Positions 1-64,000 of a stretch of 64,000 bases of DNA are shown here, piece after piece. Positions within the stretch are counted from its first letter, which is position 1. Each line of letters starts with the position of its first letter. The translations under genes were made by a program, and so were the position numbers. The notes under the pieces were generated by a model. That model saw only the letters and a list, made by a program, of their open reading frames with translations, was not told the origin of the DNA and searched no databases. Where the stretch lies: assembly GCA_001782235.1 (NCBI GenBank), contig MFOC01000007.1, positions 13,094-77,093 on the forward strand, written 5' to 3'. The DNA is from Candidatus Levybacteria bacterium RIFCSPHIGHO2_02_FULL_40_18. Its GTDB lineage: Bacteria > Patescibacteriota > Microgenomatia > Levybacterales > GWA1-39-11.

Positions 1-565
1 AAATTTCATGTTGCAAACTATATTTCTTCTTAGGCTGAAATGTCAAAGTAAACACCCCTGTCCCATCATCGAATTTTGCCTCAAAATAATCCTTAAATAA
101 TCCGTGGCTTTTGAGTAAAGTTTTCAGCTTTTCATCGTCATCAACAATTTCGTCTGATTTTTCATTTCTTAAGACAACTCTCCATGAGGGGTTTATCTTG
201 CCCGTTGATTCATCTACCTCAGGAAGGTCAATGCTTGGTACAAGTCCAAATCTCACAGCTAGAAGTACTCCCCCGTCTTCACCCAAACCGGGCATTATTC
301 CCGATAGGTACCCTTTATCTCTTCTTCTTTTGTCTACTCTTGAGGCTTCATTTTTGAGTTTATGTCCCGACAAACCCGCTAATGCTTGGGGGATTAATAT
401 ATCTTCATCTACGGAGCCGGCTGTCACAAGCATACGGAGAAAATCGCTTTCGCCAAAGAGTTTTCCACGCAGTTGAGCGCTCGCTCCTATCAAAGTGTAC
501 TCTATGGGAGCAAGGTCTTTATTATTTGTGAATTGAATTTCCGTTTCTCTTGATTCAACGGTCAT
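1..565 (-). CDS. Hypothetical protein, partial in this window: only the N-terminal ~188 aa lie here and the gene continues past the window start
   Basis: Uninterrupted reverse-strand reading frame from an ATG at 565-563 (MTVESRETEIQFTNNKDLAPIEY...) to the window edge. It starts 3 nt downstream of the Fic stop codon, suggesting an operon. The ORF track omits it because it has no stop codon in the window. No confident family match. Confidence 0.45.
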   Translation of the reverse strand, partial: MTVESRETEIQFTNNKDLAPIEYTLIGASAQLRGKLFGESDFLRMLVTAGSVDEDILIPQALAGLSGHKLKNEASRVDKRRRDKGYLSGIMPGLGEDGGVLLAVRFGLVPSIDLPEVDESTGKINPSWRVVLRNEKSDEIVDDDEKLKTLLKSHGLFKDYFEAKFDDGTGVFTLTFQPKKKYSLQHEI

Positions 566-567
566 AG

Positions 568-1629
568 CTAGTCCTTGGTCATGATGTATTTTACACCCTT
601 TGTTACCCCCTGCTTTTTGAGCAATCCTTTCTTCACCAAATCTTGGACTTCTCGTAAAACCGTGTCTTCTGAAACCATAGGAAATAATGTATCATATGCC
701 TTGTTCTCTATATAACCGTTAGCTTGAATATATTCGATTATTTTTAATTGCCTGTCAGAAAGCATTACGGGGCCGCCGAGTTTTTTCTTAAGCTTTGAAT
801 CAATAGAAATATTTTCAATGCGATCTTTTATTTTTGAGAGTTCTGCCGCGAGACACTCTGTAAAATAGGAAAGCCACTCTGTCTGGTCCCCGTTATTTTT
901 CTCAATCGACTGCAAAGCCTCATAATAGCGCTCAGGATCCCTATCAAAATGCTCTTCAAGAGAAAAGAATTGGCGAATGTCATAACCAAGTTTATAGAGT
1001 ACCAGCATTGAGAGAGCTCGGCCTACTCTACCATTTCCGTCTAAAAACGGGTGGATACGAACAAATTCGTAGTGGACAATCCCTCCCTTTAGAACTGGGT
1101 GGATTTCCATCTCGTCATTTATAAAAATGACAAGTTCCTTCATTTGCCACGGCACCTCAACTGCCCGCGGCGGCCGAAAAGCAACATCTCCGGTGATTGA
1201 GTTTCGAATTACTACCTCTTTATTCCTGTAATCACCGGCAGAGTCATTATCTAAAACATTTTTAACAACAATCCTATGAAGCTCGCGAATTGTATCTTCG
1301 TCTACTTTTATATCTGATATTCTGTCTATGTACTCCAAAACTTTTCTATAATTTATTACTTCTTGAACATCACGCTCACGCGCAACCACGCGCTCTCCAT
1401 CCAATATCTTTTGTACCTGAATAAGACTTAGTTCATTCCCTTCAATGTGTGTTCCATAGTGAGTTGTTCTGACAAGCGCCTCATCCTGAAATTTTTTCTC
1501 CCAATAAGGAACAAGAGGCGCGTTTTCTATAATCTGCTTTGCCGCTTCAATATCCCCAATGTTTTTTAAAATCCTATTATTTATTGAGAAGTTAGGAGTA
1601 TACATTAAGTCATATTCTACCACAGGCAC
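568..1629 (-). CDS. fic: Fic/DOC family protein (AMPylation / phosphocholination-type toxin-like enzyme)
   Basis: Canonical Fic active-site motif HPFLDGNGRVGR in the translated ORF. The listed start is GTG; an ATG at 1605 is an alternative start. C-terminal region looks winged-helix-like. Confidence 0.85.
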   Translation of the reverse strand: MPVVEYDLMYTPNFSINNRILKNIGDIEAAKQIIENAPLVPYWEKKFQDEALVRTTHYGTHIEGNELSLIQVQKILDGERVVARERDVQEVINYRKVLEYIDRISDIKVDEDTIRELHRIVVKNVLDNDSAGDYRNKEVVIRNSITGDVAFRPPRAVEVPWQMKELVIFINDEMEIHPVLKGGIVHYEFVRIHPFLDGNGRVGRALSMLVLYKLGYDIRQFFSLEEHFDRDPERYYEALQSIEKNNGDQTEWLSYFTECLAAELSKIKDRIENISIDSKLKKKLGGPVMLSDRQLKIIEYIQANGYIENKAYDTLFPMVSEDTVLREVQDLVKKGLLKKQGVTKGVKYIMTKD

Positions 1630-1706
1630 TATATTTGTGTTATTATCTGGGCAATCCTATTTTTATACTTGCTCTGAGCGGAGTCGAAGGGTTCGGAGGT
1701 ATTGAT
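1630..1706. promoter_or_regulatory. Divergent promoter region between fic (-) and recF (+)
   Basis: 77-bp AT-rich spacer between divergently oriented starts. A GGAGGT Shine-Dalgarno sits 7 nt upstream of the recF ATG at 1707. Confidence 0.4.
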
Positions 1707-2795
1707 ATGGTTTTAAAAAAACTTAAATTTATTAATTTCCGAAATCATCGTTTACGACAATTCGATTTTTCGCAAACCACAATAATCATTGGACCAAATA
1801 CGGTTGGCAAAACAAACATTCTTGAGGCAATATATATTTTGTCACGTGGAAAATCCTTCCGCGCAGAACATGACAAAGACACGATTCGTGAGGGGACAGA
1901 GTTTGCACAAATCGAGGCAGATATATTTTCTCACCCCCGAGGTGAAAAGAACCTCCACCTCGGGGGTGGACAAACAGAGGATCGAATAAAGCTTAAGGTT
2001 ATTTTTTCTCTTCAAAAAGGATACCTCTCGAAAAAATTCTTAGTTAATGGCGTAGCAAGAAGGCAATATGACTTTACCTCAAATTTTGTTTCGGTTCTCT
2101 TTACTCCCCATGATATCGAATTAATAACTTCCTCTCCTTCTTCCCGCCGCCGCTATATAGATTCGGTTTTGTACCAAGCGGATAAAAGATATCGGACCGC
2201 GCTTTCAACATATGAAAAAGCACTGAAGCGCCGAAACCGCATGCTATACGACATTAAAGAAGGAAGAAAGCAGTATAAAAGCTCTGATTTTGAGTACTTT
2301 AATAAAATATTGATCGAACAAGGATCGATGCTCGCATCAAAACGCGAAGAGCTCGTCAATTTTGTAAATGAATCGATCAAAAATATTTTTGACTTTACTC
2401 TTTTTTATGATAAGAGCGAGATGTCAGAAGCAAGACTTATGAAATATCATTTTGAAGAACAAAAAGCCGGAGTCACTCTAGTCGGCCCGCAGCGGGACGA
2501 CTTCAAATTTTATTTTCCTCGAACCGAAAAGCCCATCCAGGAATTCGGTTCCCGCGGAGAAGAAAGACTCACAATTTTCCAGCTTAAAGTTCTTGAAGTG
2601 AACTACCTGCTACGCGCCACCAGCCACACGCCCGTCTTACTTCTTGATGATATATTTTCCGAATTAGATGATACCAACATCCACAAGGTGTTCGATTTGT
2701 TGCCAGATCAGCAAACAATCCTCACAACCACCCACCGCGAATTCCTCCCCAAAAAAATCCTCAACAAACAGGACGTTTCGACGATTGAGCTCTAA
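1707..2795 (+). CDS. recF: DNA replication and repair protein RecF
   Basis: N-terminus MVLKKLKFINFRNH...IIIGPNTVGKTNILEAIY (Walker A) and an SMC-like signature region near the C-terminus. 362 aa is typical for RecF. Start moved to the ATG with a good SD rather than the longer upstream ORF (1635). Confidence 0.85.
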   Translation: MVLKKLKFINFRNHRLRQFDFSQTTIIIGPNTVGKTNILEAIYILSRGKSFRAEHDKDTIREGTEFAQIEADIFSHPRGEKNLHLGGGQTEDRIKLKVIFSLQKGYLSKKFLVNGVARRQYDFTSNFVSVLFTPHDIELITSSPSSRRRYIDSVLYQADKRYRTALSTYEKALKRRNRMLYDIKEGRKQYKSSDFEYFNKILIEQGSMLASKREELVNFVNESIKNIFDFTLFYDKSEMSEARLMKYHFEEQKAGVTLVGPQRDDFKFYFPRTEKPIQEFGSRGEERLTIFQLKVLEVNYLLRATSHTPVLLLDDIFSELDDTNIHKVFDLLPDQQTILTTTHREFLPKKILNKQDVSTIEL

Positions 2796-2807
2796 TTTGA
2801 TTTAGCC

Positions 2808-3668
2808 TTGAGTTTATTTTATAATCCCCCCATGCTCGAGCTAAGAAACCATCTCCCTGACTGGAGACTTCAGGTAGAATCATCATCTTTTATAACAGAG
2901 AGAAAAGGTGACGTTACAGAGGGGTCGCAAGCTACTGTATTTACGAGAACGGGTATAGACGTAGTAGTTAAGGTTCCTAAGCACCCTATATTTTTAGAGA
3001 ACTATATTTCTGCAGGAAGAGTCGTCCCGGCTTCAATAGTACCTTTTGAAGTAGTAGAAAATCTCAGTTTACGTGTAGACCATAGAGCCGCTAATTTCTC
3101 GAAAGCTATAGTACAAAAGAAAGTTGATATTGTTCACCCTCTGATTGTAGCCGCAGCCAGGAGTCGTGATGCCGCATTGGTTGAAAGATTAATTGTTGCA
3201 GCTACAGGGGCTGATCGTAAAATGTTTGGGGAAGGTGTATTTGTTTCTGACCCCGGTTTTTCAAACCAAGGGTTAGATAAAGATGGCAGTGTCAAATTCA
3301 CAGACGTAGGGAGTGCCCGAACCAAATTCCCCAACAATATGGATTACAGTAATGTAGCGTTGTGTCGGGCTTTAACTCACTACACGGCGTACTATATGAT
3401 TCGGAGTATATGCTGGGGTATGAAAACTTCATCAGGCATAAGCTTTAACGATTTATATGCTAAAGTGGTAGGGTTTGAGCCAAGAACAATCCCCAGTGCA
3501 TCGTCGACTCGAGAAATTCTGAGAAACAGGTTTGCACCCCAAGTCTCTTTAGCGCTAGCGAAAGCAGGAGATGAAGAATTTAAAAGATTTGCTTCAAACG
3601 GTGCGCCTTTTGATCTCTATACAGAGTTCTTACAAAATTTACCCAAATCACTTTTATGGAAACAGTAA
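2808..3668 (+). CDS. Hypothetical protein, possibly protein-kinase-like fold
   Basis: VVVKVPKHP (beta3 Lys-like), FVSDPGFSNQG and KFTDVGSA (DFG-like) are loosely reminiscent of RIO / Kdo / aminoglycoside-kinase-like proteins. Weak evidence. Confidence 0.3.
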   Translation: MSLFYNPPMLELRNHLPDWRLQVESSSFITERKGDVTEGSQATVFTRTGIDVVVKVPKHPIFLENYISAGRVVPASIVPFEVVENLSLRVDHRAANFSKAIVQKKVDIVHPLIVAAARSRDAALVERLIVAATGADRKMFGEGVFVSDPGFSNQGLDKDGSVKFTDVGSARTKFPNNMDYSNVALCRALTHYTAYYMIRSICWGMKTSSGISFNDLYAKVVGFEPRTIPSASSTREILRNRFAPQVSLALAKAGDEEFKRFASNGAPFDLYTEFLQNLPKSLLWKQ

Positions 3669-4565
3669 AAGATCTTTCATTACATGAGGTATTTCATTGG
3701 CGAGGTCTGAGGCATTGAAGTAGATTCCCATTTTCTTCTCTAAAGACTCGCCGGCTTTTTTGTTGATATATGAACCCGCACACGCCGATAAAAAGGAGTC
3801 GTTTTTGCAATAAAGCGCGGCAACCAAACCTGCCAGCACATCCCCCGTTCCGCCTTTGGTCATTCCGGGATTTCCGCCTGAAATTCGGTTGCACCGAATT
3901 TCACCCTGAGCGATGGTGAGCGAAGTCGAACCAGAGTCGAAGGGTCCACATACAACATCGTACTCACCCTTAAGTAAAATCACGCAATTATATTCTTTCG
4001 AAAACAGTTCAACTTGTTCTTCAATTTTTGATTTTTGAGTTGTAGTTTTGAGTTTTGAGTTTTGAGTTTTGAGTTTTAAAATCTCGAATTCTTTTCTATG
4101 TGGTGTTAATATTGGCACTGTTTTCAAACTTCGAAGAACTTCCGGATCTATGGTTTGAAGCGATCCCCCATCAACCACCCACTTCTTCTCGGGATGCGAA
4201 CGAAATAGCCTCTCGGTCATTTCTTTTGTGTCATCATCGCCTTCTTCTTGTCCCTCGGGGCGGGGTAAACCCGGTCCAATCAGAACACAATCCGCCTCTT
4301 TAATATAATTCTCGACTTTTGACCGGGGTACAACTATTCCATTTCTAAATTCTTTTTTTGCGCGTTTAACGATTTCATTATTGGTGGGAACAGATGAGTA
4401 AAAAACCATGTCGACAATTCTTGAAGCAACTGCCAGTGCCCAAAGTGATGCGGCATGAAAAAGCTGTGAACCGCCAACAATCAGAAGTTTTCCATTCTGC
4501 CCCTTATGCGAATCAGAAGCCGGCCTGTAGAGATTTTTAAGCAAACTCGAATCAAACTCCTGCAT
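3654..4565 (-). CDS. nnrD: ADP/ATP-dependent NAD(P)H-hydrate dehydratase (YjeF C-terminal / carbohydrate-kinase-like domain)
   Basis: HKGQNGKLLIVGGSQLFHAASLWA near the N-terminus and GGTGDVLAGLVAAL near the C-terminus, typical of Nnr. Carries an in-frame heptamer repeat insertion (KLKTQNSKLKTTTQKSK). Confidence 0.7.
   Translation of the reverse strand: MQEFDSSLLKNLYRPASDSHKGQNGKLLIVGGSQLFHAASLWALAVASRIVDMVFYSSVPTNNEIVKRAKKEFRNGIVVPRSKVENYIKEADCVLIGPGLPRPEGQEEGDDDTKEMTERLFRSHPEKKWVVDGGSLQTIDPEVLRSLKTVPILTPHRKEFEILKLKTQNSKLKTTTQKSKIEEQVELFSKEYNCVILLKGEYDVVCGPFDSGSTSLTIAQGEIRCNRISGGNPGMTKGGTGDVLAGLVAALYCKNDSFLSACAGSYINKKAGESLEKKMGIYFNASDLANEIPHVMKDLLLFP
4025..4078. repeat. Tandem heptamer repeat (TTTTGAG/TCAAAAC family) lying in frame inside nnr
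   Basis: tttttgagttgtagttttgagttttgagttttgagttttgagtttt, read directly from the sequence. Confidence 0.8.
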
Positions 4566-4611
4566 AATGGGATTATATCAAGTCAGTGGTTAGTTGTCAG
4601 TTGTTAGTGGT

Positions 4612-5313
4612 CTATCCTTCAATTACTGTTCCTACAAATTCTCGGCCCGCAAAATAGTGCTCAAGATTTTCAAAATTATCTCCCTTAAGAATTACAACCA
4701 TCAGTCCCAGTTCCTGCGCTTTCTTTGAAGCAATGGGGTCAAATGGTAAATTCATGCCCGGTACCCATTTATCGCCTACAATTTTCCGAAACTTGTCCCA
4801 TGTAATTTTTTTAATTGGGCGGGCATCAGGATTATGTCTAGGATCGCTGTCATAAACCATATCGATATTACTCAAATTAATAACCGTTTTTACATTGTAA
4901 TCTTCACATATCATTGCAGAACAAAAATCTGTTGACCATCCGGGTTTCCATCCTGATGCAACAACAACAGACTCGGTAACCTTTCTTATAATTTCATAAT
5001 GCTTAAGAATGTATGGATGAGCAAGATCACGAAAAATAGTTCTGACAAGATGAGCGTTGAGTCGTGTTGCATGGATCCCTAGCCAATCAAGATCTTCGGG
5101 AACTAACTCGTGACCTGTTACATTTTGCGCGGCGTCCTGATAATGTCTTGTGGTGGCACCTCCCCCTGTCACAATAAAAAACTGGCGCCCATGATTGTGC
5201 GCCAGTTGTTTTCTGATAAAGTCGTTAAACTTCTTAAGAAATGTAACATCAATTCCCCCATTTGGAACAATAAGTGACCCTCCAAGAGAAATAACAACCT
5301 TATCTTTCTTCAT
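4612..5313 (-). CDS. pyrH: Uridylate (UMP) kinase-like, amino-acid kinase family
   Basis: MKKDKVVISLGGSLI and FFIVTGGGATTRHY glycine-rich motifs of the amino-acid kinase fold. At ~233 aa it resembles archaeal-type UMP kinase; isopentenyl phosphate kinase is not excluded. Confidence 0.55.
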   Translation of the reverse strand: MKKDKVVISLGGSLIVPNGGIDVTFLKKFNDFIRKQLAHNHGRQFFIVTGGGATTRHYQDAAQNVTGHELVPEDLDWLGIHATRLNAHLVRTIFRDLAHPYILKHYEIIRKVTESVVVASGWKPGWSTDFCSAMICEDYNVKTVINLSNIDMVYDSDPRHNPDARPIKKITWDKFRKIVGDKWVPGMNLPFDPIASKKAQELGLMVVILKGDNFENLEHYFAGREFVGTVIEG

Positions 5314-5428
5314 TAAAAAGGCCCCGCCTGGAGCCTACTTTACCCCACCATCGGCGGGGAAAGTGATTACACCATAAAATATCAAAAACTGTTGACAAAT
5401 GCAAGGGCATTCGACTAATATATAGTCC

Positions 5429-6205
5429 ATGCCAAAAGCCAAATCCCCCCTGCCGGGCCGGAGGCCCTCAGGGCCGGAGGCCTTAACGCTTGGGGATCTT
5501 CTGAAAAAGGTCACTCAAATAAAGGCAAATCAATTACTTTATATTGTTCTTCTAAATGCGGCGTTTCTTCTTGGGTATCTAACAGCTCGGGTTCAATTAC
5601 TTGAGAAAAATCAAGCCACAACTACTCCAAGTTCTCAAACGGCCGGGACTGCTCCTCCTGACAAGGTAGAGGTAAAAGAAGGAAAACTTCCTGTCGTTGG
5701 GCAAACCAACGCTCGCGTAACCATGATCGAATTTTCAGACTTTGAATGTCCTTTCTGTAAAAGATATTTTGACGAAACACTCTCTCAAATTAAAAAGGAC
5801 TACGTTGACACCGGAAAAGTGAAGCTTTACTATAGGCATTTCCCTCTTGACTTTCACCTTGCGGCGCTACCTTCTGCCCTCGCATCAGAATGTGCTAATG
5901 AGCAGGGAAAATTCTGGGAATATCATGATAAAATTTTCACCGAGCAGGATAAAATTTCAGGCAAAACCGCTGATGTAATCACTACACAGCTTAAAACTTG
6001 GGCAGAGGAGCAAGGACTGAACACCCAACAATTCAACAGCTGTCTTGATACGCAAAAGTATAAATCAAATGTAGATGCCGACTTAAATGATGGAAGAACT
6101 GCGGGAGTCTCAGGAACTCCAACCTTCTTTATAAACGGCAATAGATTAGTTGGCGCCCAACCCTACGCCTCCTTCAAAACCCTAATCGACGAAGAACTCA
6201 AATAG
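5429..6205 (+). CDS. DsbA-family thiol:disulfide oxidoreductase, membrane-anchored
   Basis: N-terminal TM helix followed by a thioredoxin-fold CPFC active site (FECPFCKRYF). The 5' coding region contains a GC-rich direct repeat, GGCCGGAGGCC twice. Confidence 0.75.
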   Translation: MPKAKSPLPGRRPSGPEALTLGDLLKKVTQIKANQLLYIVLLNAAFLLGYLTARVQLLEKNQATTTPSSQTAGTAPPDKVEVKEGKLPVVGQTNARVTMIEFSDFECPFCKRYFDETLSQIKKDYVDTGKVKLYYRHFPLDFHLAALPSALASECANEQGKFWEYHDKIFTEQDKISGKTADVITTQLKTWAEEQGLNTQQFNSCLDTQKYKSNVDADLNDGRTAGVSGTPTFFINGNRLVGAQPYASFKTLIDEELK

Positions 6206-6294
6206 TAGGGCATCAAGGGTACCAAGTGTACCACGGGTACCACAAGCGATTTCCCCCGTGATACTTTTGATACATGTGATACTCGTGATACTCT

Positions 6295-7161
6295 TTATTG
6301 TTGACAATTTGGGCAAAAGTAGGTTCCGCGGCCCCCGATTCGTATAAATTTAATTGTCGAACCGCAGTTGGGGCATTTTTGACCGCGTTTTCCATAAACT
6401 AATGTGTGGTTTTGGTATTCTCCTTCCTGACCCAAAATATTAACGAACGAAAGTTCGGATGCGCCCCTACTCGCGAGGCCTTTTTTGAGTACGAACAAAA
6501 TAGAATCATAAAGTTTCTTAAGCTCTTCTTCCGAAAGGCTTTTCCCCGTCTTTCGGGGATCAATTCCTGCGCGAAATAACGCATCGTTTGCGTAAATATT
6601 CCCGATCCCTCCCATATTTGTCTGGTCCATTAAAAGCGGCTTAATCTTTGTAACCTTTTTCCCAACTACGAATTTAAATCGTGCAAAAGTTAAATCTTTG
6701 AAGGGCTCGGGCCCCATATCCCGAAAAAAGGGAAGCTTCGAAACCTTATCCGATTTAATAACCTTAATCCAGCCGAATCGCCGTTGGTCGTTGTAGTACA
6801 AGTAGGCTGTTGGCTTTTGGCTGTTGGCAGTTAGCTTGGATAGTTTGAATATAACGTGTGTAAATTTATTCGGAAGATCACCCCCAACTTTTGCAGAGAG
6901 CGAAACATTTTTGGTCTTTTCGTCTCTGTAAATAAGCTGACCCGTTAATTTTATATGTATAGCCAAACAATAACCGTTCGATAATTCTAAAATTAATCCC
7001 TTCCCTACTCTTCGAGCATCTTTAACAGTCGAACCGATTACTTTTTCTTTTTCTCCCTGAAAAACCTTTGGGTGTAATATCTCGACATCTAAAATCTTAT
7101 GCCCCAAAACATATTTAATTAAACCAAGTCGAAGCGTTTCAACTTCGGGCAATTCAGGCAT
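6295..7161 (-). CDS. mutM: Formamidopyrimidine-DNA glycosylase (Fpg/MutM)
   Basis: N-terminal MPELPEVE (catalytic Pro2/Glu3) and a C-terminal zinc finger CPNCGSTIKFIRIGGRGTYFCPNCQ. Contains an in-frame GCTGTTGGC-family repeat (…LTANSQKPTAYLYY…). Confidence 0.85.
   Translation of the reverse strand: MPELPEVETLRLGLIKYVLGHKILDVEILHPKVFQGEKEKVIGSTVKDARRVGKGLILELSNGYCLAIHIKLTGQLIYRDEKTKNVSLSAKVGGDLPNKFTHVIFKLSKLTANSQKPTAYLYYNDQRRFGWIKVIKSDKVSKLPFFRDMGPEPFKDLTFARFKFVVGKKVTKIKPLLMDQTNMGGIGNIYANDALFRAGIDPRKTGKSLSEEELKKLYDSILFVLKKGLASRGASELSFVNILGQEGEYQNHTLVYGKRGQKCPNCGSTIKFIRIGGRGTYFCPNCQQ
6806..6836. repeat. GCTGTTGGC-family tandem repeat lying in frame inside mutM
   Basis: gctgttggcttttggctgttggcagttagc; the same motif family occurs again at 51092-51126. 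Confidence 0.75.
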
Positions 7162-7285
7162 TTTATTTAAATCTCCTTCCCAATTTTAATGTTCTTGCCC
7201 CGTACAATCGCCCCTTCGACGCGAGGATGTAAACCTCGGGAGAAGGCAAGCTCTGTATGGGGTCTACTTCTGGTAATTCCGGCAT

Positions 7286-8293
7286 TTATTGAAAAGGTTG
7301 CGACTTTGCTTGTTCGATACTTCCGATGTTTGCCAGTTTTGCATCAGGATTAATCCTTTTAACCAAACCTGTTAAAACACTTCCATGGCCGAATTCACGG
7401 AATGCACTAATACCTCTTGCTTTCATATTGTTAACCACAGAAACCCAATCAACGGGTTTTGCAATTTCCCCTGGCAGAAAACGTGTTATATCCCTCCCCA
7501 TAGCAAGGGGCTGACCTGTAGAATTAAGGTAGACTGGAACCTTAGGGTCATTAATTTTTACCCTGTCAACAGATTTTGCAAAAAGCTCGACAGCAGGCTT
7601 CATCAACTCCGAGTGATGAAAAGCATCAGATGTAGAAAGAGATGTAACCCTGTGGCCCGCAAATTTAATCCCTGCTCCCGCACTCACTACATCTTCTAAC
7701 CTTCCACTTACAACAATTTGCATTGGCGAATTTAAGTTAACAAGCTCAACATTAAATTCAGAACAAATTTTTTCAAGACCACCAATGTCGATTGGTTCCC
7801 TGTTTGTAACTGCGGCCATTGCTCCAGGTTTACGCCCTTTTTTTGCGTCTCTTATCGCTTCACCGCGTTCACGCGCTAACCAGAGGGCCTCCATCCTACC
7901 AAGCGCCCCTGCTCTCCATAAAGCACCAACTATTCCTGCACTATGCCCTGAAACTGCAAAAGGGCTTTCAACTTCTTGTCCAAATTCTTCAAGTGCGGCA
8001 ACAGATGCCATACTTACAGCAAGTACTGCAGGCTGTGCATTTTCCGTCTCTGATAGCTGTGCAACTTCTTCTTCCGAACCGTTTAGAATCAAGTCACTAA
8101 AGACCCTAATGCCGGGAAAAATTGGCCCAAGAATTGCATCTATATGAGTAAGCACTCGTTCGGCCTTTGGGGAATTAAATAGGCCCCTTGCCGTACCAAC
8201 AAGCTCCCTTGGTACAAACCCTTGTCCTGGGAATACATCTGCAATTTTTAATGGGGCCGGCTCGCTCTCATGTCTTTCGATAACCTCACTCAT
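7286..8293 (-). CDS. fabD: Malonyl CoA-acyl carrier protein transacylase
   Basis: VFPGQG start and the GHSAGIVGALW active-site serine motif; ~335 aa. Confidence 0.8.
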   Translation of the reverse strand: MSEVIERHESEPAPLKIADVFPGQGFVPRELVGTARGLFNSPKAERVLTHIDAILGPIFPGIRVFSDLILNGSEEEVAQLSETENAQPAVLAVSMASVAALEEFGQEVESPFAVSGHSAGIVGALWRAGALGRMEALWLARERGEAIRDAKKGRKPGAMAAVTNREPIDIGGLEKICSEFNVELVNLNSPMQIVVSGRLEDVVSAGAGIKFAGHRVTSLSTSDAFHHSELMKPAVELFAKSVDRVKINDPKVPVYLNSTGQPLAMGRDITRFLPGEIAKPVDWVSVVNNMKARGISAFREFGHGSVLTGLVKRINPDAKLANIGSIEQAKSQPFQ

Positions 8294-8304
8294 TGCGGCC
8301 TATT

Positions 8305-9564
8305 TTACTTTAAGCCCTTAATAAAATCCAATATCTTTTTGTCAAACACATCACTTGAAAACTTTTGGGCCTGCTTGCGGCACGTCTCCGAGGAAATTTT
8401 TAATGACTCGAACTTTTTTATCGCATCGACCAGTGAATCTAAGGTGTATTCTCTAAAAAATAATCCGGTTTTTTCATCAATAACACTCTCTTTGTATCCC
8501 CCCCCATAATATGCAATGACTGGTGTTCCAGAGAGCATTGCTTCAACTGGCGTCATGCCAAAATCCTCATCCTCGGCAAGCGCTAAAAATGCTTTTGCAC
8601 CAGAATATAACTTTGCAAGTTCCTCATCCCTTACATGCCCCAAAAACTCTACGTTTTTTTCGGCTTTTTTTGAAAGAGATTTATATCCTGTGTAATACCC
8701 GGCAGGAAGTCCAACGATTTTTAGCTTGATTCCGAGTTTTGCCGCTGCCTCAACAGCCAAATCCAAACCCTTCGAACCGACAATTCGCCCCACTACTAAA
8801 TAGTAATCTCTTTTCACCCCCGAGGGGCGGACTGAAGCGCTAGCGAGGGAGCCCGCCTGCGAGCGGAGCGAGACAGGGGTGGAGAAAGCGGGGGTGGGCA
8901 ACGTCACTGGAGGATAAATTACCGTTGCATCTCGTCTGTAAAACTTTTGAATTCTTGCTTTTGTTTCCTCCGAATTAGCAATAAAGTAGTCCACTTTTTG
9001 TGCCATTTTAAAATCATAAAGCCGCAAGAAATGGCCAACAATCATTCCGTAAAGTTTAATTGGCCAATATCTTTGCCACTCAATTGAAGTCCGATAACCA
9101 TATAACCAGCGCGGCGGGGTGTGGCAGTAACATATCTCAATTGGCCCTTTCCCCCCCGAGGGGCGGACCGAAGCGTCAGCGAGGGAGCCCGCCTGCGAGC
9201 GGAGCGAGACAGGGGTGGAGAAAGCGGGGGTGGATTTGCGACTTCCGAAACCCTTAGTCACGTACCAAGATGCCGAACTTATGACCACGTCGTATTTTGA
9301 AAAATCGAAACTTGCCCAAATTAGTGGAGTTAGGAAACGCAAAGGGCTATGAAGCTTGTCGGCAAAAAAAGGAATGTAATGAACCCAAGAAGGAATAATT
9401 TTTGCACCTTTTAATCGCGCATAAGCGGTCGATCCTTCTTTGTAAAATGCCGTGTAAATAGGCGCATCGGGAAAAAGCTTGTGTAATTCCTCCACCACTC
9501 GCTCCGCCCCTCCGTATTCCTTTATATAATCATGGACTATAGCTACTTTGATGCTAGAACTCAT
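8305..9564 (-). CDS. Glycosyltransferase family 4 (retaining GT-B) carrying two in-frame GC-rich repeat insertions
   Basis: C-terminal EDFGMTPVEAMLSGTPVIA is an EX7E-like GT4 motif. The protein contains a duplicated segment TPAFSTPVSLRSQAGSLA(D/S)ASVRPSG, encoded by the two repeat copies. Confidence 0.75.
   Translation of the reverse strand: MSSSIKVAIVHDYIKEYGGAERVVEELHKLFPDAPIYTAFYKEGSTAYARLKGAKIIPSWVHYIPFFADKLHSPLRFLTPLIWASFDFSKYDVVISSASWYVTKGFGSRKSTPAFSTPVSLRSQAGSLADASVRPSGGKGPIEICYCHTPPRWLYGYRTSIEWQRYWPIKLYGMIVGHFLRLYDFKMAQKVDYFIANSEETKARIQKFYRRDATVIYPPVTLPTPAFSTPVSLRSQAGSLASASVRPSGVKRDYYLVVGRIVGSKGLDLAVEAAAKLGIKLKIVGLPAGYYTGYKSLSKKAEKNVEFLGHVRDEELAKLYSGAKAFLALAEDEDFGMTPVEAMLSGTPVIAYYGGGYKESVIDEKTGLFFREYTLDSLVDAIKKFESLKISSETCRKQAQKFSSDVFDKKILDFIKGLK
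8816..8898. repeat. ~83-bp GC-rich repeat element, copy 1, in frame inside the GT4 gene
   Basis: cccccgaggggcggactgaagcgctagcgagggagcccgcctgcgagcggagcgagacaggggtggagaaagcgggggtgg. About 70% GC in a ~40% GC background. Confidence 0.85.
9151..9232. repeat. ~83-bp GC-rich repeat element, copy 2, in frame inside the GT4 gene
   Basis: About 95% identical to copy 1 (cccccccgaggggcggaccgaagcgtcagcgagggagcccgcctgcgagcggagcgagacaggggtggagaaagcgggggtgg). Confidence 0.85.
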
Positions 9565-9594
9565 ATGTTATAACTCAGATCTACATGTTAGATC

Positions 9595-9996
9595 TTAAAA
9601 CTTTTTTTTACCTTTTAATGTTAAGACGCTCGAGGTAAGCATTTTACAGATCTGATCCAACTCCAACAAAAGTTCCTCACATTGAGGTTTCAATTCTACA
9701 TAAGAATCTCGAAGTAAAGATAACCAGTAGCGGGATTCGTTTCCTGATTTTAGAGATATTGTGTAGTAGTTAATAAAGTCTTTTCTTGAACTAGCTGACT
9801 TGGCTTCTATCAAATTTGCTCCTATCGAAGTTGATGATCTTAATAGTTGATCACCTATTGACCAAAAGGCCCGTTTGTTGGGTAGATTATTGACGAATTT
9901 TATTATTTCGATTGAAAAATCATAAGTTCTAACTCTTAAATCAGAAGATTTTGAGTTGTAGTTCTGAGTTTTGAGTTCTGAGTTTTGAGTTCTCAT
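9595..9996 (-). CDS. Four-helix-bundle protein (23S rRNA intervening-sequence protein family, TIGR02436-like)
   Basis: FDFSIEIIKFVNNLP…LLRSSTSIGANLIEAKSASSRKDFINYYTISLKSGNESRYWLSLL matches the family signature. The N-terminus carries an in-frame heptamer repeat. Confidence 0.7.
   Translation of the reverse strand: MRTQNSELKTQNYNSKSSDLRVRTYDFSIEIIKFVNNLPNKRAFWSIGDQLLRSSTSIGANLIEAKSASSRKDFINYYTISLKSGNESRYWLSLLRDSYVELKPQCEELLLELDQICKMLTSSVLTLKGKKKF
9949..9993. repeat. Tandem TCAGAAC/TCAAAAC-family repeat at the 5' end of the four-helix-bundle gene
   Basis: ttttgagttgtagttctgagttttgagttctgagttttgagttct. Confidence 0.75.
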
Positions 9997-10922
9997 AGGA
10001 GTTTCATCTGATTCTGCTTTTTGGTCTCTTCTTTTTTTACAAATACCTCGTCCACTCTTTTTGGTAAAGTCTTAAATTCAAATTCTTCGAGTGCATTTTT
10101 AAAGGCGCCGATATCAATTTTTTGCGTCTTGCAGTCTTTTAAATTACAAACGAATGGAACATCTGTCACAATTGCGGCAAGTTTTTTTCCTAAAGTTGCC
10201 GCTTCTGCCCCATCAATTAATTTTTGAGCTAAAGCCTTATTTTTCACGGCAATATCATCGAGGTGTTTATAAATATTGTCGACAGTTCCGTAGTCGGCAA
10301 TTAAATTCGAAGCAGTTTTTGGACCAACTCCCGGTACTCCCGGATAATTATCGGACGGATCACCGGTCAGCGCTTTTAAATCTACGAATTGTGAAGGATC
10401 AACGCTATATTTTTCTTTTACGTCGGCATTATCCAAAAGTTTTACTTCTGAAATACCTTTAACAGGCATTAGCACAAAAGTATCTTGATCAACCAATTGA
10501 AGCATATCTCGGTCCCCAGTTACTATATAGGTAAAAATCCCTTGTTTATTAGCGGCTTCGGACAGCGTACCGATTACATCATCCGCCTCATATCCGTCCA
10601 CTCCTACTTCCTGAATTTTTGCCTTATGTAAAATGTCAATAATTGCCTCGTATTGGGAGGATAAATCCGATTCCATTTTTGGGCGCTGGGCTTGATAGCC
10701 TACATAAAGTTGTTTCCGAAAAGTAGGTTTTGCCCTGTCAAAGGCAACCACAATATATGCGGGTTTTAATTGCTGGATAAGTTTTAGAAACATTGCAAAA
10801 AATCCGTGAATTGCGCCTGTCGGAATACCCTTAGATGTTGTAAATGGGGGCATTGCGTGATAGGCGCGGTGGACAATTGCCGGCCCATCCACAAGCAAAA
10901 AAACATTGCGCTTTTTTTCCAT
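9993..10922 (-). CDS. 5'-3' exonuclease (stand-alone Pol I N-terminal domain-like / FEN)
   Basis: VFLLVDGPAIVHRAYHA…VVAFDRAKPTFRKQLYVGYQAQR and a helix-hairpin-helix region (LTGDPSDNYPGVPGVGPKTA). Start taken at the MEKKRNVF Met rather than the upstream extension at 10958. Confidence 0.8.
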   Translation of the reverse strand: MEKKRNVFLLVDGPAIVHRAYHAMPPFTTSKGIPTGAIHGFFAMFLKLIQQLKPAYIVVAFDRAKPTFRKQLYVGYQAQRPKMESDLSSQYEAIIDILHKAKIQEVGVDGYEADDVIGTLSEAANKQGIFTYIVTGDRDMLQLVDQDTFVLMPVKGISEVKLLDNADVKEKYSVDPSQFVDLKALTGDPSDNYPGVPGVGPKTASNLIADYGTVDNIYKHLDDIAVKNKALAQKLIDGAEAATLGKKLAAIVTDVPFVCNLKDCKTQKIDIGAFKNALEEFEFKTLPKRVDEVFVKKEETKKQNQMKLL

Positions 10923-11040
10923 GCGAACATTATAGCAAGAAAAATAAGAAAAGCGCATTGATAATTGATTATTTATTATTGATTATTGAGATTATATTGG
11001 ATTATTGGAAATTGGTAGTATTGGTAATATTTGAAATTCC

Positions 11041-12565
11041 CAGGAGGGAGAACTGAGGGTGCGGGGTAGATGTGTGTTCGTCATGAAGACGAGAATGTTG
11101 CTTGCGCAACCACACAGCTACCGCCGCACCTTTCCCGATTGAATCGGGACTCAGTCTGCGAAGACCTTCAAGCTTACGCAATCAGGCCTTTTCGCCTTGT
11201 TCAGGACGAACCTGAAGCGTTAACGAGGGCGCAAAGAGCCGCCGTCACGTGTTCAGGAAATTCGTCCCAGACGAAACCCCTAAGGGTCACTTCGTCCGTT
11301 AGCGACGTGCGAACTTTAGGGTCGCGACGCCGGCGAGGGCGAGGGCGAAGGCGAAGGCTATGGCACCAGCGATGCCAAACAGGACCGAGCTGTTGCCAGC
11401 GTCGGCCAGGCCAGCGTCACCGGCGAAAGCCGTGGACGTGTTCAGCGACAGCACCGAGATTGCTATCACGCTGATAAACGCCACAATCGCCAAAACCGGC
11501 CTGCTGAACGTAATCACCGACCTTCCGATGAAGGCGCTCATGCCGATGCCATGGAGTACTCTTCTCATGGTGTTGAGTCGTAGCAGTCGCAGTCGTCGCG
11601 ATGACGATGTCGGGTCGTGAGCTACGATGTAGAGTACGCCGATGGCGGCCAGTACGAGCAGGCTTGTTGCCAGGATGACGGCGGTGGTCGTTTCAGAGTC
11701 CATCAGGGCGACGACGGTGTTGCCGCCTGTTTTGACCACTGCCTGGTCGTACACGTCGCCTACTGCGATCGGGACCGCTTCTAGCGTGTCCGGGACCGAG
11801 TCAGTCGCCGCGTACATCGTTGTCGTGGCCGGTGGGTCGTGTCCGAGCTTCAGTCCGAAGAGACCGAAAGCTCCGAACGCTACGAGGAGAGCGGCGATAA
11901 GGCCGATCACCCCAAGCTTTCTGTCTTTCACGGCGGTTCCTCCTGTTGTCCTTCTTTGGAAGGATCTTGCCGGGTTTCTCTCTTGGCTTCGTCTCTGCCC
12001 CAGGGCACGTAGGTCCCCGATGGTTTCCCTAACGCGAGGTCTCTCCTTTTGTGCTCTGGCGGTCCCGTTACCCCCTCCTTTACCTTGAAAGGATGATTAT
12101 TGGAAGGCCCAAGATGCGGACGGCGGGGATCCCGCGCGGGGGTGTCCGTATCATTCGGCCGTAACTTTTGATGGAGACGCAGATTTCGCCCAGCCCCAGA
12201 CACTGCATTCCCGTGACAGAAGCAACGTACTCGAACTGCTCGTGCGTCTCCACCTCTCAAGACCAGCTTTTATTCGATAAACTTCTCCTTTCCAGACTAT
12301 CGTGCTTACCGATAAAATATGGTAATCTCCTGTGCCTTGCCGTCCTCGGCCGAGAATCGCAGCTACGAACAAGGCTCCAAGAGAATTATTGGCCATGGGG
12401 GGGCATACTGCTTTGTCGCATTTCGCGGGCGAGGAGATTTGCAACTTCGGCAGAAGTGTCCCCATGGGGAGGCCCACTGAGTTCGCAGCCGGAGGTGGGG
12501 CCTCCAAAAGGCGGAGCGAAAACTCCTTAGCGTGATGTAGCGGGCGGAAAGACTACGATAGCACG
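11041..12565. other. GC-rich island 1 (~55-60% GC, ~1.5 kb) lying in an intergenic position
   Basis: Abrupt composition shift relative to flanking ~40% GC sequence. Contains one plausible membrane-protein ORF with an AGGAGG SD and ~630 bp with no convincing ORF. Confidence 0.7.
11299..11931 (-). CDS. Hypothetical integral membrane protein encoded within GC-rich island 1
   Basis: GTG start preceded by AGGAGG at a 7-nt spacing. Several predicted TM helices (LIAALLVAFGAFGLFGL…, ILATSLLVLAAIGVLYIVA…, AIVAFISVIAISVL…). Confidence 0.4.
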   Translation of the reverse strand: MKDRKLGVIGLIAALLVAFGAFGLFGLKLGHDPPATTTMYAATDSVPDTLEAVPIAVGDVYDQAVVKTGGNTVVALMDSETTTAVILATSLLVLAAIGVLYIVAHDPTSSSRRLRLLRLNTMRRVLHGIGMSAFIGRSVITFSRPVLAIVAFISVIAISVLSLNTSTAFAGDAGLADAGNSSVLFGIAGAIAFAFALALAGVATLKFARR

Positions 12566-12633
12566 CGAGGAGTGTAAAGGCTTTTATTTTCTTCTTTCGA
12601 ATTGATATTCGACTGTGAACCCTATGTAGTAAC

Positions 12634-12676
12634 CGACAATTGACATTTGACAACTGACAATTGACAATTGACAAAT
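12634..12676. promoter_or_regulatory. Tandem TTGACAA-type direct repeats (iteron/operator-like)
   Basis: gacaattgacatttgacaactgacaattgacaattgacaa, immediately outside GC island 1. Confidence 0.3.
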
Positions 12677-12954
12677 TGTTGCACAGGATTCACAGCCGAA
12701 CTATATGCACCATGCTTTTAGGTGCATGCTACCAATTCCAAAAGAAGTTTACCCCGTTAGAAAATTTATTTTCTAATCGGGCTTCGCAGACTGAATTTTC
12801 AAAGAGCAAAGCATTTGTCTAAATAAATAACGCGCATGCAAAAAGCGCTTATTATTAGGACAATGCTAATATTTGAAGTATATACCCGAATAAAACGCGT
12901 TTCAAGTGGAATTTCGATGTATCTTCCTAATCCCTAGTATCTAGTCACTATTTG

Positions 12955-15174
12955 CTAACTTTGGGGTTTTCGGCCGTATCTCTCTTTAGAGTGGCGAATT
13001 ATTGCTTCTCGGTTTTCGTTTTTTACGGCAGGTAATGGCAAAGTAGTTGCCGGAAAAGGCGCAGAAGTCATACCATCAATCGATAGTTTCATAACCGTTT
13101 CATACTTTCCAAGCGAAACCAAATCATTCTCCGTATAAATTTCGGCAAATTCTTTTGTTAAAAGCTCCGCATCGTGCGCTCCGACGACGAAAGAAACCAG
13201 TGTCCCAACGTTTCCATAAATCGCATATTGTACATCCTCTTCAAGCTGGTCAGAGTATTGATTTGCTAAAGTTAAAGACAGGCGGTATTTTCGGGCCTCA
13301 GACAGTATTTTTATAAAAGAGGTGGTGGCAAAATTTTGAAACTCATCAACGTAAAGGAAAAAGTCGCGCCGAGACTCTTCTTTTTGAAAAGATCGATTCA
13401 TAGCGGCCAACTGAATCTGAGTAATTACCATGGCGCCTAAAAGCGCAGCATTGTCTTCACCTAATTTCCCTTGAGCTAAATTCAAAATCAAAATTTTCCC
13501 CTCATCCATTATTTGCTGCAAGTTAATGGAGGATGTGGGGTGCCCAATAATGTTTCGAATCATTCTTGATGATACAAACTGTCCAACTTTGTTCTGAATC
13601 GGGGAAACTGCCTCTGCTTTTAATTTATCTGGCATCTTGGCAAATTCTGCCTCCCAAAAGTTGCGAAGTACAGGATCAGAAAGTTTTGATACCACTTTTT
13701 GGCGAAAGGCTTGATCTGAAAGAATTCGAAGCGCATCAATTAAAGTACCCTCTTCTATATCAAGAAGAGTAAGGATTACGTTTCGCAAGATATACTCAAG
13801 TCTCGGACCCCATGACTCTCCATATATCTTATGGAAAATCGAAACAATCCCAGACGAAACTAAGTCTTTGTGCTGTGAATTATGAATCTCTAAAACATTT
13901 AAAGAAAACGGCCGCGTGACGTCAAACGGCTCAAGATAGACAACATCATTAAGTCTTCTTTTGGGGATAAAATCTAAAATGATCTCGGATAAATCTCCGT
14001 GCGGATCAATTATCCCAATCCCGCGATCCTTTCTTATGTCATCGATTGCCATGTTGGCAATGAGAGTTGACTTCCCGGCTCCTGTTTTTCCGATAATATA
14101 GACGTGTTTTCGCCTGTCAGGCGTTTTTATCCCAAAAATGGTATCCTGATTTTTAAATTCGGTTTTGGCAAAAAAATTAATATCCTTTTTTTCTTCCTCT
14201 GAAACATTTGTTATTGCGGGAAGATTCTCGGGCGGCTCACCCAAAAGCGTCTTACCCCATGCAACATTCTTAATCCCCGCAAGTAAAAACCCGGGAGGAT
14301 GCCAGATTGTTGCAAGTTCGGCAGCATTTAAAACTTGGTTTTTCCGCTCCAAAAAATTTACGGACCGATTCTTTATCCGAGCAAGCAGTTTTTTTTTGTT
14401 AACCGAAAGGAGGGGTTTTCTAAAAACAAATTGATTCCCCTCACCTAGAGAAAAGCTTCCAAAAGTTCCAGCCAAATTCTGCATATAGGCACGTGCATTG
14501 GGATCGTCCGAGCCAACAACCAAACGAATCACTGCCTTTCCCCCCTGAAACCCGGCTTTTTGCATCATGCGAAGCTTCTGCGGGTTTTGCGCGTATCGAA
14601 TTGTTGCACCCATGGAACTTTCACCTGTTGTTACATCTTTGACTGTCTGCTGATGAGTATCTTCAAGTAAATGCCCTGCCATTTCAACCGCCTTGTCCTG
14701 CCAGGCAAAACTTGCGGGTTTTATAACTATTTGGACAGCCATCCTGACAGTTGAATCTTGTTTGGCTAAAAAACCAAGGAGGGAGGAGAGCGGATCTACA
14801 TCCTGAAGGTCCACGTATGTTTTTATAGGAAGATAAGAATAAGAATTTAAAACCATTTCGCCAACCGCAATGTGTTTTGATTCAAGAACTTTCTCCATTG
14901 GATCATCTGTCCGCATAATGTTAGATTTTGGAAAGGATGAGGCAATCAAACTTGTCACAAGGGTCTCATTCTCAGAAAGTGTCGTGACATAGAAATACAC
15001 GGTTTGTCCAATCAGGTACACCTCAAAGGCGTGAGATTTTGGGTGAATATAAACTCTTTTCCACAAAGGTATATAAGGATAGGGCAGAAGAGATGAAAAG
15101 ATTTGGGTCGCAGCCTCAATCGGCGTTTCATCATCTTTTGGGTTTCGTACTAATAAATGCGCGAAATCATTCAT
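12955..15174 (-). CDS. VirD4/TraD/TraG-like (type-IV-secretion coupling-protein-like, DUF87/HerA-like) P-loop ATPase
   Basis: Walker A YIIGKTGAGKSTLIANMA and Walker B LYVDEFQNFATTSF. Large N-terminal non-ATPase domain; 739 aa. Confidence 0.55.
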   Translation of the reverse strand: MNDFAHLLVRNPKDDETPIEAATQIFSSLLPYPYIPLWKRVYIHPKSHAFEVYLIGQTVYFYVTTLSENETLVTSLIASSFPKSNIMRTDDPMEKVLESKHIAVGEMVLNSYSYLPIKTYVDLQDVDPLSSLLGFLAKQDSTVRMAVQIVIKPASFAWQDKAVEMAGHLLEDTHQQTVKDVTTGESSMGATIRYAQNPQKLRMMQKAGFQGGKAVIRLVVGSDDPNARAYMQNLAGTFGSFSLGEGNQFVFRKPLLSVNKKKLLARIKNRSVNFLERKNQVLNAAELATIWHPPGFLLAGIKNVAWGKTLLGEPPENLPAITNVSEEEKKDINFFAKTEFKNQDTIFGIKTPDRRKHVYIIGKTGAGKSTLIANMAIDDIRKDRGIGIIDPHGDLSEIILDFIPKRRLNDVVYLEPFDVTRPFSLNVLEIHNSQHKDLVSSGIVSIFHKIYGESWGPRLEYILRNVILTLLDIEEGTLIDALRILSDQAFRQKVVSKLSDPVLRNFWEAEFAKMPDKLKAEAVSPIQNKVGQFVSSRMIRNIIGHPTSSINLQQIMDEGKILILNLAQGKLGEDNAALLGAMVITQIQLAAMNRSFQKEESRRDFFLYVDEFQNFATTSFIKILSEARKYRLSLTLANQYSDQLEEDVQYAIYGNVGTLVSFVVGAHDAELLTKEFAEIYTENDLVSLGKYETVMKLSIDGMTSAPFPATTLPLPAVKNENREAIIRHSKERYGRKPQS

Positions 15175-15324
15175 AGGTTCATTATATATTAAGTATCAGA
15201 AATTGGAAATTAGTTATAAGAAGTTAGAAATTGGTAATAGAAATTTGAAATTGGAGAATGGTAGCTATCTAATTTCTGTTTTCCAGTTTCCATTACTACT
15301 CTCCATTTTCCAATAACCATTTTC

Positions 15325-17166
15325 TTATTTGATACCTCTGGTTCCTTTCATTATTGCTTCAAATTCATCTCCTTCAAGAGTCTCTTTCAAAAGAAGTTTC
15401 CCTGCAACTTTATCAAGCTTTGATCTATTTTGTTTTAATATTCTCTGCGCATTTTTATAGGCTTCATCGATTATTCTTCTAACCTCCCCATCAATCTTTG
15501 CTTGCATCTCAGGAGAAATTTGGGTAGCTTCCCCAAACATTCTTGAGCGTTCAATCTCATAGCTTACTGGTCCAAGCTTACTCATTCCAAATTCTGATAC
15601 CATAGTTCTTGCTACTTGAGTTGCCTTCTCAATATCATCCGCAGCGCCCGTTGTCATCTCGGAAAATATCAATTCTTCAGCGGCCCGCCCACCTAACATT
15701 GTCGCAATCTGCTCAAGCAGTCTTGTCTTTGTTTCATGAACCCTATCCTGCGCAGGAGGAATCAACGTGTGACCAAGGGACAGGCCGCGGCCGACTATCG
15801 AAATTCTGTGGACCGGGTCTGTGTGGGGCATAAAGTAAGAAACCAGCGCGTGGCCGGACTCGTGATACGCCGTAATTTTTTTATCCTCCTCTGACTGCAT
15901 TCTCTTTTTCTCGGGCCCAAGCTTAACTTTGGTTGCCGCTTCCTCAATATCTTCCATGTCTATCTGCTTTTTTTCAAAACGCGCAGCCAAAATGGCCGCT
16001 TCATTAAGCATGTTCTCAAGGTCAGCGCCAGAATAGCCAACAGTGCGTCTTGCGACTTTTTCCCAAGAAACAGAGCTTGTAAATGGTTTTCCTTTAGCAT
16101 GAATTGCAAGAATTTCCTTTCGACCCTCAATATCTGGCAATGTAAGTGCGATTCTTCTATCAAAGCGGCCGGGGCGAATAAGAGCCGGGTCTAAAATATC
16201 GGGCCTATTGGTTGCAGCGATAACAACTAGTTGTTCGTTTGGAGTAAATCCATCCATTTCAACAAGGATTTGATTCAAAGTTTGTTCGCGTTCATCATGA
16301 CCTCCCATTATTCCAACGCCGCGCTGCCTGCCTATTGCATCAATCTCGTCAATAAAAATAATCGCAGGTTGTGATTTCTTAGCCGTCGCAAAGAGATCTC
16401 TGACCCTGCTTGCGCCGACACCTACCAACATCTCCATAAACTCAGATCCGGCAATTGATATAAAGGGAACTTGGGCCTCACCGGCCACACAGCGCGCCAA
16501 TAATGTTTTCCCAGTTCCGCTTGGGCCTACGAGGAGAACGCCCTTTGGAGTTCTTGCTCCCATAGCGCGGTATTTCTCCGGGTGTTTCAAAAAATCAACA
16601 ATCTCCGTCAATTCCTGCTTTGCCTCCTCAACCCCCGCAACGTCAGCGAATGTACTTTTGGGAAAGTCTTTATTAAATAATTTTCCGCGGCTTGAGCCAA
16701 AAGAAAAGATATTCTCCTGTGCTCCTCTTGCCTGGCGAAAAATAAAGTAGAAAAAGGCAATAATTAAAAGTACCGGCAGGAAGGATGATAGAACATTAAT
16801 CCAGGCATTTACCGAAGCCTCATCTCGAACATTAATTTTGATAGTTTGGAGATCAACTTCCGCGTTTTTTAGAACTTCATATAAAGATGTACCTGTTTCT
16901 TTATAAGATACGGCCTTGCCTCCGTTTTTGTATAAAATTTCAATCTTTGAATCTGAAACTGTTACATCTTCTACCTTTTTATCTTTAATATCTTGAATCA
17001 GCTTTGAAATAGGAATATTTTGGCCGCCGCCGCCGCTTGTGAATTCTCCAATCCCCATCATTAAAAATAATAAAAAGAAGAATAAGAATCCGTAGAGAAG
17101 AAGATCTTTCCAGGTAAATCTCAAGCCAAATTTTGTCCTTTTGCCGTTTCTTTTCCTGCCGTTCAT
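15325..17166 (-). CDS. ftsH: ATP-dependent zinc metalloprotease FtsH
   Basis: N-terminal TM segments, AAA Walker [19 protein letters not shown], the second-region-of-homology motif, and the zinc-binding HESGHAL. Confidence 0.9.
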
Positions 17167-17303
17167 CTGAATAGAAAATTATACCACGCTTTGATTCAAA
17201 ATCAAAGCTACAAGTCTCCAGTTTCCATTTTCCACTCGCCAATTAATTTATCAATTGTTGAATTAGATGATTAATTGGAAATTGGTAATTGGAAATTGGA
17301 AAT

Positions 17304-17540
17304 TTAAGGGACGGGATCCCAGCCTCCTTTTGCGAAGGGGTGGCAGCGGATAATGCGTTTAAAACCTAAAATCGAACCCTTTGCCACTCCATATTTTTCT
17401 ATTGCCTGGTAAGTATAGTCGGAGCAGGTAGGGGAATATCGGCAGGCCGAATCAACCAGAAACAATGTTTTTAAAATGCCTTTCCGAAAACCAATCGTCT
17501 TCTGATAAAACCGAATAGCATTAAGAGCAAATTGTTTCAT
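17304..17540 (-). CDS. yidD: Membrane protein insertion efficiency factor YidD
   Basis: CRYSPTCSDYTYQAIEKYG…RCHPFAKGGWDPVP is the hallmark YidD sequence; 78 aa. Confidence 0.85.
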   Translation of the reverse strand: MKQFALNAIRFYQKTIGFRKGILKTLFLVDSACRYSPTCSDYTYQAIEKYGVAKGSILGFKRIIRCHPFAKGGWDPVP

Positions 17541-17580
17541 TTTCTAGCAATTTTAGCACAAAAATACGATAATTAAATTC

Positions 17581-17889
17581 GTGAAATACAAATCGGTCAT
17601 CGGAAAAACTATCGAATTAACAAATGAAAGGAAAAACTACTTTCTTGTAAGACACGCTGGGCTTAGATATCATTTCTCAAAAGTTAAGAGCGTGCTTACG
17701 GAACCTGATGAAATAAGATATAGTAAGCGAGATAATAAAGTGTTGTTATTTTATAAGTTCTTTGATAAGATACTAAGCGGAAAATATATCGCAGTCGTTG
17801 TAAGAGTGAACCGGAGAAGCTTTATAATTACAGCCTACATTACTGACAAGGTAAAAATTGGTAAAAAATATGAGCAAACAAAAAACTAA
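17581..17889 (+). CDS. Small hypothetical protein, DUF4258-like (putative toxin of a two-gene module)
   Basis: ~100 aa basic protein whose end overlaps the start of the next ORF by 32 nt. DUF4258 membership is recalled from the family profile, not searched. Confidence 0.4.
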   Translation: MKYKSVIGKTIELTNERKNYFLVRHAGLRYHFSKVKSVLTEPDEIRYSKRDNKVLLFYKFFDKILSGKYIAVVVRVNRRSFIITAYITDKVKIGKKYEQTKN

Positions 17890-18112
17890 AAAAACATTAA
17901 ATTTTTTCTACGATAAGGAGGCAGACGTTCTCTATGTTTCTCGTGGCAAACCCGCGGCTTCCGATGAATCTTCAGAAACAGAGGACGAAGTTGTAGTTAG
18001 AAAAAATCCCAAAACAGGCGAGATAACAGGCCTTACGATAATTAATTTCTCGAAAAGAAGCTCTAAATCGGATTTAAAACTCAATCTCCCTTTTGATCTT
18101 TCATTCCGCTAA
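17858..18112 (+). CDS. DUF2283-like small protein (putative antitoxin partner)
   Basis: FFYDKEADVLYVS matches the YDxEADxLYI signature that defines DUF2283. Confidence 0.45.
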   Translation: MVKNMSKQKTKKTLNFFYDKEADVLYVSRGKPAASDESSETEDEVVVRKNPKTGEITGLTIINFSKRSSKSDLKLNLPFDLSFR

Positions 18113-18189
18113 TAAAACCGACTAGACTTTGAAATATTTCGTTTGATCGCCAAATTTGTCAATTTGTTAATTCGTCAAATTGTTAATTA

Positions 18190-18471
18190 TTAAACTGAGG
18201 GTTTTTGTTCGAATTCTGAAAAAGTCTCAGACGGCTCCTGCCATTCTATTGCGGTATCTCGAACCTCTGCCAAGAACGGCCCTTTCTCACAAATCTTGAC
18301 GAACTTTTCAAGCGTTTTCTTATCAGACGATTGAACCACAACTTCTACCCTATTATCCGAAAGGTTACGAACCCATCCAGTAAGTCCTAGTTTTTCTGCT
18401 TCACGCCGAACAAACGCGCGATATCCAACCCCCTGAACAAACCCGGAGACCAATAGGTAAACTTGCTTCAT
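18190..18471 (-). CDS. acyP: Acylphosphatase
   Basis: VSGFVQGVGYRAFV…GWVRNLSDNRVEVVVQ; 93 aa. Confidence 0.8.
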   Translation of the reverse strand: MKQVYLLVSGFVQGVGYRAFVRREAEKLGLTGWVRNLSDNRVEVVVQSSDKKTLEKFVKICEKGPFLAEVRDTAIEWQEPSETFSEFEQKPSV

Positions 18472-19445
18472 CTAAGACCCATCTTCTCACGCACTTCTGC
18501 GACTGTTTCTTGCGCAACTTTTCTTGCTTTTTCCGCGCCTTCACGAATCACTCGATCAACATACTCCGGATCTTTCTCAAGCTCTGCTCTTCTTTTCTGA
18601 ATTGGTTCAAGCTCACGATAAATCGCTCCCGCCAGCTTTTCTTTAATTTCCGAATACCGCACACCTGTTGTTTTATATAATCTTTCTAATCCTTCTCTTT
18701 CTTCTAACCCCTCGAACAACTCAACAAATTCCATAAGCGTCTTAACTCCACCAACAATCTCCGAACCCTTTCCTGCGTCTGTTGGGATTTTGGCGATCTT
18801 TGATTTTATAATCGGAAGATCGTCAGTTAAATTAATATACGAGCCCTCAACCGTTTTACTCATCTTCCCTTCTCCTGTAAGCGAAGGGATATACTCGCCT
18901 TTTGTTGCAAACCTTTTTGGTTCGGGGAAATCAGTTCCGTATTCTTGGTTCATCCGCCGCGCAATCTCCCGCGTAACTTCGAGATGAGGCTCCTGATCTA
19001 TTCCAACCGGCACAAGCGAAGCTTTATAAATAAGAATATCCGAAGCCATCAAAACAGGGTAGTTCAAAAGCGCCATGGTCACGTTTTCCGGATACTGCTT
19101 AACTTTTTCTTTGAATGTAGGCAAATGCTGCATTTTTGCAACTGTTGTGACTGTAGAAAATAGATATGCTAGTTCAAGATGTTCGGGGACATGCGATTGA
19201 ACAAAAAGGACGCTCTTTTTAGGATCGAGCCCTGCCGCCAAATAGTCAATAATTACATCTCGAACGGATTGCGAAAGCGTGTTTTTATCATACGGCGTAG
19301 TCAAAGTGTGTAAATCCGCCACCATATAGAAGGTTTCGTATTCGGGGTTCTTCTGAAGTTCAAGCATACCCTTAACCGCACCAAGATAATTCCCAAGATG
19401 CAATCTCCCCGTAGCCCTGATTCCTGACAATACTCTTTTTTTCAT
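18468..19445 (-). CDS. trpS: Tryptophan--tRNA ligase
   Basis: SGIRATGRLHLGNYLGAV (HIGH-type) and KMSKT; ~325 aa is typical for TrpRS. Confidence 0.88.
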   Translation of the reverse strand: MKKRVLSGIRATGRLHLGNYLGAVKGMLELQKNPEYETFYMVADLHTLTTPYDKNTLSQSVRDVIIDYLAAGLDPKKSVLFVQSHVPEHLELAYLFSTVTTVAKMQHLPTFKEKVKQYPENVTMALLNYPVLMASDILIYKASLVPVGIDQEPHLEVTREIARRMNQEYGTDFPEPKRFATKGEYIPSLTGEGKMSKTVEGSYINLTDDLPIIKSKIAKIPTDAGKGSEIVGGVKTLMEFVELFEGLEEREGLERLYKTTGVRYSEIKEKLAGAIYRELEPIQKRRAELEKDPEYVDRVIREGAEKARKVAQETVAEVREKMGLR

Positions 19446-19461
19446 ACCCGCTAATTTTATT

Positions 19462-20165
19462 TCATTTATTGACCTTCTGCAACAATGCTCTTGCTAAAAT
19501 CTCTAGAGAATTAAAAACTGGCATATTAAAATCGGAAGAGAAAACCAAAGGTAATTCAGTGCACCCCAAAATAATCCCCTCCGCTCCTCGCTTCTTAAGG
19601 GCAAGGACAATTTTTGTCAAAGTTTTACTATCTTTTTCGTCTACTTTCCCCGCCAAAACCTTCCTAATTACACCCTCTATTAAGTTTAATCGCTGACTGA
19701 AGGAGAAATAAGACGAATATTAGACTTGCTTAGCGGCTTACTGTAAAGGCCGGAGCGCAAAGTAACCGGGGTTCCCATTATCCCTATCTTTTTTAATTTC
19801 GAATTTTTCACGTTCACTCCAACTTCTTCAATCATTGAAACAAAAGGAATGGAAATAGTCTCTTGCAATTTTAGGAGAAAAAGATGAGCTGCATTACAAG
19901 CGATAGATATTTTTTTTATTTTTGCAGCTTCAAATATCGCTATTTTATCTTTTAGAACCCTAAAAGCCTTTTTTGTTTTCTTCTTGTCTGAACTCAAATC
20001 ATCTATGGGTTCGGATATGAGAACGATTTCCGGAAAATCATCTCCATTTTTCGCACCAAATTCTTTAGCGGACAAATCCACAATTAGCTTCACCAAATGG
20101 GCTGAGGCTTGAGGTCCCATTCCACCTATAATCCCAACTGACGTTTTTAAATTTATATTTTTCAT
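19462..20165 (-). pseudogene. Aspartate/glutamate racemase family gene split by a frameshift: N-terminal part 19686-20165, C-terminal part 19462-19656
   Basis: N-terminal piece has GIIGGMGPQAS; C-terminal piece has GIILGCTELPL. These are the two conserved Asp/Glu racemase motifs. The pieces are in different frames with stop codons in the ~30-nt gap. Confidence 0.55.
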
Positions 20166-20416
20166 AATTTAGACACAAAAAAACTCGCCGGTTGGCGAGC
20201 TGTTTTTAGAAATTTGAAATCGATGCACAAACACTCTCCAACCGAAAGGTTAGTTAGCTTTGTACCAATAAGATTTCATGAATTTCATGTTCTGAAAGAA
20301 TTATAGCTTCGGGAGACTTATTTGTCAAACTAATTTTTCTACCTCTATTTGACTGTTCACCACCAAACAGCCTAACAAGTATGCCTATATTGTTTTTAAA
20401 GCTCTCTAGGATTATA

Positions 20417-21667
20417 ATGCCCAAAATGCTTCTACATGATGTAGTAGTTGGTAAAAGGGACTTCCAGAAATTTCGAGGTGTGATAGAGAACGGCCTCTTC
20501 GACGACATTATTCGTCTTTCTAAAAAGCTTCGTAATAAACGCGTGTTATATATAAACTCTAATCAAAACAGAGGTGGTGTTTATGAACACCTCACGAGCC
20601 TGGTTCCACTACTTAGGGATTTACACATCAAGATAGATTGGAAAGCAATTACGGAAGTGCCTGCTGATTTTTATGAAGTTACGAAATTGCTTTATAATGG
20701 CATACAAGGTATTGAGCACAATTTTACATTAAAAGAATGGAAGATTTATGAAGATTTTAACAAAAGAATTGCCAAGGAAATAGAAGATGATCCCTGGGAT
20801 TTCGTTTTAGTCCAGGATCACCAAATGCTCGGCTCCTCAATGCAGATGAATAAAAAAAGCAGGATCAAATGGATTTGGCAATCACATTCGGAGACCCACA
20901 ACCCAACCAAAAGTCTAATTAAACAGCTCCAAAAATATTTGGAACCTTATGAAGGCATAATTTTTTATTTTCCGGAATACGTAATTCCCGGGCTTAATTC
21001 TCGTAGACTAACCACTTCATCAATCGCAATAGATCCTCTAAGTGCTAAAAATAAAACTATTAGTATAGACGAGGCAAAACAAGTTGTTAAACGGTTTGGA
21101 ATAGATTTAGGTCGACCTTTTATAACTCAGGTTTCCAGGATAGATTCTTGGAAAGATTTTCCAGGAGTTGTTGACGCCTGGCTACTTGCAAAGAAACAGA
21201 TTCCTCAACTTCAGTTAGTGTTAATTGGTGCAGTAAGTTTGAATAATATTCATGCTAAGGCAATTATCGAACTAATTGAAAAGAAAGCTATGGGAGAGAA
21301 GGATTTGCATTTGCTTGTAAATCAAGTAGAGAGGAAAGATATTAAAGCGTTTCAAACAGCAAGCAATATTGTGATACAAAAATCCCTCAGAGAGGGCTTC
21401 GGTCTAACTGTGTCTGAAGCTTTATGGTCGGGCACACCCGTCATTGGGGGTAATGTAGGCGGTATTAAACACCAAATTGTTAATGGCAAGTGTGGTTATC
21501 TTGTTGGAAGCATTGAGGAATGCTACAGACGCATTGTTGAATTAATACAAAACCCTAATAAAGCCCAAGAAATGGGCCAATTTGGCAGGGAATATATAAG
21601 GAAAAACTTTCTTTTACCAAGGCTCATGCGCGACGAACTTAAGCTAATGGTTGAGCTAATGAATTAG
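20417..21667 (+). CDS. treT: Trehalose glycosyltransferring synthase (TreT-like GT4)
   Basis: Extended similarity to archaeal TreT: LYINSNQNRGGVYEHLTSLVPLLRDL…FYEVTKLLYNGIQG, PFITQVSRIDSWKDF, and REGFGLTVSEALWSGTPVIGGNVGGIKHQIVNG. Confidence 0.75.
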   Translation: MPKMLLHDVVVGKRDFQKFRGVIENGLFDDIIRLSKKLRNKRVLYINSNQNRGGVYEHLTSLVPLLRDLHIKIDWKAITEVPADFYEVTKLLYNGIQGIEHNFTLKEWKIYEDFNKRIAKEIEDDPWDFVLVQDHQMLGSSMQMNKKSRIKWIWQSHSETHNPTKSLIKQLQKYLEPYEGIIFYFPEYVIPGLNSRRLTTSSIAIDPLSAKNKTISIDEAKQVVKRFGIDLGRPFITQVSRIDSWKDFPGVVDAWLLAKKQIPQLQLVLIGAVSLNNIHAKAIIELIEKKAMGEKDLHLLVNQVERKDIKAFQTASNIVIQKSLREGFGLTVSEALWSGTPVIGGNVGGIKHQIVNGKCGYLVGSIEECYRRIVELIQNPNKAQEMGQFGREYIRKNFLLPRLMRDELKLMVELMN

Positions 21668-21669
21668 CA

Positions 21670-22728
21670 TTATTGAAGTTTTGTTACTTTAGCAAGTAAC
21701 TTGTGTGGGTCAACCACTCTGGGACTGGCCTCGAATTCTTTAATGCGTGACATATCACAACTGACAGTGAGGCGTCTCTGCCAACGGTCAGTACCATCGT
21801 ATTTCGGATAATCTTCTTCACTGTAAGGTGCGCGGCCATGTAGTACTCGACGATTATCAAAGACGACAACTTCGCCGGCTTTTGCCCCCACAAGTACTCT
21901 CTGCCCGTTAACATGGTCCGTAAACTCATTCAGCGCATGTACTTGATCAGGTTCGTACGCTTCTAGATTGAGTCTACTCGTGTTCAGTCTAACCCATGGG
22001 TCGCTGTTTGGACCGTAAATTACCGAAACAGGCTTACCTAGATTATTTCTTGCTCCTCCTTGCATTGTGTTTGTTTGATTAAAAAACCATTTTTCTGATA
22101 AAAGGTTGCGTGTGGATGGAGAAATTTGGTCCCAATCCGGTATCGCAAGGATTGTTGGAACACGTTTGTCATTTCTGAAGAAATGTAATGTAAGAAAGTC
22201 TGGACTAATATCAAAACCTTCTCCTAGATTGAAAGAAGCATCTTCTACGTGTAGTCCGAGTTCATATCTTGCATTACCGCTATGACCGATTGCATCCGCG
22301 TATTCCTCAACAGGGATAATATTGTTGTGAATTACACCTTCTTGTTGAGTTGTGTAACCGTATCCGTACCAATCAACTAAAGAAACAAGTAATCCTCTGT
22401 AAATATCGGGGTCATAAATATTTTGATTTCCTTCATTTATCTTATATTCTGTTGGTGTAGGGCCAATATTCTTAACTGAATCAGGCCCCAAGTCAAAAAT
22501 AGCGACTTTTGCCCCGCCATGCGTAGACATTCCTTCTAGAAAATCTGTTACTTGACCTACTCTAGCTTTGAGAATTAATCCTCTTTGTCGGAGTTCGTCT
22601 AAAAACGTTGCTTCTGTGAATCGTGGAATACTTGCCCTTATGTCGTTGGCTTCGTTTTGTAAGGCGGATCGCTCGGGTTCATCAAGCTTTATCGAAACTA
22701 CACCGGGACGAAGTTCTGCTGATTGCAT
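21670..22728 (-). CDS. TauD/TfdA-family (clavaminate-synthase-like) Fe(II)/2-oxoglutarate-dependent dioxygenase
   Basis: HVED facial-triad-like motif and the C-terminal VVFDNRRVLHGR motif typical of the family. GC content is slightly above the local background. Confidence 0.5.
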   Translation of the reverse strand: MQSAELRPGVVSIKLDEPERSALQNEANDIRASIPRFTEATFLDELRQRGLILKARVGQVTDFLEGMSTHGGAKVAIFDLGPDSVKNIGPTPTEYKINEGNQNIYDPDIYRGLLVSLVDWYGYGYTTQQEGVIHNNIIPVEEYADAIGHSGNARYELGLHVEDASFNLGEGFDISPDFLTLHFFRNDKRVPTILAIPDWDQISPSTRNLLSEKWFFNQTNTMQGGARNNLGKPVSVIYGPNSDPWVRLNTSRLNLEAYEPDQVHALNEFTDHVNGQRVLVGAKAGEVVVFDNRRVLHGRAPYSEEDYPKYDGTDRWQRRLTVSCDMSRIKEFEASPRVVDPHKLLAKVTKLQ

Positions 22729-22776
22729 GATTAGTAAATTTCCTTAGGCACATTCTAATTTTCGTGTCGCCATTTG

Positions 22777-24165
22777 TCAAGAGGAGCTTAGATTTTCCAC
22801 CTCTTTTTTGAATTGTTCTCCCCGCTCTTTGTAATTTTTAAACATATTAAAGCTAGCTGCGCCGGGAGACATAAGGCAAATTTTCCCCGGGTTTGTATGT
22901 TCATAAGCTGTCAGAACAGCTTCCTTCATTGAAGCTACATCAAACTTCTTTGGCCTCAAGCTTTCATTAGGTACCTCCACACATAACGACTCCCAAATCT
23001 TTTCTCCGGTTGCAGGAAATAGAATTAGTGTACGAATTTTCGAATCCGACAGATACTTTCCAAGTTCTCTATAATCAAGGTCACGATCATATCCACCGGC
23101 AATTAATGTTTCAACATCCTCCCCGAGCGCCTCAATCCCTTCTATTACGGCCTCGGGGATTGTTGCAAGTGAGTCATTATAGAATTTAATTCCATGATGC
23201 TCTCCCACAAACTCCAGTCTATGCTCAAGACCTTTGAAGTTTTTAAGAACAGTAATTATAGTCTGCGCGTGCGCTCCAGCAATGGTCGCGGCAAGAATTG
23301 CGGCGCAAACGTTCTCAAGATTATGCTTCCCGGCAAGAAGTACCTCTGATGTAGGCATAATTTGCTCTTCCCGTGTGCCAATTTTAAGCCAAATATAGCC
23401 ATCTCTTACAAAGCATCCTTGCTCAACTTGCTGTTCTCGGCTAACACAGTAAAGCTGCCCATGTGTATGGACATCACTCTCATTTGATGCAGGATAATCT
23501 TTATTGAGAATTGCAAAATCATCCGGTCCTTGATAGCGTAAGATGTTTCTTTTTGCTTCTATATACTCATTTATGTCACGGTGGTAATCCAAATGTTCGC
23601 TTGTAACCATCAAAAACACGGCAATTTGAGGGCTTTTATTCAAATCCTGTAATTGGAAGCTTGATAGTTCTAAAACTACCTTAGAATCGATTTTAAGGTC
23701 GTTTAGAAAATCTAAGGGCGGTTTTCCCACATTGCCACCTAAATACGCATCTATCCCCCCACTTTTAAGCATTTCGTAAATAAGAGTTGCAGTCGTACTT
23801 TTCCCCTTTGTGCCCGTAACACCAATAATTTTGCATGGGCACAAGTCAAAAAAGATTTTCGTGGAACTTGTTATCTCTTTTCCTTCAGATTTTGCCTTTT
23901 CTATCACGTTTGATGAGAGCCTAATTCCGGGAGAACGAACCACCAAATCAAAATTTTCAAATGTCCTAGGATATGAATCAAACATAAAAGAGACCCCCTT
24001 GTTCTCAAAATCGGAAATTTTCTCCTCCTCAAACTTGTCACGAGAACGAACATCTACAACAAACGCCTTTGCACCGTTCTCAAGCAGAAAATTCGTAGTG
24101 CTCTCCCCTTCCAAGCCAAACCCCAAAATAACTACGTTTTTATTCTTAAAGTCCTCTTTTTTCAT
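22777..24165 (-). CDS. murD: UDP-N-acetylmuramoyl-L-alanine--D-glutamate ligase
   Basis: N-terminal VVILGFGLEGESTT and Mur ligase P-loop GVTGTKGKSTTATLIYEML; 462 aa. Confidence 0.88.
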   Translation of the reverse strand: MKKEDFKNKNVVILGFGLEGESTTNFLLENGAKAFVVDVRSRDKFEEEKISDFENKGVSFMFDSYPRTFENFDLVVRSPGIRLSSNVIEKAKSEGKEITSSTKIFFDLCPCKIIGVTGTKGKSTTATLIYEMLKSGGIDAYLGGNVGKPPLDFLNDLKIDSKVVLELSSFQLQDLNKSPQIAVFLMVTSEHLDYHRDINEYIEAKRNILRYQGPDDFAILNKDYPASNESDVHTHGQLYCVSREQQVEQGCFVRDGYIWLKIGTREEQIMPTSEVLLAGKHNLENVCAAILAATIAGAHAQTIITVLKNFKGLEHRLEFVGEHHGIKFYNDSLATIPEAVIEGIEALGEDVETLIAGGYDRDLDYRELGKYLSDSKIRTLILFPATGEKIWESLCVEVPNESLRPKKFDVASMKEAVLTAYEHTNPGKICLMSPGAASFNMFKNYKERGEQFKKEVENLSSS

Positions 24166-25481
24166 TATGGAATAATTGATTTGAATTCATCCGGAATTTT
24201 ATCTTCTGATGACGGCCCGAGCAATTGCTCCGAACTCTTTTCAATTACTTGAAATTCTTGATTAAACTTCTCATAAAACATTTTAAAGACCGGAGTTTCA
24301 TTGTAAGAACCCTTTTTATAGGCAAGGAGTAAGGCAAGTTTTACCTCTTCAGGGGTTCCTACACAGTCAAACGGCTTAACATCTCTTACTCCAAGAAGTT
24401 CTTCGTAAGTTGGAATTAGGCTTTCGGACTCATAAAGATTCTTACCAAATATGCTTATTAGCTTATCCTTATCTATAAAGGCTGAAAGTAGACAAAAGAC
24501 AAAAGCACACTTTGGGCACTCTCCGCACCAAAGAATATTCGAAGGGTCTTTGAACCTGAAGTTTTTATTACAACTTGTGAAGACGTGGAAGTATTTATTA
24601 AATCTTGCAAACACTTCAGCTATCTTAATCTCGTGGTACGGACGAAGTAGTGAAAAATAAATAATGTCCGGGGTAATAAATCCAGAGATGTAATGCCGGA
24701 CAAAAGCTTCAAACTCCTCAGACTTACTCCACTGATGATTAATCTCTTCCCCCAAGTATTCAACATTACCGTAATTTGCGCTCTTCTCATTTGGCATAAT
24801 AATATATTTATAGTCAAAAAGTGCTGCTGCGAGAAGCCCTGTGAAAGCATATATAGAAGAAATCGGTATATGCCCGTTATACACATCTTCCCGTTTATGC
24901 AGCGCAAAAATCTGTGGATCAAGTTCTCGCCTGATATTTATATTCTCAATTCCCATGATTTGTGCTATTTGTCTGTGAACCTGTGTGGGATTAAGAACAA
25001 AGCCGCTGAATTCGCGGCCGTTTGACTTGAGAAGTTCACCCGCAACAGCTGAATCTTTTCCTCCACCCACACCAAGTAAGGACCTATTTTCCCTTGGCAA
25101 GGAGATCGGAGCGTCAAGGTTATCTTGATACGGAAAATTTATAAGCCTTCTATAGTTGATTTTATTTTTATAAAAAAACTCGCCTAGACCCTTTGCATAA
25201 ACGGTGTTCCAAAAATTGGCTTGATTTTGTGAAAGAGAAATTTTTGGCGTCAAAATTTCTTTCGGACAAAATAGCTTCCAATAACTTACCCCCAAGGCCA
25301 AGTGGAGACTGTCAAGGATTTTTTTGATAACGTCCGGATCGAAACCCGAAACGGGGTCGAAGGTTATTTTCTCGGTGAATTTAAATTCCTCCCAGCCGCG
25401 TTTTATTGTATAGAAAAAATTGACATACCCCTGCTCTATTTGAGCATCGTATCCCGCAAAGATAAACTCTCCACCCTGCAT
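24165..25481 (-). CDS. PP-loop superfamily ATP pyrophosphatase (QueC-like C-terminal Cys cluster), function unknown; translationally coupled to murD
   Basis: LLGVGGGKDSAVAG is an SGGxDS-type PP-loop. CGECPKC lies near the C-terminus. There is an N-terminal ~130-aa extension. Its stop codon overlaps the murD ATG (ATGA). Confidence 0.5.
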   Translation of the reverse strand: MQGGEFIFAGYDAQIEQGYVNFFYTIKRGWEEFKFTEKITFDPVSGFDPDVIKKILDSLHLALGVSYWKLFCPKEILTPKISLSQNQANFWNTVYAKGLGEFFYKNKINYRRLINFPYQDNLDAPISLPRENRSLLGVGGGKDSAVAGELLKSNGREFSGFVLNPTQVHRQIAQIMGIENINIRRELDPQIFALHKREDVYNGHIPISSIYAFTGLLAAALFDYKYIIMPNEKSANYGNVEYLGEEINHQWSKSEEFEAFVRHYISGFITPDIIYFSLLRPYHEIKIAEVFARFNKYFHVFTSCNKNFRFKDPSNILWCGECPKCAFVFCLLSAFIDKDKLISIFGKNLYESESLIPTYEELLGVRDVKPFDCVGTPEEVKLALLLAYKKGSYNETPVFKMFYEKFNQEFQVIEKSSEQLLGPSSEDKIPDEFKSIIP

Positions 25482-25543
25482 TGGTATATTATATACTTTT
25501 TTATTTCTTTCTAGCTTTATTTTATGGTAAAATTAGGCCCATT

Positions 25544-25615
25544 GGCTGGGTAGCTCAATGGTGGAGCGGTCGTTTCATAAGCGACAGGTTGTCGGTTCGA
25601 TCCCGACCCCAGCTA
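25544..25615 (+). tRNA. tRNA-Met (anticodon CAT)
   Basis: Manually folded cloverleaf: acceptor GGCTGGG/CCCAGCT; D stem GCTC/GAGC; anticodon stem GTCGT/GCGAC with loop TTCATAA; T arm GTCGG-TTCGATC-CCGAC. Confidence 0.85.
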
Positions 25616-25669
25616 CAGACTTGACAATCACGATTCTTTTTATATAAACTATCAAAGAATTTATCTTCC

Positions 25670-26044
25670 ATGGAAACTCTACTTACCGGCATTGCAAGCT
25701 TTACGCTTTTCCATATTATTTCTCACCCCAAATCACGCGTAAGTAAAAAGGTCCCATATGCTCGAATTAAAAGAGTGCAATTCCTGCCGAATTTAAGAAT
25801 AGAAGTAAAAAATAGAGTTCTTCACATCCATCACTGGATGTTATTTGCTCCTGTTTACCTTTTCACTCAAACGAAAGGCGCAGGCATTTTTCAGTCGGAT
25901 CTCCTGCAAGGCTTTTTAATAGGGGGGATTCTTCAGGGATTAATGTATAAAGACAGTTTAAAACTTATTCATTCGGCAGCAAAACCATTTGAAAAACAGG
26001 GTTATACCGCTTATCCCATCCGCCTCTTCAAAAAAATCTTCTAA
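25670..26044 (+). CDS. Hypothetical small protein
   Basis: ORF between tRNA genes; hydrophobic segments; no recognised motif. Confidence 0.3.
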   Translation: METLLTGIASFTLFHIISHPKSRVSKKVPYARIKRVQFLPNLRIEVKNRVLHIHHWMLFAPVYLFTQTKGAGIFQSDLLQGFLIGGILQGLMYKDSLKLIHSAAKPFEKQGYTAYPIRLFKKIF

Positions 26045-26124
26045 AAAGCATGCACTGAGCGAGTTAAACGCGTTGAAGTGATTGCTTCAAGCCTTGAAAT
26101 AAACTAAAATACACATACTGTCTT

Positions 26125-26200
26125 GTGCCCGTAGTTCAACGGATAGAACACCTGGTTGCGGTCCAGGCGGTTGGAGGTTCGATTCCTCTCGGGCACGCCA
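26125..26200 (+). tRNA. tRNA-Arg (anticodon GCG by manual fold), CCA encoded
   Basis: Acceptor GTGCCCG/CGGGCAC; D stem GTTC/GAAC; anticodon stem CCTGG/CCAGG with loop TTGCGGT; T arm GGAGG-TTCGATT-CCTCT; 3' GCCA. Confidence 0.8.
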
Positions 26201-26285
26201 GGAGGGTTCGCATAGAGGCCAATTGCGCGAGTTTCGAAAACTCGAGGGAGCAATCCCTTCACAGGTTCGAATCCTGTACCCTCCG
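26201..26285 (+). tRNA. tRNA-Ser (anticodon CGA), long variable arm; directly abuts the preceding tRNA-Arg
   Basis: Acceptor GGAGGGT/ACCCTCC; anticodon stem CGAGT/ACTCG with loop TTCGAAA; long variable arm; T arm ACAGG-TTCGAAT-CCTGT. Confidence 0.85.
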
Positions 26286-26449
26286 CAGGTCAGAACGATA
26301 TTTAAGAAATAGCTAATCCTATTAGCTTTAACAAGCTAACTTTTCTTTTAATCAGAAGTTCCAACGGGTTTAGCTATTCCTAAGGACATTTTTTTAAAGT
26401 TTTACAATTTTGTGCCTAATTGGTGATTTTAAACAGGTTCCAACCGAGA

Positions 26450-26926
26450 CTAACCTTGTTTAGGAGCTTGCTCAAATGCGGGTTTGTTTGGAGTAAAAGG
26501 CATCGTTCCTTCTTTGGAAATGTACGCATCATATCCGCCTTTAATTAGCAGGTCATGTTGTTGACCAACGCAAATGGCATCATATGCACCACAGACTATT
26601 ATTGGTCTTCCTTCCGGGACATTGGCTCTTTCAAAAGGGCCCGCAGTAGTGTAATCGAAGTTATGTTCTATAAAGTCTAATTCTTTGAGTAATCTTTGAC
26701 GGGTTTCCTCATCTCTTTCTTGATTGTTTTCTATTTCGCTTTTATGAACAACTACATAAAATGGTGATTTGTCTTTAACATGACCCTCTTCATCCAAAAA
26801 CTCCTGATAAGACTTTACTAGTGGATTCTTTATTCGTTCTTTGGCTTTTTCTTCAAACTCTAATCTTTTTTTATGTTCAGCATCAGCTTCGTCAAAAAGT
26901 TTGTCAATGTCAATATCTTCGCTCAT
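26450..26926 (-). CDS. Hypothetical protein (C-terminal isochorismatase/cysteine-hydrolase-like segment)
   Basis: IIVCGAYDAICVGQQHDLLIKGGYDAYISKEG resembles the C-terminal part of the isochorismatase fold. The N-terminal half is acidic and low-complexity. Confidence 0.35.
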   Translation of the reverse strand: MSEDIDIDKLFDEADAEHKKRLEFEEKAKERIKNPLVKSYQEFLDEEGHVKDKSPFYVVVHKSEIENNQERDEETRQRLLKELDFIEHNFDYTTAGPFERANVPEGRPIIVCGAYDAICVGQQHDLLIKGGYDAYISKEGTMPFTPNKPAFEQAPKQG

Positions 26927-27007
26927 GTTTATATTATATAATACACATTGGGTCTTGTTGCTTGGGATTTGTAAAAGGTTCCAACATAGTCAACTAGGCA
27001 CCGCACG

Positions 27008-27079
27008 GCCCTTGTAGTTCAACGGATAGAATAGGGGATTCCGGATCCTCTGATGTGGGTTCGATTCCCGCCAGGGGCA
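27008..27079 (+). tRNA. tRNA-Arg (anticodon CCG)
   Basis: Acceptor GCCCTTG/CAGGGGC; anticodon stem GGGGA/TCCTC with loop TTCCGGA; T arm GTGGG-TTCGATT-CCCGC. Confidence 0.8.
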
Positions 27080-27089
27080 CCTTAATTTT

Positions 27090-27524
27090 ATGAAATTTGA
27101 GTTTTCAGCAGGAGGCGTTGTTTACAAAAAAGAGGATTCCAAAATTTATATTTTGGTTTCCCAGCATTCCCAGCATTTGGGCTGGGTTTTCCCAAAAGGA
27201 TTGATAGGTGACCATGTTAAAGAAGAAAAAAAGGAAGAAACTGCTGTCCGGGAAGTAAAAGAAGAAACGGGAGCAGAAGCGGAAATTATGGGTGAAATCA
27301 CACCAGTTACTTATTGGTATGCGTGGGAAGGGGAAAAGCGCAAGAAAACCGTCTATTATTTTGTTATGAAATTTACTGGCGGAGATATAACAGAACACGA
27401 CCATGAAATGTCTGCTGTTGAATGGCTCCCAGAAAACAAAGTTATGGAACGTCTAAGCTACAAAAGTGATAAGGATGCTTTTCTTGAGGCACTTCCTCTC
27501 ATCAAAAAGCTCGCAAAATCCTAA
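27090..27524 (+). CDS. NUDIX hydrolase
   Basis: Nudix box region …ETAVREVKEETGAEAE…; 144 aa. Confidence 0.7.
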   Translation: MKFEFSAGGVVYKKEDSKIYILVSQHSQHLGWVFPKGLIGDHVKEEKKEETAVREVKEETGAEAEIMGEITPVTYWYAWEGEKRKKTVYYFVMKFTGGDITEHDHEMSAVEWLPENKVMERLSYKSDKDAFLEALPLIKKLAKS

Positions 27525-27575
27525 CTCTTATTTTATAATTCACATACGAGCCTTATTGAAAAATGGGGAAAACCA

Positions 27576-27665
27576 GGTGGGATGTCCGAGTGGTTTAAGG
27601 AGCACGCTTGGAGAGCGTGTATGGCCGTAAGGTTATCCCGGGTTCGAATCCCGGTCCCACCGCCA
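27576..27665 (+). tRNA. tRNA-Ser (anticodon GGA), long variable arm, CCA encoded
   Basis: Acceptor GGTGGGA/TCCCACC; anticodon stem CACGC/GCGTG with loop TTGGAGA; T arm CCGGG-TTCGAAT-CCCGG; 3' GCCA. Confidence 0.85.
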
Positions 27666-27666
27666 A

Positions 27667-28224
27667 TTAGGTCTTTTCAAGGGGAAAGTTGTGTGAAAGC
27701 CACTCTGCAGATTTTTCCATAAAAGTTGGGTGGACATATTCACGATATGGAAGATAGCGAACTAAAATCTTTCGAACGTGTTCACGGGGAATATCTCCTA
27801 ACGAAATCTTAAGTTCCCCAGGTAAAAACGCTTGCGTTCTCACTATCAAGACGTCCGTTCTGTCTATAAATTTAAAGTAGAAATCATAAAGCTCTGACCA
27901 TATATAAAAATAGTCTTCTACTTTAATTCCTTCGGTTGTAATTTTGTAATGGAAATTGTGCGGCGGCACACTCGATAGTACTAGTGAAAGAAAAGTCAGC
28001 GCAACAAGAACTAGCATGAGTTCATATTGACTGAATAAGAATAAAATTACTTCAAAAAGACCCAGAAGCAGAATAACGGACAGATAAAATTGCCTTCCCT
28101 TTTTTGTAAATGGACGGCCGGGCGCACTCCAGGAGAGAAGAGTCTTTACATCAAAATCGTGCTCCGTATGTTCTGAAGGTTTATGTTGCGGTTGATGTTG
28201 ATCTTGATCAGGCGCGGCCTCCAT
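27667..28224 (-). CDS. Hypothetical membrane protein
   Basis: His/Gln-rich N-terminus followed by two TM helices; its end lies 2 nt from the tRNA-Ser 3' end. Confidence 0.35.
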   Translation of the reverse strand: MEAAPDQDQHQPQHKPSEHTEHDFDVKTLLSWSAPGRPFTKKGRQFYLSVILLLGLFEVILFLFSQYELMLVLVALTFLSLVLSSVPPHNFHYKITTEGIKVEDYFYIWSELYDFYFKFIDRTDVLIVRTQAFLPGELKISLGDIPREHVRKILVRYLPYREYVHPTFMEKSAEWLSHNFPLEKT

Positions 28225-28295
28225 ACTCTAATAATGCACCAAAACGACCACAGAATCAAGTGGTTCGAAAACTCTGGCCCGCCGAGTGTTCTGGA

Positions 28296-29168
28296 TTATA
28301 GTTCGAGGAGGTTAGTACTCTCGCCCTTTTTGGAGTCTTTGATATACTGCAGGTATCGCTCGGTTGAGGAAAGTCTTTTGTGTCCCAATACCTTTGACAG
28401 GAAAACCATAGAAATCCCATGTTTCAGATGGTGGGCGACAAAAGTATGCCTAAGATCATTTATCTTCGCACTCTCAATTCCTGCTCTCTTAAAATACCGC
28501 TCAATTGCGTCTCTAATATTTCTTACCAAGAAGGGCCTGCCGGTTTTTGTAACAAAAAAGTGGTCATTTGCGCTTTGAGGCCTTGCGGACAAATATCTTT
28601 TTAGCGCATCTTTTGCTCGTTTATTTAACGGTACTGTTCTTTGGGGGTGGCCTTCATAAGGCCGGACCGTAAGAACGCTATCTGAGACATCTTCCACCCT
28701 AATATTTGCTAGTTCTCCAATTCTAATGCCTGTTTGAAGCAGAACCTCGACAATCGCGTAAATTCTTGGATCTCCTGAGGCAGCATCTCTTAATGCCCTA
28801 TATTCAAGGGGGGACAAAATCCTGGGAGGATTTAACTCATATTTTGGATGTTTGACCAGAAGCGAGGGATCGTCTGTAATGTATTCACTGACCTTCAGGA
28901 ACCTATAGAAGGTTCTTGTAGAGTTAAGTTTTCTTGAAACAGACTTTGGTGTATATCCCCGGGACTCCATTGAGGCAAGAAAGGCCGCAATATCATCGCT
29001 TGTCACCTCATGAATGTGCTCACGTTTTAATTCCTCAAGAAATGATATAAGTTGGTCAATATCTTTACCGTATGCTAAGATAGTGGCAGAGGCCTTATTT
29101 TTGGACCTAAGAAAGCCCTCAAATTTTGCCTTTGCTTCTCTTATTTTTATGGGATTCATAAAATTCAA
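28296..29168 (-). CDS. Tyrosine site-specific recombinase (XerC/XerD / phage-integrase family)
   Basis: N-terminal SAM-like domain; C-terminal catalytic residues in conserved order (…GIRIGELANIR…, HTFVAHHL, LGHKRLSSTERYLQY). 290 aa. Confidence 0.8.
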   Translation of the reverse strand: MNFMNPIKIREAKAKFEGFLRSKNKASATILAYGKDIDQLISFLEELKREHIHEVTSDDIAAFLASMESRGYTPKSVSRKLNSTRTFYRFLKVSEYITDDPSLLVKHPKYELNPPRILSPLEYRALRDAASGDPRIYAIVEVLLQTGIRIGELANIRVEDVSDSVLTVRPYEGHPQRTVPLNKRAKDALKRYLSARPQSANDHFFVTKTGRPFLVRNIRDAIERYFKRAGIESAKINDLRHTFVAHHLKHGISMVFLSKVLGHKRLSSTERYLQYIKDSKKGESTNLLEL

Positions 29169-29245
29169 TAAAGCCTATAATATCAACAGGAAGTATATTT
29201 GTCAATCCCGAGTATTAACCGGGGATTGACCCTTCCACTTTCACA

Positions 29246-29581
29246 ATGAAAAAAATCCTGCCCGTAATTGCTATTATTATTTTGCTGATTGTTATTAAAA
29301 ATAACATATCCGGAATTTTTAAAACGCTTGAAGATGAAAATACTGCCGGAAATCTTAAAGAGAAACTGAGCGAGGAACAAAGGGAAAACCTGTTTTTGAA
29401 AGAACGGCTGTTTTACGTTAAAACAAATCAATTTGTTGAGGAAGAAGCTCGGGAGAAGCTTTTGATGAATAGGCCTGGAGAATATGTGGTGATTGCACCT
29501 ACTTCTGCCCCGCTCAACCGCGAAAAAATCGAAGTTGAAACCCGCCCCAACTGGCAAAAATGGTTCGAACTATTTTTCTAA
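29246..29581 (+). CDS. Cell division protein FtsB/DivIC family (septum formation initiator)
   Basis: N-terminal TM helix, coiled coil, and the hallmark EEEAREKLLMNRPGEYVV motif. Confidence 0.6.
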   Translation: MKKILPVIAIIILLIVIKNNISGIFKTLEDENTAGNLKEKLSEEQRENLFLKERLFYVKTNQFVEEEAREKLLMNRPGEYVVIAPTSAPLNREKIEVETRPNWQKWFELFF

Positions 29582-30007
29582 TTTATCTCTATATAGCCTT
29601 ACGAATTCGGGCCACTGAGAATGCATCGGCGAAGGCAACATCTTAAACGTAAACCATCCTAGTCTTTCATGCCTCTTAGGGTCTCCATTCTTTACCTTTT
29701 TTGGATCAATTCGAACCTTGTAATCAAATGCTATCCAGTGTGTTTTTCTTCCTTTTTCATCCTTTCGATGAACATCACGAAATCCTAAAAATTCAGCTTC
29801 GATAATATCAGTACAATACTCTTCCCGAATCTCCCGTGCAAGTGTTTTGAGAATTGGCTCTCCAAAATTCACTCCCCCACCCCCAGGATCCCATTTTCCA
29901 TGCTCATCCCGAGCCTTATTTGTTCGCTTTGCAAGAAGAAAATTACCATCCCCATCATGGCAAAAGAATACAACTCCAACCCCAACATGATCCACACCTT
30001 TTCTCAC
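29570..30007 (-). CDS. NUDIX hydrolase
   Basis: GGGGVNFGEPILKTLAREIREEYC Nudix box. Confidence 0.7.
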   Translation of the reverse strand: MRKGVDHVGVGVVFFCHDGDGNFLLAKRTNKARDEHGKWDPGGGGVNFGEPILKTLAREIREEYCTDIIEAEFLGFRDVHRKDEKGRKTHWIAFDYKVRIDPKKVKNGDPKRHERLGWFTFKMLPSPMHSQWPEFVRLYRDKLEK

Positions 30008-30102
30008 AAGTCCGATTATAGCAAATGTGTTGCCTGCCCTGAAGAATTTGAAGGGCGGAGATTGGAGGAAATTAGAAAGAATTTCCTGAAGAAAATTTGA
30101 GG

Positions 30103-30357
30103 CTAAATTTTGAGTTTTAAAATTTTTATTTTCTTTTCTCTACTCCAGCCTTTGATTCGACTTTCCCGTTTTAAAGCAGCGGATTTTGATTCGAGTCGTT
30201 CGGTATAGACTAGTTTAATTGGCTTATGCGAGCGTGTGTATCTACCACCTTTGCCATTCTTATGATCTTTGAACCGTGCTTGCGGATTATTCGACGACCC
30301 AGTATAAAGACTGTCATCAGAACATAAAAGAATGTATACAAACCACATCTCTTTCAA
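30103..30357 (-). CDS. GIY-YIG nuclease family small protein
   Basis: WFVYILLCSDDSLYTGSSNN…RFKDH in an ~84-aa UPF0213-like protein. Confidence 0.75.
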   Translation of the reverse strand: MKEMWFVYILLCSDDSLYTGSSNNPQARFKDHKNGKGGRYTRSHKPIKLVYTERLESKSAALKRESRIKGWSREKKIKILKLKI

Positions 30358-30436
30358 TTGTAACTCGAAAGTGGTATAATTTTTGAACGTAAAACGTGCG
30401 GGGTAGTGTAAAGCTGCACAGGAGGCTCATAATCTC

Positions 30437-32173
30437 CTAGACAAGGTGCGATTCCTTGCTCCGCAACACAGTAGGAATTGAGGCATACTTTTCTTCAAAT
30501 TGTGCCCGTAATTCAGCCTCTTTCTCAGGTGCGACCCTTTCCGCAATCACCGGAGATTCTTTTCTCATTCTTGCAATCGCTCCAATGTATTTTGGACTGT
30601 CAAATATAACCTTTTTATCCATAAGTGTTAGGTGCAACCCTAATCCCATAAAAATATCCCGTTTCACTTTAATATCCGGAAGGGCAAATCTCGCTCTAGC
30701 TCTTGCTACAAAATTGAAAGCGCTGGCAGTATCGTTATTGGATTGAATCATCTGCTCATCAAAGTTGCCGAGTTGCTTCTCAATAGCCTTTAATTCGCTC
30801 TCTAGTGCCTCTTTTTGCTCTTTGTATTGTTCGTCTGATAAAAGACTGCTATCAGCATTTGTTGGCGATATTTTAAGCTGTAAGAGGTTGTTCAGTTTTA
30901 TCCTGCAGGAATCGTGTGCCTTTTTAATACCTTTAACTGCTTCTTCCTCAAAATCCTTATTTGCTTCGTTCATTTTGCGAATTTGTTTTATTGCCCAATT
31001 CATAAAAAGAGGGGAAATTTCAACCTGTGAAAGCCTGTTGTCTATTTGTTCCTCAAGGTTATCTACTCTGACTGCGCGCTGTAAGCACGCAGAATTTTTC
31101 TTTCTTCCACACCTGTAATAAACATAGTGAAGTATTTTAGGATTATTCATGTTCTCAATAATTGTTCCACAATCCGTGCATTTATCCTTGTTCTTTTGGG
31201 TAAGGGAAAACTTTGTCTTACAGCTTGAGCAGATACATTGCCATTTTTGTTCAGCTACTATTCCTGAATTACAGAACCCGCAGCGCATAAGGGCATTGAA
31301 AGCATAATCATTATGTTTGAGCTTGTATTGACTCCTACCACCCAACTTCATTTGAATTTCATTAAAAACTTCCTCACTCACGGCTTTTTCATGGCCGCCT
31401 TCATACCATTTCCCACTCCCCAAGGGATATTCAAACTTTCCGCAGTAGAAGGGGTTAGTCAAAATAAAATATATCATAGATAGAGAAAGTGGCTTGCCGC
31501 CTATTCTCTTGTGTTGCCTAGTTTTAAAATGCCATTCTTCATCCGCGATTCTGTGAATTTCAATCGCAGGCGTCCCGGAATGAAATAGCTCAAAAATCTT
31601 TTTTACGTATGGCATACGCTCCGGGTCTGTGGGTATTTTCCTTAATCCGCTTTCGGTTGCTTTGTCATTCAAATATCCTTGTGGGGCTACTCCCGGTCTC
31701 CATCCGTTGCGCGCTTTTCCTTCCAAACCCCTACTTACGACGATACTTTTATCATCACTGTCTTTCTTAGACATTCCAAATTCAAGGGCTAACATAAATT
31801 TATCTTCCGGCGTGTTGCGATATGCACGAGAAGGGGTGCGGATTTCAATAAGTTTTCCTTCGTCCATTAGGTATAATAGTTGTCCTGCGTCAAGAGAGTT
31901 GCGGCATAGTCGGTTAGGATGCCATGTTAATATTGCATTTGCTTCACCTTTCTCTATTCTTTGAAGCATAAGGTTAAAAAGGGGTCTACCTGTCTTAAAA
32001 GCTGATTGGGATTCTTGTAAAACATCAACTACTGAAAGATTTTGTTTCGTTCGGACTCCCTCAATAATGTAAAGTTGGTCAGGTAAAGAGGCGGCTTGTC
32101 TCTCGCGGTTGTCTTCGGAAGATTTACGGGCGTAGCCTATATATTTCAATCTCAATTGTTCATTCATCTTCAT
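30437..32173 (-). CDS. Large serine recombinase (resolvase/invertase catalytic domain + recombinase domain + zinc ribbon)
   Basis: N-terminal YIGYARKSSEDNRERQAASLPDQ (catalytic Ser), recombinase domain, Cys-rich zinc ribbon (CGFCNSG…CSSC, CTDCG), and a C-terminal coiled coil. Confidence 0.85.
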   Translation of the reverse strand: MKMNEQLRLKYIGYARKSSEDNRERQAASLPDQLYIIEGVRTKQNLSVVDVLQESQSAFKTGRPLFNLMLQRIEKGEANAILTWHPNRLCRNSLDAGQLLYLMDEGKLIEIRTPSRAYRNTPEDKFMLALEFGMSKKDSDDKSIVVSRGLEGKARNGWRPGVAPQGYLNDKATESGLRKIPTDPERMPYVKKIFELFHSGTPAIEIHRIADEEWHFKTRQHKRIGGKPLSLSMIYFILTNPFYCGKFEYPLGSGKWYEGGHEKAVSEEVFNEIQMKLGGRSQYKLKHNDYAFNALMRCGFCNSGIVAEQKWQCICSSCKTKFSLTQKNKDKCTDCGTIIENMNNPKILHYVYYRCGRKKNSACLQRAVRVDNLEEQIDNRLSQVEISPLFMNWAIKQIRKMNEANKDFEEEAVKGIKKAHDSCRIKLNNLLQLKISPTNADSSLLSDEQYKEQKEALESELKAIEKQLGNFDEQMIQSNNDTASAFNFVARARARFALPDIKVKRDIFMGLGLHLTLMDKKVIFDSPKYIGAIARMRKESPVIAERVAPEKEAELRAQFEEKYASIPTVLRSKESHLV

Positions 32174-32351
32174 CTTTTTTTATTTTATACACTAAGTTTA
32201 ACTTTTGGCAAGTTGTCGCCGTAAATAGCTTTTATAAACTTTATAAGCTTTGTTGCAAGCCCTACAGCTTCTTGATCGTTTAATTCTTCTCCATACTCTT
32301 TCAGGTATAACTCTTTAAATTCGGCAACAGCTTGAGGGTCTAATTGCACAG

Positions 32352-32888
32352 TTATTCCCTCTCCCTTTCTGTATCCTCTTGGAAACTACTATCAAAAGAA
32401 CCTAAATCAACCCTAGAAGAACGATAAAGCCTTTGGGGGGTATTCCGATCTCGTTTCTCTTGCGAAATTGCATATTTCTCTTGCAATTCTGCATTAATCC
32501 TATACATATCTGCATAAAGGTCGTGCGGATTTGCATAATCTTTATCATACATTTTGTCAGCGACGTCGGTCAGAAAAAGAGGTAAATAGCCTAGAAGTAT
32601 GTATCGTTTGTGTTTAATTGCATACTTTCTGTCTTTGGCTTCTAGCTTATCAAGTCCTCTTGAGAGTTTGCTTTGGCTAATATTGAGAAGGGCAGCTATT
32701 TCCGTCTGCGTCCCAACAACATGGCCAAATTGATTTGGATACTTCCTGTCCCACCTTGCGTCAATCACTAACGCTATGTAGAGACTAAACAGGTGATAGC
32801 CAATATCCTGTCTAAGCATTTTAGAATGTCTTGGTAGCGCTAGATAGCCATGATACCGTTTAGCTTCATCTTTATTCATATTCATCAC
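32352..32888 (-). CDS. Hypothetical protein with a putative HTH
   Basis: EIAALLNISQSKLSRGLDKL is HTH-like. Confidence 0.3.
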   Translation of the reverse strand: MMNMNKDEAKRYHGYLALPRHSKMLRQDIGYHLFSLYIALVIDARWDRKYPNQFGHVVGTQTEIAALLNISQSKLSRGLDKLEAKDRKYAIKHKRYILLGYLPLFLTDVADKMYDKDYANPHDLYADMYRINAELQEKYAISQEKRDRNTPQRLYRSSRVDLGSFDSSFQEDTERERE

Positions 32889-32900
32889 TCCATTGCATAT

Positions 32901-33155
32901 TTATCGCCTTGCAAATAGGCGGTCTTTTAGTGTTTTGATTGAGGTTGCGTATTCTTTGGCGTCAACTTGAAGTTCGCCTGCCCAATAAGCATTAGAGGAG
33001 TGTTCGCAGGAGTTCTTGTCAGCAAATACGAACCAATAGAAGTTTTGCTCTTGCTCTAGCCGGAGTAGTTTTGCCCCTTTGGCTGTCAAGGCGGCCGCTT
33101 CTGATAAATCCTTTGTTCTATAAATATCTTTTCCCCCTACATCCCCATTTTCCAT
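32901..33155 (-). CDS. Small hypothetical protein (possibly DUF5659-like)
   Basis: 84 aa; YRTKDLSEAAALTAKGAKLL… pattern recalled as recombinase-associated; weak. Confidence 0.25.
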   Translation of the reverse strand: MENGDVGGKDIYRTKDLSEAAALTAKGAKLLRLEQEQNFYWFVFADKNSCEHSSNAYWAGELQVDAKEYATSIKTLKDRLFARR

Positions 33156-33222
33156 ATAAAAAGACTAAATGCTATGCTTGGGCTAATCATAAAGGATGAG
33201 GCGGATTGAATATAAGAGACGG

Positions 33223-33891
33223 TTAAGGACTTGCTAAATGTCCCCCTGAATTTAAGAAGGCTTTATATCTTTTAATCTGTTTCTTTACATTGTCTACAAA
33301 TGCTCTCGGATCAATTGCTCCTCTGTATGGCGTTCCTGTCGCGATCTGCAGGAGTTTTGCCCCACTTTTCCTTAACCAATACCATTCTCGATCCCTTTTT
33401 ATTTCCTGCTTGGTATCTCCCTTATAAGCACTTTCTAATGGAAGATAAATATTTGAAACTGTATATAACCAATCTCCGTATTTAAAATTTTTCTTTGAGA
33501 TTTCAGACTCGTTTAGATCTTCATTCCTTACCTCTCCGCATACCAATGCTCGTAAAATAAGATCATATAGCGATGGTGAAATGCCGAGCCTTTTTAATAA
33601 TTGCTCAGCCTCGAACTCAACAGGATCCAAATATGCAATCTCGCGTTCTTTGGATGGATCATCTCCTAAATTGTCTTTTGCTTCATAGAGAATCGAAGCG
33701 GCATGCGAACTTAATGGGAAGTCATGGTATGATTCGCGCCATGAATGATACTTATCATAGGGAATCAGACCCTTATTGAGCCTCCAACACTGTCTGATTT
33801 CAATGAAGCTGTTAAGAAGTTTATCCTGATCGAGGATAAATGCAACTCCTGCAAATGTCTTTAAATCGTCAATCTCAATATCAATCTCCAT
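33223..33891 (-). CDS. Hypothetical protein
   Basis: 222-aa ORF, divergent from the next gene; no recognised motif. Confidence 0.35.
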   Translation of the reverse strand: MEIDIEIDDLKTFAGVAFILDQDKLLNSFIEIRQCWRLNKGLIPYDKYHSWRESYHDFPLSSHAASILYEAKDNLGDDPSKEREIAYLDPVEFEAEQLLKRLGISPSLYDLILRALVCGEVRNEDLNESEISKKNFKYGDWLYTVSNIYLPLESAYKGDTKQEIKRDREWYWLRKSGAKLLQIATGTPYRGAIDPRAFVDNVKKQIKRYKAFLNSGGHLASP

Positions 33892-34407
33892 TTGAGGACA
33901 TTCTACACAAAACCCCTACTCGGTTGCCACCTGTGGGCCGCGAGGATGCCCTGTGGCAAGAGATTATATGAGGTTTTAGGAAATACCCCGACTTGCAAAC
34001 GGGTTTATAATATAAATATGGAAAATTCAGTGGTAGCCGTCCCTATTGGTAGGCCGGCATTGAGTAACGATGACATAAACCTCATTTTCCGCAAATTAGA
34101 GCCACACTTAAAGATGGGATTGTCTATCAATAGAGCTTGTTATAAAGCCTCGATTCCAAAATCTACAGTCTATGATTTATACAATGAAAATAGTCAATTT
34201 GCGGAAAGAATCGATACTGCTCGAAATTACTTTACAGACTTAATAAATAACATAATACATACTGAATTATTAGACATAGTTGAGTTTCAAAAGATTAGCT
34301 TGGGCCCTTTAAATACAGATGAGAAAAAGTTCATACTATGGATTGCCGCAAATAGCAACGCCATGAAAGAGTATTATTGCTCCAACATCCAAAAGATAGA
34401 TGAGTAA
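33892..34407 (+). CDS. Hypothetical protein (possible HTH; the true start may be the internal Met near 34018)
   Basis: LSINRACYKASIPKSTVYD is HTH-like. Confidence 0.35.
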   Translation: MRTFYTKPLLGCHLWAARMPCGKRLYEVLGNTPTCKRVYNINMENSVVAVPIGRPALSNDDINLIFRKLEPHLKMGLSINRACYKASIPKSTVYDLYNENSQFAERIDTARNYFTDLINNIIHTELLDIVEFQKISLGPLNTDEKKFILWIAANSNAMKEYYCSNIQKIDE

Positions 34408-34728
34408 TTTATAAAATCAGCTTCAAAGTGGCTCAGAAAACTCGGGTCTTCACCTTTTAAATGGCTCCACAAACTCTACAAATCTCTTTTTAATGGCTCT
34501 AAAAACTCCAATTGACCAAGAATGCTATAATCAAGCTATAATTTGATTGCCTAAACTCACAGTAATGTGGGCATGGCACAAAAACCTTCGCAGAATTAAG
34601 CTCGTCGTCAGAGCATCTGCGAAGGTTGTCGCCCGAAAGGACGGCAGGTGGGGCAACCCATCGTTGGCGGCGAGCTTTGCTATTGTTCGCCTCCAACAAA
34701 ACCTAAACTGTCGAGGGAGGTGAAAAAT

Positions 34729-35172
34729 ATGGGTAAATTAAAATTAGCAGGAATTATTTTTGTAGCATTTATTATCGGCGTATTCGTTGGTATTTCAGGA
34801 AACGGTAGGAGTTCTACTACAAATAGTCAGGAGATAAAACAATCTACAAGCACCAATAGTCCTGCCCCATCAGAAGAAGCAAAAGATACGGGTAAAGTTG
34901 AGGTCAAAAGCCAATCGAAAAAGATATCATCAATTGGATATATGGAAATAGTCGGTGAAGTAGTAAACAATACAGATAGACCTGTGTCATCTATCAAAAT
35001 AACAGCAACCTACTATGATGAGGAAGGTAAAGTCATAGGGACGAGCTTCTCTTATGCAGGGGACACATCAGATACGCCGCTTGCGGTTGGAGCGACAGCT
35101 CCATTTGAGGTAAGCAGCTATCCGGATAAAATAGATACTGACAACTATAAACTTGATGTTAATTGGAATTGA
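34729..35172 (+). CDS. Hypothetical secreted/membrane-anchored protein
   Basis: MGKLKLAGIIFVAFIIGVFVGISG signal-anchor, then a Ser/Thr-rich linker and a beta-rich domain. Start taken at the Met with a GGGAGGTG SD. Confidence 0.4.
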   Translation: MGKLKLAGIIFVAFIIGVFVGISGNGRSSTTNSQEIKQSTSTNSPAPSEEAKDTGKVEVKSQSKKISSIGYMEIVGEVVNNTDRPVSSIKITATYYDEEGKVIGTSFSYAGDTSDTPLAVGATAPFEVSSYPDKIDTDNYKLDVNWN

Positions 35173-35239
35173 TTCCTTTTTTGTTTTTTGGTCAGTTGCT
35201 TTTATGAGTCAAGCTCTACATTAAGTAGGAAAATCTTAT

Positions 35240-36007
35240 GTGGTATATTCTCGTCCTATAGGTATGATTAAAGCGTTAGTCGTCATTTTAGCTTTTCTTG
35301 CATTTCTTATATCCCTTACTCCTACTTCTCATGCGGCATATAAAGAAACTGAAATGGACAAGAAAAAGCTTTTCAAGATAGTGAGTATTACTGATGGCGA
35401 TACAATTACTGCAAGTATTCGCAGAAAAAATGAGAGTTTAAGGTTGCTCGGAATTGATACTCCTGAAAGCGTTGATCCAAGAAAGCCGGTTCAGTGTTTT
35501 GCGAAAGAGGCCACAAACAAAATGAAAGCATTTGTTTTAGGCAAGTTTGTAAAGTTGGTTGACGATCCAACGCAGGGGAATAGAGATAAATATTCAAGAC
35601 TTCTCCGTTATGTTTATTTGCCTGACAGCAAAGCGACTTTTGTAAATGGAGAGATGGTTAAACAAGGGTATGCTTTCTCCTACAGACAATACCCGACAAA
35701 AATGCTCGAGAAGTTCAATGCTTTTGAAAAATACGCACGAGAACATAATTTGGGCTTGTGGGGTTCATGTCCTATAAACGTGAACCCGTCAGCAACACTT
35801 AAACCTGTAAGAACTACAAACCTACCTGTTCAAAATCAACGACCATCACAGTCAGGACCAACTTATACCGGAGGAGACAAGGATTGTTCTGATTTTGCGA
35901 CACACGCGGAAGCTCAAACCTTCTTTATTTCACAGGGCGGGCCGGCAAGCGACCCTCACAGACTTGATGCAGACCATGACGGTCTTGCTTGTGAAACTCT
36001 ACCCTAA
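35240..36007 (+). CDS. Secreted thermonuclease (SNase-like) with a C-terminal Excalibur calcium-binding domain
   Basis: Signal-anchor; SITDGDTITA…LGIDTPES; YVYLPDSKATFVNGEMVKQGYA; C-terminal DADHDGLACE Excalibur motif. Confidence 0.7.
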   Translation: MVYSRPIGMIKALVVILAFLAFLISLTPTSHAAYKETEMDKKKLFKIVSITDGDTITASIRRKNESLRLLGIDTPESVDPRKPVQCFAKEATNKMKAFVLGKFVKLVDDPTQGNRDKYSRLLRYVYLPDSKATFVNGEMVKQGYAFSYRQYPTKMLEKFNAFEKYAREHNLGLWGSCPINVNPSATLKPVRTTNLPVQNQRPSQSGPTYTGGDKDCSDFATHAEAQTFFISQGGPASDPHRLDADHDGLACETLP

Positions 36008-36074
36008 ATCTATTTAGGTTAAAAGTTGAGGTAAAACAATCTCAATGTATGACGCCTCTATTAAAATAAGCGCC

Positions 36075-36896
36075 CTATGTAAAACTATTGTTTAAAAAGA
36101 ATTCTCGTATATCAAACACTCTTTTTGAATAATCAACAAACATCTGTATATTGTGTAAAGCGACCTTTCTCACAGGCATATTCCCGGTAGGATGTCCTGC
36201 TTGATTTCTGTTAACACGGATGAAATTGAAAATTCCATCAAGATATGTATCAAGATCTTGTTTAAGGTCTGTAGGAATTTGGTTTAGAAAGTGAGATAGC
36301 TCTGCTTTGAAGATTGTATATTGAGAGGTAATCCATTTATCTCTTATTCGATTTTGGAAAGAAGATCGTCTAGTCGTATTTGGAAGCGCTTGAGCAAAAG
36401 ATTCGATTAGAAGGAGGACTACATTTTCAGATGCAACACCAAGAGTAATAGCAGATGAAAGGAGCAGGTCTCGATTATATGCTGTAATTGCTTCGCCTAG
36501 ATATTTTAAAGTAATATCATCTACGCTTGCTACTTGAGCTTTATACTCCGCTAAATATCCATCAGGATCGTAAGGAAGAATTATCTCATTTTGGAAACAC
36601 TCCTCGCCGTAGCTCGTAACTGATATATACCCAAAACTTTGAGCATCCAAGTCATTTTTATTTCCAAAAGCAAGAAGTCCATTAGAAACCCATTCGTTGA
36701 TTATTTCAAGAATTATTGGGTTAGTTTTTGCTTCTTCGAGGTGATTATATTCGGGCATCATATTCCTAAACAAATCCCTGACGGATTGAATAAGCGTCTG
36801 CCCTTTATAATTACATACCGATTGAAAATCGTCAGAGGAGCACTTTTTAAAGAAAGTGAACATGTGTGTTCTTATCTCGTCTCTCGTCATACTCAA
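36075..36896 (-). CDS. Hypothetical protein with an Rx4H motif (HEPN-like; possible Abi-type defence protein)
   Basis: RVNRNQAGHPTG contains R-x4-H. Otherwise alpha-helical and acidic; no other recognised motif. Confidence 0.35.
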   Translation of the reverse strand: MSMTRDEIRTHMFTFFKKCSSDDFQSVCNYKGQTLIQSVRDLFRNMMPEYNHLEEAKTNPIILEIINEWVSNGLLAFGNKNDLDAQSFGYISVTSYGEECFQNEIILPYDPDGYLAEYKAQVASVDDITLKYLGEAITAYNRDLLLSSAITLGVASENVVLLLIESFAQALPNTTRRSSFQNRIRDKWITSQYTIFKAELSHFLNQIPTDLKQDLDTYLDGIFNFIRVNRNQAGHPTGNMPVRKVALHNIQMFVDYSKRVFDIREFFLNNSFT

Positions 36897-37147
36897 TGAT
36901 AATATTATACCTTACAAGAAAAAAGGGTAGATTATGAAATAATAGTGGTGAAATTAAGCTAATTGTGGTATAAATACAGGTGTGGTTTGGGTGAGGAAGT
37001 AGGTGCGGATTTCTTCCAACCCCCGCAACAACGAACCATTCGCTATCGCTCAGGTTCATCGCTGCGCAGCCTAAGAAGCGAGTGTGAGGCAGGAATGTAC
37101 CGGAGTCCTACGACTGGTACGTTCCAACGAAAAAAACCTCTTATCCT

Positions 37148-37411
37148 ATGAAATTCTTCTACGTCTACGTTCTCAAGAGCATTGATAAAGATTTTATTTA
37201 TGTAGGTATCACAGCAAGTCTCGAGAAACGCTTCTTCGAACACAACAACAAGGAAGAGCTTTCAACCAAACAGTACGCTCCATTTGAATTAATATTTTAC
37301 GAAGCATATCTAAACGAAAAAGATGCCAAAAGGCGAGAAGAATATTTCAAAACCACAAAAGGCAAAGTCACACTCCGCCAAATACTAAGGGAATATTTGA
37401 AAGAGACTTAG
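37148..37411 (+). CDS. GIY-YIG nuclease family small protein
   Basis: FFYVYVLKSIDKDFIYVGITASLEKRFFEHN in an 87-aa UPF0213-like protein. Confidence 0.75.
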   Translation: MKFFYVYVLKSIDKDFIYVGITASLEKRFFEHNNKEELSTKQYAPFELIFYEAYLNEKDAKRREEYFKTTKGKVTLRQILREYLKET

Positions 37412-37468
37412 GTTTTAGCTTCAAATATCACAACAGGGTCGAAATGGTTCGCGCCTTTTAAAGTAAGC

Positions 37469-38005
37469 TTAAGTGGTTGATTGCTTGTGGGCTGCAAACT
37501 GTTTGAAGGCCTTTTCAATTCTTCTTTCTATAGAATTATTCCATTTTGAATTCGGTCGTAAAACCCATGCAGGATGAAGAGAATGTGAATCCCCCTTTGA
37601 AAGTTCCTGTAATAATAATGGCATAATTTCAACGAAGACCATGGGAACTCTTCTCTTTTTCCATTCTAGTCTTTCCTCTCCATCTTCAAGAAAAGGGAAT
37701 ACGATTACCCCACTTTTCTCAACTCCTTTAATTGCGGCTTTTGCTGTCTTTTCGTTTACCCCTTCAAAAACCAAGCTATCTGCCACTTCCGCTCTGGCAA
37801 CCTCATTAATTTCACTTTCCGAATTAATGTCGCCAGTTAAATAAGGGTCATCGTTATAAGAATTATGGTCCCTCCAGTAAAAGAGGTGGGGCTCTCTTCC
37901 TCTTATTGCCCACGTCACAATTACAATATGTTTTTGGACACGAGGTTCTACTTGAGGTGTTAGCTCTGGGGCAGAACTACGCTCTGATAGCTCTGGATTA
38001 GCCAT
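37469..38005 (-). CDS. Hypothetical protein
   Basis: 178-aa ORF; no recognised motif. Confidence 0.35.
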   Translation of the reverse strand: MANPELSERSSAPELTPQVEPRVQKHIVIVTWAIRGREPHLFYWRDHNSYNDDPYLTGDINSESEINEVARAEVADSLVFEGVNEKTAKAAIKGVEKSGVIVFPFLEDGEERLEWKKRRVPMVFVEIMPLLLQELSKGDSHSLHPAWVLRPNSKWNNSIERRIEKAFKQFAAHKQSTT

Positions 38006-38112
38006 GACGCATTCTATTATATTTTTATTTCTGCGTCAACAATCAAAAATTAAGAATCCTCAACTCTCTTCTTTTTGCTTTTTATTCCCCTTTTTAGTAC
38101 AATAACAACTTA

Positions 38113-38910
38113 ATGAAAAGAGAGAGTTTAAAAGTAGATAAGCGAACAATTGCCGGCAAAAAGGTTAGGAAACTCCGGCGGGAAGGGATTCTTCCTGCCA
38201 ATATTTATGGCAAGGAGTTTAAATCTACCTCTGTTCAGCTCCCAATCAAAGATTTCTTAAATGTATTTAATATCGTACACGAAACAGGTCTTGTGGATAT
38301 TGCATTCGATAGCCAGATAATCCCGGTTCTTATCCATAATGTTCAAATAGATCCCAGAAGCCAAAATCCGGTTCACGCAGATTTCTTTAAAGTAAATCTT
38401 AAAGAAAAAATCACTGCCCGCGTTCCAGTAGTTGCAGTTGGCGAGGCAAAGGCAGTACTTGATAAAGTAGGACTTCTTGAACAGCCGGTTTCAGAGCTTG
38501 AGGTTGAAGCTCTTCCAACAGATCTTCCTGAAAGAATTGAAGTTAATGTCGAGAACCTAGCAAAGGTGGACGATCAAATAATGGTCTCGGACATAAAAGT
38601 TCCGGATGGCATAGCTATCTTAAATGAAACATCACAACTAGTATTTAAGATTGGAGAGCTTGTGACAAAAGAAATGGAAGAAGAGATTGCGGCAGCGGAA
38701 GCTGAGGCGGCAGCTGCAGCGGAAGCACAAGCAGAGACCGCACCTGCCGAAGGTGAGGTTCCTGCTGAAGGAGAAGCGCCAGCAGAGGGCGAAACTCCCA
38801 CCGAGGCTCCAGTCGCACAGACCGAGGGCAAACCTAAACCTGAAGGCGCCGTCCCAGAGGGCTCTGCCCGGAGGGAAAAACCGACCGAAGCAGAAGCTCC
38901 CAAAGAATAA
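38113..38910 (+). CDS. rplY: 50S ribosomal protein L25 / general stress protein Ctc, with a long Ala/Glu/Pro-rich C-terminal tail
   Basis: N-terminal LKVDKRTIAGKKVRKLRREGILPANIYGK, typical of L25/Ctc. The C-terminal ~90 aa are low-complexity (AEAEAAAAAEAQAETAPAEGE…). Confidence 0.7.
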   Translation: MKRESLKVDKRTIAGKKVRKLRREGILPANIYGKEFKSTSVQLPIKDFLNVFNIVHETGLVDIAFDSQIIPVLIHNVQIDPRSQNPVHADFFKVNLKEKITARVPVVAVGEAKAVLDKVGLLEQPVSELEVEALPTDLPERIEVNVENLAKVDDQIMVSDIKVPDGIAILNETSQLVFKIGELVTKEMEEEIAAAEAEAAAAAEAQAETAPAEGEVPAEGEAPAEGETPTEAPVAQTEGKPKPEGAVPEGSARREKPTEAEAPKE

Positions 38911-38922
38911 ACTAGCTTTTAG

Positions 38923-39285
38923 CTATTGGCCGTTAGCCATTAGCTTTTCAAGCTCTCTTGCTCTTTCGAAAGACGGATCAAGCCTCAAAGCTTCATCTAA
39001 AAAATTTAGGGCTGTTTCTTCATCCCCAAGCTTTGCCGCATAATATCCCGCCTCAAAAAAAGCATCGGGAGAATTAGGGTGTTTGCGAGAAACCTCTACC
39101 CAATAGGAGAAATTCTCAAGCGTCTCTTGCCTTGCTTGTTTGGCCTCTGCCAAATTAATGAACAAGACAGCCACGAGAAGTAAAGTGAAGATGAACAAAA
39201 CGCAAAGGAAGAAAAAAAAATAGTTTATGAAGTAAATCCTTTGCGGTAAAGATTCGGTAATTCTGCGGTAATTAATAGTTAACAT
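38923..39285 (-). CDS. TPR-repeat membrane-anchored protein
   Basis: TM helix followed by TPR-like FFEAGYYAAKLGDEETALNFLDEALRLDPSF. Confidence 0.4.
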   Translation of the reverse strand: MLTINYRRITESLPQRIYFINYFFFFLCVLFIFTLLLVAVLFINLAEAKQARQETLENFSYWVEVSRKHPNSPDAFFEAGYYAAKLGDEETALNFLDEALRLDPSFERARELEKLMANGQ

Positions 39286-39348
39286 ATAATCTATGGAAAT
39301 TGGCTCATGGAAATTGGATATTGGTAATAGAAATTAAAAACCATTTTC

Positions 39349-41508
39349 TTATTTGGCTGGCCAGGACGAAACCATAATCGAGTCTTTCGCTCCCAACTTC
39401 CTACACAGCTCTTCTGTAATAAACGGCATGAAGGGGTGAAGCAACCTTAAAAGTATTAAGTATAAAGTAGTAAGTATTAAGTATGAATCTTTATCAATTC
39501 TGATTTTAACGTCTTCAATATACTTGTCCGCAAACTCATGCCAGATAAATTCATATAGTCTTTCCGCTGCCAAATTAAACTGATAATTATCGAGGTTATT
39601 AGTTAGTTGGTTAGTTAGTTCGTCGACTTTAGCTACCCACTCTTTATCGTTCTTACGTTTCGCAATTTTTTTCAATTCCTCGATACTGGATACTCGATAC
39701 TGGATACTCGATACTCGGTTCATCTCTATGAAGCGGCCGATGTTCCACAGCTTATTCGTAAAATTCCTCATCCCCTGAAGCTTTGCATATGACAATGCCT
39801 GGTCATTTCCAAGTGCCGTTCCATAGACAAGAGCAAACCTGACAGCGTCTGCTCCATACTGCTCAACGACTTCTATTGGATTTACAACGTTTCCCTTTGA
39901 CTTACTCATTTTTTTGCCATAAGGATCTTTAACTAACCCATGCAATACAACATTTTCAAATGGGACTTTTCCCGTTGCATATATTCCCACAATAACCATA
40001 CGGGCAACCCACCAGCGTAAAATATCGTACCCCGTCTCCATCACCGTCGTCGGATAGAACCTTTCATAATCCAGACTGTTCTCAATTTTTGATTTTTGAT
40101 TTTTGATTTTTGATTTTGAGCTACTTTGCGTCAGCAAAGTAGCGAACGGCCATTGCGCCGACGAAAACCAAGTATCAAAAGTGTCAGGATCCTGGGCGAT
40201 TGTTTTAGACTCACATTTCAAGCATTTTTCGGGAGTGATACCGTCTGTTACAGTCCAGTTCAAACATTTTTCACAGAACCAAGCCGGAATTCTAATTCCC
40301 CAAACAATCTGGCGCGAAATGTTCCAATCGCGGATATTTTCTAAAAACTGAAAGTAGATTTTCTCAAATGATTTGGGGTGAACCTCTATCTTTCCTTTTC
40401 GAACAGCGTCAATCGCCGGTCTAGCCAAGGGCTCCATTTTCACAAACCACTGTTCTCGAGGCAATGGCTCAATTACATTTTTACACTTGTAACACAGACC
40501 AATTCTATGAATGTAATTGTCGTCTATCTTTTCGATCAATCCTTTTTTCTGCATTTCTTCAACCACTGCTTTACGGGCTTGCTTCACATAAAGACCAGCG
40601 AATTTGCCTGCATGTTCGTTCATTTTTCCATCAAAACCAATAACCTGGCGTATCTTGAGATTATGTCTTTGACCTACTTCAAAATCATTAAAATCGTGTG
40701 CCGGAGTTATTTTCACAACTCCTGTTCCAAATTCCGGATCAACCGAATCGTCAGCAATCACTTTAATCTTAGCCTTTCCTAAAACCGTTTTTATTTCAAT
40801 CTCCTGTCCTATGTACTTTTTATACCTTTTATCATCGGGGTGAACGGCAACAGCCGTGTCTCCGAACTTTGTTTCCGGGCGAGTCGTGGCAAGAGTCAGA
40901 GGGCCGTATTTAATGTAGTAAAGAGGATTTTTTCTCTCTTCATAAACTACTTCAAGATCTGAGAAGCTTGTTCCATCATAGGTACAATAGTTAACCAGCC
41001 TTTTCGCGCGGTAGACTAGCCCGTCATCATAAAGTCTTCTGAAGGTTCTATAAACTATCGAAATTATATCCGGATCAAGAGTAAACTTCATGCGGGACCA
41101 ATCAAGGGAGAAGCCGAGTTTTCGAAGTTGACTCTCCATTCCGCCGCGGTTTTCTTGAACAAAATCCCAAATCATTTGATAGAGAGTTTCGCGATCATAG
41201 TCGAATCGAGACTTACCCTCATTGGCCAAGTGTTTTTCAAACACAAATTGGGTTTCAAAACCTGCGTGATCTGCACCCGGCAGCCAAAGAGCGGCCGCCC
41301 CTTTCATCCGCTGATACCGTATTAGGATATCTTCAATCACATACATCGCGTGTCCAAAATGGAGGGGAGCATTAGCATTTGGTGGAGGAAGAATTATGGA
41401 GTAGGACCTCCCATCCGGATTTACTTCCGGCTTAAAATATCCGTTCTTCTCCCACTCCGCATAAATCCTTTCCTCAACCTTTTTATGATCGTAAACCTTA
41501 TCCATCAT
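39349..41508 (-). CDS. valS: Valine--tRNA ligase (compact form, 719 aa)
   Basis: PPPNANAPLHFGHA and KMSKSKGN class-I motifs and an editing-domain-like middle region. Carries three in-frame tandem-repeat insertions. Confidence 0.75.
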   Translation of the reverse strand: MMDKVYDHKKVEERIYAEWEKNGYFKPEVNPDGRSYSIILPPPNANAPLHFGHAMYVIEDILIRYQRMKGAAALWLPGADHAGFETQFVFEKHLANEGKSRFDYDRETLYQMIWDFVQENRGGMESQLRKLGFSLDWSRMKFTLDPDIISIVYRTFRRLYDDGLVYRAKRLVNYCTYDGTSFSDLEVVYEERKNPLYYIKYGPLTLATTRPETKFGDTAVAVHPDDKRYKKYIGQEIEIKTVLGKAKIKVIADDSVDPEFGTGVVKITPAHDFNDFEVGQRHNLKIRQVIGFDGKMNEHAGKFAGLYVKQARKAVVEEMQKKGLIEKIDDNYIHRIGLCYKCKNVIEPLPREQWFVKMEPLARPAIDAVRKGKIEVHPKSFEKIYFQFLENIRDWNISRQIVWGIRIPAWFCEKCLNWTVTDGITPEKCLKCESKTIAQDPDTFDTWFSSAQWPFATLLTQSSSKSKIKNQKSKIENSLDYERFYPTTVMETGYDILRWWVARMVIVGIYATGKVPFENVVLHGLVKDPYGKKMSKSKGNVVNPIEVVEQYGADAVRFALVYGTALGNDQALSYAKLQGMRNFTNKLWNIGRFIEMNRVSSIQYRVSSIEELKKIAKRKNDKEWVAKVDELTNQLTNNLDNYQFNLAAERLYEFIWHEFADKYIEDVKIRIDKDSYLILTTLYLILLRLLHPFMPFITEELCRKLGAKDSIMVSSWPAK
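39450..39486. repeat. AGTATTAAGTA-family tandem repeat, in frame inside valS
   Basis: aagtattaagtataaagtagtaagtattaagtatgaa. Confidence 0.75.
39681..39718. repeat. GATACTSGATACTCG tandem repeat, in frame inside valS
   Basis: cgatactggatactcgatactggatactcgatactcgg; encodes NRVSSIQYRVSSIEE. Confidence 0.8.
40084..40118. repeat. TTTTTGA heptamer tandem repeat, in frame inside valS
   Basis: aatttttgatttttgatttttgatttttgattttgag; encodes SKSKIKNQKSKIEN. Confidence 0.8.
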
Positions 41509-41711
41509 TCAGATCTTAGATATTAGATCTTTGATCTTAGACAAAACATCTAACATCTATTATCCGTGATCTAACATCTAAGCTAGGATTCTAGCATAAC
41601 ACAATTCTTGCTTCAATCTAACTTCATGTAACTACTTGCTTGCTACCCCCTGGACTTCGGCATTTACCCTGTTAAATTGCGGAGCAATATTTAACAAGGT
41701 ATAATACATTT

Positions 41712-43283
41712 ATGGATCCCACCCTACCTAAACTCAGCAAAGACTCCGATTACTTAATAAAAGCCCACGAGGAGGCAAGCCGCAAAAAACATGATCAAGC
41801 TTTCGCAACCGGAATTGCGTCAGAGCTTGCCGCATGGTATGAGAGACTTCGGACCGCAATTGAAAATCGAGATGAAGAAGTAATTTTGCGAGCCGCGATT
41901 GAACGTATTTTAAGACGGCGCCTTCTTCTTGGTGGAAACGGAAAGACTGTTGGGGCAATTTTAGTACGCGAGCTTATCTGGGCAAGGTATTTCCCAGAAG
42001 AAAGTATATCTGATGATCAAATCGGAGAAGTTGAAGAAATTATTGACCTATATCTAGAACTTCGCCAGTTAATTCCAAAACACAATAGGGTCAAAGAGTC
42101 GGAGTTAAATGAATGGATTTACCACTTGATGGCTTCAGATATTGAGGACAGGCTTAATCCAACCCCCCAAAAAGAAGCCATGATTTCATACATTTTCAGA
42201 ACTCTCAAAAGAATGATTACAATCAAAGACGATTCAGAAGAAACCCGCGATGTTCAAGTTTTTATAGCTATTCGAAAATCCTTTGCAAAAGAGGATTTAC
42301 CCTTTCTTCGCTACGCACTTTTCAACCAATATTTCGGGAGGCTCTCATCTAAAAGTCTTGCGGACACTTCTAAAAAGTTCTCGGAAGGAAAAAAAGTAAT
42401 TGAAGAGCAATTGAATTATCCGGGCAGATTCAAAATATTTGAATTTGCCAAACGCCAGATGCCCCCATTCCTGATTCTTGAGGACGTTTTGGAAAAGTAT
42501 AATAGTCGTTTCCGGGGGTTAATATCAAATCCTGAAGAATTTATAAATGTGGTTACTGAAACTTGTAATGCCCGCTATGCCAATATTTCAGGAAAGGTAA
42601 GAAGAGCAATAATCCGCTCGATCATTTTTATTCTTCTTTCAAAATCATTCTTAGCATTTACTGTTGAGGGGACTTATGACAGACTCGCGTATGGCCATAT
42701 TCTCTGGGGAGTTCTTGCAATAAATATTGCTATTCCTGTTGGGATGATGATTATTATATCGTTTTTTATAAGAGCTCCGGGGAAAGATAACACTCAAAGA
42801 ATTATCGATAGAATTAACTCGCTTCTTTTTGATGAAACGCCGGATCTTGGAAGATCACTCTCGTTCAGTCATAAGCCAAAGGCACAAACTCTTCTTGATT
42901 CAATATTCACAATAATTTGGTTAGGAACATATCTTTTAAGTTTTGGTATCATCATTTATATCTTGAGTGCTCTTCGGTTCAGCTTTGTTAGCCAAGCTTT
43001 CTTTATTTTCTTCTTTGCAATAATCACATTTTTATCATATCGAATCAATCAAGCGGCAAATATTTACACTGTAAGAGAGAAAGCGGGACTCTTAACGCCG
43101 TTTGTAGACTTTTTCTTTATGCCTGTTGCGCGCGTTGGAAGATATTTAGCAGACGGAATCCGCCAAATCAACGTTTTTATTTTTGTTCTTGATATGATAA
43201 TTGAAACGCCGCTCAAAGGCATAATCGCCTTTTTTGAACAATGGTTCTCCTTCCTCCATTCAAAACGCGAGGATTTAGCATAA
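41712..43283 (+). CDS. Hypothetical membrane protein (soluble N-terminal half, multi-TM C-terminal half)
   Basis: 523-aa ORF with several C-terminal TM helices; no recognised motif. Confidence 0.4.
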   Translation: MDPTLPKLSKDSDYLIKAHEEASRKKHDQAFATGIASELAAWYERLRTAIENRDEEVILRAAIERILRRRLLLGGNGKTVGAILVRELIWARYFPEESISDDQIGEVEEIIDLYLELRQLIPKHNRVKESELNEWIYHLMASDIEDRLNPTPQKEAMISYIFRTLKRMITIKDDSEETRDVQVFIAIRKSFAKEDLPFLRYALFNQYFGRLSSKSLADTSKKFSEGKKVIEEQLNYPGRFKIFEFAKRQMPPFLILEDVLEKYNSRFRGLISNPEEFINVVTETCNARYANISGKVRRAIIRSIIFILLSKSFLAFTVEGTYDRLAYGHILWGVLAINIAIPVGMMIIISFFIRAPGKDNTQRIIDRINSLLFDETPDLGRSLSFSHKPKAQTLLDSIFTIIWLGTYLLSFGIIIYILSALRFSFVSQAFFIFFFAIITFLSYRINQAANIYTVREKAGLLTPFVDFFFMPVARVGRYLADGIRQINVFIFVLDMIIETPLKGIIAFFEQWFSFLHSKREDLA

Positions 43284-43376
43284 GCTAGGAAATAATTTAC
43301 CCGTGAAAATCAGCTATCGATCAGCGTGAATCGAGGCGGTGATATAATGGATTAAACTCTATTTAAAATTTGAGGT

Positions 43377-43814
43377 ATGGAAAATTCAAAAACCTTTATG
43401 ATTTATGCGGATGGAGGAGCGAGGGGAAATCCCGGGCCTGCGGCATATGGCTTTGTTATTTATGACGAACAAGGTTCAAAAGTTTATGAGGAGGGGAGTG
43501 CAATGGGTAATGCCACGAACAACGTCGCCGAGTACTCCGCAGTTGTCGCCGCACTGAAATATTTAGTATCCAGTATTCAGTACCCAGTATCGAGTATTAA
43601 GTTTATTTTGGATTCGAAATTAGTAACGGAACAATTATCTGGGAACTGGAAAATAAAAAATGAAAACCTTAGAAATCTCTACTTTACAATCAAAGAGCTC
43701 GAGCAAAAGATCGGGGCAAAATTTATTTATTCCGCTGTTCCTCGCGAACAAAACCAGGAAGCCGACCGGCTCGTCAATGCCGCACTCGACGCCAATCTAG
43801 TTGAAGGTTCGTAA
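43377..43814 (+). CDS. rnhA: Ribonuclease H-like (RNase HI family) protein
   Basis: MIYADGGARGNPGPAAYGFVIY…NNVAEYSAVVAALKYL…D…; carries an in-frame repeat insertion (VSSIQYPVSSIK). Confidence 0.7.
   Translation: MENSKTFMIYADGGARGNPGPAAYGFVIYDEQGSKVYEEGSAMGNATNNVAEYSAVVAALKYLVSSIQYPVSSIKFILDSKLVTEQLSGNWKIKNENLRNLYFTIKELEQKIGAKFIYSAVPREQNQEADRLVNAALDANLVEGS
43563..43602. repeat. AGTATYSAGTAT-family tandem repeat, in frame inside the RNase H gene
   Basis: ttagtatccagtattcagtacccagtatcgagtattaagt. Confidence 0.75.
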
Positions 43815-43929
43815 AGTTCATAAAGTTTATAAGGGATTACTTTACAAACCTTAAAAACTTGAAACTTTATAAACTATTTAGTCCTTGATGCTCTTGATAC
43901 TCTTGGTACCCTTAAAGTAAACTATCTCC

Positions 43930-46581
43930 ATGTCATTAACTCTTGAAACCCGCGAAAAACAAAAACCAATAATTTTAATCTACGGCAATAACCCGTTGGT
44001 GCCGCTCTTGTTAGAAGAATATTCAAAAGAATTTAAAATCGCTTACGTTGGAGAGTTGGAGCAAACTGAAAAAAGAAAGGATTTTTACCGAATTCCGCGA
44101 GCAAACGTTCAATTTGTTAAAAATCTTGAAGAAAAAATAGATTACGCGGTGATTTTCCTGTCAAAAAAGGAAGATAAAAATCTAATCCCTTCTTTCATGG
44201 AAAAAATATCTAATGATGGAACCCGTACAGCGGTGATCATTAATGTCGAAAATTTAGAAGATTTTTATGATGTACTTCTTGAATATAAAAATATATCTCC
44301 CCTAAAGTTCCTGTTTTTAGGGGATGTTTATTCGGAAAACCCTTCTTTTAATATCGGGCATAAATTGTTTAAGATTATTCAGCAGGCAATTTCGGAAAAG
44401 TCTATAAGAATCTCTCAAGATTTTGAACCAATATTTGCAATCTATTATAGGGATGCGATATTGGGGATAAATCAAACACTTTTTGGGCCAAAAAAAACAG
44501 ACAAATTTTACTATCTTTTCTATTCGGAGCCCCAAAGCATTAACTCTCTGGCGTATATATTGCATCGGGTTGAGCCTGATCTTGAAATTCACTATCAAGA
44601 ATCCCTGCCTGCCGGCAGGCAGGAAAAAGATAATGATAAAGCAAAAACTCATAACGAATTGGCAAAAGAGATAAAGGGAAAAATTGTCATTGAGCCCATT
44701 TATCTTGACAAATATTTTATTGGGTTTGAAAAAAGCCTTGCCCCGCAGCATTTTGGTGCGGGGCAGGCCAATTTTTCGAAAGAGTCGATGCCGGGTAAGG
44801 CACACGAGGAGATAAGGGATAAAATTAGCAAACCACCTTTTAATTCTCTGGTTTTATCAGCGGCAATCGCCACTCTCCTCTTTATAGTCTTAAACATTGC
44901 CATGATTGGGCTGGGATTATTACAGTTAAATGCTTCCGCCCGATATTTTCGCGATGGAGACTACAAAAAGGCCTCCTCATATATCAAGACCGCATCTTCA
45001 CTTCTTAGCATTTCTTTACCGGTTGCAAAAGTTGGCGCAAAAATAGCGGGAAATAATTTCCCCCAACTTGAGGAATCGGTTGCCCTACTGAATATAGCAT
45101 CTGATAATTTTAACTCATTGGAAAAAGCATCACTTGGTCTTGATAGGGAAGTGCTGGACAAAACAATCTCAGACGGCACCTATTTTTATTTTAGATTTCT
45201 GGAGTTAAAAAATGAACTTAACAATGCAACTTTAAACACACTTGAGAGAGAGGGGCTGTCAAACACTATTGCTCTCTCACAAATGCTACCTGCTATTCTA
45301 GGCTACAACCAGGAGAAAAATTATCTCATTTTATTTCAGAATAACGGAGAGCTAAGACCAACCGGCGGATTTATCGGTTCTATTGGGGAACTGAAACTAG
45401 TGGGTGGAAAGATAGAGAGCCTAACCATTCAAGACGTTTACGAGTATGACGGGAAGCTTAAAGCTCATGTAGAACCTCACTACATAATACGGCGCTATCT
45501 TGCGCCGCACCTTTATCTTCGAGACTCAAATTTTGATCCTGACTTTCAAGCAAGCGCAAGCACATCAGCTCTGCTTTATAATCTCGAAACGGGAAAAGGG
45601 ATTGACGGTGTAATCGCGATAGACTTTGAAGCAGTTAAAAGATTAATTGGAAAGCTCGGGCCAATAGAACTTGCTTCTTACAAAAAAACGCTTGATGAGA
45701 AAAATACTTTTGATTTCTTGCAAACAACAATTGATGACAACTTTTTCCCGGGTTCCACACAAAAAAGGGATGTCTTGACTGCCCTTTTTAATCAACTACT
45801 CTTGAAGCTTGAGGACCGAAACTCCGCTATTTTGGCAGCAAATCTTTTGCCGCAAATAATGGAAGAGAAGCATTTGCTTTTTTCTTTTAGCAATTCTTCG
45901 ATCCAAAGCATTTTTAATACTCTTGGATATGGGGGGACATTTTCAGATAAAAGAGCTGTCGAAAAAAATAAAGTGAATGATTTCCTTTCGATTAATGAAG
46001 CAAATATTGGTGTTAACAAAGCAAATATAGGTGTGTCAAGGTCAACAAATTACGAAATAAGTTTTAACAAGAAGATAACATCAAGAGTTTCTCATGAGAT
46101 TAAAAACAATAGCGATAAAGGATATAAAACATATATAAGAGTCTTTGCTCCGGTTGGCTCAAAACTTTCCTCCATTACAATAAATGGCGATCAACAAAAG
46201 ATCATCCCGGCTGCCACGGACTTTAAAATATATGAGAAGGATAACTTTAAACCGCCGGCGGGGCTTGAAGTAGATCAAATTATTAACCATAATTTACAAG
46301 AATTTGGATTTATAGTAATAGTTGACCCAAAGAGCGCTAAAAAAATTGAAATATCTTATGACAATGGTCTTATTTTGCCAAATGAAGCTATAGTTACATA
46401 TTCTCTTGCTCTAATAAAACAGCCCGGAACAGAAAACTATCCCTTCAGTTTAAAGATTTCCTATGGCGAAAATTTTGTACCTAAAGAAGTCAAGAATGCG
46501 GAACTTTTGGAGGATTCAATCGTTTTTAAACGAGATATTAAACAAGACGAATTAATTGATGTAGAACTCATTAAGCGATAG
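43930..46581 (+). CDS. Large membrane-anchored protein: cytoplasmic N-terminal domain, one TM helix, large extracytoplasmic domain (possibly DUF4012-like)
   Basis: The TM helix LVLSAAIATLLFIVLNIAMIGLGLL begins ~aa 306. Conserved-looking NNGELRPTGGFIGSIGEL motif; 883 aa. Confidence 0.4.
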   Translation: MSLTLETREKQKPIILIYGNNPLVPLLLEEYSKEFKIAYVGELEQTEKRKDFYRIPRANVQFVKNLEEKIDYAVIFLSKKEDKNLIPSFMEKISNDGTRTAVIINVENLEDFYDVLLEYKNISPLKFLFLGDVYSENPSFNIGHKLFKIIQQAISEKSIRISQDFEPIFAIYYRDAILGINQTLFGPKKTDKFYYLFYSEPQSINSLAYILHRVEPDLEIHYQESLPAGRQEKDNDKAKTHNELAKEIKGKIVIEPIYLDKYFIGFEKSLAPQHFGAGQANFSKESMPGKAHEEIRDKISKPPFNSLVLSAAIATLLFIVLNIAMIGLGLLQLNASARYFRDGDYKKASSYIKTASSLLSISLPVAKVGAKIAGNNFPQLEESVALLNIASDNFNSLEKASLGLDREVLDKTISDGTYFYFRFLELKNELNNATLNTLEREGLSNTIALSQMLPAILGYNQEKNYLILFQNNGELRPTGGFIGSIGELKLVGGKIESLTIQDVYEYDGKLKAHVEPHYIIRRYLAPHLYLRDSNFDPDFQASASTSALLYNLETGKGIDGVIAIDFEAVKRLIGKLGPIELASYKKTLDEKNTFDFLQTTIDDNFFPGSTQKRDVLTALFNQLLLKLEDRNSAILAANLLPQIMEEKHLLFSFSNSSIQSIFNTLGYGGTFSDKRAVEKNKVNDFLSINEANIGVNKANIGVSRSTNYEISFNKKITSRVSHEIKNNSDKGYKTYIRVFAPVGSKLSSITINGDQQKIIPAATDFKIYEKDNFKPPAGLEVDQIINHNLQEFGFIVIVDPKSAKKIEISYDNGLILPNEAIVTYSLALIKQPGTENYPFSLKISYGENFVPKEVKNAELLEDSIVFKRDIKQDELIDVELIKR

Positions 46582-46596
46582 AATAAACATTAACTT

Positions 46597-47334
46597 ATGG
46601 ACAAAATCACTGAAAAAGAGTTTCAAAAACATCTCGAAAGTGAGCACCAAAGGTTTTCAATCTCGGGGTATCTTAAGGAAATTGTTTATGGCGGAAGCGA
46701 TGGAATTGTTACCACGTTTGCCGTTGTTGCAGGCTTTACCGGAGCACAAAGCGGTCTGCTTTCTCAATATCCTGTCTTTATAGTTCTTATTTTTGGGTTT
46801 GCTAATCTTTTTGCCGATGCTGTATCTATGGGTCTTGGGAACGTTTTGTCGATTATGGCAGATAAAGACGTTTACAAAGCGGAACGTGACAAGGAGCTTT
46901 ATGAAATAAGAAATAATCCCGAGTTTGAGAGGATGGAAACAATCTATATTCTCAAAAAGCGCGGATTTTCAGAAGATGCGGCTAAAAAAATAGCAGAGTT
47001 GTATTCAGAAAATGAAAATTATTGGGCAGACTTTATGATGAGATTTGAGCTTGAGATGCCAACACCTGAACTTGAAAATTCACTAGTCACGGGTCTTACA
47101 ACATTTTCCTCTTTTGTCCTCTTTGGTTTTATTCCCTTAATCCCTTATGTTTTGGCAACAGAAGGTGATAAATTTTTAGTTTCCGTAATATTTACATTTA
47201 TTGCCCTCGCTCTCTTAGGCGCGCTCCGCTGGAAGGTAACAACAGAAAAATTATGGCGAACAGTTTCTGAAACAGTCTTGCTTGGTGGAATTGCGGCGAG
47301 TATAGCCTACTTCGTCGGCACCCTCTTCAAGTAA
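46597..47334 (+). CDS. VIT1/CCC1 family iron/manganese transporter
   Basis: GGSDGIVTTFAVVAGFTGA and multiple TM helices. Confidence 0.72.
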   Translation: MDKITEKEFQKHLESEHQRFSISGYLKEIVYGGSDGIVTTFAVVAGFTGAQSGLLSQYPVFIVLIFGFANLFADAVSMGLGNVLSIMADKDVYKAERDKELYEIRNNPEFERMETIYILKKRGFSEDAAKKIAELYSENENYWADFMMRFELEMPTPELENSLVTGLTTFSSFVLFGFIPLIPYVLATEGDKFLVSVIFTFIALALLGALRWKVTTEKLWRTVSETVLLGGIAASIAYFVGTLFK

Positions 47335-47337
47335 AGT

Positions 47338-47450
47338 TAAAAGTCAAAATGCAAAATTCAAAATTACAATTCAAAAGTAAAAAGTGTTCGAAGACTTTTA
47401 AATTTTAACTTTAACTTTTGACCTTTGACTTTTGAGTTTTGAATTTGGTT
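47338..47450. terminator. Long imperfect inverted repeat built from TCAAAAC-family heptamers, between convergent genes (putative bidirectional terminator)
   Basis: Left arm aagtcaaaatgcaaaattcaaaattacaattcaaaag; right arm cttttgacctttgacttttgagttttgaattt. Confidence 0.5.
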
Positions 47451-48456
47451 AGTCTGTGAATTCTTGGACAAACATTTTACCAAAGATCCCAGCATCAATT
47501 ACTCCAATTCCGCCTTTTTTAAAATTCGGCGATAAAATATTTTCCCTGTGCCCTGGGCTTTTCATAAATCCATCCATCGCAATCTCAACATCCGGTGCAA
47601 AAGCCAAATTCTCACCAGCAAAAGCGTAGCTTATTCTTGCCATTTCCAAACGATCAAACGGGGACAATCCCTCCGGGGTGTAATGAGAAAAATATCCTCT
47701 CTCAAGCATATCTTTTGCGTGGGCGCGTGCCACCTCCCTAATTGATCCATCCGAAATTAATAAAGGAATTCCCCTTTTTGATCTCTCTAAATTTACCAAA
47801 CTTAACATCGCGTCTTCCGATTTTGGATCCGTCTTATATTCTTTTGTTGTGAAATTAAGGCGAACCGATTCTTGCGACGCTGGTTTTATTGTTAAGAAAT
47901 TAATTGTCTCCTCAATTGCACCGCCAAAGACTTTCCGAACTTCTCTTTCTATTCCTTGCGTCCTTGTGAATAAAAATCTGCCTGTTACTGAACTTCTTAT
48001 CGAATCTTTTATTACGGCGGACACGGGAAATGAAAGAAGAAGGGCCACGGCAAAAGAAGCAATGAAGAAAAAGGAAAGTGTGCCAAAGACAGCACCTCCT
48101 GCCATGTCAATTTTTCTCCCGAATTTTATGGAAAGATATTTTCTGCGAAGAATTGATAATATGCTTGATATTAAAACGAAACTAACTCCGGTGGCAAGTA
48201 AAAATCCAATAGCATCTGAAATGCCCTTAGTCAGCAAGAATTTATCAACCACAAGAGAGGAGATTTGAGGATAAATAGCCAAACCTACAAAAAAAGAAAG
48301 AAGAGTTGCCGTAAGCCCAATGGCCGCTGGAATTATTCCAAAAGAAACATCTTCGAAAATATATAAGATGAGAGTGACAAAGATAATGTAATCGAAAATA
48401 TTAAACGGGATACTTAGAATTAAATTTCTTAGAAATTCAATGTAGGCTTTAAGCAT
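47449..48456 (-). CDS. CvpA-like membrane domain fused to a C-terminal CAP/SCP (PR-1-like) domain
   Basis: Four N-terminal TM helices. The C-terminus SLVNLERSKRGIPLL…ARAHAKDMLERGYFSH…GENLAF…GHRENIL is CAP-domain-like. Confidence 0.55.
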   Translation of the reverse strand: MLKAYIEFLRNLILSIPFNIFDYIIFVTLILYIFEDVSFGIIPAAIGLTATLLSFFVGLAIYPQISSLVVDKFLLTKGISDAIGFLLATGVSFVLISSILSILRRKYLSIKFGRKIDMAGGAVFGTLSFFFIASFAVALLLSFPVSAVIKDSIRSSVTGRFLFTRTQGIEREVRKVFGGAIEETINFLTIKPASQESVRLNFTTKEYKTDPKSEDAMLSLVNLERSKRGIPLLISDGSIREVARAHAKDMLERGYFSHYTPEGLSPFDRLEMARISYAFAGENLAFAPDVEIAMDGFMKSPGHRENILSPNFKKGGIGVIDAGIFGKMFVQEFTD

Positions 48457-48708
48457 GTTTATATTAAGTCCGCAATTGTCATTCTGAACCCGATTCTAAC
48501 GGGGGAAAAATCTTTACTTAAAGTCTCCAGGAAAGATCCTTCGTTAACACTCAGGATGACATAAAGCTTGAGCATGTTTATATGATAGCATGTTTCTGAG
48601 TCGGACTGACCCCGATTTGATCGGGGGAAGGAGATAGCGCTGCGAAGCTAAGCGGAGACAGCGGTAGCTCCATTGAAAACATTTGCTTAATCGAATATAC
48701 TAGCCTTT

Positions 48709-50943
48709 GTGTACCTACGGAAAATTCTCTCATTACTTAAATTTTGGAAAATAAATCCCGCACCAATTTGGTGCGGGATAAAAGGAAAGAGATACATTGT
48801 ATTGATTCTTGTGATTTTGGGTTTAATTGCAGCCTACTTCTATATCCTCAAGGACATCCCATCCACAGCAACAATTGGCTCAACCAGTTATCCACAATCA
48901 ACTAAGATTTATGATAGAAACGGAAAGCTTCTTTACACAATTTTTACCAGCCGAAACCAAACTTATGTACCGTTTAAACAAATCCCAAATTATGTCAAAA
49001 ACGCAACAATTGCTTTAGAGGATAAAGATTTTTATAAACATGGGGCAATAGACATTCGGGGCATAACAAGAGCATTTATCTCAACAGTTTTTAAGCGAGA
49101 AATACAAGGCGGATCTACAATAACACAACAGCTAGTTAAAACATCTCTTTTAACTCCCGAGAGAACCATATCAAGAAAAATAAAGGAAATTTTTCTGGCG
49201 TTTATTGTTGAGTCTGTTTATTCAAAAGATAAAATTCTTGAAATGTATCTTAATCAGGTACCTTACGGCGGTACGGCTTACGGAGTTGAGGCTGCAAGCC
49301 ATGTATATTTTGACAAACCCGTTGAAAAGCTAACCCTTGCCGAGTCCGCTTTCCTTGCAGCCCTCCCAGAAGCACCAAGCCTATATTCACCTTTTGGTTC
49401 AAGGCCCGAACTTGGAAAAACAAGACAACTTGAAGCCTTGCGAAAAATGCGGGAGCAGGGATATATAACGACTGAAGAAGGGAAGGTGGCGGCAAGCGAA
49501 GAACTTAAGTTCTCAAAAATTCAAAATAAAATCTTAGCGCCCCATTTTGTTTTTTATATCAAAGATCTCCTTGAGCAAAAATATGGTCCAAGGGCTGTTG
49601 AACAGGGAGGACTCCATGTAACAACTTCGCTTGATCTTGACTTACAAGCATATGCAGAGGCTACAGTTGCGGCGGAAATAGACGAGCTGAAAAGACTAAA
49701 CGTTTCAAATGGTGCTGCACTGATTTCCGATCCTAGGACCGGAGAAATTTTAGCGATGGTAGGAAGCCGCAATTATTTTGACGATAGAATTGACGGGAAT
49801 GTAAATGTAACATTAGCAAAAAGACAACCGGGGTCCTCAATAAAACCGATCAATTATGCTGTTGGGTTAATAAAAGGGTACACTGCCTCAACCCCTTTTG
49901 TTGATGACAGAATTTGCTTTCCTAATCCCGGCGGCCAGCCTCCATATTGTCCGGTGAATTATGACGGAAAATTTCACGGAGTACAACAAATGAGATTTGC
50001 GCTTGCTAATTCATATAACATTCCGGCTGTTAAAATGCTTAAAGCAAATACGGTTGAGGCAATGATCGCAACCGCATCCGCAATGGGAATCACAACGTTT
50101 CAGGATCCGGCACGGTATGGATTGTCCCTTACTTTAGGAGGAGGTGAAGTAACAATGCTTGAGATGACCGAGGCATTTGGCGTGTTTGCGAACAACGGAT
50201 ATAGAATCCCGTTGCGACCAATTCTTAAAGTTGTGGACAACAGAGGGCGCGTGCTTGAAGAGTACCAACCGCCAAAAAGCCCGATTTTTGGGAAAAAGGT
50301 TTTACCTGATGGGGTGGCATTTATAATATCTGACATATTATCAGATAATGGGGGGCGCTCTCAGGCGTTCGGAGCAAGCTCCACATTAAGAGTTGGAAAA
50401 TATCCTGTTGCTGTCAAGACCGGTACAACCAATGATCTTCGAGACAACTGGACAATTGGGTATACACCATCATATGTTGTTGCCACGTGGGTTGGCAACA
50501 ACAATAACATGCCAATGAGCGGATTGGTCTCAGGTGTAACAGGCGCTGCTCCTATCTGGCACGCCCTTATGGAAAAAGTACTTGAGAACACAGAGCCCCA
50601 GTCCTTTAAAAGGCCTGACAATGTTGTGGGGAAACATGTTTGTGCGGATACTGGTCAGGTCGCACCGCCCCAAGGCACAGAAGGCCGGTGTCCAACCAGA
50701 TTTGAATACTTTATTCGTGGAATGGAAAATAGCCAAGGAAAGATTGTTCGCGAAAAAGTACTCATAAATAAAGACACGGGGGATCTTGCAAAAGCGGGCG
50801 CGACCAATGTTGAAGAGCAGGAAAAAACAGTTATTATAGACTTAAATGGAGACCGCTACTGCGTTGACTGCCCCCATCCCGAGGCACCCCCTCCGGGGCA
50901 GAGCCCCTCCGGGGCGGCGCCAACCCCCACACCAGCACCATGA
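48709..50943 (+). CDS. Class A penicillin-binding protein (bifunctional transglycosylase/transpeptidase)
   Basis: GT51 motifs EDKDFYKHGAIDIRG and GGSTITQQLVK, a transpeptidase region, and a Pro-rich C-terminal tail. Confidence 0.85.
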   Translation: MYLRKILSLLKFWKINPAPIWCGIKGKRYIVLILVILGLIAAYFYILKDIPSTATIGSTSYPQSTKIYDRNGKLLYTIFTSRNQTYVPFKQIPNYVKNATIALEDKDFYKHGAIDIRGITRAFISTVFKREIQGGSTITQQLVKTSLLTPERTISRKIKEIFLAFIVESVYSKDKILEMYLNQVPYGGTAYGVEAASHVYFDKPVEKLTLAESAFLAALPEAPSLYSPFGSRPELGKTRQLEALRKMREQGYITTEEGKVAASEELKFSKIQNKILAPHFVFYIKDLLEQKYGPRAVEQGGLHVTTSLDLDLQAYAEATVAAEIDELKRLNVSNGAALISDPRTGEILAMVGSRNYFDDRIDGNVNVTLAKRQPGSSIKPINYAVGLIKGYTASTPFVDDRICFPNPGGQPPYCPVNYDGKFHGVQQMRFALANSYNIPAVKMLKANTVEAMIATASAMGITTFQDPARYGLSLTLGGGEVTMLEMTEAFGVFANNGYRIPLRPILKVVDNRGRVLEEYQPPKSPIFGKKVLPDGVAFIISDILSDNGGRSQAFGASSTLRVGKYPVAVKTGTTNDLRDNWTIGYTPSYVVATWVGNNNNMPMSGLVSGVTGAAPIWHALMEKVLENTEPQSFKRPDNVVGKHVCADTGQVAPPQGTEGRCPTRFEYFIRGMENSQGKIVREKVLINKDTGDLAKAGATNVEEQEKTVIIDLNGDRYCVDCPHPEAPPPGQSPSGAAPTPTPAP

Positions 50944-50954
50944 GTCCATAAGGC

Positions 50955-52226
50955 TTAAGACTTAAGTTTTGCGAAAGACAATCCTAAAACTAAGGCCAGC
51001 ATTATTTGGCCCTGCTCAAGGGTTAAGAAAAAGTGATCGAACATCCCGACAACTATTATCGATATTAATACGAACAGAGTACTCCTGTAAAAGGCTGTTG
51101 GCTGTTGGCTGTTGGCTGTTGGCTTATTAATAAGTGATCGAATTGCAAAGATAAACATTGCCGGAAAAATCCACCAACCAAATATTCCAAGTGAAAGAAA
51201 CGCTAAAACAAAAATATTATGAGGCGGCTGAAAAAGAATTGGAGATATATTCTTTATTAAATCAACCTGATGGACAAAAAAATTGTTAAGGCCTATTCCA
51301 AAATAAGGATTCCCCAAAAAAATTTGAAAGGACTGAATTAACAGGTCTTGTCTAAAATCTATACCCCTCAATAAAAATTGAGCACTTAATACATCAGGAA
51401 AAAAAATACTTACCAACCCTAACAGCCCCAACAGCCCTAAAACTATGAGCATAACATTGCGTTTTCCTTTCGTGTAAATTGCATAGAAGAAAAAACAAAT
51501 TGCTAAAAGAATTGTTATTCGAGAAAAAGTCAAAACTATACCCACAGTGGATAGCAAGATGCTTGATATTAAAACCCCTTTCACTGCCGAATTTTTTTCG
51601 TAAGGTAATCTAAAAACAGTGAACGCAGTGGTTGCAAGAAAGAAGAAAGCCAAAACATTTGGATGGGGGAAGGCAGCATACGGTCTTAAGACTAGATAGT
51701 CTAAATTAACTGTTGAAATTCCAATTGTTGAAATGTTAAAAGTTCGCTCTCCCAAAAAATACCAAAGACCGCCAATAGATGACTGTTTTATAAACTGCCA
51801 GATCGCAAGGACAGATGAAATAATTGCCGAAGTCGCAAGCATTATGACAAATGGTCGAATATAAATTCTGTCAAAAGTTTTTGCGATCAACAGCCCAAAA
51901 AGCCCGAATTCCACTAATTTTAGCATTCCAAACAGATGCACAGCGGGAGATTTAGATATAAATATGTTAAGAAGAATGCTGAGAAAAAAAAGCGCAAGTA
52001 GAGCGGCTGAAATTTTGTTAATCGCAAATTTAATCCTAAACAAAAGTTTAAAATTCAACAAAATAAATAAAATAATTAAAATATCAAGAAGATAGAGCGT
52101 CGGGGAAAGATAATCTATACGAATCCCATTGATGAATGAGAAAGCAGGCCAGAAATGAAGTCCCACTTGAGAAGAACTGAAGAAAACAATCAGAAAAAAT
52201 AAAATCTTGCGAACTTTATCTAGCAC
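50955..52226 (-). CDS. Polytopic membrane protein, O-antigen ligase/polymerase (Wzy_C)-like
   Basis: ~10 TM helices; contains an in-frame GGCTGTT-family repeat (KPTANSQQPTAF). Confidence 0.4.
   Translation of the reverse strand: MLDKVRKILFFLIVFFSSSQVGLHFWPAFSFINGIRIDYLSPTLYLLDILIILFILLNFKLLFRIKFAINKISAALLALFFLSILLNIFISKSPAVHLFGMLKLVEFGLFGLLIAKTFDRIYIRPFVIMLATSAIISSVLAIWQFIKQSSIGGLWYFLGERTFNISTIGISTVNLDYLVLRPYAAFPHPNVLAFFFLATTAFTVFRLPYEKNSAVKGVLISSILLSTVGIVLTFSRITILLAICFFFYAIYTKGKRNVMLIVLGLLGLLGLVSIFFPDVLSAQFLLRGIDFRQDLLIQSFQIFLGNPYFGIGLNNFFVHQVDLIKNISPILFQPPHNIFVLAFLSLGIFGWWIFPAMFIFAIRSLINKPTANSQQPTAFYRSTLFVLISIIVVGMFDHFFLTLEQGQIMLALVLGLSFAKLKS
51092..51126. repeat. GGCTGTT tandem repeat, in frame inside the membrane-protein gene
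   Basis: aggctgttggctgttggctgttggctgttggctta. Confidence 0.8.
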
Positions 52227-52336
52227 GATGGGGGTAGTTTACCCCGTTAGATACCTCTTTTCAATATATAATTAAGTAGACGGATCTAACGGGGTCTACC
52301 AACAATAGAACAATGAAGCAATAGAATAATGAAGCT

Positions 52337-52786
52337 TTATTTCTTCCTAATTACCAGTGTCCTGTCTCGTTCTTCTCCCTCCGACTCGGTAATTACATCT
52401 TCGCTTTCTCCTAAATGCATGTGGATTATTCTTCTTTCCCAGGGCTTGAGTCCCCGCACTTGCTTCTCGGCTCCTGTTGCCAAAACCTCTTCTCTTAATC
52501 TATTCGCTAGATCTGTAAGATAATCTTCTCGTGCCTGCCGGTATCCACCGACCTCTAAAATTATTCTTTGAAACTCGCCAATTTTTTTTGCCACAATGAG
52601 TGAAAGAACTAATTCGAGTGAAGAGAGTGTATTGCCGTGTTTCCCAATCAAAAGGGCGTTTTCGGCGGCATTAATATGGACGCTAAATCCCTCATCTGCT
52701 TCTTTAACCTCAACATCGGCATCTATTCCAGCTTTTTCAAGAAGTTTTTCTGTTTCCTCTTTTATAATTTTAAATTTTTCTTCCAT
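52337..52786 (-). CDS. jag: KhpB/Jag (EloR) RNA-binding protein (KH + R3H)
   Basis: LIGKHGNTLSSLE (KH GxxG) and a C-terminal R3H (ERRIIHMHL). Confidence 0.8.
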   Translation of the reverse strand: MEEKFKIIKEETEKLLEKAGIDADVEVKEADEGFSVHINAAENALLIGKHGNTLSSLELVLSLIVAKKIGEFQRIILEVGGYRQAREDYLTDLANRLREEVLATGAEKQVRGLKPWERRIIHMHLGESEDVITESEGEERDRTLVIRKK

Positions 52787-52861
52787 GAAGTGTATAAATA
52801 GCTTAAATAGCTAAATGGCTGCATGGTTTTTAAAACTATTTAACTATTCTAGCCATTCTAA

Positions 52862-53671
52862 CTATTTCTTTATTCCGATTTTGCTAAATAACTTAGCTGC
52901 CCCTCCCGGGCCCACTAATAAATACTGCTGGAGTATACCAAAAATAGTGAACGTATTCCAATACAAAGAGAGTCCAACTGGTAAAGTAAAAGAGAAAAAT
53001 CCAATCATTACTGGGAAAATAAAAAGCGACTGTTTTTGGAATGCTGCTTGAAAATCGTCCTCTTTCGTCCCCGGAACTTGGGGAATATCTGAAGTCATCA
53101 TTTTGGATAAGAGAAATTGTAGCACCCCTGTCAAAACCGGAATCAAAACTAGATAGGGGGCCGCTGCCCAAAGCTTTGAAGGCGTAGCGCCAAGAGGAAC
53201 CCCAAGAAACATTGTATCCCAGACCGTAGAAAGTTTTAAAAAGTCAAAATATATGACATTATTGAGCTTTGAGAGACCATCGTTAGAATTGATAGCAACA
53301 GCCATGATTAATACCTGATAAAGCCCGAAAATAATAGGCATCTGTATTAGTAAAGGCAAACACCCGGCGGCAGGATTTATTTTGTGTTCGCGATAAACTC
53401 TCATCATCTCCTCCTGCTGTTTTTTCTTATCTTCTTTATATTTCTCCTTGACATCTCTCATTAAGGGAGCTAATTTTTGCATTTGGTAAGCGGACTTAAC
53501 CTGTGCTGCAGTCAGCGGCCAAAGAATCAATCTAATTAAAACCGTCAGAAGAATTATTGAAAAACCTAAGGCAAATGGGATCCCAATAGAATTAATCGAT
53601 TGATAGGAAGCGACCAGTAGATTGATAATTGGATTTGTAAATAATGTATTAAAGATCTCAAAAATTCCCAT
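52862..53671 (-). CDS. yidC: Membrane protein insertase YidC (short form)
   Basis: …LAPLMRDVKEKYKEDKKKQQEEMMRVYREHKINPAAGCLPLLIQMPIIFGLY…. Confidence 0.85.
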   Translation of the reverse strand: MGIFEIFNTLFTNPIINLLVASYQSINSIGIPFALGFSIILLTVLIRLILWPLTAAQVKSAYQMQKLAPLMRDVKEKYKEDKKKQQEEMMRVYREHKINPAAGCLPLLIQMPIIFGLYQVLIMAVAINSNDGLSKLNNVIYFDFLKLSTVWDTMFLGVPLGATPSKLWAAAPYLVLIPVLTGVLQFLLSKMMTSDIPQVPGTKEDDFQAAFQKQSLFIFPVMIGFFSFTLPVGLSLYWNTFTIFGILQQYLLVGPGGAAKLFSKIGIKK

Positions 53672-53986
53672 TTAAATTTCTTCTATCAAATCTAGCACTT
53701 GTTCAACTTCATCCTCAAGGTTTGCTATATCAAGAGCTCTTCTTTTAATGTAAAATACAAGGTTGACAGCACGGCTTTTGTCAATCTTATCGGAAAGCAT
53801 TCTTAATAATTTTCTCTTTATTTTATTACGAATTACTGCCTTCTTGTGAACTTTTTTGCTAACAACTACCGCTGTTTTTAATCCGCCCTCGCGATTCTTC
53901 CCATATCTTAAGGTAAATGATGGAAAAGACTTTGCTTTGTTGGGTAATCCCTTCTTAAAAGAAAACCTATGTTCTTTAGGTAACAT
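53672..53986 (-). CDS. rnpA: Ribonuclease P protein component
   Basis: Basic 104-aa protein; conserved genomic position between rpmH and yidC. Confidence 0.8.
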   Translation of the reverse strand: MLPKEHRFSFKKGLPNKAKSFPSFTLRYGKNREGGLKTAVVVSKKVHKKAVIRNKIKRKLLRMLSDKIDKSRAVNLVFYIKRRALDIANLEDEVEQVLDLIEEI

Positions 53987-54049
53987 GGCTCGAAATAGTT
54001 GAATAGCTAAATGGTTCTAAACCATGCAACCATGTAGCTATTTTAACCA

Positions 54050-54181
54050 TTAAACTCTTTTTCTGCCCCTCAGTCTTCTCCTCTTGATTACCTGTTTTCC
54101 TGTCCGGTTCTTTATTCGATGGCGAAACCCATGCTTCCTCGCATGTCTCAACTTTTTAGTTTTCCTAACTTTTTCCGGCAT
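54050..54181 (-). CDS. rpmH: 50S ribosomal protein L34
   Basis: Hand-translated: MPEKVRKTKKLRHARKHGFRHRIKNRTGKQVIKRRRLRGRKRV, a typical L34. Missing from the ORF track because it is under 60 aa. Confidence 0.8.
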   Translation of the reverse strand: MPEKVRKTKKLRHARKHGFRHRIKNRTGKQVIKRRRLRGRKRV

Positions 54182-54266
54182 AAGAAGTAATAATACCAAA
54201 AACAAACCTTCGAAACAATAGAACTGTTTTGCTTTTTAAAACCTTTTAAAGTAAAATCAGGGACAA

Positions 54267-54869
54267 ATGAGTCTGGCAGAAAGACTTAACGAACGAGTTC
54301 CCAATAATGAAGACGTTATCCTGCTTAGAAGGACAAGAATTAACTATGACGCTGATAAAACATCCGCATTGGCAACCGCTAAAAGACGCCTTATCGATTC
54401 GGGATCTTTTGATATTGTTGAAGAACTCTTAGAACTTGTTGAGGGTTCATGGGTTAACTTTAGTGAGGATAATCCACCTTCCGGCTTGCCCGTCTTAGGT
54501 AATCGTTCCCCATTTTTGGGTTTGGGACTTTATCGGGGACGGGATAGTACAATTACATATAACAAGTGGGTTAAGATTGAGTTTGGTTGGATTAATAAAA
54601 TAAGAGATGAAGAGGAAGATATTTCTGTTTCGGGGGAAGGATCAAAAAGCTTTTTAGCTATAACGGCACCGGAAACTTCTGACCAAATTATTATAGGAGC
54701 CAGTTCATATGATCTGGCTTTTCTTTCTGACCCAATCCGCTTCAAATATACTCTGTCAAGAGAACAATATTTAAACAGAGAACTTTTTGAAAACGTGATT
54801 GTGGAAGCTTCAGTTTTAGCAGGTTTAACAAAACCAAACTTAAAGTTGAAGGGAGCCAGAAATGAGTGA
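54267..54869 (+). CDS. Hypothetical protein A1 (paralog of 55587-56150)
   Basis: MSLAERLNERVPNNEDVILLRRTRINYD… aligns with A2 at the N-terminus (MSL.ERL..R.P.NE..ILLRRTR) and the C-terminus (LFE..IVEA..LAGLT). The two share a near-identical 5' leader. Confidence 0.45.
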   Translation: MSLAERLNERVPNNEDVILLRRTRINYDADKTSALATAKRRLIDSGSFDIVEELLELVEGSWVNFSEDNPPSGLPVLGNRSPFLGLGLYRGRDSTITYNKWVKIEFGWINKIRDEEEDISVSGEGSKSFLAITAPETSDQIIIGASSYDLAFLSDPIRFKYTLSREQYLNRELFENVIVEASVLAGLTKPNLKLKGARNE

Positions 54870-55485
54870 TTTTGAGAGAGAGCTAAAAAGAGCGAAAGTT
54901 GAGGCAGAAAGGGCCAGATTGCAAGAGGAAGCAAGAAAAAATAGAGAGGCTGATGAGCAAGATAGAACTTACAGGCAGAGAGTAAGGCAACTTGAGCAGT
55001 TAAGAGAACAAGAGGTAGATAGATATTTGGCCCCGTTTAAGAGCACGGTTGATAGATTGCTGAAAGATCTGGGTAACGCCACTTGGGGTGCGGGCAAATA
55101 CGGTTTCATCTTTAGAAAAGGGGTTCGTGTGGGGGGTTCCGGTTCTGGGCCAGAAGTTGAAAACAAAAATCACATCGCGACTTGGATTATTGGGAGACAG
55201 GAATATTTTAGTAGCATCGGTAGCCTTTTCGGTAGTGGGCATGTTTGGCGTCCTATAACTAATAAAGGCAAGTACGGCGAGGAACCCACTGGCTGTAGTG
55301 AGTATTTCTATGTTAATTTAGGTATGGAGAGTCCGCAAGGCACTTTCCACTTTGAGGGGTTAGACGGAATTACTACTGGCTCCTCAGAATCTGAACTTAA
55401 AGAAATGCTAAAAAGAGCTTATCTAGAGGGGCCTAAAAAAACATATCCTCATGTAACATATGACGCACATGGCCTTGGAGGCTAG
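54862..55485 (+). CDS. Hypothetical protein B1 (N-terminal Arg/Glu-rich coiled coil + Gly-rich globular domain)
   Basis: Overlaps A1 by 8 nt. TWGAGKY, VRVGGSGSGPEV. Confidence 0.45.
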   Translation: MSDFERELKRAKVEAERARLQEEARKNREADEQDRTYRQRVRQLEQLREQEVDRYLAPFKSTVDRLLKDLGNATWGAGKYGFIFRKGVRVGGSGSGPEVENKNHIATWIIGRQEYFSSIGSLFGSGHVWRPITNKGKYGEEPTGCSEYFYVNLGMESPQGTFHFEGLDGITTGSSESELKEMLKRAYLEGPKKTYPHVTYDAHGLGG

Positions 55486-55586
55486 TTTTTATAGAATAGC
55501 CTCAAAAGGCTAGGCCTTGGCGAGCTTACGAGACTAGAATTGTTCGTTTTGCTTTTTAAAACCTTTTGGAGTAAAATCTGACCAAA

Positions 55587-56150
55587 ATGAGCTTAAAAGA
55601 GAGGCTTGAGGCAAGGGCTCCAAAAAACGAATCTACTATATTACTCCGGAGAACCAGGCTAGAATTTGAGCAGGATAGAAATAGTCATTTGGCTCCAGTT
55701 AGAAAAAGGCTGTTAACATCGGGGGTGTTCGAAGTATTAGAAGAACTCTTGGAAACGGTTGAAGATTCTCGATTTAGCGTCAGTCCAAACTATCAGGAGT
55801 TCCCTCCCCAGCATATTCCTGCCACCGCTGCGACAGCCCTTATATGTTCTTGGGCAGTCTTTAAGACTTTTGAACATATCGACGGCGAACCTGATTTGAA
55901 ACAAACCTCAAGACGGTCTGTAAAAATTACTGCCTTCTTAAATTCGGACAATATCGAAGTTGCATCAAGAGAAGACACCGTTTTATTTTTTGAAAATAGG
56001 CGAGACCCCTTGCTACCGTCAGGCAAAGAGGTTTTCAGAAAAACCTTATCCCCTAAAGAATGGCAGAATGGGGATTTGTTTGAAACTACAATTGTTGAGG
56101 CTTTAACCTTAGCTGGGCTAACAAGATCTCAGCTAAATTTGGGAAATTAA
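55587..56150 (+). CDS. Hypothetical protein A2 (paralog of 54267-54869)
   Basis: See A1; the upstream leader at 55540-55586 is near-identical to 54220-54266. Confidence 0.45.
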   Translation: MSLKERLEARAPKNESTILLRRTRLEFEQDRNSHLAPVRKRLLTSGVFEVLEELLETVEDSRFSVSPNYQEFPPQHIPATAATALICSWAVFKTFEHIDGEPDLKQTSRRSVKITAFLNSDNIEVASREDTVLFFENRRDPLLPSGKEVFRKTLSPKEWQNGDLFETTIVEALTLAGLTRSQLNLGN

Positions 56151-56953
56151 AGAAGTTTAGGGATCAAGGAACTTCGATAGTCCTCACCGACAATTTTGCC
56201 AAGGTCTTTTCTAATCCATTCCTCGCCTTTTCTTTGAAGGTCTTGTGGGAGAGTGGAAGTTTGAGTTGATTTAGTGCACATACCAACTAAGAGATTTTCA
56301 ATTGCTTCTTTGGTTGCTCCTAAAAAATCAAACCCATCTGGATATGTTTTGGGAGAGCCGTAATTTACGGGTTTAGGATTGTTCGGATAAATAGTTCGGC
56401 TGAAACTTGAGGTGCGGCCATCCCCATATTCAATCAAAACGTCGGAATTACAGTAAACAATGAAGGGGAATTCACGGCCTGAATTGTCTGGAACTATGGA
56501 GATTCCCAAGGTAATAAATTTCTTTCCTTCAGTGCGTACTAATTTATACTTTTTCACGCCATTGCCAGAAGTGTATCTTAAGTCTACTCCTATAAAGGGG
56601 GGTGAGCTTTCAGTGTGTGAGAATTCTTTTTTTAAGGTTGGATATTTAAAGCTAAGTTCGTATTCAGCATTTAAAATTACCGATCCCGGATCTTGGGGAT
56701 CAGCGATAATTCTTGGATCTGTTATTTGTCCTGCTTTCCAGACATCGCGCCTTATTCCTTCCAGCATTTCCCTTATGCCAAGAGTTTGGAGAATAGCAAT
56801 TGCTTCGGGGGTTTTTCTTTTGATCTCTTCGGCCCTTCTCGTAGCGTCTTCTCGAGCTTTTCTTTGTCTTGCCTCTTCTTCTCTTTGAGGTTTTAGAAGC
56901 TCATCTCTAATTCTTTCTTGCCAGTTCACGGTGGAGAGATGATAACAAATCAT
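56147..56953 (-). CDS. Hypothetical protein B2 (distant paralog of B1; convergent with A2 and overlaps it by 4 nt)
   Basis: N-terminal REEEARQRKAREDATRRAEEIKRK coiled coil and VWKAGQI (compare TWGAGKY in B1). Confidence 0.4.
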   Translation of the reverse strand: MICYHLSTVNWQERIRDELLKPQREEEARQRKAREDATRRAEEIKRKTPEAIAILQTLGIREMLEGIRRDVWKAGQITDPRIIADPQDPGSVILNAEYELSFKYPTLKKEFSHTESSPPFIGVDLRYTSGNGVKKYKLVRTEGKKFITLGISIVPDNSGREFPFIVYCNSDVLIEYGDGRTSSFSRTIYPNNPKPVNYGSPKTYPDGFDFLGATKEAIENLLVGMCTKSTQTSTLPQDLQRKGEEWIRKDLGKIVGEDYRSSLIPKLL

Positions 56954-57010
56954 GGGTCTTAAGTCAAAAATGTCTTTGTGAGGGTTTAGCGGGAGGAGCG
57001 GTGGAAACTT

Positions 57011-57044
57011 ACTTAATACTTGATACTTAATACTTAATACTTTA
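57011..57044. repeat. ACTTAATACTTGATACTTAATACTTAATACT tandem repeat just upstream of gap
   Basis: acttaatacttgatacttaatacttaatacttta. Confidence 0.7.
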
Positions 57045-57054
57045 TTCTAATTAC

Positions 57055-58137
57055 ATGGTACGGGTTGCAATCAATGGTTATGGAAGAATTGGTAGAGTGG
57101 CGCATCGAGTGATTCTTCTTTCGCACACGGATGAAATCGATGTTGTTGCCATAAATGCTGGATCCTCAACTGATATAACCGGTTGGATGTATCTTTTAAA
57201 ATACGATACTGTTTATGGCGCCCTGCAAAATACTAATCTTTCGGTCAAAAAAGCAGAGGAAGTAAAACTACCATTCGAATCTCAAGCGTTGCCAATAGGC
57301 GCGCTTATTATTAATTCGAAAGAAATTCCTGTCTTCTCTGAAAAGGAGCCTGAAAAACTTCCGTGGCGGGACTTAAATGTTGATGTTGTAATTGAATCGA
57401 CTGGCCACTTTACAACCAACGAGGGTTTGCAAAAACATATTACTGCAGGATCAAAGGCAGCAATTTTATCTGCGCCATATAAAGATGAAGCTTCAGGTAG
57501 CACTTATGTTTTAGGGGTAAACCTTCCACAAGATGGATCTATTCGAACCGAGAATATTGTGAGCAATGCCTCTTGTACTACAAATTGTATTACTCCGATT
57601 GCACATGTAATAGAGCAAGCTTTTGGAATAGAAAAAGCCATGATGACAACAATTCATGGATATACATCGGATCAAAGAATTCAGGACGGAGGACACAAAG
57701 ATTATAGACGCGCAAGAGCTGCGGCAGAAAACATTATCCCAACATCAACAGGCGCGACAAAAGCTGCTGCAAAAGCTATCCCAACGCTCGAAGGAAAATT
57801 TAACGGGCTGGCGATTCGCGTTCCGGTGCCAACAGGATCTTTATCGGACTTTACTTTTTTGGTAAAGCGAAATACAACCGTTGAAGAAGTTAATCAAGCA
57901 CTTGAACAAGCATCCAAAGAGCCGCAATTCGAAGGAATACTGCAGGTGACCCACGATCCAATAGTCTCATCAGATATAATCGGAAATTACCATTCGGCAA
58001 TCGCAGATCTTTCCCTCACGCAAGTTGTCGGCGGGAACATGGTAAAAGTGATTGCCTGGTATGATAACGAATTCGGCTACTCAAATAGATTGGTAGAAGA
58101 AGCAATTATTCTAGGCAAGCAAGTCCTTCCAACATAA
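57055..58137 (+). CDS. gap: Type I glyceraldehyde-3-phosphate dehydrogenase
   Basis: MVRVAINGYGRIGR and the SNASCTTNC active site. Confidence 0.9.
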   Translation: MVRVAINGYGRIGRVAHRVILLSHTDEIDVVAINAGSSTDITGWMYLLKYDTVYGALQNTNLSVKKAEEVKLPFESQALPIGALIINSKEIPVFSEKEPEKLPWRDLNVDVVIESTGHFTTNEGLQKHITAGSKAAILSAPYKDEASGSTYVLGVNLPQDGSIRTENIVSNASCTTNCITPIAHVIEQAFGIEKAMMTTIHGYTSDQRIQDGGHKDYRRARAAAENIIPTSTGATKAAAKAIPTLEGKFNGLAIRVPVPTGSLSDFTFLVKRNTTVEEVNQALEQASKEPQFEGILQVTHDPIVSSDIIGNYHSAIADLSLTQVVGGNMVKVIAWYDNEFGYSNRLVEEAIILGKQVLPT

Positions 58138-58231
58138 TTCAAAATTCAAAGGTCAAAGGTCAAAAGTTAAAGTAAAAATCCAAAAGATTTAGAGACTTTT
58201 AACTTCTGCGGTCTTTTTGCTATACTACATT

Positions 58232-58816
58232 ATGGCTTCGCCGTTTGATGTTCCCGGTATTCGTATTGTTACTATTTCCGGCCGCATTGCCTCGGGTTCT
58301 ACAACGCTTGCAAATCATTTGGCAGAAAAATTAGGATGGCGTCATCTTGAAGGTGGAGAAATATTTTGGGAAACGGTTCGAAAGAAAATGGGACTTGCAG
58401 AGAAAGATACAAATCTTCGGCCTGACCAGGAGGACGAATTATTTGATGCAAAGCTTAAACAGATTCTAAAAGAAGAAAAGCACATTGTTCTTGAAACAAA
58501 ACTTGCGGCTTTTAATGCACAGGAGATTGAAGGAATATTTAAGATTCTTGTTCTTTGCGAGAAGAATGGGGAAGACCAGCCGCAAATAAGAATTGACCGT
58601 TTAATAAATCGTGAGGGTATAAGCGTTGATGAGGCAAAGGAAGAAGTTTTACACCGAGAGCAAAGTGACCTTGAAAAATGGAGAAAACTCTATGCAAACT
58701 CTGACCCCAATTGGGTTTATTGGGACAAAAAATATTATGATCTAGTTATTAATACATATGACAAAAATAGTGAACAAACCTTCCAGACTGCCCTCACAGC
58801 TTTAGGTATTGGTTGA
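58232..58816 (+). CDS. cmk: Cytidylate kinase (archaeal-type CMP kinase family)
   Basis: ITISGRIASGSTTLANHLAEKLGWRHLEGGEIF P-loop; LINREGISVDEAKEEVLHREQSDLEKWRKLY; YDLVINT. Confidence 0.65.
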   Translation: MASPFDVPGIRIVTISGRIASGSTTLANHLAEKLGWRHLEGGEIFWETVRKKMGLAEKDTNLRPDQEDELFDAKLKQILKEEKHIVLETKLAAFNAQEIEGIFKILVLCEKNGEDQPQIRIDRLINREGISVDEAKEEVLHREQSDLEKWRKLYANSDPNWVYWDKKYYDLVINTYDKNSEQTFQTALTALGIG

Positions 58817-58928
58817 TGGGTTTAGTTTGTGCTGCCAGTATGGTCATAGTTTGAGTTTTAGATCAAAACTTACCGAAAACCACACCCAGTTACCATACGA
58901 GCTGCCACAACCATGCCTTCTAAACTAG

Positions 58929-59294
58929 TCAAAACCCCGATATATTCTCAAGATGCTCAAGACTTTCTACCTTGTTACCGGGCGAAAGAATAATACCTAT
59001 TGCGTCTATTCGCATAAAATCTGGGAGATTAGGATGGAGTTGTTTGTAAAATTGCGCGAGACGTACAAGATGTTTTAATTTCCAAGGGGTAATTGATTCA
59101 AAAGGCGAGCCGAACGAATCAGATCTTCGAGTCTTGACTTCAACAAATACCAAAGTCGAATTTTTGATTGCAATAATATCTATTTCTTGATATTTCTTGC
59201 GAAAGTTTCGCTCAATAATCTTATAGCCTTTGCTCACCAAATACTCGCACGCCAAATCCTCCCCTATTTTTGCAATCGGATTGACTATTTTCAT
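58929..59294 (-). CDS. yraN: YraN family (UPF0102) endonuclease
   Basis: IGEDLACEYLVSKGYKIIERNFR…IDIIA…VFVEVKTR. Confidence 0.8.
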   Translation of the reverse strand: MKIVNPIAKIGEDLACEYLVSKGYKIIERNFRKKYQEIDIIAIKNSTLVFVEVKTRRSDSFGSPFESITPWKLKHLVRLAQFYKQLHPNLPDFMRIDAIGIILSPGNKVESLEHLENISGF

Positions 59295-60421
59295 TTTTCA
59301 AGAGGGGTGAGGCCGGGGAGTTTGTGGCCGGACAGGAATTCTAGCATTGCACCGCCGCCGGTTGAGACAAAATCGAAATTATCAAGAAGATTTATTCGGC
59401 GAAGATACGCCAATGTGTCTCCCCCTCCAACCACTTTATACGCTTTTGTCGAAACAATAAATTCTGCAAGTTCTCGTGTGCCTTGCTCGCTATCTATTTT
59501 GTCAGAAAAATTGATCATTCCGACTGGCCCGTTCCAAACAATAGTCGCGGCCAACCCCAAAATCTGTTTAAAATTCTCTATTGACTTTGGAGTAATATCA
59601 AAACCGTCTTCTCTCAAATCCGCCACTAACACCGCGGACTTTGGCCCTTTTATTTCTTCGTGCTGAACCTTTATTAAAACGCGGGTTTGTTCGGCAATTT
59701 CTCCGCCAACCAGAACATAGTCGGCAACATGGTGCATCTTTGAAACCAGGGGCAGTTTTGTTTCAATTTTTGCCCCTCCAATAAGTACCGCTAGGGGACG
59801 TCTTGCCGCCGGCCCAGAGGGCCTCTGGCCCGGAAGGGGATTATTTAAAATCTTTGAAAGTTCACTAACTTCTTTTGCAAGATGCAATCCGGAATAAGAA
59901 GAAAGAAATTTTGTCACCCCCACAATACTTGCGTGTTCGCGATGACAAACCGCAAAAGCATCATTAACATAAATATCTCCCAGAAGCGCCAATTCACGAG
60001 CGAACGCGAGTCCTGAGGCGGTCGTTGGATTCTTTTCTTCTCCTTTGAAGAATCGAACGTTTTCGATGAGATTAATTCGATCAGTAATTTTCCACCCTGG
60101 AAAATCTCCAATTTTTGTCTCTTCGACTTTCCCATCGAATTTTTTCGCGTACCAATGCGCAATCGATTTTAAACTAAATTCGTTATTTATACTTAATACT
60201 TTATACTTACTACTTAATACTGGCTCCGGCCGCCCAAGATGTCCTACAATATTCACATCCGCCCCTTTTTTTAATAGAAATTCGATTGTCGGAATCGCAG
60301 AAGAAAGTCTTGTATCATCTATTATTCGACCATTTTCGATATCGACATCAGTATCAATCCTAAGCAAAACAGTTTTTCCAGAAAGATCTGAGAGAGAATC
60401 TATTGCGCGAAGTTTACTCAT
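59291..60421 (-). CDS. pgk: Phosphoglycerate kinase
   Basis: Typical Pgk N- and C-terminal domains (…VLLRIDTDV…, …GGGDTLAYL…). Contains an in-frame tandem repeat (SSKYKVLSINNEF). Confidence 0.88.
   Translation of the reverse strand: MSKLRAIDSLSDLSGKTVLLRIDTDVDIENGRIIDDTRLSSAIPTIEFLLKKGADVNIVGHLGRPEPVLSSKYKVLSINNEFSLKSIAHWYAKKFDGKVEETKIGDFPGWKITDRINLIENVRFFKGEEKNPTTASGLAFARELALLGDIYVNDAFAVCHREHASIVGVTKFLSSYSGLHLAKEVSELSKILNNPLPGQRPSGPAARRPLAVLIGGAKIETKLPLVSKMHHVADYVLVGGEIAEQTRVLIKVQHEEIKGPKSAVLVADLREDGFDITPKSIENFKQILGLAATIVWNGPVGMINFSDKIDSEQGTRELAEFIVSTKAYKVVGGGDTLAYLRRINLLDNFDFVSTGGGAMLEFLSGHKLPGLTPLEK
60190..60222. repeat. TACTTAATACT-family tandem repeat, in frame inside pgk
   Basis: tacttaatactttatacttactacttaatactg. 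Confidence 0.75.
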
Positions 60422-60769
60422 TACCTTTTTATACTATTTTTCAGGCAAAGAAAAAAGCCCGGACCGAAAAGTAGTAAGTTGATGAAATGCGTGTGAACGC
60501 ATAAACAGCATGCTAGACGCTGTTGATTCATCAACCGTTCCTAATCGGTCGGGGCTTCTCCTGCACTCTTTGAGTGTCATTCAATTGTTCGCGTACTTAG
60601 CACGACGGGGGTGGGGATGGCCATCTCTTCTCAAGGAAGTGGGCGAGAATTCCGCAAGGAATGCTTGTCACTCCTAGAGCAAAGTAGCCAACCATCACTG
60701 CGTAGAGAATCGAGTCCATTTCGTGCTCCTTTCATGAACGGCGAATCCCGATTTTTCGGAAACCCCAGG

Positions 60770-61192
60770 CTAGGACGAGCTGAGTACTCTCAGCACATCG
60801 TCGAATCGCTCATTCAAGACGAGATCAGCGGGCGTTCTCCCTTCGAGTTGGTGGTTCCTGGTTCGAAGCCATTCACACGCCTTGTCCATGTCTGGAAAGG
60901 CTTGTCGTAGCCTCCTCATAAGGGTTGTACCTGAGGCGAGGTGGCTCGCTTCGATTTTCGAGTAAATCAAGGCGCAGGGGATTTTCTCCCATTCGACCTC
61001 AACCTCATATTCAGGACCTCGTTGCTCTCGGCGATGAATCGCGAGGGCTGCACGTACCCATTCCGAGAACGGAATGCCGCGTTGTCGCGCTTTATCCGCC
61101 TCTTCACGGGCCTTTGCTCGATCCCAACCAAGCTCAACAACCATGTCGTAGACTTCATCTTCTGCCCGAGTGGGTTCATGCATTTGTTCCAC
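60770..61192 (-). CDS. DUF2384-like (Xre/MbcA/ParS-type) antitoxin-domain protein; no cognate RES toxin nearby
   Basis: C-terminal ACEWLRTRNHQLEGRTPADLVLNERFDDVLRVL resembles the toxin-binding domain of MbcA/ParS-type antitoxins. Confidence 0.45.
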   Translation of the reverse strand: MEQMHEPTRAEDEVYDMVVELGWDRAKAREEADKARQRGIPFSEWVRAALAIHRREQRGPEYEVEVEWEKIPCALIYSKIEASHLASGTTLMRRLRQAFPDMDKACEWLRTRNHQLEGRTPADLVLNERFDDVLRVLSSS

Positions 61193-61259
61193 GTCTTTTC
61201 TCCTTGTCTCGCCAAAGGCGGACTGAACGGCGATCCTTCGATGAACTCAGGACCCCGGG

Positions 61260-61451
61260 CTAGATGATGAGGCTTGCTGCGCCAATCAGGATAAGCAATA
61301 CCCCTATTGCCCCTGCAAAACCTAGGAAAACTATCTTGATCGAAACCTCGGTCGCAACGTCGGCCCTTCTTCTAGGCACACCCCAGACATTGAGCCAAGC
61401 AAAGATGATCGCTGCGGCTATGAGGAAGCCTCCGATCTTAATCAGTTCCAT
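61260..61451 (-). CDS. Small hydrophobic membrane protein
   Basis: GGAGGAGAAATG start context; two TM helices. Confidence 0.35.
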   Translation of the reverse strand: MELIKIGGFLIAAAIIFAWLNVWGVPRRRADVATEVSIKIVFLGFAGAIGVLLILIGAASLII

Positions 61452-61485
61452 TTCTCCTCCTTGAGAGAATTAATTTCTTACCATC

Positions 61486-61537
61486 AATATGTGGCATTCC
61501 GAATACCAACTACTTGCTATCCAGAGCGCCACATATT
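61486..61537. promoter_or_regulatory. 10-bp perfect inverted repeat (AATATGTGGC…GCCACATATT) upstream of the island-2 operon; putative operator
   Basis: Read directly; lies ~35 bp upstream of the small membrane-protein start on the minus strand. Confidence 0.4.
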
Positions 61538-61843
61538 ATGGTTTTCCACAAACCCCGAATAATCTTAACCGTTCGCCTTTTCAGTTCTGTTCGAACACGG
61601 CTCACGGAGCGATTTTACGGGGCAGGCAGCTGAATATGTCAAAGTGCTGCGCCTCTTCGGCGCACCCGCCGGCGAGGCGGGAAGAAAATGATTCGAGGCA
61701 AAATTCAAGCCGCTTCAACAACAGCAAAGCTTGCTGGATTAGCTCGGAATTTGCCCCAAAATACGCCTCCGATTATATACTAGAGAAAACAGTTAATCAA
61801 ATCTTATAGGATCTCCTATCTACTGGTATCTAGTTGCTATTCG

Positions 61844-63925
61844 CTAATTTGTTTGTGGAGTAGGAGTAACCGAAGGTATTGAAGCGCGGCAATTTACTGA
61901 ATTTTCGGTTCCTTTTATAAAATACCTATCCTGTCCAAGACAAAATTTCTTTACAACATTTCCGGGAATTATTGTTGCTTGCGGCGTACCGACTTTCTCA
62001 ATCATCATTGTCATTATTTTATTCCACATGGGGGCCGCACCGGTGATCCCTGATGCGAGAGCAGGATTTAGCGGGCTGTTATCATTATTTCCAACCCATG
62101 TAGCAACAAGTACATTTGGGGTAAACCCTACTGTCCAGTTATCACGCTTATTGTCAGTAGTCCCGGTTTTGACGGAAACGCGAGCTCCGGGGATAGCAAG
62201 CGGCGTGTCGATACCAAACTCAATTCTTCTTGCATTGCTGTCCGAAAGTATATCGGAAATTATAAAAGCAACTCCATCATCAAGAACAGAAGTTGCAACA
62301 GGCTCTTTCTCATAAATTGTCTTACCGAACGAATCTTTCACCGAAAGTATTGGATTTAAATTAACTCTATTGCCGCCATTCGCAATTACTCCATAAGCAG
62401 TTGCCATATCCGTCATTCTTACCTCAAGCCCGCCAAGCGTGATAGAAACACCGTAATTTTTGGCCCCTTGCCAAGATGCGATTCCCATTTTTTCTCCAAA
62501 TTCTTTGATTGCCGAGGGGCCCACTTTTTGAGCAACGCGAACCGCCGGGACATTGAAAGAATTGGCAAAAGCAGTGCGAAGGGGTACTTTTCCGTGAAAC
62601 GCTCCGTCATAATTAACAGGTGTATAAGACGGGCCTCCCGGTGTATGAATTGTCAATGGGGTGTCATCAAGAATTGTTGCCTCTGTGTAGCCATTTGATA
62701 AAGCCAATGAATAAGTAACAACTTTTATTGCTGAGCCGGGCTGACGAAGCGCGGTTGTAAGATTAACGTTCCCATTCTGCTCATCAAAATAGTTTTTACT
62801 TCCAACCATAGCAAGAATGTCTCCGTTTAACGGAGCCGTGATTAAAGCCGCGCCGTTTCCAATGTTAAGATAGGCGTTTGCCTCAACTTCTGAAGCAACA
62901 ATCTTTTCTACTTCCTCTTGAAGTGGAAGGTCAATACTTGTAATTACGCTCAAGCCCCCGCGTTCAACTTCACTTAATCCATATTTTTCAACCAGAAGTT
63001 TTCTAACATACATCACGAAATGAGGAGCTTTTATGGGGCTTTGAGGCTTTTTAATAATCAACTCCTCCCGATATGCTTTTTCGGCATCGGCGCGAGTTAT
63101 AAATCTTTCGCGCACCATGGCGTCAAGAACTTCTTTTTGGCGTTTTCTCCAAAGTTCACCATTCCCAAAAATAGGAGAGTAGATAGATGGCGCCCGCGGA
63201 AGCCCTGCAAGGAAAGCAGATTCCCCAAGAGTCAAGTCGGAAACATTTTTCCCAAAATAAATCTCAGCAGCCGATTGTATTCCCCAAGCAGTACCCCCAT
63301 AGGGTACATAGTTTAAATAAAGCTCGAGAATTTCATGTTTGCTGTAAATTCTCTCGGCCCAAAAAGCAAGCGCAACTTCGCGGACTTTTCTTATTATTGT
63401 TGGTTCAGGTGTCAGAAAAGCGGACTTTATAAGCTGCTGGGTGATGGTTGAGCCTCCCTGAAGCTCTGCGCCCTGAAGGTTTGAGACAGCGGCGCGGACA
63501 ATGCCTCGTAAATCAAAACCGGGATGATTGTAGAAATCTCTGTCTTCTATCGCAACTGTTGCATCACGAAGTGCCTTTGGAATATCTTCTAAAGAAACCA
63601 CAGTTCTATTTTGATTCGCAAATATTTCATATAGAAGATTGCCATTCCTATCATAAATTTTAGTAGTTTTAGGAATGTGATTTAAAGAGAGATTGGCAGG
63701 ATTTGGCAGGTCCTGTACAAAGATCAAAGAGACAAGAGGCGCAAAAAGGAAAACAAAGGAAAAAACAAAGCCTATGAAAACATATTTCAACTTATAAAGA
63801 AAAGACGGCCTGTGAATACCATTTCTTAATCTTGCCAGTTTTCTTTGCGAAGTTGTTCTTCTTCCTCTTTTAACAGTAGCCCGTGTTAAATACCATTTCC
63901 AAAAGCTCCCGAAAAAACCTCCCAA
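61844..63925 (-). CDS. Class A penicillin-binding protein (second copy)
   Basis: EDRDFYNHPGFDLRG, GGSTITQQLIKSAFL, transpeptidase region. Confidence 0.85.
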   Translation of the reverse strand: MGGFFGSFWKWYLTRATVKRGRRTTSQRKLARLRNGIHRPSFLYKLKYVFIGFVFSFVFLFAPLVSLIFVQDLPNPANLSLNHIPKTTKIYDRNGNLLYEIFANQNRTVVSLEDIPKALRDATVAIEDRDFYNHPGFDLRGIVRAAVSNLQGAELQGGSTITQQLIKSAFLTPEPTIIRKVREVALAFWAERIYSKHEILELYLNYVPYGGTAWGIQSAAEIYFGKNVSDLTLGESAFLAGLPRAPSIYSPIFGNGELWRKRQKEVLDAMVRERFITRADAEKAYREELIIKKPQSPIKAPHFVMYVRKLLVEKYGLSEVERGGLSVITSIDLPLQEEVEKIVASEVEANAYLNIGNGAALITAPLNGDILAMVGSKNYFDEQNGNVNLTTALRQPGSAIKVVTYSLALSNGYTEATILDDTPLTIHTPGGPSYTPVNYDGAFHGKVPLRTAFANSFNVPAVRVAQKVGPSAIKEFGEKMGIASWQGAKNYGVSITLGGLEVRMTDMATAYGVIANGGNRVNLNPILSVKDSFGKTIYEKEPVATSVLDDGVAFIISDILSDSNARRIEFGIDTPLAIPGARVSVKTGTTDNKRDNWTVGFTPNVLVATWVGNNDNSPLNPALASGITGAAPMWNKIMTMMIEKVGTPQATIIPGNVVKKFCLGQDRYFIKGTENSVNCRASIPSVTPTPQTN

Positions 63926-64000
63926 TCCAAAAATTATTTTTTTTATGGGTATATTAAATGCTATTCTTTTTCTTGGGTTTTTTTTAGCTGGTAACTTAAA

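Follow-up and report, generated by a model that had tools for sequence, protein, structure and literature searches.

How can tandem repeats of the kind that fill spacers between genes also lie inside conserved housekeeping genes? The question is raised by a 64,000-nt stretch of DNA (the window) from Candidatus Levybacteria, a tiny groundwater bacterium of the Microgenomates, in the Candidate Phyla Radiation (CPR). The initial annotation had described repeat families common to intergenic DNA and to in-frame sites in such genes, and had suggested hypermutable repeats or a selected surface-loop function for the genic copies. According to TRF and to reading of the sequence, the unit is 7 nt in every tandem array at all the sites concerned, and all the repeat "families" of the window are tandem arrays of 7-nt units. 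With thresholds of at least four copies and at least 80% identity, 16 period-7 arrays were counted, against 0.0 in 20 dinucleotide-preserving shuffles. Period 7 is the sole strongly enriched period, with approximately 0 to 1 arrays at periods 5, 8, and 10 to 15.

A separate scan of the window returned 17 arrays, 9 within ORFs and 8 intergenic, and it is confirmed that spacers and housekeeping genes share repeat families. Their density (2.7 per 10 kb) compares with 3.9 in the related locus L081 and 1.4 in Roizmanbacteria (L001), and is approximately 30 times higher than the 0.088 per 10 kb found in 1.48 Mb from 80 other bacterial loci. Noncoding DNA is 6.7-fold denser in arrays, having 8 of the 17 in 11.6% of the window (binomial P = 3e-4). 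Array length has a sharp mode at 27 to 35 nt, typically four to five units, in coding and noncoding DNA alike. These features liken the arrays to the STRR/LSSR type, a short, genome-wide class of heptanucleotide repeats. As cited in later work, heptanucleotides have been described as the most abundant class of long SSRs, with polymerase slippage as the proposed origin (Mrazek et al. 2007, via PMC4679880 and PMC4692102). A preference of heptamer repeats for four units has been reported by Rehm et al. (PMC4692102).

Every genic site described earlier is an array, and the frame is intact across all nine, which encode the peptides originally quoted:

4026..4077, minus strand: nnr (ORF 3654-4565), CTCAAAA on the coding strand plus one irregular CTACAA unit, encoding KLKTQNSKLKTTTQKSK (TRF, 7.6 copies, 89%)
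6805..6836, minus strand: mutM/fpg (ORF 6295-7161), CCAACAG / AACAGCC, encoding KLTANSQKPTA (TRF)
9949..9993, minus strand: four-helix-bundle gene (23S_rRNA_IVP ORF 9595-9996), N-terminal 20 residues (TRF)
39451..39484, minus strand: valS site 3, TACTTAA (coding strand), encoding SYLILTTLYLILL, a conserved helix in the anticodon-binding domain (TRF)
39679..39717, minus strand: valS site 2, CGAGTAT/CCAGTAT, encoding RVSSIQYRVSSI (TRF, perfect 14-nt period)
40085..40117, minus strand: valS site 1, perfect TCAAAAA, encoding KSKIKNQKSK (TRF, 100%)
43563..43602, plus strand: RNase H (ORF 43377-43814), xCAGTAT, encoding VSSIQYPVSSI (TRF)
51093..51124, minus strand: Wzy-like gene (Wzy_C-family membrane protein, ORF 50955-52226), perfect AGCCAAC x4.6, encoding KPTANSQQPTA (TRF, 100%)
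60189..60221, minus strand: pgk (ORF 59291-60421), AGTATTA with the stop-avoiding variants AGTAGTA and AGTATAA, encoding VLSSKYKVLS (TRF)

The gene identities proposed for these hosts were borne out by Pfam (Carb_kinase/NAD(P)HX dehydratase, Fpg/MutM, 23S_rRNA_IVP, class-I tRNA synthetase, RNase H, Wzy_C, and PGK), and valS is also annotated as valine--tRNA ligase and matches 1GAX (E = 4e-167). Every coding array is oriented so that its frame is free of stops. In the AGTATTA family both strands carry stops, and within genes this family occurs only as stop-removing variant units.

The description of these arrays as insertions applies to five of them, which add 5 to 16 residues. The nnr array adds approximately 5 to 7 aa relative to PDB homologues and approximately 12 to 16 aa relative to array-free orthologues; that of mutM adds approximately 9 aa in a beta-hairpin (versus L. 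lactis Fpg, 1TDZ/1PJI); valS sites 1 and 2 add 14 aa (a loop insertion, opposite a gap in 1GAX) and approximately 5 aa; and pgk gains 10 aa relative to orthologues and PDB structures, directly C-terminal of the HLGRP motif. The description fails for three arrays of native length. RNase H differs by -1 to +3 aa from 3HST and 3U3G, with no net insertion; the Wzy array stands in place of exactly 33 nt of nonperiodic loop sequence in L082 (the loop of L091 is 2 codons longer); and valS site 3 aligns without insertion to a helix of T. thermophilus ValRS that is conserved in orthologues. As to whether the arrays fall in loops or in the core, most lie in variable loops. In the otherwise confident PGK model (mean pLDDT, 85.8), the array (residues 68 to 77, coil, pLDDT of <50) models as a disordered loop. 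In the four-helix-bundle ORF, the Pfam domain begins at residue 23, past the array.

Hypermutability predicts length polymorphism across strains, and none was found. Four independent assemblies of the same species, covering 22 kb with eight arrays, differ from the window by 1 to 3 SNPs and 0 indels, and the exact PGK protein recurs on 27 contigs. Contingency loci that vary phase by copy number would have a precedent in the phase-variable heptanucleotide repeats of Haemophilus (PMC8262952), and a 7-nt unit is not divisible by three, so that a one-unit slip switches the frame. However, the hosts encode essential enzymes and are single copy, so that switching one off would be lethal, and with the invariance just described the proposal is largely refuted. 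The same holds for assembly artefacts, as the arrays (28 to 51 nt) are shorter than a sequencing read, identical in independent assemblies, and conserved in other species.

The arrays are instead old and stable. They occupy matching sites in related Levybacteria whose ValRS is 75 to 85% identical, where register and boundaries agree as well, and one is also found in Roizmanbacteria (57 to 60% identity). Most orthologues of nnr in Levybacteria and Roizmanbacteria carry the array together with its irregular middle unit, and a few lack the array. At the RNase H site, four other Levybacteria carry GTCAGTT, GTCAATT, or GTCAAAG arrays, and L092 has none. The site 1 array of valS is identical in L081 despite flanks that are 80% identical; its units are TTCAAAA in L082, TTCAAAG in L092, AGAATCA in L091, and TGAATCA in L089, and L090 and L001 have no array at this site. 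These arrays are 80 to 100% periodic internally, and species differ by one base in each unit. Thus, copies stay alike within an array while the unit changes slowly among species, which is concerted evolution. At site 2, seven species including Roizmanbacteria share a five-unit orthologous array of identical register and boundaries whose units have drifted (CGAGTAT, CGAGTAC/TGAGTAT, CAAGTAT/TAAGTAT, AAAGTCA, CAAGTGA/CAATTGA, and CAACTGA). Unit identity there is 0.85 within arrays and 0.60 (same unit index) or 0.59 (different indices) between species, although part of the pattern, from CG to CA or TG in each unit, could reflect CpG decay occurring in parallel and not conversion. At site 3, other Levybacteria have TTCATAA, TTCTTAA, or TTCACNG units, and Roizmanbacteria has no array. 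One A-to-T change at unit position 2 is found in 5/5 units and hits all three codon positions; consequently, protein-level selection cannot account for it.

These comparisons also weigh on the idea that selection in these episymbiotic bacteria maintains the encoded peptides as surface features, whether flexible loops or interaction motifs. Most arrays do lie in exposed variable loops, and the matching loops are occupied in many orthologues. However, amino acid conservation is absent. A single valS site encodes KSKIKNQ, KFKIQNS, KFKVQSS, or ESRSMNH depending on the species, whereas the DNA retains its 7-nt periodicity across species in all three codon positions. Many orthologues, presumably functional, have no array, and essentially one DNA array is read in differing frames in nnr and the four-helix-bundle gene. 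A selected surface-loop function is therefore very improbable.

The intergenic arrays raise a different possibility. They are listed without strand:

4582..4612: GTCAGTG/GTTAGTT, filling the spacer between a UMP-kinase-like gene and nnr (TRF)
10957..11031: ATTGATT and others, adjoining the start codon of a 5'-3' exonuclease gene (TRF)
12631..12674: GACAATT (TRF)
15198..15254: AGAAATT/GGAAATT, 24 nt upstream of a VirD4-like gene (TRF; family D3, with a relative at 39294-39340)
17273..17304: AATTGGA (reverse complement, TCCAATT), upstream of ftsH (TRF, 92%)
38913..38946: AGCTAAT type, between the L25 gene and the ORF that follows (family D8), orthologous to L081:5924-5954
39294..39335: filling the spacer downstream of valS (TRF; family D3)
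41511..41581: AGATCTT and AACATCT at the valS start, beginning 2 nt upstream from that gene's start codon (TRF)
47333..47446: an opposed pair of arrays (xTCAAAA and its complement) that fills the spacer of two convergent genes, each array adjoining a stop codon (TRF; inverted repeat I1, 63 nt, 84%)
57010..57042: TACTTAA, lying 12 nt upstream from a start codon (TRF, 92%; inverted repeat I5, 91% over 34 nt), of the family common to pgk and valS site 3
58131..58193: TCAAAxx, running over the upstream gene's stop codon; a copy of 47388-47450, the right arm of the opposed pair, in the same orientation to its own gene

The four-helix-bundle ORF and the 5'-3' exonuclease gene upstream of it overlap, the ATG of the former with the stop codon of the latter.

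In adjoining start codons (10957, 41511, and 57010) and stop codons (47333, 47446, and 58136), these arrays resemble TAACTGA repeats, whose placement by start and stop codons has been reported (PMC4679880). They might be functional cis-elements at the DNA or RNA level, with coding copies as collateral, acting for instance as platforms for single-strand-binding regulators of the S1, Csp, or CsrA-like kind, a suggestion made for TAACTGA repeats, or as spacers that leave leaders and 3' ends unstructured. Periodicity retained over deep time and the equal orientation of the 63-nt array downstream of two genes are consistent with such a role. However, the unit can change completely at one site, which speaks against recognition of a specific sequence; arrays run in either orientation to transcription; and homogenization covers all seven unit positions instead of a core motif. 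As RNA, moreover, the opposed pair at 47.3 kb folds no better than shuffled sequence (z = -0.49). We regard this role as unlikely.

The reading we favor, with a probability of roughly 0.6, is that these are STRR/LSSR-type arrays whose copies stay uniform through misalignments that arise transiently in replication or repair, and which selection on frame and stops then filters. Neighboring 7-nt units would misalign transiently, so that arrays arise and stay periodic. A misaligned strand that does not realign would leave an indel of whole units, whereas one that copies a few bases and then realigns would transfer sequence between units without changing length, thereby homogenizing the array. Within genes, selection would purge products with a frame shift, a stop codon, or fold damage, and only conversions that keep the length and a few indels in multiples of three would survive, for which reason arrays would look frozen within a population. 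The stop-free orientation of the coding arrays fits such a filter, as does valS site 1, where the window and L090 differ by exactly 42 nt (6 units, or 14 codons). Over the time separating species, the unit would drift and new variants would sweep all copies. Arrays in Microgenomates would thus fill every tolerant position, from intergenic spacers to structurally permissive protein stretches, and the peptides they encode would be incidental products that proteins tolerate as disordered loops or, for one orientation, as a hydrophobic helix. Of this account, the misalignment or template-switch mechanism, the reason why the unit measures 7 nt, and the arrays' neutrality are inferred.

Some observations sit less easily with this account. 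At valS site 1, orthologues differ in length by 33, 36, or 18 nt. Simple slippage predicts multiples of 7 nt, yet most orthologous length differences are multiples of neither 7 nor 21, and the sharp mode at 27 to 35 nt is not predicted by unconstrained slippage. Against conversion, the young Wzy array replaced an unrelated 33 nt that offered no homology to template it.

Small dispersed repeats of cyanobacteria have been proposed to insert by a dedicated or hijacked activity. By this likeness, the arrays could be nonautonomous mobile cassettes of approximately 33 nt inserted in such a way, with tolerated insertions as the coding copies. The length mode and the perfect Wzy array where relatives carry unrelated sequence would fit, as would near-identical arrays at unrelated loci that share irregular units. 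The nnr and four-helix-bundle arrays match at 41/43 nt, including the 6-nt CTACAA unit; the mutM and Wzy arrays match at 31/34 nt, with phase and frame shared; and 47388-47450 and 58131-58193 share 84% identity across 63 nt and have their variant units in the same order. Unit families are also common to Levybacteria, Roizmanbacteria, and heptamer-rich IMG/VR contigs. On the other hand, the 17 arrays lack terminal inverted repeats, target-site duplications, and conserved flanks, nothing like a partner transposase was identified, three of the arrays leave length unchanged, and most coding arrays are ancient and orthologous, with stepwise unit drift rather than recent insertion. Mobile cassettes thus seem a doubtful explanation.

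For the misalignment reading, near-identity at separate loci means that arrays are sometimes copied, and a whole array of approximately 33 to 45 nt might occasionally be copied to another locus or over another array. A difficulty for this reading is that units recur in non-sister lineages (CAAxTGA in L081 and L091; GAATCA in L089 and L091), which requires either that some "attractor" units are favored or that arrays are overwritten from a common pool.

Heptamer arrays, that is, tandem runs of 7-nt units, are far more numerous in the window than expected by chance. Tandem Repeats Finder reported period 7 for every site in the initial annotation, and the units were also read directly. At a threshold of at least 4 copies and at least 80% match, 16 period-7 arrays were counted, against 0.0 in 20 dinucleotide-preserving shuffles, with other periods at or near zero. 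A separate scan of the window gave 17 arrays, nine in ORFs and eight intergenic; they are 6.7-fold denser in non-coding DNA (11.6% of the window; P = 3e-4). At least eight unit types occur across these 17 loci, the CTCAAAA, AACAGCC, AAGTATT, and CSAGTAT types each at two or more of them. The nine coding arrays are the following:

4026..4077, array in nnr
6805..6836, array in mutM
9949..9993, array in the four-helix-bundle gene
39451..39484, array in valS, site 3
39679..39717, array in valS, site 2
40085..40117, array in valS, site 1
43563..43602, array in the RNase H gene
51093..51124, array in the Wzy-like gene
60189..60221, array in pgk

The identities proposed for the host ORFs agree with Pfam and PDB matches. 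All nine coding arrays keep the reading frame, lie in the stop-free orientation, and encode the low-complexity peptides originally quoted. Both strands of the AGTATTA family contain stops, and within genes the family is found only alongside stop-removing variant units. Thus, the initial description of heptamer-type repeats that are both intergenic and in frame within conserved genes was confirmed.

The best-supported reading is that these are heptanucleotide arrays of the STRR/LSSR type. They share with that class head-to-tail 7-nt units, an excess over chance, several dispersed families, and a non-coding preference; despite this preference, the share of coding arrays (9/17) is atypical for the class. 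STRR heptanucleotide sequences were reportedly described from heterocystous cyanobacteria by Mazel and colleagues in 1990, and the STRR3 unit is said to be CAACAGT. The window resembles STRRs in its short tandem 7-nt arrays, several families per genome, many loci, and non-coding enrichment, and one of its units, CAACAGC, is the only one similar to STRR3. However, the arrays described here belong to CPR/Microgenomates with roughly 1-Mb genomes, and half of them lie within housekeeping genes, keeping the frame, with a conserved helix encoded by one. In the strict sense of heterocystous cyanobacteria and STRR1-3 units, they fall outside the STRRs, having a Levybacteria host and other units.

Heptanucleotide arrays as such are already known from cyanobacteria, Beggiatoaceae, Xanthomonas, and others (PMC4679880, PMC4692102; Mrazek et al. 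2007 as relayed in these two papers), with three tandem heptanucleotides in Calothrix PCC 7601 according to the account in PMC4692102. As relayed in the same two papers, the survey of Mrazek et al. (2007) covered LSSRs with 5-11-nt units, among which heptanucleotides were dominant, and proposed polymerase slippage as their origin; unlike here, its coding repeats were mainly those with multiple-of-three units, and CPR genomes were not yet available. In the limited literature consulted, no report was found of heptamer arrays from CPR, of arrays that are orthologous and in frame within core enzymes or housekeeping genes, or of length-preserving concerted evolution of heptamer arrays.

All coding arrays had been described as insertions. 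Judged against solved homologues and orthologues, this holds for five of them (mutM, pgk, valS sites 1 and 2, and nnr) but not for three (valS site 3, RNase H, and Wzy). The net gain is about 9 aa within a beta-hairpin in mutM, 10 aa immediately past the HLGRP motif in pgk, 14 aa at valS site 1, about 5 aa at valS site 2, and, in nnr, about 5-7 aa relative to PDB homologues and about 12-16 aa relative to the few array-less orthologues. In contrast, valS site 3 adds no length and encodes a conserved helix of the anticodon-binding domain, SYLILTTLYLILL; the RNase H array lies in a segment of normal length, with nothing added; and the perfect Wzy array stands in place of exactly 33 nt of non-periodic loop sequence of a relative. 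The ninth array, in the four-helix-bundle gene, forms an N-terminal extension of its ORF. In an AlphaFold2 model of PGK (mean pLDDT 85.8), just two segments fell below 50, both coil: the array-encoded residues 68-77 and an unrelated second insertion at residues 197-205.

The ValRS encoded at 39349-41508 shares 100% identity with the one from Candidatus Levybacteria bacterium RIFCSPHIGHO2_01_FULL_40_58. Within the species, the arrays are stable between assemblies. Four independent same-species assemblies (ENA, NCBI GCA_001782715.1, a second ENA sample, and JGI) showed 1-3 substitutions and 0 indels relative to the window over up to 22 kb and 8 arrays, and an identical PGK sequence was called on 27 contigs. 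This constancy contradicts the hypermutable-repeat mechanism suggested earlier and rules out an assembly artefact, since the arrays are the same in the four assemblies and are also conserved in other species. A phase-variable contingency locus was likewise rejected. HMW1A of Haemophilus influenzae is a phase-variable locus with heptanucleotide repeats (PMC8262952), and both systems have tandem 7-nt units in which a change of copy number would alter expression or reading frame. However, copy number here is the same between assemblies, and the hosts (valS, pgk, mutM, nnr, and RNase H) are essential housekeeping genes rather than switchable surface or virulence genes. The Wzy-like gene is the only array host with a relation to the cell surface.

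The history of the arrays between species was followed by codon alignment of the valS region in the window, six other Levybacteria (ValRS identity 75-86%), and one Roizmanbacteria (about 60%). At site 1, the window and the related locus L081 carry an identical TCAAAAA array, although the flanks are merely 80% identical. The other related loci have different units:

Units at valS site 1 in four related loci
L082, TTCAAAA
L092, TTCAAAG
L091, AGAATCA
L089, TGAATCA

The site is empty in locus L090 and in Roizmanbacteria, and window and L090 differ by exactly 42 nt, that is, 6 units. These site 1 arrays are 80-100% periodic internally, and neighbouring arrays in the network differ at one base per unit. 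At site 2, seven species, Roizmanbacteria included, have an array in matching position and register, with 5 units in six of the seven and 4 units in L081. Its units are CGAGTAT; CGAGTAC/TGAGTAT; CAAGTAT/TAAGTAT; AAAGTCA; CAAGTGA/CAATTGA; and CAACTGA. Unit identity at this site is 0.85 within arrays versus 0.60 (same index) and 0.59 (different indices) between species, a signature of concerted evolution. At site 3 it is 0.70 within and 0.67 between species, a partial effect under protein constraint. Paralogous units are thus more alike than orthologous ones at sites 2 and 3, and the differences at site 1 are unit-wide. Also at site 3, three species have TACTTAA where four others have TTCATAA/TTCTTAA or TTCACNG. 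All 5 units show an A-to-T change at their position 2, and this falls on codon positions 1, 2, and 3 (with Tyr replaced by Phe, Ile unchanged, and Thr replaced by Ser); it is a process acting on DNA and merely permitted by protein selection.

The RNase H site behaves comparably: it carries xCAGTAT units in the window and GTCAGTT, GTCAATT/GTCAACG, or GTCAAAG elsewhere, with no array in L092. In PGK protein alignments, two other loops are hot spots besides the post-HLGRP loop, where about half of the Levybacteria orthologues have nothing and the others carry heptamer-encoded peptides of at least seven unit types. Most orthologues from Levybacteria and Roizmanbacteria have the nnr array, irregular middle unit included. 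Across species, the 7-nt periodicity is conserved but the encoded peptides are not. As judged from these alignments, the arrays are ancient and evolving in concert.

Transient misalignment of neighbouring units during replication or repair could account for this behavior. Whole-unit indels would arise where the misaligned strand fails to realign, and length-neutral conversion where a few bases are copied before realignment; within genes, selection would purge frameshifts, stop codons, and harmful lengths. Such misalignment, combined with in-gene selection, would leave the arrays frozen within the population, yet homogenised and drifting over species-level time. Orthologous, frame-constrained arrays are a natural experiment that parts unit conversion from copy-number change.

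Some arrays at different loci of the window are nearly identical. Those of nnr and the four-helix-bundle gene, 5.9 kb apart, match at 41/43 nt and have the irregular CTACAA unit in common, in different reading frames. The mutM and Wzy arrays match at 31/34 nt with equal phase, frame, and 11-codon length. The segments 47388-47450 and 58131-58193 each follow a stop codon directly on its 3' side; over 63 nt they share 84% identity, and their variant units come in equal order. Likeness of this degree indicates that the members of each pair are not independent in origin; since the nnr array is ancient at its own site, the copy in the four-helix-bundle gene must have come from a recent transfer or from ongoing ectopic conversion. 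A unit is also often common to neighbouring sites of one genome, as for valS site 2 and RNase H, both with CSAGTAT in the window and both with CAACTGA in L081. These near-identical copies at unrelated loci would suit a small mobile cassette, a reading we consider improbable: no terminal repeats, target-site duplications, or conserved flanks were found around the 17 window arrays, and the Wzy array substitutes for sequence instead of adding to it. The cyanobacterial SDRs reportedly described by Elhai and colleagues in 2008, said to be dispersed, 20-30 nt long, and tolerated inside genes, are similar in being very short, genome-dispersed, and present within genes without destroying them. SDRs are reportedly not arranged as tandem heptamers and are considered mobile units with defined ends, whereas neither defined ends nor target duplications were found for the arrays here. 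A hairpin or terminator at the opposed arrays at 47.3 kb was rejected, as folding was no better than that of shuffled sequence (z = -0.49).

Array density was compared between sequence sets:

Array density per 10 kb
Window, 2.7
Other Levybacteria loci, 0.8-5.6
Roizmanbacteria locus L001, 1.4
80 other loci (1.48 Mb, Saccharibacteria and Peregrinibacteria included), 0.088

The genome-contig scan with the ValRS alignment, whose listed matches were mostly from distant phyla, provided the control set and the one Roizmanbacteria locus; the metagenome-contig scan with PGK provided two loci. Density in the window is about 30-fold above that in the 1.48 Mb of other bacteria, and period 7 is the commonest long period even within the 80 control loci. 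In the Microgenomates loci, array length has its mode at 27-35 nt (48/103 arrays), equal in coding and non-coding DNA, and falls steeply above 36 nt. This length (4-5 units) is typical whatever the unit sequence in the window, L001, the related loci L081, L082, and L088-L092, and the IMG/VR loci L093-L106. Exact (CTCAAAA)4 occurs in 14 IMG/VR contigs; in most of these, heptamer arrays are abundant, of similar length, and built from many unit types. In 50 kb of Nostoc PCC 7120 plasmid alpha, three arrays were found, all intergenic or at gene edges, which is only indicative, coming from one plasmid. At L107:3776-4185 of this plasmid, a CCTCTGC x6 array follows a four-helix-bundle protein gene at a distance of 17 nt on the downstream side; the occurrence of such a gene beside or bearing a heptamer array in both this plasmid and the window may be coincidence or association.

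Two described heptamer systems bear on a possible role. TAACTGA direct repeats of marine Beggiatoaceae, cyanobacteria, and Bacteroidetes (MacGregor 2015, PMC4679880) also form arrays of 2-6 copies, often at start or stop codons, with the stop-bearing orientation kept out of ORFs, and a related unit, CAACTGA, occurs in the Levybacteria locus L081. There, however, one unit dominates and in-ORF repeats are at protein termini or in hypothetical proteins (PMC4679880), whereas the arrays here have many unit types, are internal to core enzymes, and show demonstrable orthology and unit drift. Many intergenic arrays in our data abut start or stop codons, as reported for the TAACTGA repeats, which would fit a function at the DNA or RNA level; we regard this as unlikely. 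The GGGNATC repeats of Xanthomonas and Nostoc (Rehm et al. 2015, PMC4692102) are likewise genome-wide heptamer arrays with about 4 units preferred, and lie at most 50 bp from gene ends, varying between related species. They differ in their G-rich units, for which G-quadruplex formation has been proposed, and in their under-representation within coding regions (PMC4692102). Rehm et al. explained the four-unit preference by G-quadruplex formation (PMC4692102); our arrays are A/T-rich, so that G4 formation is impossible, yet they have the same length preference.

The mode near 33 nt, the same units recurring in non-sister lineages, and the exact 33-nt replacement in Wzy keep both the mobile cassette and the DNA- or RNA-level function alive. 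A more speculative proposal, to which we give little credence, is an active, length-preserving process in Microgenomates that writes or re-templates heptamer cassettes of about 33 nt, dedicated and enzymatic rather than a passive by-product of slippage. Native codons of essential genes may be overwritten by such a process, for example those of the Wzy loop and of the valS helix, and it would keep arrays periodic over phylum-level divergence with favoured units drawn from a shared pool. The arrays would then be a DNA-level selfish element within genes or a signal with some function.

The four-helix-bundle protein shares its family with DGR Avd. A DGR or retroelement was rejected: no reverse transcriptase was present among the ORFs scanned, an RVT_3 match being the RNase H fold, and the unit-wide changes are not adenine-specific.

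The findings have several implications. CPR genomes, considered highly streamlined, still bear repeat DNA in single-copy essential enzymes, a conserved helix included. Where bacterial heptanucleotide repeats come from and what they do has been a question since about 1990; testable clues to the mechanism are the characteristic length near 33 nt and a few favoured units that recur in distant lineages. It is also important to consider that the arrays create hypervariable low-complexity stretches in phylogenetic markers (ValRS and PGK), so that masking is advised for alignments and annotation.

Other small in-frame elements were observed. An unrelated second class of in-frame insert, CCGGGCCAGAGGCCCTCTGGGCCGG, is a palindrome some 33 nt long with high GC that encodes LPGQRPSGPAA:

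5431-5495, GC-rich palindrome at the N-terminus of a DsbA-like ORF
50859-50944, GC-rich palindrome at the C-terminus of the PBP gene
59801-59836, GC-rich palindrome in pgk

The pgk insert, modelled as coil with pLDDT < 50, is not in the 98%-identical protein P0122 and is at the same site in the orthologues P0124 (79% identity) and P0135 (70%). In the RNase H orthologue L091:7437-7895, a 17-nt palindrome, CCCCGATATAATCGGGG, splits the heptamer array in frame, adding PDIIG. A further variable hot spot in nnr, 3885-3945 (residues about 208-227, PFDSGSTSLTIAQGEIRC), is empty or holds FDSAQGE-type or VRPPTLKLRR-type segments in orthologues, and these differences suggest other small in-frame elements. 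A GT4 glycosyltransferase ORF (8305-9564) carries an 86-nt element twice in frame (8812-8897 and 9148-9233; 95% identical), with about 70% GC versus 41% for the genome, encoding PAFSTPVSLRSQAGSLA.ASVRPSG. Tandem arrays with a 9-nt period (6214-6292 and 43807-43913; CAAGGGTAC, GTGATACTT, CTTGATACT) occupy two spacers downstream of genes, and part of one is complementary to the other (I14, 79% over 28 nt).

At about 11000-12900, GC is 48% versus 41% and ORFs overlap on both strands; none of the three ORFs tested had a Pfam match, and the region had no Rfam match. A large serine recombinase (30397-32173; Resolvase and Recombinase domains, 578 aa) adjoins a tRNA-Met gene, with several small GIY-YIG ORFs in its surroundings. 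This region, at about 29-38 kb, had no BLAST match in the syntenic L082 locus and is possibly an integrated element. A full-length LOOT RNA (34548-34662; RF03000, 87 bits) lies directly upstream of, and overlaps the start of, ORF 34648-35172; the LOOT motif belongs to the OD1, OP11, and TM7 lineages. Finally, a motif of about 48 nt, TTTTGCTTTTTAAAACCTTTT..AGTAAAAT...ATGA (family D6), ends at the start codon of three unrelated genes (38069-38116, 54223-54270, and 55543-55590) and is probably a shared promoter or leader.

Follow-up and report, generated by a model that had tools for sequence, protein, structure and literature searches.

Two GC-rich inserts in a Candidatus Levybacteria glycosyltransferase gene resemble nested, translated repeats

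Two GC-rich segments lie in frame in a GT4 glycosyltransferase gene

We analysed a 64,000-nt stretch of Candidatus Levybacteria DNA (the window), in which a glycosyltransferase (GT) gene carries two closely similar GC-rich segments. The source organism is an uncultured groundwater bacterium represented by a MAG. The gene and its two segments are as follows.

8305..9564, minus strand: GT4-family glycosyltransferase, 419 aa, from the open reading frame (ORF) and Pfam; recorded as a hypothetical protein in Candidatus Levybacteria MAGs (OGH17158.1 and others)
9151..9231, minus strand: composite insert at GT site 1, residues 112-138, TPAFSTPVSLRSQAGSLADASVRPSGG, between WYVTKGFG and PIEICYCHTPPRW
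8815..8895, minus strand: composite insert at GT site 2, residues 224-250, TPAFSTPVSLRSQAGSLASASVRPSGV, between VIYPPVTLP and KRDYYLVVGRIVG

The 419-aa ORF matched the Pfam families Glycos_transf_1 (2.7e-31), Glyco_trans_1_4 and Glyco_transf_4, and the gene order 5'-3' exonuclease, GT, Fpg, amino-acid kinase was kept in orthologous loci. A gene neighbouring the GT belongs to the 23S_rRNA_IVP/Avd-like family (Pfam). Within the GT ORF, we identified an 86-nt direct repeat (8812-8897 and 9148-9233) with 95% identity and a start-to-start distance of 336 nt, equal to 112 codons. The 40-nt core of this repeat had only two matches in the window, compared with 0 expected from shuffles. Each site has gained a net 81 nt (27 codons), with identical boundaries and the shared target sequence YCC/AAARG, where the slash marks the junction. 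The two inserts agree at 77 of 81 positions, the differences being at 8816, 8833, 8840 and 8841 (A/C, T/C, CT/TC), and their GC contents are 72.8% and 75.3%, where the window as a whole has 40.8% and the GT gene outside the inserts 41.2%. Both are open in the GT reading frame and contribute 27 codons each to the single ORF. The values given in the initial annotation (two copies about 95% identical and about 335 bp apart, with about 70% GC against about 40% in the host background, both preserving the frame) were correct; the peptide that it reported as duplicated was also correct as quoted, except that the upstream copy has D where S was quoted. Tryptic peptides expected from the translated inserts include SQAGSLASASVRPSGVK and STPAFSTPVSLR.

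A total of 7972 GT homologs were found, with a usual length of 363-385 aa against 419 aa for the window GT, and both inserts corresponded to gap columns in the homolog alignment (A1). Judged from this alignment, both segments are insertions relative to the syntenic orthologs, which are without them, in agreement with the earlier proposal that they are not native GT sequence. In the AlphaFold model of the GT, pLDDT fell below 50 only at residues 111-137 and 226-248, and the GT-B core was confident; the model thus places both inserts in predicted disordered, length-hypervariable loops, with the GT-B fold predicted to be intact around them. In other lineages, these two loops were found to hold different inserts, which form hairpins or are GC-rich. 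Inteins are at least about 130 aa long, begin with C, S or T and end with HN followed by C, S or T. The present segments are 27 aa long, start with TP, end with SGV or SGG and gave no Pfam intein match, as their description as intein-free had anticipated.

An assembly artefact, or the template/variable-repeat (TR/VR) pair of a diversity-generating retroelement (DGR), could also account for the duplication, and both the Avd-like neighbouring gene and a collapsed or deleted 307-aa GT form present in some assemblies would fit such an origin. A precise repeat-to-repeat deletion between the GT direct repeats was seen in one locus (L042), and the 307-aa form may be either a genuine deletion or an assembly collapse. 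However, at least 25 independent contigs, drawn from assemblies at JGI, ENA and NCBI, reproduced the full 419-aa form without change (the exact protein is indexed in 38 collection blocks, from which 25 contigs were read), and the locus DNA was 100% identical in four independent assemblies, which argues strongly against misassembly, a concern raised from the start. Moreover, the four mismatches between the copies were not adenine-specific, and no reverse transcriptase was present in the window, where only an RNase H-like ORF matched RVT_3. The TR/VR pair was rejected on these grounds, the mismatches not being confined to template adenines, and we consider this explanation as a whole extremely improbable.

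The inserted unit combines a core repeat with arm remnants of a small palindrome

Comparison of the inserts with sequences elsewhere in the window and in related loci separated two components, a core repeat and a small palindromic element (PE).

9160..9218, minus strand: core repeat of about 59 nt, subfamily A, site-1 copy; limits from arm-less core copies
8824..8882, minus strand: core repeat of about 59 nt, subfamily A, site-2 copy; limits from arm-less core copies
8856..8877, and the same at 9192-9213: conserved core hairpin, stem CCTG/CAGG, 14-nt loop CGAGCGGAGCGAGA
8815..8825: PE arm remnant of the site-2 copy, CACCCCCGAGG on the plus strand, with the partner remnant CGGGGGTG at 8889-8896
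9151-9161 (one mismatch) and 9225-9232: PE arm remnants of the site-1 copy, equivalent to those of site 2
1707-2795, plus strand: recF, identified as RecF by PDB matches
1932..1968: intact PE in recF, 13-bp perfect stem and 11-nt loop, in frame, encoding HPRGEKNLHLGG

The PE is a clade-specific, perfect palindrome of 37 nt, CACCCCCGAGGTG-N11-CACCTCGGGGGTG, whose arms begin with CACC; its copies are in frame and fall in loops of housekeeping proteins. The 81-nt unit begins and ends with CACCCCCG...CGGGGGTG, inverted ends of 7-8 nt that equal remnants of the PE arms. Only 7-11 nt per arm survive in the GT composites, and part of this match could reflect the G-run end of the core itself. The intact copy in recF shows the PE in an unrelated gene; its peptide is missing from the RecF orthologs P0122-P0124 (48-58% identical), and it is without the core, indicating that the core is not obligatorily targeted to the PE. 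In the closest GT ortholog with available DNA (L041), an intact PE was found at 5321-5357, at the same codon as GT site 1, where the sequence AAA TCC/ACC CCC GAG GTG...TCG GGG GTG forms a perfect hairpin with a 13-bp stem. A second close relative, known as a protein only (P0003), carries the PE peptide TPEVGAAFPSGV at GT site 2. The core in the window GT sits between PE arm remnants exactly where these relatives carry the PE. On these sequence comparisons, the 81-nt unit is best described as a composite, a core of about 59 nt nested between the arm remnants of a separate 37-nt palindrome. The right-arm variant CCCCTCGGGGGTG is common to both GT copies and, together with the shared target YCC/AAARG, fits a single origin of the two. 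In the roughly 80 kb sampled, one intact PE and two remnants were counted.

The initial annotation had proposed a small mobile or palindromic element with MITE-like behaviour. Its parts do recur in other genes and genomes, while the unit itself is composite and as a whole not notably palindromic: RNA folds of the complete 81 nt on both strands gave z = +0.2 to +0.8 against shuffles, indicating no significant structure, and the inverted ends derive from the small palindrome. We considered whether the unit is nevertheless a single MITE-like element that transposed twice into the GT, mobilised by a trans-acting enzyme reading the inverted ends. The identical boundaries and similar targets at both sites would agree with this, as would the fact that the unit ends are those of the dispersed PE in recF and in the L041 GT, so that one machinery could move both. 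However, no direct repeats indicative of target-site duplication were found at the junctions of GT site 1, GT site 2, recF or L041, and no transposase family was detected among the 59 ORFs of the window, so that two hallmarks of classical MITEs were absent. A third 81-nt composite was found neither in about 80 kb of the Levybacteria genome nor in any collection scanned, the genome and metagenome collections being ones that did not contain this Levybacteria genome; of the unit, only the core and PE parts recurred. That relatives have the palindrome alone at exactly these two codons would also be an odd coincidence under de novo insertion. Taken together, two transpositions of a single element appear unlikely.

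A 23-mer scan of genome contigs gave 0 matches, and a second genome scan gave one real and one chance match. The 20-mer scan of metagenome contigs returned 30 loci, 28 of them chance matches (mostly one conserved gene of soil bacteria with 67-72% GC). Viral scans gave one chance match and 0 matches, and phage and plasmid searches gave none. The insert peptides, searched in all open frames against 5.8 billion proteins, matched only the GT or GT fragments, in a search of doubtful sensitivity whose first run did not return the GT itself. Within the window, GC-rich hairpins were enriched (12, compared with 0-3 in shuffles), and most lay inside ORFs. One other palindrome forms an 11-aa insert in PGK relative to PDB 1vpe.

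The core repeat carries a conserved hairpin and recurs beside gene ends

The core boundaries were set by comparison with copies that have no palindrome arms (L043 15349-15427, L044 3207-3268, L019 and L036). At least four core copies, in two subfamilies, were found in about 80 kb of the Levybacteria genome. Two of these are diverged and lie just outside the window, one in the tail of a small ORF (L043 15349-15427; E=8e-8, or 1e-11 with the refined profile) and one at the 5' end of rpiB (L044 3207-3268; E=4e-11). In L043, the core forms the tail of a 121-aa ORF, supplying its C-terminal tail and stop codon. At least two further copies are present in other low-GC genomes (L019 and L036, contigs with 42-44% GC), inside tRNA-gene fragments. 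The core copies outside the GT have no inverted ends.

A 30-nt block holding the hairpin (8854-8883) was identical in the GT copies, L019 and L036 (alignments A2 and A4). Across the core family, the hairpin has a stem of 4-7 bp and a loop of 14-15 nt, CGAGCGG(T)AGCGAGA, and its inner four pairs were intact in 7/7 sequences. Compensatory changes were observed, with one pair altered from C-G to G-C in subfamily B and another to U-A in L015; the covariation score was reached by 3 of 500 shuffles and reflects no more than two or three events. When the core was folded by itself as DNA, the result did not differ significantly from shuffles. The identity of the 30-nt block across three genomes, the compensatory change in the hairpin and the frame kept in both GT copies might suggest that the segments are functional, either as selected protein loops or as an embedded RNA or regulatory element (riboswitch, ribozyme, small intron or bypass element). 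However, no Rfam match at E<=10 was obtained in 8700-9350, L019, L015 or L043 15200-15560, and the predicted folding was no better than that of shuffles. Moreover, the reading frame and orientation of the core differ between its hosts (the GT, rpiB and the ORF tail), orthologs work without the segments, and the loops are predicted to be disordered. A functional role of this kind is thus very unlikely. We also considered tRNA-likeness of the element, which was rejected after negative ARAGORN and Rfam results, the tRNA pieces in L019 and L036 being copies of the neighbouring tRNA genes.

At three of the four core loci outside the GT, we observed the same layout, in which a partial duplicate of the adjacent gene's end is followed by the core, then 17-23 nt of spacer, then the intact gene. 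The duplicated ends belong to tRNA-Gly in L019 (32 nt), tRNA-Thr in L036 (34 nt) and rpiB in L044 (33 nt, 70% identical), the core being either within the duplicated fragment or immediately next to it. No such duplicate was present at the GT copies or at the L043 ORF tail. Short partial copies of a gene end next to a tRNA gene are a classic scar of integration, left at the att sites of integrative elements, where an intact gene stands beside a short partial duplicate of its own end. On this view, the core might be the conserved terminus of site-specific integrative elements, the hairpin bound by their recombinase, or a miniature derivative of such elements, which target gene termini and bring a replacement for the displaced gene end; the GT copies would be secondary captures. 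The genome does have large serine and tyrosine recombinases beside tRNA genes, and one serine-recombinase junction is strain-variable; its recombinases include a tyrosine recombinase at 28299-29168 and large serine recombinases at 30440-32173 and in L002. Against such an origin, the core is not bounded by two att repeats, only 17-23 nt and the core lie between or within the duplicates, and in one case (rpiB) the target is a protein-coding gene, hit at its 5' end. In addition, no integrase or recombinase adjoins the core in L019, L036 or L044 (two of these contigs are short), the core does not resemble the recombinase junctions of the window or of L002, and the copies in the GT and the ORF tail lack a gene-end duplicate. 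We regard this origin as quite unlikely. A sequence link of the element to the tyrosine and serine recombinases of the window was not found, and a candidate link of the core to the recombinase junctions (window and L002) or to a GC-rich island at 11-12.6 kb was rejected, the similarity being sub-significant and 18 nt long.

Discussion

We lean towards the interpretation that the 81-nt units are nested, non-autonomous selfish repeats that are translated and tolerated in permissive loops, in the manner of Rickettsia palindromic elements (RPEs). In the proposed sequence of events, the PE would first have occupied both GT loops, and short homology at G/C runs would then have let the core into the hairpin of one of these PEs. 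Gene conversion over short homology, or replication template switching between the palindromes, would have carried the resulting composite to the second PE at a distance of 336 nt. Since relatives already carry the PE at both GT positions, one composite copied to the second site is likelier than two independent transpositions; copying over short homology, from one loop that held a palindrome to another, is the probable origin of the second GT copy. The order in which the PE came first and the core later is suggested by one ortholog with DNA (L041) and one known as a protein only (P0003); independent reinsertion at hot spots would give the same pattern. The inserts would persist because the loops tolerate them and not because the protein needs them, and the conserved hairpin is probably recognised by a putative trans-acting enzyme or process.

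A bolder proposal concerns the core itself. It might represent a previously undescribed miniature mobile element of bacteria of the Candidate Phyla Radiation (CPR), defined by its hairpin loop, which enters hairpin-forming or G/C-run targets (tRNA T- or D-arms, small palindromes, gene termini) and whose insertion is coupled to duplication of about 32-34 nt of the target gene end, sparing essential genes; we hold this to be speculative and doubtful. To our knowledge, no known transposase yields such a gene-end-duplication signature, which, again with low confidence, may have more in common with the long-stagger chemistry of integrases or with template switching during replication.

Several known systems share features with these inserts. 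The closest likeness is to the RPEs, whose first description PMC10969869 credits to Ogata et al. 2000; they are about 100-150 bp long, palindromic along their length, present in dozens of copies per genome and grouped into ten families (PMC10969869). Like RPEs, the present elements are short, non-autonomous repeats in unrelated housekeeping genes, translated in frame at fold-compatible positions; both are also found in non-ORF sequence and close to RNA genes. In-frame, fold-compatible insertion was observed at GT sites 1 and 2, in recF and in the N-terminal region of rpiB, and in PGK for the other palindrome. Unlike RPEs, the elements consist of a 37-nt palindrome and a core of about 59 nt that is non-palindromic save for one hairpin. 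The GT unit is moreover a nested composite, and the CPR genome in which these GC-rich elements lie is AT-rich. Copy numbers of dozens per genome stand against a count covering about 80 kb here, with four core copies, one intact PE and two remnants.

Bacterial MITEs that make in-frame fusions are known from Coxiella (QMITE1/2; PMC5896051), and ERIC and BOX elements can be intragenic (PMC10969869). MITEs resemble the present elements in being small and non-autonomous, in sometimes overlapping or extending ORFs, and in giving C-terminal tails and stops; they also have inverted ends, which in the 81-nt unit are remnants of the PE arms. However, MITEs typically carry terminal inverted repeats matching those of a parent IS and duplicate 2-11 nt of the target site, and neither feature was found here; at three loci, the core is accompanied instead by 32-34 nt duplicated from the end of the adjoining gene. 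The REP/BIME palindromes of REP-RAYT systems are extragenic, carry GTAG/CGTC tags and are accompanied by a RAYT gene (PMC3733652). They likewise form short GC-rich hairpins in many copies, and a second element inside the hairpin of a first is a known theme. Insertion sequences of the IS1397/ISKpn1 type, for instance, insert into palindrome loops. In contrast, the PE is intragenic and untagged, no RAYT-like gene or Y1 transposase was found in the window, and the nested partner is a non-coding repeat of about 59 nt and not an IS. The GC clusters and byp elements of yeast mitochondria are also short GC-rich mobile inserts within the genes of an AT-rich genome, sometimes in frame, and byp elements are skipped by the ribosome. 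The present inserts are open in frame with no sign of bypass in their sequence, and they belong to another domain of life and genetic system. A literature search on intragenic palindromes or MITEs of CPR/Patescibacteria returned nothing pertinent, and the genetic-code paper of Shulgina & Eddy proved to have no bearing on in-frame GC-rich inserts.

Translated selfish repeats within genes have so far been treated largely as a peculiarity of Rickettsia, and the present case would extend them to a CPR bacterium with a small, gene-dense genome. It adds three features, namely independent hits on the same two loops of a conserved GT by different hairpin elements across many lineages, elements nested in one another within one gene, and a hairpin-bearing core repeatedly accompanied by short duplicates of neighbouring gene ends. 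In genome annotation, a GC-rich micro-island or an odd low-complexity peptide in a CPR protein is often an insertion and not native sequence, and intragenic direct repeats, such as the 86-nt pair in the GT, can promote deletion of the 112 intervening codons and give a collapsed or deleted model of the gene, as with the 307-aa GT. For protein evolution, such inserts are a possible source of new surface loops. If the gene-end duplication does reflect insertion chemistry, it would point to a new mobilisation mechanism.

The glycosyltransferase gene carries two in-frame GC-rich inserts

8305-9564, minus strand: GT4-family glycosyltransferase (GT) ORF, 419 aa, containing both copies
8812-8897 and 9148-9233: direct repeat, 86 nt, 95% identical, spacing 336 nt (112 codons)
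8815-8895 and 9151-9231: net inserted unit, 81 nt (27 codons) each
Site 1: between WYVTKGFG and PIEICYCHTPPRW in A1, the alignment of GT with its orthologs
Site 2: between VIYPPVxLP and DYYLVVGRIVG in A1

We found that 77 of 81 positions are identical between the two 81-nt copies, whose GC content (72.8% and 75.3%) exceeds that of the window (40.8%) and of the remaining GT gene (41.2%). A 40-nt piece of the repeat had two matches in the window, both in the GT copies (0 expected by chance), and a blastn search with the element identified no further copy in the window. The ORF matched Pfam Glycos_transf_1, Glyco_trans_1_4 and Glyco_transf_4. The finding is real, and the coordinates, identity, GC content and single ORF described in the initial annotation were confirmed by repeat, ORF and GC analysis.

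As had been proposed, both segments are insertions relative to orthologs, falling in gap columns of A1. The best 120 of 7972 GT homologs were mostly 363-385 aa long, the orthologs vary strongly in length at both sites, and orthologous loci retain the gene order 5'-3' exonuclease, GT, Fpg, amino-acid kinase. AlphaFold2 on A1 gave a confident GT-B core (mean pLDDT 76.9), and its two longest low-confidence coil segments, residues 111-137 and 226-248, coincided exactly with the inserts, which are therefore predicted to be disordered loops.

The index of the assembly collection lists the exact 419-aa protein under 38 blocks, and its database records (OGH17158.1 and others; on 24 contigs, the longest 405 kb) assign it, as hypothetical, to Candidatus Levybacteria MAGs. 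We read 25 contigs carrying it, from JGI and ENA assemblies, and four fetched loci were 100% identical in DNA to the window across the insert region, so that misassembly, the alternative named at the outset, is excluded as far as the assemblies show. We also identified a 307-aa GT form (P0001, P0272, P0273) without exactly the 112 codons between the repeats. At the fetched locus L042 the deletion junction lies inside the element, with a private SNP, and divergence from the window is 0.66% upstream vs 0.015% downstream of it; this pattern is consistent both with genuine recombination and with a strain-chimeric assembly in which the repeat collapsed.

Each insert is a core nested in a small palindrome

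1932-1968: intact palindrome (PE), 37 nt, in frame in recF in a different reading frame, peptide HPRGEKNLHLGG

The closest ortholog with DNA, the syntenic locus L041 (protein P0002; 74% identity, BLASTP), reads AAA TCC ACC CCC GAG GTG AAC GAA CTT CCC ACC TCG GGG GTG at site 1. This forms a perfect hairpin, CACCCCCGAGGTG-aacgaacttcc-CACCTCGGGGGTG, and starts at the same codon as the window insert. The ends of the window unit, CACCCCCG and CCCCTCGGGGGTG, are retained from the hairpin arms, while its interior is unlike that of L041. At site 2 the close relative P0003 has TPEVGAAFPSGV; back-translation gives the PE palindrome, known here from protein alone, and its 'AF' and 'PSGV' are common to the window peptide TPAF...RPSGV. 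Judging by the sequences of these relatives, both GT loops would already have been occupied by palindromes. P0003 itself (361 aa; run SRR3989304) is 100% identical to the window GT over its first 83 residues and ~75% thereafter, pointing to a recombinant allele or to an assembly chimera between related strains (two).

The PE residues were absent from RecF orthologs of 48-58% identity, and the closest RecF relative (77% identity) bears another odd peptide there. Only P0002 and P0003 among the 271 retrieved proteins carried PE-encoded peptides, indicating that PE is a narrow-clade, intragenic, dispersed palindrome. The initial reading of foreign selfish DNA in frame inside a gene stands, and its anatomy is revised from one element to a core nested in PE.

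The core belongs to a dispersed family with a short hairpin

8824-8882 and 9160-9218: core, ~59 nt, boundaries set by the L043 and L044 copies
L043 15349-15427: diverged core copy, from which a 121-aa ORF takes its C-terminal tail and its stop codon
L044 3207-3268: diverged core copy near the 5' end of rpiB

In public collections, exact-pattern scans yielded real core homologs in two other low-GC genomes, L019 (44% GC) and L036 (42% GC); the remaining matches were mostly chance. A 30-nt block, reading TCCACCCCTGTCTCGCTCCGCTCGCAGGCG in the GT sense, is invariant across L019, L036 and the GT copies. The sampled genome extended ~9 kb and ~6 kb past the window ends, where L043 and L044 define a second core subfamily, B (CGGCTGCGAGCGGTAGCGAGACAGCGGTGGG vs CGCCTGCGAGCGGAGCGAGACAGGGGTGGA). 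The suggested search for further copies thus recovered core homologs in L019, L036, L043 and L044 and no third 81-nt composite in ~80 kb.

Inside the block lies a hairpin, CCTG[CGAGCGGAGCGAGA]CAGG, whose four inner pairs hold in 7/7 sequences. One C-G pair is G-C in subfamily B, and another is U-A in the metagenome contig L015, where the stem is longer. The observed covariation score was reached by 3/500 shuffles, which lends the hairpin modest support, since only two or three events contribute. When folded, as had been advised, the core and the 81-nt unit otherwise did no better than shuffles. Rfam gave no family match to the element even at E<=10. In L015 (10904-10941; 48% GC) the core's 14-nt loop and inner stem lie within a longer perfect hairpin, CCCAGGTGTGCCTG[CGAGCGGAGCGAGA]CAGGCACCCTGGG, with other hairpins nearby; either this hairpin and that of the core are distantly related, or the 23-nt match arose by chance.

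Origin of the two copies

The two GT copies have identical boundaries and a common arm variant, CCCCTCGGGGGTG, where L041 has CACCTCGGGGGTG, and the native sequence abutting them is similar (YCC|AAARG). Based on the bare PE at one or other GT site in relatives and the single pair of composites in ~80 kb, the most economical history would be that PE occupied both loops, the core entered one PE, and template switching or short-homology conversion then carried a copy of the composite into the second PE, at a distance of 336 nt. Alternatively, the 81-nt unit may have transposed directly into GT; the copies bear no target-site duplications, the window encodes no transposase, and no sequence link was found between the core and the window's tyrosine and large serine recombinases.

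Rickettsia palindromic elements (RPEs) and intragenic MITEs are non-autonomous repeats inserted in frame and translated (PMC10969869, PMC5896051). The GT elements match this behaviour; however, the 81-nt unit is not palindromic overall, and of the hallmarks of the MITE-like element first proposed, it lacks target-site duplications, and no cognate transposase was found in the window. Membership of either family is not established, copy number being known for ~80 kb of genome. The REP/RAYT, intein, DGR and known-RNA readings each failed a defining test, and no account of comparable elements from CPR bacteria appeared in the searchable literature. The GT inserts are best read as foreign selfish DNA, in frame within a gene.

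Neighbouring genes and recombinases

9595-9996, minus strand: 23S_rRNA_IVP/Avd-like four-helix-bundle gene, directly upstream of GT, same orientation
9960-9987: perfect 14-nt tandem duplication (AGTTCTGAGTTTTG x2) at its 5' end
~11050-12600: GC island, 48-58%
11299-11931: 210-aa Ala/Gly/Val-rich hydrophobic ORF, no Pfam match
28299-29168: tyrosine recombinase, 1.3 kb from the serine recombinase
30440-32173: large serine recombinase (Resolvase and Recombinase domains), overlapping the end of tRNA-Met (30397-30467)
34548-34662: LOOT RNA (RF03000) match, 87 bits vs gathering score 46.4

The Avd-like gene is absent between the exonuclease and GT in the orthologous loci L038-L041, indicating that it is itself an insertion in the window lineage. 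L002 (1-1266), from another assembly of the same population, diverges from the window at 11711, and there the 210-aa ORF's C-terminal part forms an in-frame fusion with an AT-rich ORF for a large serine recombinase; from the sequence this looks like a strain-variable integration junction. Both window recombinases lie within a six-tRNA-gene cluster (25.5-30.5 kb), a probable integrated-element region.

Core copies lie beside partial duplicates of gene ends

In L019, the tRNA-Gly(GCC) 3' part is duplicated over 32 nt, 23 nt downstream of the intact tRNA, and the core breaks the T-arm of this duplicate. In L036 the tRNA-Thr(GGT) 5' half is duplicated over 34 nt, 17 nt upstream of the intact tRNA, and the core sits in its D-arm region in the opposite orientation; this fragment also contains the palindrome CCTGCCTGCCGGCAGGCAGG. 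The ORF called in L044 reads MKIYIGSDHRG-[core + 18-nt spacer]-MRIFIGADHRGFKLK..., its first ATG overlaps the stop codon of the upstream gene, and RpiB homology to solved structures starts at residue 36-38, which points to a diverged 33-nt duplicate of the first 11 codons, the core, the spacer and the intact start, in frame. Elsewhere in this rpiB (2694-3299), a ~15-aa segment at residues ~92-107, SVEIKNANASAQRAL, is absent from solved RpiB structures and may be another insertion.

Three independent loci thus have a common layout: beside the intact gene, across a 17-23-nt spacer, stand the core and a 32-34-nt partial duplicate of the gene's end. Integration scars look similar, but here the core sits within the duplicate or abuts it instead of being bracketed by a pair of att repeats, and none of the L019, L036 and L044 cores has an integrase next to it. 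Read by eye and without statistics, the core ends share short junction homologies with their targets (G/C runs, and GGTGGA vs the D-loop). None of the explanations tested accounts fully for this layout.

Permissive loops accumulate small hairpin elements

44602-44625: GC-rich hairpin CCCTGCCTGccggCAGGCAGG, peptide SLPAGRQE, in the 883-aa DUF4012 ORF 43930-46581
44739-44765: GC-rich hairpin in the same ORF
48755-48779: GC-rich hairpin in the penicillin-binding protein (PBP) ORF 48709-50943
59809-59833, minus strand: GC-rich palindrome CCGGCCCAGAGggcCTCTGGCCCGG in PGK (59291-60421)

The window contains 12 GC-rich hairpins (stem >=9 bp), most inside long ORFs, vs 0-3 in locally shuffled controls. 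The 44602-44625 palindrome also interrupts the pseudo-tRNA-Thr of L036, which means that at least two families of small repeats are common to the window organism and that of L036. The PGK palindrome contributes 11 in-frame residues (LPGQRPSGPAA) immediately ahead of the conserved RPLAVLIGGAK motif; PDB 1vpe lacks these residues. Very GC-rich stretches (up to 82%) with short tandem or palindromic units (CCCCTCCGGGGC x2; GGCCGGAGGCC x2) were seen at 50839-50962, encoding the penicillin-binding protein C-terminal tail PHPEAPPPGQSPSGAAPTPTPAP, and at 5420-5512, which is intergenic.

At sites 1 and 2, distant GT orthologs have other, unrelated inserts that form hairpins or are GC-rich. In L038 5756-7195 (P0068) and L040 4057-5304 (P0035), HPELVSGS, KQVRND and PVIPAKAGIQ-type peptides at these sites are encoded by hairpins such as GGGAATCCAgaagaaaacgTGGATTCCC and ATGCCGAAacaagTTCGGCAT, and seem to belong to widespread families of palindromic repeats that are translated in frame. 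Taken together, the hairpin abundance, the PGK insert and the distant GT inserts indicate that, in this lineage, small hairpin elements repeatedly settle in permissive loops of conserved proteins. Among all these observations, the gene-end duplication that accompanies the core most merits follow-up.

Follow-up and report, generated by a model that had tools for sequence, protein, structure and literature searches.

Replacement-type flexible genomic islands and hypervariable islets, which are known from marine bacteria and many pathogens, encode cell-surface structures and are flanked by core genes. The locus described here shares with them a chromosomal position that is fixed between conserved core genes, envelope-related cargo that differs across related genomes and is often non-homologous, an atypical composition, strain-level structural alleles and the absence of dedicated mobility genes from the island. 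It differs from them in that its cargo is a single small cassette (1.5-4 kb) that is consistently much GC-richer than its host, a CPR bacterium, in its homology to genes of another phylum (Chloroflexota), and in its conserved branched-hairpin end. Large-serine-recombinase (LSR) integrative elements, in turn, insert into protein-coding genes, as exemplified by phages or elements in comK, spsM and groEL1. For groundwater Patescibacteria, a survey of horizontal gene transfer describes genomic islands and individually transferred genes as common in aquifers, a pattern that the present locus fits; however, the transfers it reports were mostly intra-phylum, and its table of donor phyla includes Omnitrophota, Bacteroidota and others, with 'Chloroflex' absent from its main text (PMC12455944).

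The locus lies in a 64-kb stretch of DNA from a Levybacteria genome, which was analyzed as a whole and is referred to as the window. In the reading that we consider probable, the island represents a complete transcription unit that was acquired horizontally and resides in a Levybacteria recombination hotspot, and its gene derives from secreted surface proteins of high-GC Chloroflexota (Dehalococcoidia). Such a cassette, acquired horizontally and lodged at a hotspot of replacement, would be of a known kind, with an unusual donor-recipient pairing.

Composition and borders of the island

The island contains 57% GC against 41% overall, and in 200-nt windows the GC content rises from 0.34-0.39 to 0.49-0.63 between ~11030 and 12616 and then returns to 0.36-0.44, which bears out the sharp step described in an earlier sequence-only reading. 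It is the top GC anomaly of the window, with 1587 nt at 0.569 versus 0.408 overall, the runner-up being 914 nt at 0.533. No sequence common to the island and the rest of the window was detected in a self-similarity search that included the other GC bumps. Of these bumps, the ones at ~38.6 kb and ~50.5 kb correspond to the low-complexity tails of two ordinary genes (265-aa and 744-aa ORFs), and that at 60.5-61.4 kb contains a separate small ORF.

Exonuclease and VirD4-like ATPase domains were identified in the flanks (Table 1), in agreement with the proposed position exactly between two intact host genes. The proposed insertion length of ~1.5 kb proved too short, as comparison with empty-site relatives places the inserted material at the whole gap of ~1.9-2.0 kb, including 390 AT-rich nucleotides (12566-12954). 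Neither an integrase or transposase nor a tRNA/tmRNA was found in the island or adjoining it, and no clear target-site duplication flanks it in the window allele; the only repeats seen on the two flanks are loose AT-rich arrays of the ATTGA(C/T)AATTGA type.

The abrupt change in composition, together with a switch of partner inside the ORF in contig L007, could also suggest that Levybacteria DNA had been misjoined to DNA of a GC-rich organism. However, more than 12 contigs that stem from different samples and were built by different assemblers (separate NCBI, ENA, JGI and Logan assemblies) have both junctions in identical form, with 100% identity in L001-L006, L075, L077, L079-L081 and L083. 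In addition, both sides consist of Levybacteria genes, and in diverged relatives this site is occupied by GC-rich islands that have diverged as well. The chance of such an assembly chimera, a worry raised at the outset, is negligible, and this reading is effectively refuted. The L007 contig itself, an alternative allele with a MacB-like neighbour (a MacB/FtsX locus), could be chimeric.

Table 1. Coordinates of the island, its flanking genes and its internal features in the window
Feature	Position	Strand	Basis and remarks
Flanking gene, 5'-3' exonuclease (exo)	9993-10958	-	domains 5_3_exonuc_N/5_3_exonuc
exo promoter TTGCTATAAT	immediately ahead of conserved exo start, near 10922	-	outside 10959-11039
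AT-rich spacer with (ATCAATAAT)n-type repeats	10959-11039	-	kept in relatives and empty-site genomes; upstream of exo promoter
Branched (Y-shaped) hairpin	11040-11148	-	just 3' of gene; conserved; exo-proximal cassette end
GC-rich island as a whole	11041-12565	.	GC profile; unique within window
Membrane-protein gene, 210 aa	11299-11931	-	GC1/2/3 pattern, orthologues, hydropathy, terminal-module homology
attB core (GCCCTG region)	11704-11711	.	attL/attR junctions; unoccupied in window, occupied in sister strains
GC-rich non-coding 5' leader	11932-12565	-	folding, Rfam and coding-remnant searches
Start-proximal 5' UTR block	11937-12004	-	homologous to P0007 (L066) 5' UTR; 79% over 75 nt
Shine-Dalgarno AGGAGG	11939-11944	-	sequence; 7 nt ahead of GTG start (11929-11931)
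Leader element GCGATTCTCGGCCGAGG with perfect palindrome CTCGGCCGAG within outer stem	12333-12368	-	common to L066, L069, L010, L122, L135, L138
Hairpin in AT-rich gap part	12601-12720	.	encloses (CAATTGACA)n repeats; z -4.8 and -6.8
Sigma-70-like promoter match TTGAAA-17-TATACT	12877-12905	-	best on coding strand; consensus match only
Flanking gene, VirD4-like ATPase	12955-15174	-	domains TrwB_AAD_bind/DUF87/TraG-D_C

Occupancy of the site in relatives

The VirD4-like to exo synteny is conserved in relatives. Conservation of the island at this locus in all of them, which the sequence-only reading had held to speak against its account, was found in part, since the site is filled with GC-rich DNA in ~15 species-level relatives and empty in seven. 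The filled gaps in the 15 relatives measure 1.4-4.1 kb and are always GC-rich, with peaks of 0.55-0.72 versus 0.37-0.42 in the flanks. The empty gaps (L012, L026-L030 and L041) measure 1-83 bp, and in empty-site L012 the exo and VirD4-like genes are 78% and 88% identical, respectively. A site holds from zero to two cassettes, and the cargo genes (GC3 0.61-0.81) encode envelope proteins, a fatty-acid desaturase, a DeoC aldolase and a thioredoxin. Comparison of the cargo proteins showed them to be mosaics that share just terminal modules. The site is a recurrent hotspot and not the place of a private one-off insertion. For the cargo families of L020-L022, L023 and L025 no Dehalococcoidia relative was detected, so the donor may differ from case to case.

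The membrane-protein gene

The island contains one real gene, as had been predicted, and its product is a four-helix membrane protein. The reality of the gene was demonstrated by its coding-like pattern (GC1/2/3 of 0.62/0.48/0.72), its hydropathy and its positional orthologues, which differ at synonymous sites within a conserved block; no other ORF of the island shows a coding-like GC1/2/3 pattern. Its GC3 of 0.72, compared with an average of 0.36 across 47 genes of the window (z 9.8), adds to the GC contrast in marking the segment as compositionally foreign, again as the sequence-only reading had it. The protein comprises an N-terminal signal/TM segment (aa 4-30), two internal TM-like segments (aa 79-109 and 138-170) and a C-terminal TM helix (aa 179-205). 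The first of these is hydrophobic, lies behind a basic N-terminus and has homologues in the signal peptides of P0007, P0019 and P0020, while the C-terminus consists of VLFGIAGAIAFAFALALAGVATL followed by KFARR. No family was found for the ORF in Pfam or NCBIfam, the central 115 aa matched nothing, and the structure prediction was unusable (mean pLDDT 40.6, pTM 0.27). The membrane protein is fast-evolving. Its pN/pS of 0.5-0.9 (uncorrected, the synonymous sites being saturated) is informative mainly in pointing to stronger constraint on the C-terminus. Between orthologues pS is saturated at ~0.65, yet GC3 stays at 0.63-0.72.

The GTG start and its Shine-Dalgarno sequence were confirmed, and the assertion that they are unlike the host style holds roughly: with ORF starts taken naively, a strong Shine-Dalgarno motif precedes 2 of 47 long window ORFs, and 33 of the 47 start with ATG. 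The Dehalococcoidia-type homologue in L066 also combines AGGAGG with a non-ATG start.

Relatives in Dehalococcoidia

A search with the window protein returned just 17 matches among 1.84 billion representatives, mostly on the last ~40 residues, and the use of P0007 as the query extended the family to ~50 members. In their common architecture, a signal peptide of the form K(L)GV(I)G..AALLxAFGAFGL is followed by a variable body and by a sortase-type C-terminal sorting signal, the PP(N/S)TGDAGL - TM helix - KFARR module; the terminal modules of the window gene are homologous to those of P0007-P0068. The family is native to Dehalococcoidia of 63-70% GC. Contigs L066, L069, L070 and L071 have this composition throughout, with a GC3 of 0.96 in coaE, PurF from L070 shares 95% identity with a Dehalococcoidia-labelled protein, and P0058 carries the label Chloroflexota. 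Homologues in a plausible donor lineage with matching composition, as looked for in genomic islands, are supplied by the P0007 family on its 63-70% GC contigs with Dehalococcoidia housekeeping genes.

At the DNA level, the window and L066 (a 66% GC contig) are 79% identical over the C-terminus and 71% identical over 154 nt of 5' UTR and first N-terminal codons. Resemblance to the Dehalococcoidia family does not extend beyond the short modules at the termini (24-40 aa) and ~110 nt of leader. In 38-40-aa segments, the window anchor is 80% identical to that of P0007 and ~55% identical to that of its own positional orthologue P0003, and P0003 is 66-68% identical to P0008 and P0013.

The cell-wall sorting signal of sortase substrates is tripartite in the description consulted, with an LPXTG motif, a hydrophobic segment and a positively charged tail (PMC4617865). 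The Dehalococcoidia-type relatives resemble such substrates in having an N-terminal leader, P-x-T-G (as PPNTG or PPSTG), a hydrophobic helix and the KFARR tail, and the window protein retains the leader, helix and tail. It differs in having T-A-F-A-G in place of P-x-T-G, as its conserved motif at the PP(N/S)TGDAGL position reads NTSTAFAGDAGL, which lacks the proline as well as the T-G dipeptide of the cleavage site. It further differs in that two additional TM helices lie inside the protein and a folded ectodomain is lacking, and the invariant GDAGL that follows TG in the relatives is absent from the classical signal. An LPXTG-like pentapeptide (P-x-T-G) was not found ~30-40 residues from the C-terminus of the window ORF, and no long ORF of the window bears a TLxTC-like sortase signature. 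The NCBIfam model NF058571 (GVDTG_CTERM) gives position-specific matches to the C-terminal 35 residues (the anchor) of P0014 and P0035 at 15-16 bits, below its curated cut-off of 29 bits; neither the window ORF, at E<=10, nor the short orthologues match it. The PP(N/S)TGDAGL-TM-KFARR module is apparently an undescribed variant of C-terminal sorting signals in Dehalococcoidia.

The window copy keeps the signal peptide, the GDAGL-TM-KFARR anchor, the Shine-Dalgarno sequence with a non-ATG start and some portions of the 5' leader, whereas the Ig-like body and the cleavage motif P-x-T-G would have been lost. Its product would sit in the cell envelope, tail-anchored and no longer processed by sortase.

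Strain alleles

Near-identical strains differ by breakpoints inside the membrane-protein gene. In sister strains a 10.4-kb element (10,384 bp) is integrated there: agreement with the window extends down to 11704 on the attL side (L072-74) and begins at 11711 on the attR side (L076/L078), and outside the element the identity to the window is 99.98-100%. These junctions show one strain allele to be a site-specific integration of an LSR element at the attB core, and its recombination activity is predicted from the domains (Resolvase, Recombinase and Zn_ribbon_recom) of the 514-aa LSR encoded at its right end. The element resembles other LSR elements in protein-coding genes in that the recombinase lies next to one end, an excisionase-like HTH protein is encoded, attB and attP have a short shared core that is also common to attL and attR, and integration took place within an ORF. 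It differs in that its attP is embedded in the 3' end of the recombinase gene, with both fusions in frame, and in that it carries a methylase/helicase pair without phage structural genes; the window itself holds just the empty attB.

The 5' leader

The ~630 bp upstream of the gene are without a credible ORF, as the sequence-only reading had noted: no coding-like GC1/2/3 pattern is present, and blastx and tblastx searches against all gap proteins and gap DNA gave no credible coding remnants in the leader or tail. That reading also allowed for a structured GC-rich transcript, and the payload might then be a functional structured RNA, either a large ncRNA or a riboswitch-like leader. Such an RNA would fit a GC-rich, non-coding stretch in an AT-rich genome and the short conserved palindromic hairpin of the leader, in which changes in the outer stem preserve pairing (CCTCG/CGAGG, CCTTG/CAAGG, CTTTC/GAAAG). 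However, the leader folds like shuffled sequence (z -0.3 and +1.6 on the two strands), as does each of its 120-nt windows, and outside two short blocks it is unalignable even with the closest species. No match to Rfam 15 was found over 10950-12700 at the gathering score, and at E<=10 the best permissive matches in the island (E 1.9-8) were to unrelated miRNA or snoRNA models. The core of the leader element is a perfect 10-bp DNA palindrome almost free of covariation (1 compensatory pair of 11), which suits a protein operator equally well. A structured RNA is thus very improbable here, and within the acquired transcription unit that we prefer the stretch is a leader.

A longer pattern for the leader palindrome is GCGTCGCAGCWGCGATTCTCGGCCGAGGGCGACGC. 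When metagenomes were scanned with the 17-nt leader core (at least 119 loci), three of the matches listed were upstream of family genes, and all three had the extended motif. The other 116 of the at least 119 matches were rejected as chance occurrences inside unrelated GC-rich genes. The sigma-70-like match in the AT-rich part of the gap is a candidate promoter of the island transcript. Strong hairpins analogous to the one in this part are found in most relatives, 120-250 nt past the VirD4-like stop.

The 3' hairpin

The structured element of the locus lies at the other end of the gene. The 266 nt at 11035-11300 that contain the branched hairpin fold at -127 versus -85 ± 4.8 kcal/mol for shuffled sequences (z -8.7), and the hairpin element itself reaches z -7.7 in a sliding 120-nt window. 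A covariance model identified copies only at this position, ten in nine lineages (the window, L010, L016 with two, L008, L015, L011, L009, L018 and L017). Counted on one strand per locus, the covariation analysis gives 81% paired versus 62% after shuffling, and 23 of 27 pairs are compensatory. The window copy has no clear U-tract. A plausible role for the hairpin is that of a terminator or insulator, by which the leaderless promoter of exo would be shielded.

The hairpin could also be viewed as an attC-like recombination site of an integron-like or other site-specific cassette system, in which cassettes are captured singly on the exo-proximal side. The cassettes end in the conserved hairpin, two of each being present in L016, their number varies from zero to two with heterogeneous and compositionally foreign cargo, and the hairpin folds equally well on either strand, as expected of a DNA site. 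However, no integron integrase or other recombinase was called within +/-10 kb in the window allele or in relatives, and the hairpin termini CTGAG...CTCAG, compared by eye on the sequence, are unlike the RYYYAAC/GTTRRRY cores (R''/R') of attC. Furthermore, the cassettes of L020-L022 and L025 end in ordinary GC-stem/U-tract terminators, empty sites lack the hairpin, and the sole recombinase observed, the LSR, uses another site, within the gene. We regard an integron-like system as quite improbable.

Origin of the gene

A native, vertically inherited Levybacteria gene was also considered, whose GC-rich synonymous sites would be kept by selection or biased gene conversion, for example for mRNA structure or stability; the Dehalococcoidia genes would then have just a signal peptide and anchor in common with it, by convergence or ancient descent, or would themselves stem from CPR bacteria. 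At least four Levybacteria lineages (the window, L008, L010 and L203) do have short STAFAGDAGL orthologues at this site, the 3' hairpin co-evolves with the locus, and the high GC3 despite saturated pS may be explained by selection as well. However, seven relatives have an empty site, and in others it is occupied by an unrelated GC-rich desaturase, aldolase or thioredoxin gene, which a gene-specific selective force cannot explain. The leader is non-coding and just as GC-rich, and the 71-79% DNA identity to the 66% GC contig reaches into the UTR. Finally, the island GC3 (0.63-0.81) lies between those of the host (0.36) and of donor-type genes (0.81-0.96), as partial amelioration predicts. Native descent is therefore unlikely.

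With horizontal acquisition as the preferred reading, the gene would descend from a secreted surface-protein family native to high-GC Chloroflexota (Dehalococcoidia), and on composition alone the direction of transfer would be from Dehalococcoidia to Levybacteria. The window copy, without P-x-T-G and the Ig-like body, now encodes a short four-helix membrane protein. Turnover of the cargo probably proceeds by homologous recombination through the conserved ends, namely the leader/signal peptide on one side and the anchor/3' hairpin on the other.

A bolder proposal, which we advance as speculative and give a limited chance of being right, is that Levybacteria repeatedly capture envelope-protein genes, together with their leaders and anchors, from high-GC Dehalococcoidia of the same aquifer at one dedicated hotspot next to the VirD4-like coupling ATPase. 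For the Levybacteria, as uncultured episymbionts, the Dehalococcoidia would be the physical host or partner, the captured host-type surface modules would be used for attachment or mimicry, and the conserved ends would act as homology arms for cassette exchange without a dedicated recombinase.

Several products of the analysis may be reusable: the Dehalococcoidia sorting-signal variant, the conserved covarying ~110-nt branched hairpin that is specific to the locus, and a natural attB/attP pair of a CPR large serine recombinase with in-frame fusions on both sides. Even when read conservatively, the locus clearly exemplifies how a streamlined genome can harbour a replacement hotspot. Hosts are known for a minority of CPR/Patescibacteria lineages, which does not include Levybacteria, and a recurrent, locus-specific flow of surface genes from one class of donors would, if true, provide a concrete and testable host hypothesis.

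A hotspot between the VirD4-like and exonuclease genes

The site between the VirD4/TrwB-like ATPase gene and the 5'-3' exonuclease gene (exo) is a hotspot, not the place of a one-off insertion. With the exo protein as anchor in 185,579 species genomes, relatives were recovered in which the order from VirD4-like gene to exo is kept (22 relatives; L numbers denote contigs or loci of relatives and other carriers). Presence of the island in all relatives would, according to the sequence-only reading, speak against a foreign origin; the site is empty in seven (L012, L026-L030 and L041), with the two genes 1-83 bp apart, and filled in 15, with gaps of 1.4-4.1 kb that are GC-rich in all cases (GC peaks at 0.55-0.72, compared with 0.37-0.42 in the flanks). 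Between lineages the gap DNA is hardly alignable, and most gaps hold one same-strand gene of GC3 0.63-0.81, whose product begins with a signal peptide, continues in a variable body rich in Ser, Thr and Ala, and ends in a C-terminal transmembrane (TM) helix with a basic tail. These envelope proteins are mosaic: N-terminal modules are common to the window's copy, L014, L017 and the protein P0002, C-terminal modules are common to the window's copy, its positional orthologue P0003, L010 and L025, and the bodies are unrelated. Other species carry non-envelope cargo of equally high GC3 at the site (Table).

Hairpins of high stability (z down to -12) were also observed 120-250 nt 3' of the VirD4-like stop codon in most relatives with a filled gap. 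The stem of the window's hairpin is formed around (CAATTGACA)n repeats, and similar AT-rich arrays (GTCAATTG, ATCAATAAT, TTGACTTT) lie on both sides of islands. L012, whose site is empty, has such arrays there too, and the hotspot may owe its proneness to recombination to them. Many GTDB-representative MAGs with contigs in clear synteny with the Levybacteria locus (L010, L012, L015, L016, L018, L020-L032 and others) bear the record title 'uncultured Gammaproteobacteria bacterium', and one, L051, is titled Bathyarchaeia; these look like mislabelled records.

In 200-nt windows, GC rises from 0.34-0.39 to 0.49-0.63 at about 11030-12616 and then returns to 0.36-0.44, which bears out the abrupt GC-rich island first described between the two genes. 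This is the largest high-GC run of the 64-kb window (1587 nt, GC 0.569 against a mean of 0.408), and no sequence is shared between the island and the remainder of the window. The assembly chimera that had been considered is rejected, since both junctions recur at 100% identity in L001-L006, L075, L077, L079-L081 and L083, drawn from NCBI, several ENA assemblies, JGI and Logan, and since diverged GC-rich DNA occupies the same site in diverged relatives (L008, with exo at 76% nucleotide identity, and the further lineage L203). The product of the island ORF is identical on 22 contigs and the exo protein on at least 23.

Other features were observed in the window. A second, smaller GC-rich stretch (GC 0.53) with a 140-aa ORF between two longer ones shares no sequence with the island, and may be another foreign insertion. 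An 86-nt GC-rich repeat is present in two in-frame copies, 95% identical, within a GT4 glycosyltransferase gene; each adds PAFSTPVSLRSQAGSLA.ASVRPSG, which thus occurs twice in the protein, and in strain variant L082 sequence between the two copies has been deleted. The repeat is similar to small palindromic or MITE-like elements whose insertions into genes keep the frame. A LOOT RNA (Rfam RF03000) is present at full length, with 87 bits where the gathering score is 46.4.

Table. Coordinates of features (window positions unless a locus is named)
Feature	Location	Strand	Remarks
5'-3' exonuclease gene	9993-10958	-	flanks island
VirD4/TrwB-like ATPase gene	12955-15174	-	flanks island
Island gene	11299-11931	-	
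Stretch with branched hairpin	11035-11300		exo-proximal end
Start-proximal leader block	11937-12004		last ~70 nt before start, AGGAGG included; donor-type leader homology
Leader element GCGAT(T/C)CTCGGCCGAGG with pairing outer stem	12333-12368		donor-type leader homology
Hairpin 3' of VirD4-like stop	12601-12720		analogous positions in L013, L014, L017, L020-L025
86-nt repeat	8812-8897; 9148-9233		
Partial 43-nt copy of repeat	4033-4075		
GT4 glycosyltransferase gene	8305-9564	-	
LOOT RNA	34548-34662	+	
Second GC-rich stretch	60506-61419		
140-aa ORF	60770-61192	-	
376-aa ORF	59291-60421		
693-aa ORF	61844-63925		
Fatty-acid desaturase (cargo)	among L015:3266-5001, L023:1426-5001 and L025:1683-5001		GC3 0.61
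DeoC/LacD-family (DeoC-type) aldolase (cargo)	among the same three loci		GC3 0.73
Thioredoxin (cargo)	among the same three loci		GC3 0.80
Family genes, Dehalococcoidia-type genomes	L066:325-1935, L069:3875-5224, L070:6338-7387, L071:10001-12352		
Integrative element	L072:6229-12294, L076:1-9247		
Large serine recombinase	element		Resolvase + Recombinase + Zn_ribbon_recom; phrog_95, E 4e-68
Excisionase-like HTH protein; DNA methyltransferase; ResIII/DEAD helicase	element		

The island gene, its family and its origin

The one plausible membrane-protein gene proposed for the island is real. Its GC1/2/3 of 0.62/0.48/0.72 is what genuine genes show where the regime is GC-rich; no other island ORF has this pattern, and among the 47 long ORFs of the window (mean GC3 0.36) only this one exceeds 0.5 (z 9.8). 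In the block NTSTAFAGDAGL all differences between the window and L008 are synonymous, including a change of serine TCC to AGC. Four TM-like segments occur in the protein (4-30, 79-109, 138-170 and 179-209), and its AlphaFold model (pLDDT 41) is of too low confidence for use. Among positional orthologues pS is about 0.65 (saturated) and pN 0.3-0.56, with the strongest constraint in the C-terminal third; the protein evolves fast and has a conserved anchor.

An exhaustive HMM search over 1.84 billion representatives returned 17 proteins in all, most matched over the last ~40 positions only, at their own C-termini, and about 50 more family members were found with P0007, a Dehalococcoidia-type surface protein on L066, as query. 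The family has a signal peptide K(L)GV(I)G..AALLxAFGAFGL, Ig-like repeats and a terminus APRTG(Q/T)G..PP(N/S)TGDAGL-x9-TM helix-KFARR, with the same tripartite layout that PMC4617865 gives for the sortase sorting signal; the same terminal residues match the NCBIfam sorting-domain model GVDTG_CTERM below threshold. The product of the island gene would correspond to a sortase-type surface protein in a derived, tail-anchored form, yet it fails on the motif: P-x-T-G has been lost, with TAFAG at that position, and the protein is therefore not classed as a sortase substrate.

The family-gene contigs L066, L069, L070 and L071 are 63-70% GC along their full extent, with housekeeping GC3 up to 0.96 and coaE near the family gene. 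PurF of L070 shares 95% identity with a protein that bears the label Dehalococcoidia bacterium, other labelled matches being concordant, and P0058 is labelled Chloroflexota. L066 and several window-type contigs belong to the same accession series (ERZ272547xx-272548xx), and the DNA of L066 matches the window at 79% over the C-terminus (window 11282-11421) and at 71% over the 5' UTR and N-terminus (window 11860-12004). With 80% identity, the window's anchor is nearer to P0007 than to P0003 (~55%), which itself is closest to P0008 and P0013, and island GC3 (0.63-0.81) lies between those of host (0.36) and donor type (0.81-0.96). The gene was probably transferred into Levybacteria from Dehalococcoidia-like donors, the transfer being repeated or refreshed by recombination via the conserved ends and followed by partial amelioration. 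In the high-GC Dehalococcoidia-type genomes, genes with the PP(N/S)TGDAGL anchor occupy a recurrent neighbourhood of variable gene content, with hemerythrin, SH3_3 protein and GT87 genes upstream and coaE downstream; most family members are on very short contigs, as expected of hypervariable genes that break assemblies.

Strain alleles

L072-L074, including a second NCBI MAG (GCA_001784035.1), share 99.98% identity with the window as far as 11704 and then switch to DNA of ~33% GC, and the match of L076 and L078 to the window starts at 11711. Between these junctions lies an integrative element of 10,384 bp (GC 0.36) that encodes a large serine recombinase and contains no phage structural genes. 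Its attB (core GCCCTG) is within the island gene and attP inside the recombinase gene, at the 3' end, and the attL and attR fusions are both in frame, so that C-termini are swapped between the two proteins. The integrated recombinase acquires the last 137 residues of the island protein and a membrane anchor, and has 627 aa against 514 in the reconstructed excised form; the island protein is reduced from 210 to 97 aa. As sister strains carry the element at 11704-11711, the window represents the allele in which attB is unoccupied. L007 (165-kb JGI contig, 10132-14061) is a third allele: it keeps 99.9% identity as far as codon ~44 of the island ORF (breakpoint at window ~11800), followed by a different GC-rich body (P0002, GC3 0.68) and by MacB/FtsX and ABC-ATPase genes in place of exo. 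This may be a true rearrangement, an exchange of cassettes or a chimeric assembly.

Non-coding leader and exo-proximal hairpin

The leader 5' of the island gene (11932-12565) contains no detectable coding remnant, in agreement with the ~630 bp free of credible ORFs in the sequence-only reading. The structured GC-rich transcript contemplated there for 11932-12560 was not borne out: the leader folds no better than dinucleotide shuffles on either strand (z -0.31 on the coding strand, +1.64 on the other), none of its 120-nt windows has z <= -3, and the proposed covariance scan gave no Rfam match in it at E<=10. A known RNA family is rejected. Homology to the donor-type leader is seen in two short leader blocks (Table). 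Among at least 119 matches listed in a metagenome scan, only carriers of the extended motif GCGTCGC-AGCWGCGATTCTCGGCCGAGG-GCGACGC, which number at least three loci (L122, L135 and L138), lie 110-330 nt upstream of family genes; the remaining listed matches, without the extended motif, were dismissed as chance. Since the core of the start-distal element is invariant and there is one compensatory pair, the element may equally well be an RNA hairpin or a DNA operator.

At the exo-proximal end, the 266-nt stretch containing a branched hairpin folds at -127.4 kcal/mol versus -85.3+/-4.8 in shuffles (z -8.7), and the sliding 120-nt window at 11041-11160 has z -7.7. The gene is followed by homologous branched hairpins also in L010, L008 and L016, the last having two cassettes and two copies. 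The covariance model built on these detected further copies in L015, L011, L009, L018 and L017, at the exo-proximal gap end only, and no copy elsewhere in the window. Over ten copies, one strand being counted per locus, 81% of cells were paired versus 62% in shuffles (maximum 69%) and 23 of 27 pairs had compensatory changes versus 13 (maximum 20), figures somewhat biased towards structure because the alignment was fitted to the model; five copies outside the training set were 77.5% versus 59.7% paired. By eye, L203 has the same architecture. The exo promoter TTGCTATAAT lies a few nucleotides upstream of the conserved ATG, and the hairpin would probably serve as a terminator or insulator between cassette and promoter; a UUUU tract is present behind the stem in L010 and L016 and absent in the window copy.

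Comparison with known systems

An integron cassette was rejected, as there is no integrase within +/-10 kb and, judged from the sequence, no attC-like core. Horizontal transfer into aquifer Patescibacteria is documented, mostly within the phylum, and Chloroflexota do not appear in the main text of that study (PMC12455944). Patescibacteria commonly have homologues of VirD4-like coupling proteins, usually away from virB4 (PMC12102498), and for this reason the island is not linked functionally to the ATPase beside it. A host association of Levybacteria is a speculative reading, and a testable one. In its behaviour the locus resembles the flexible genomic islets of replacement type that encode envelope proteins.
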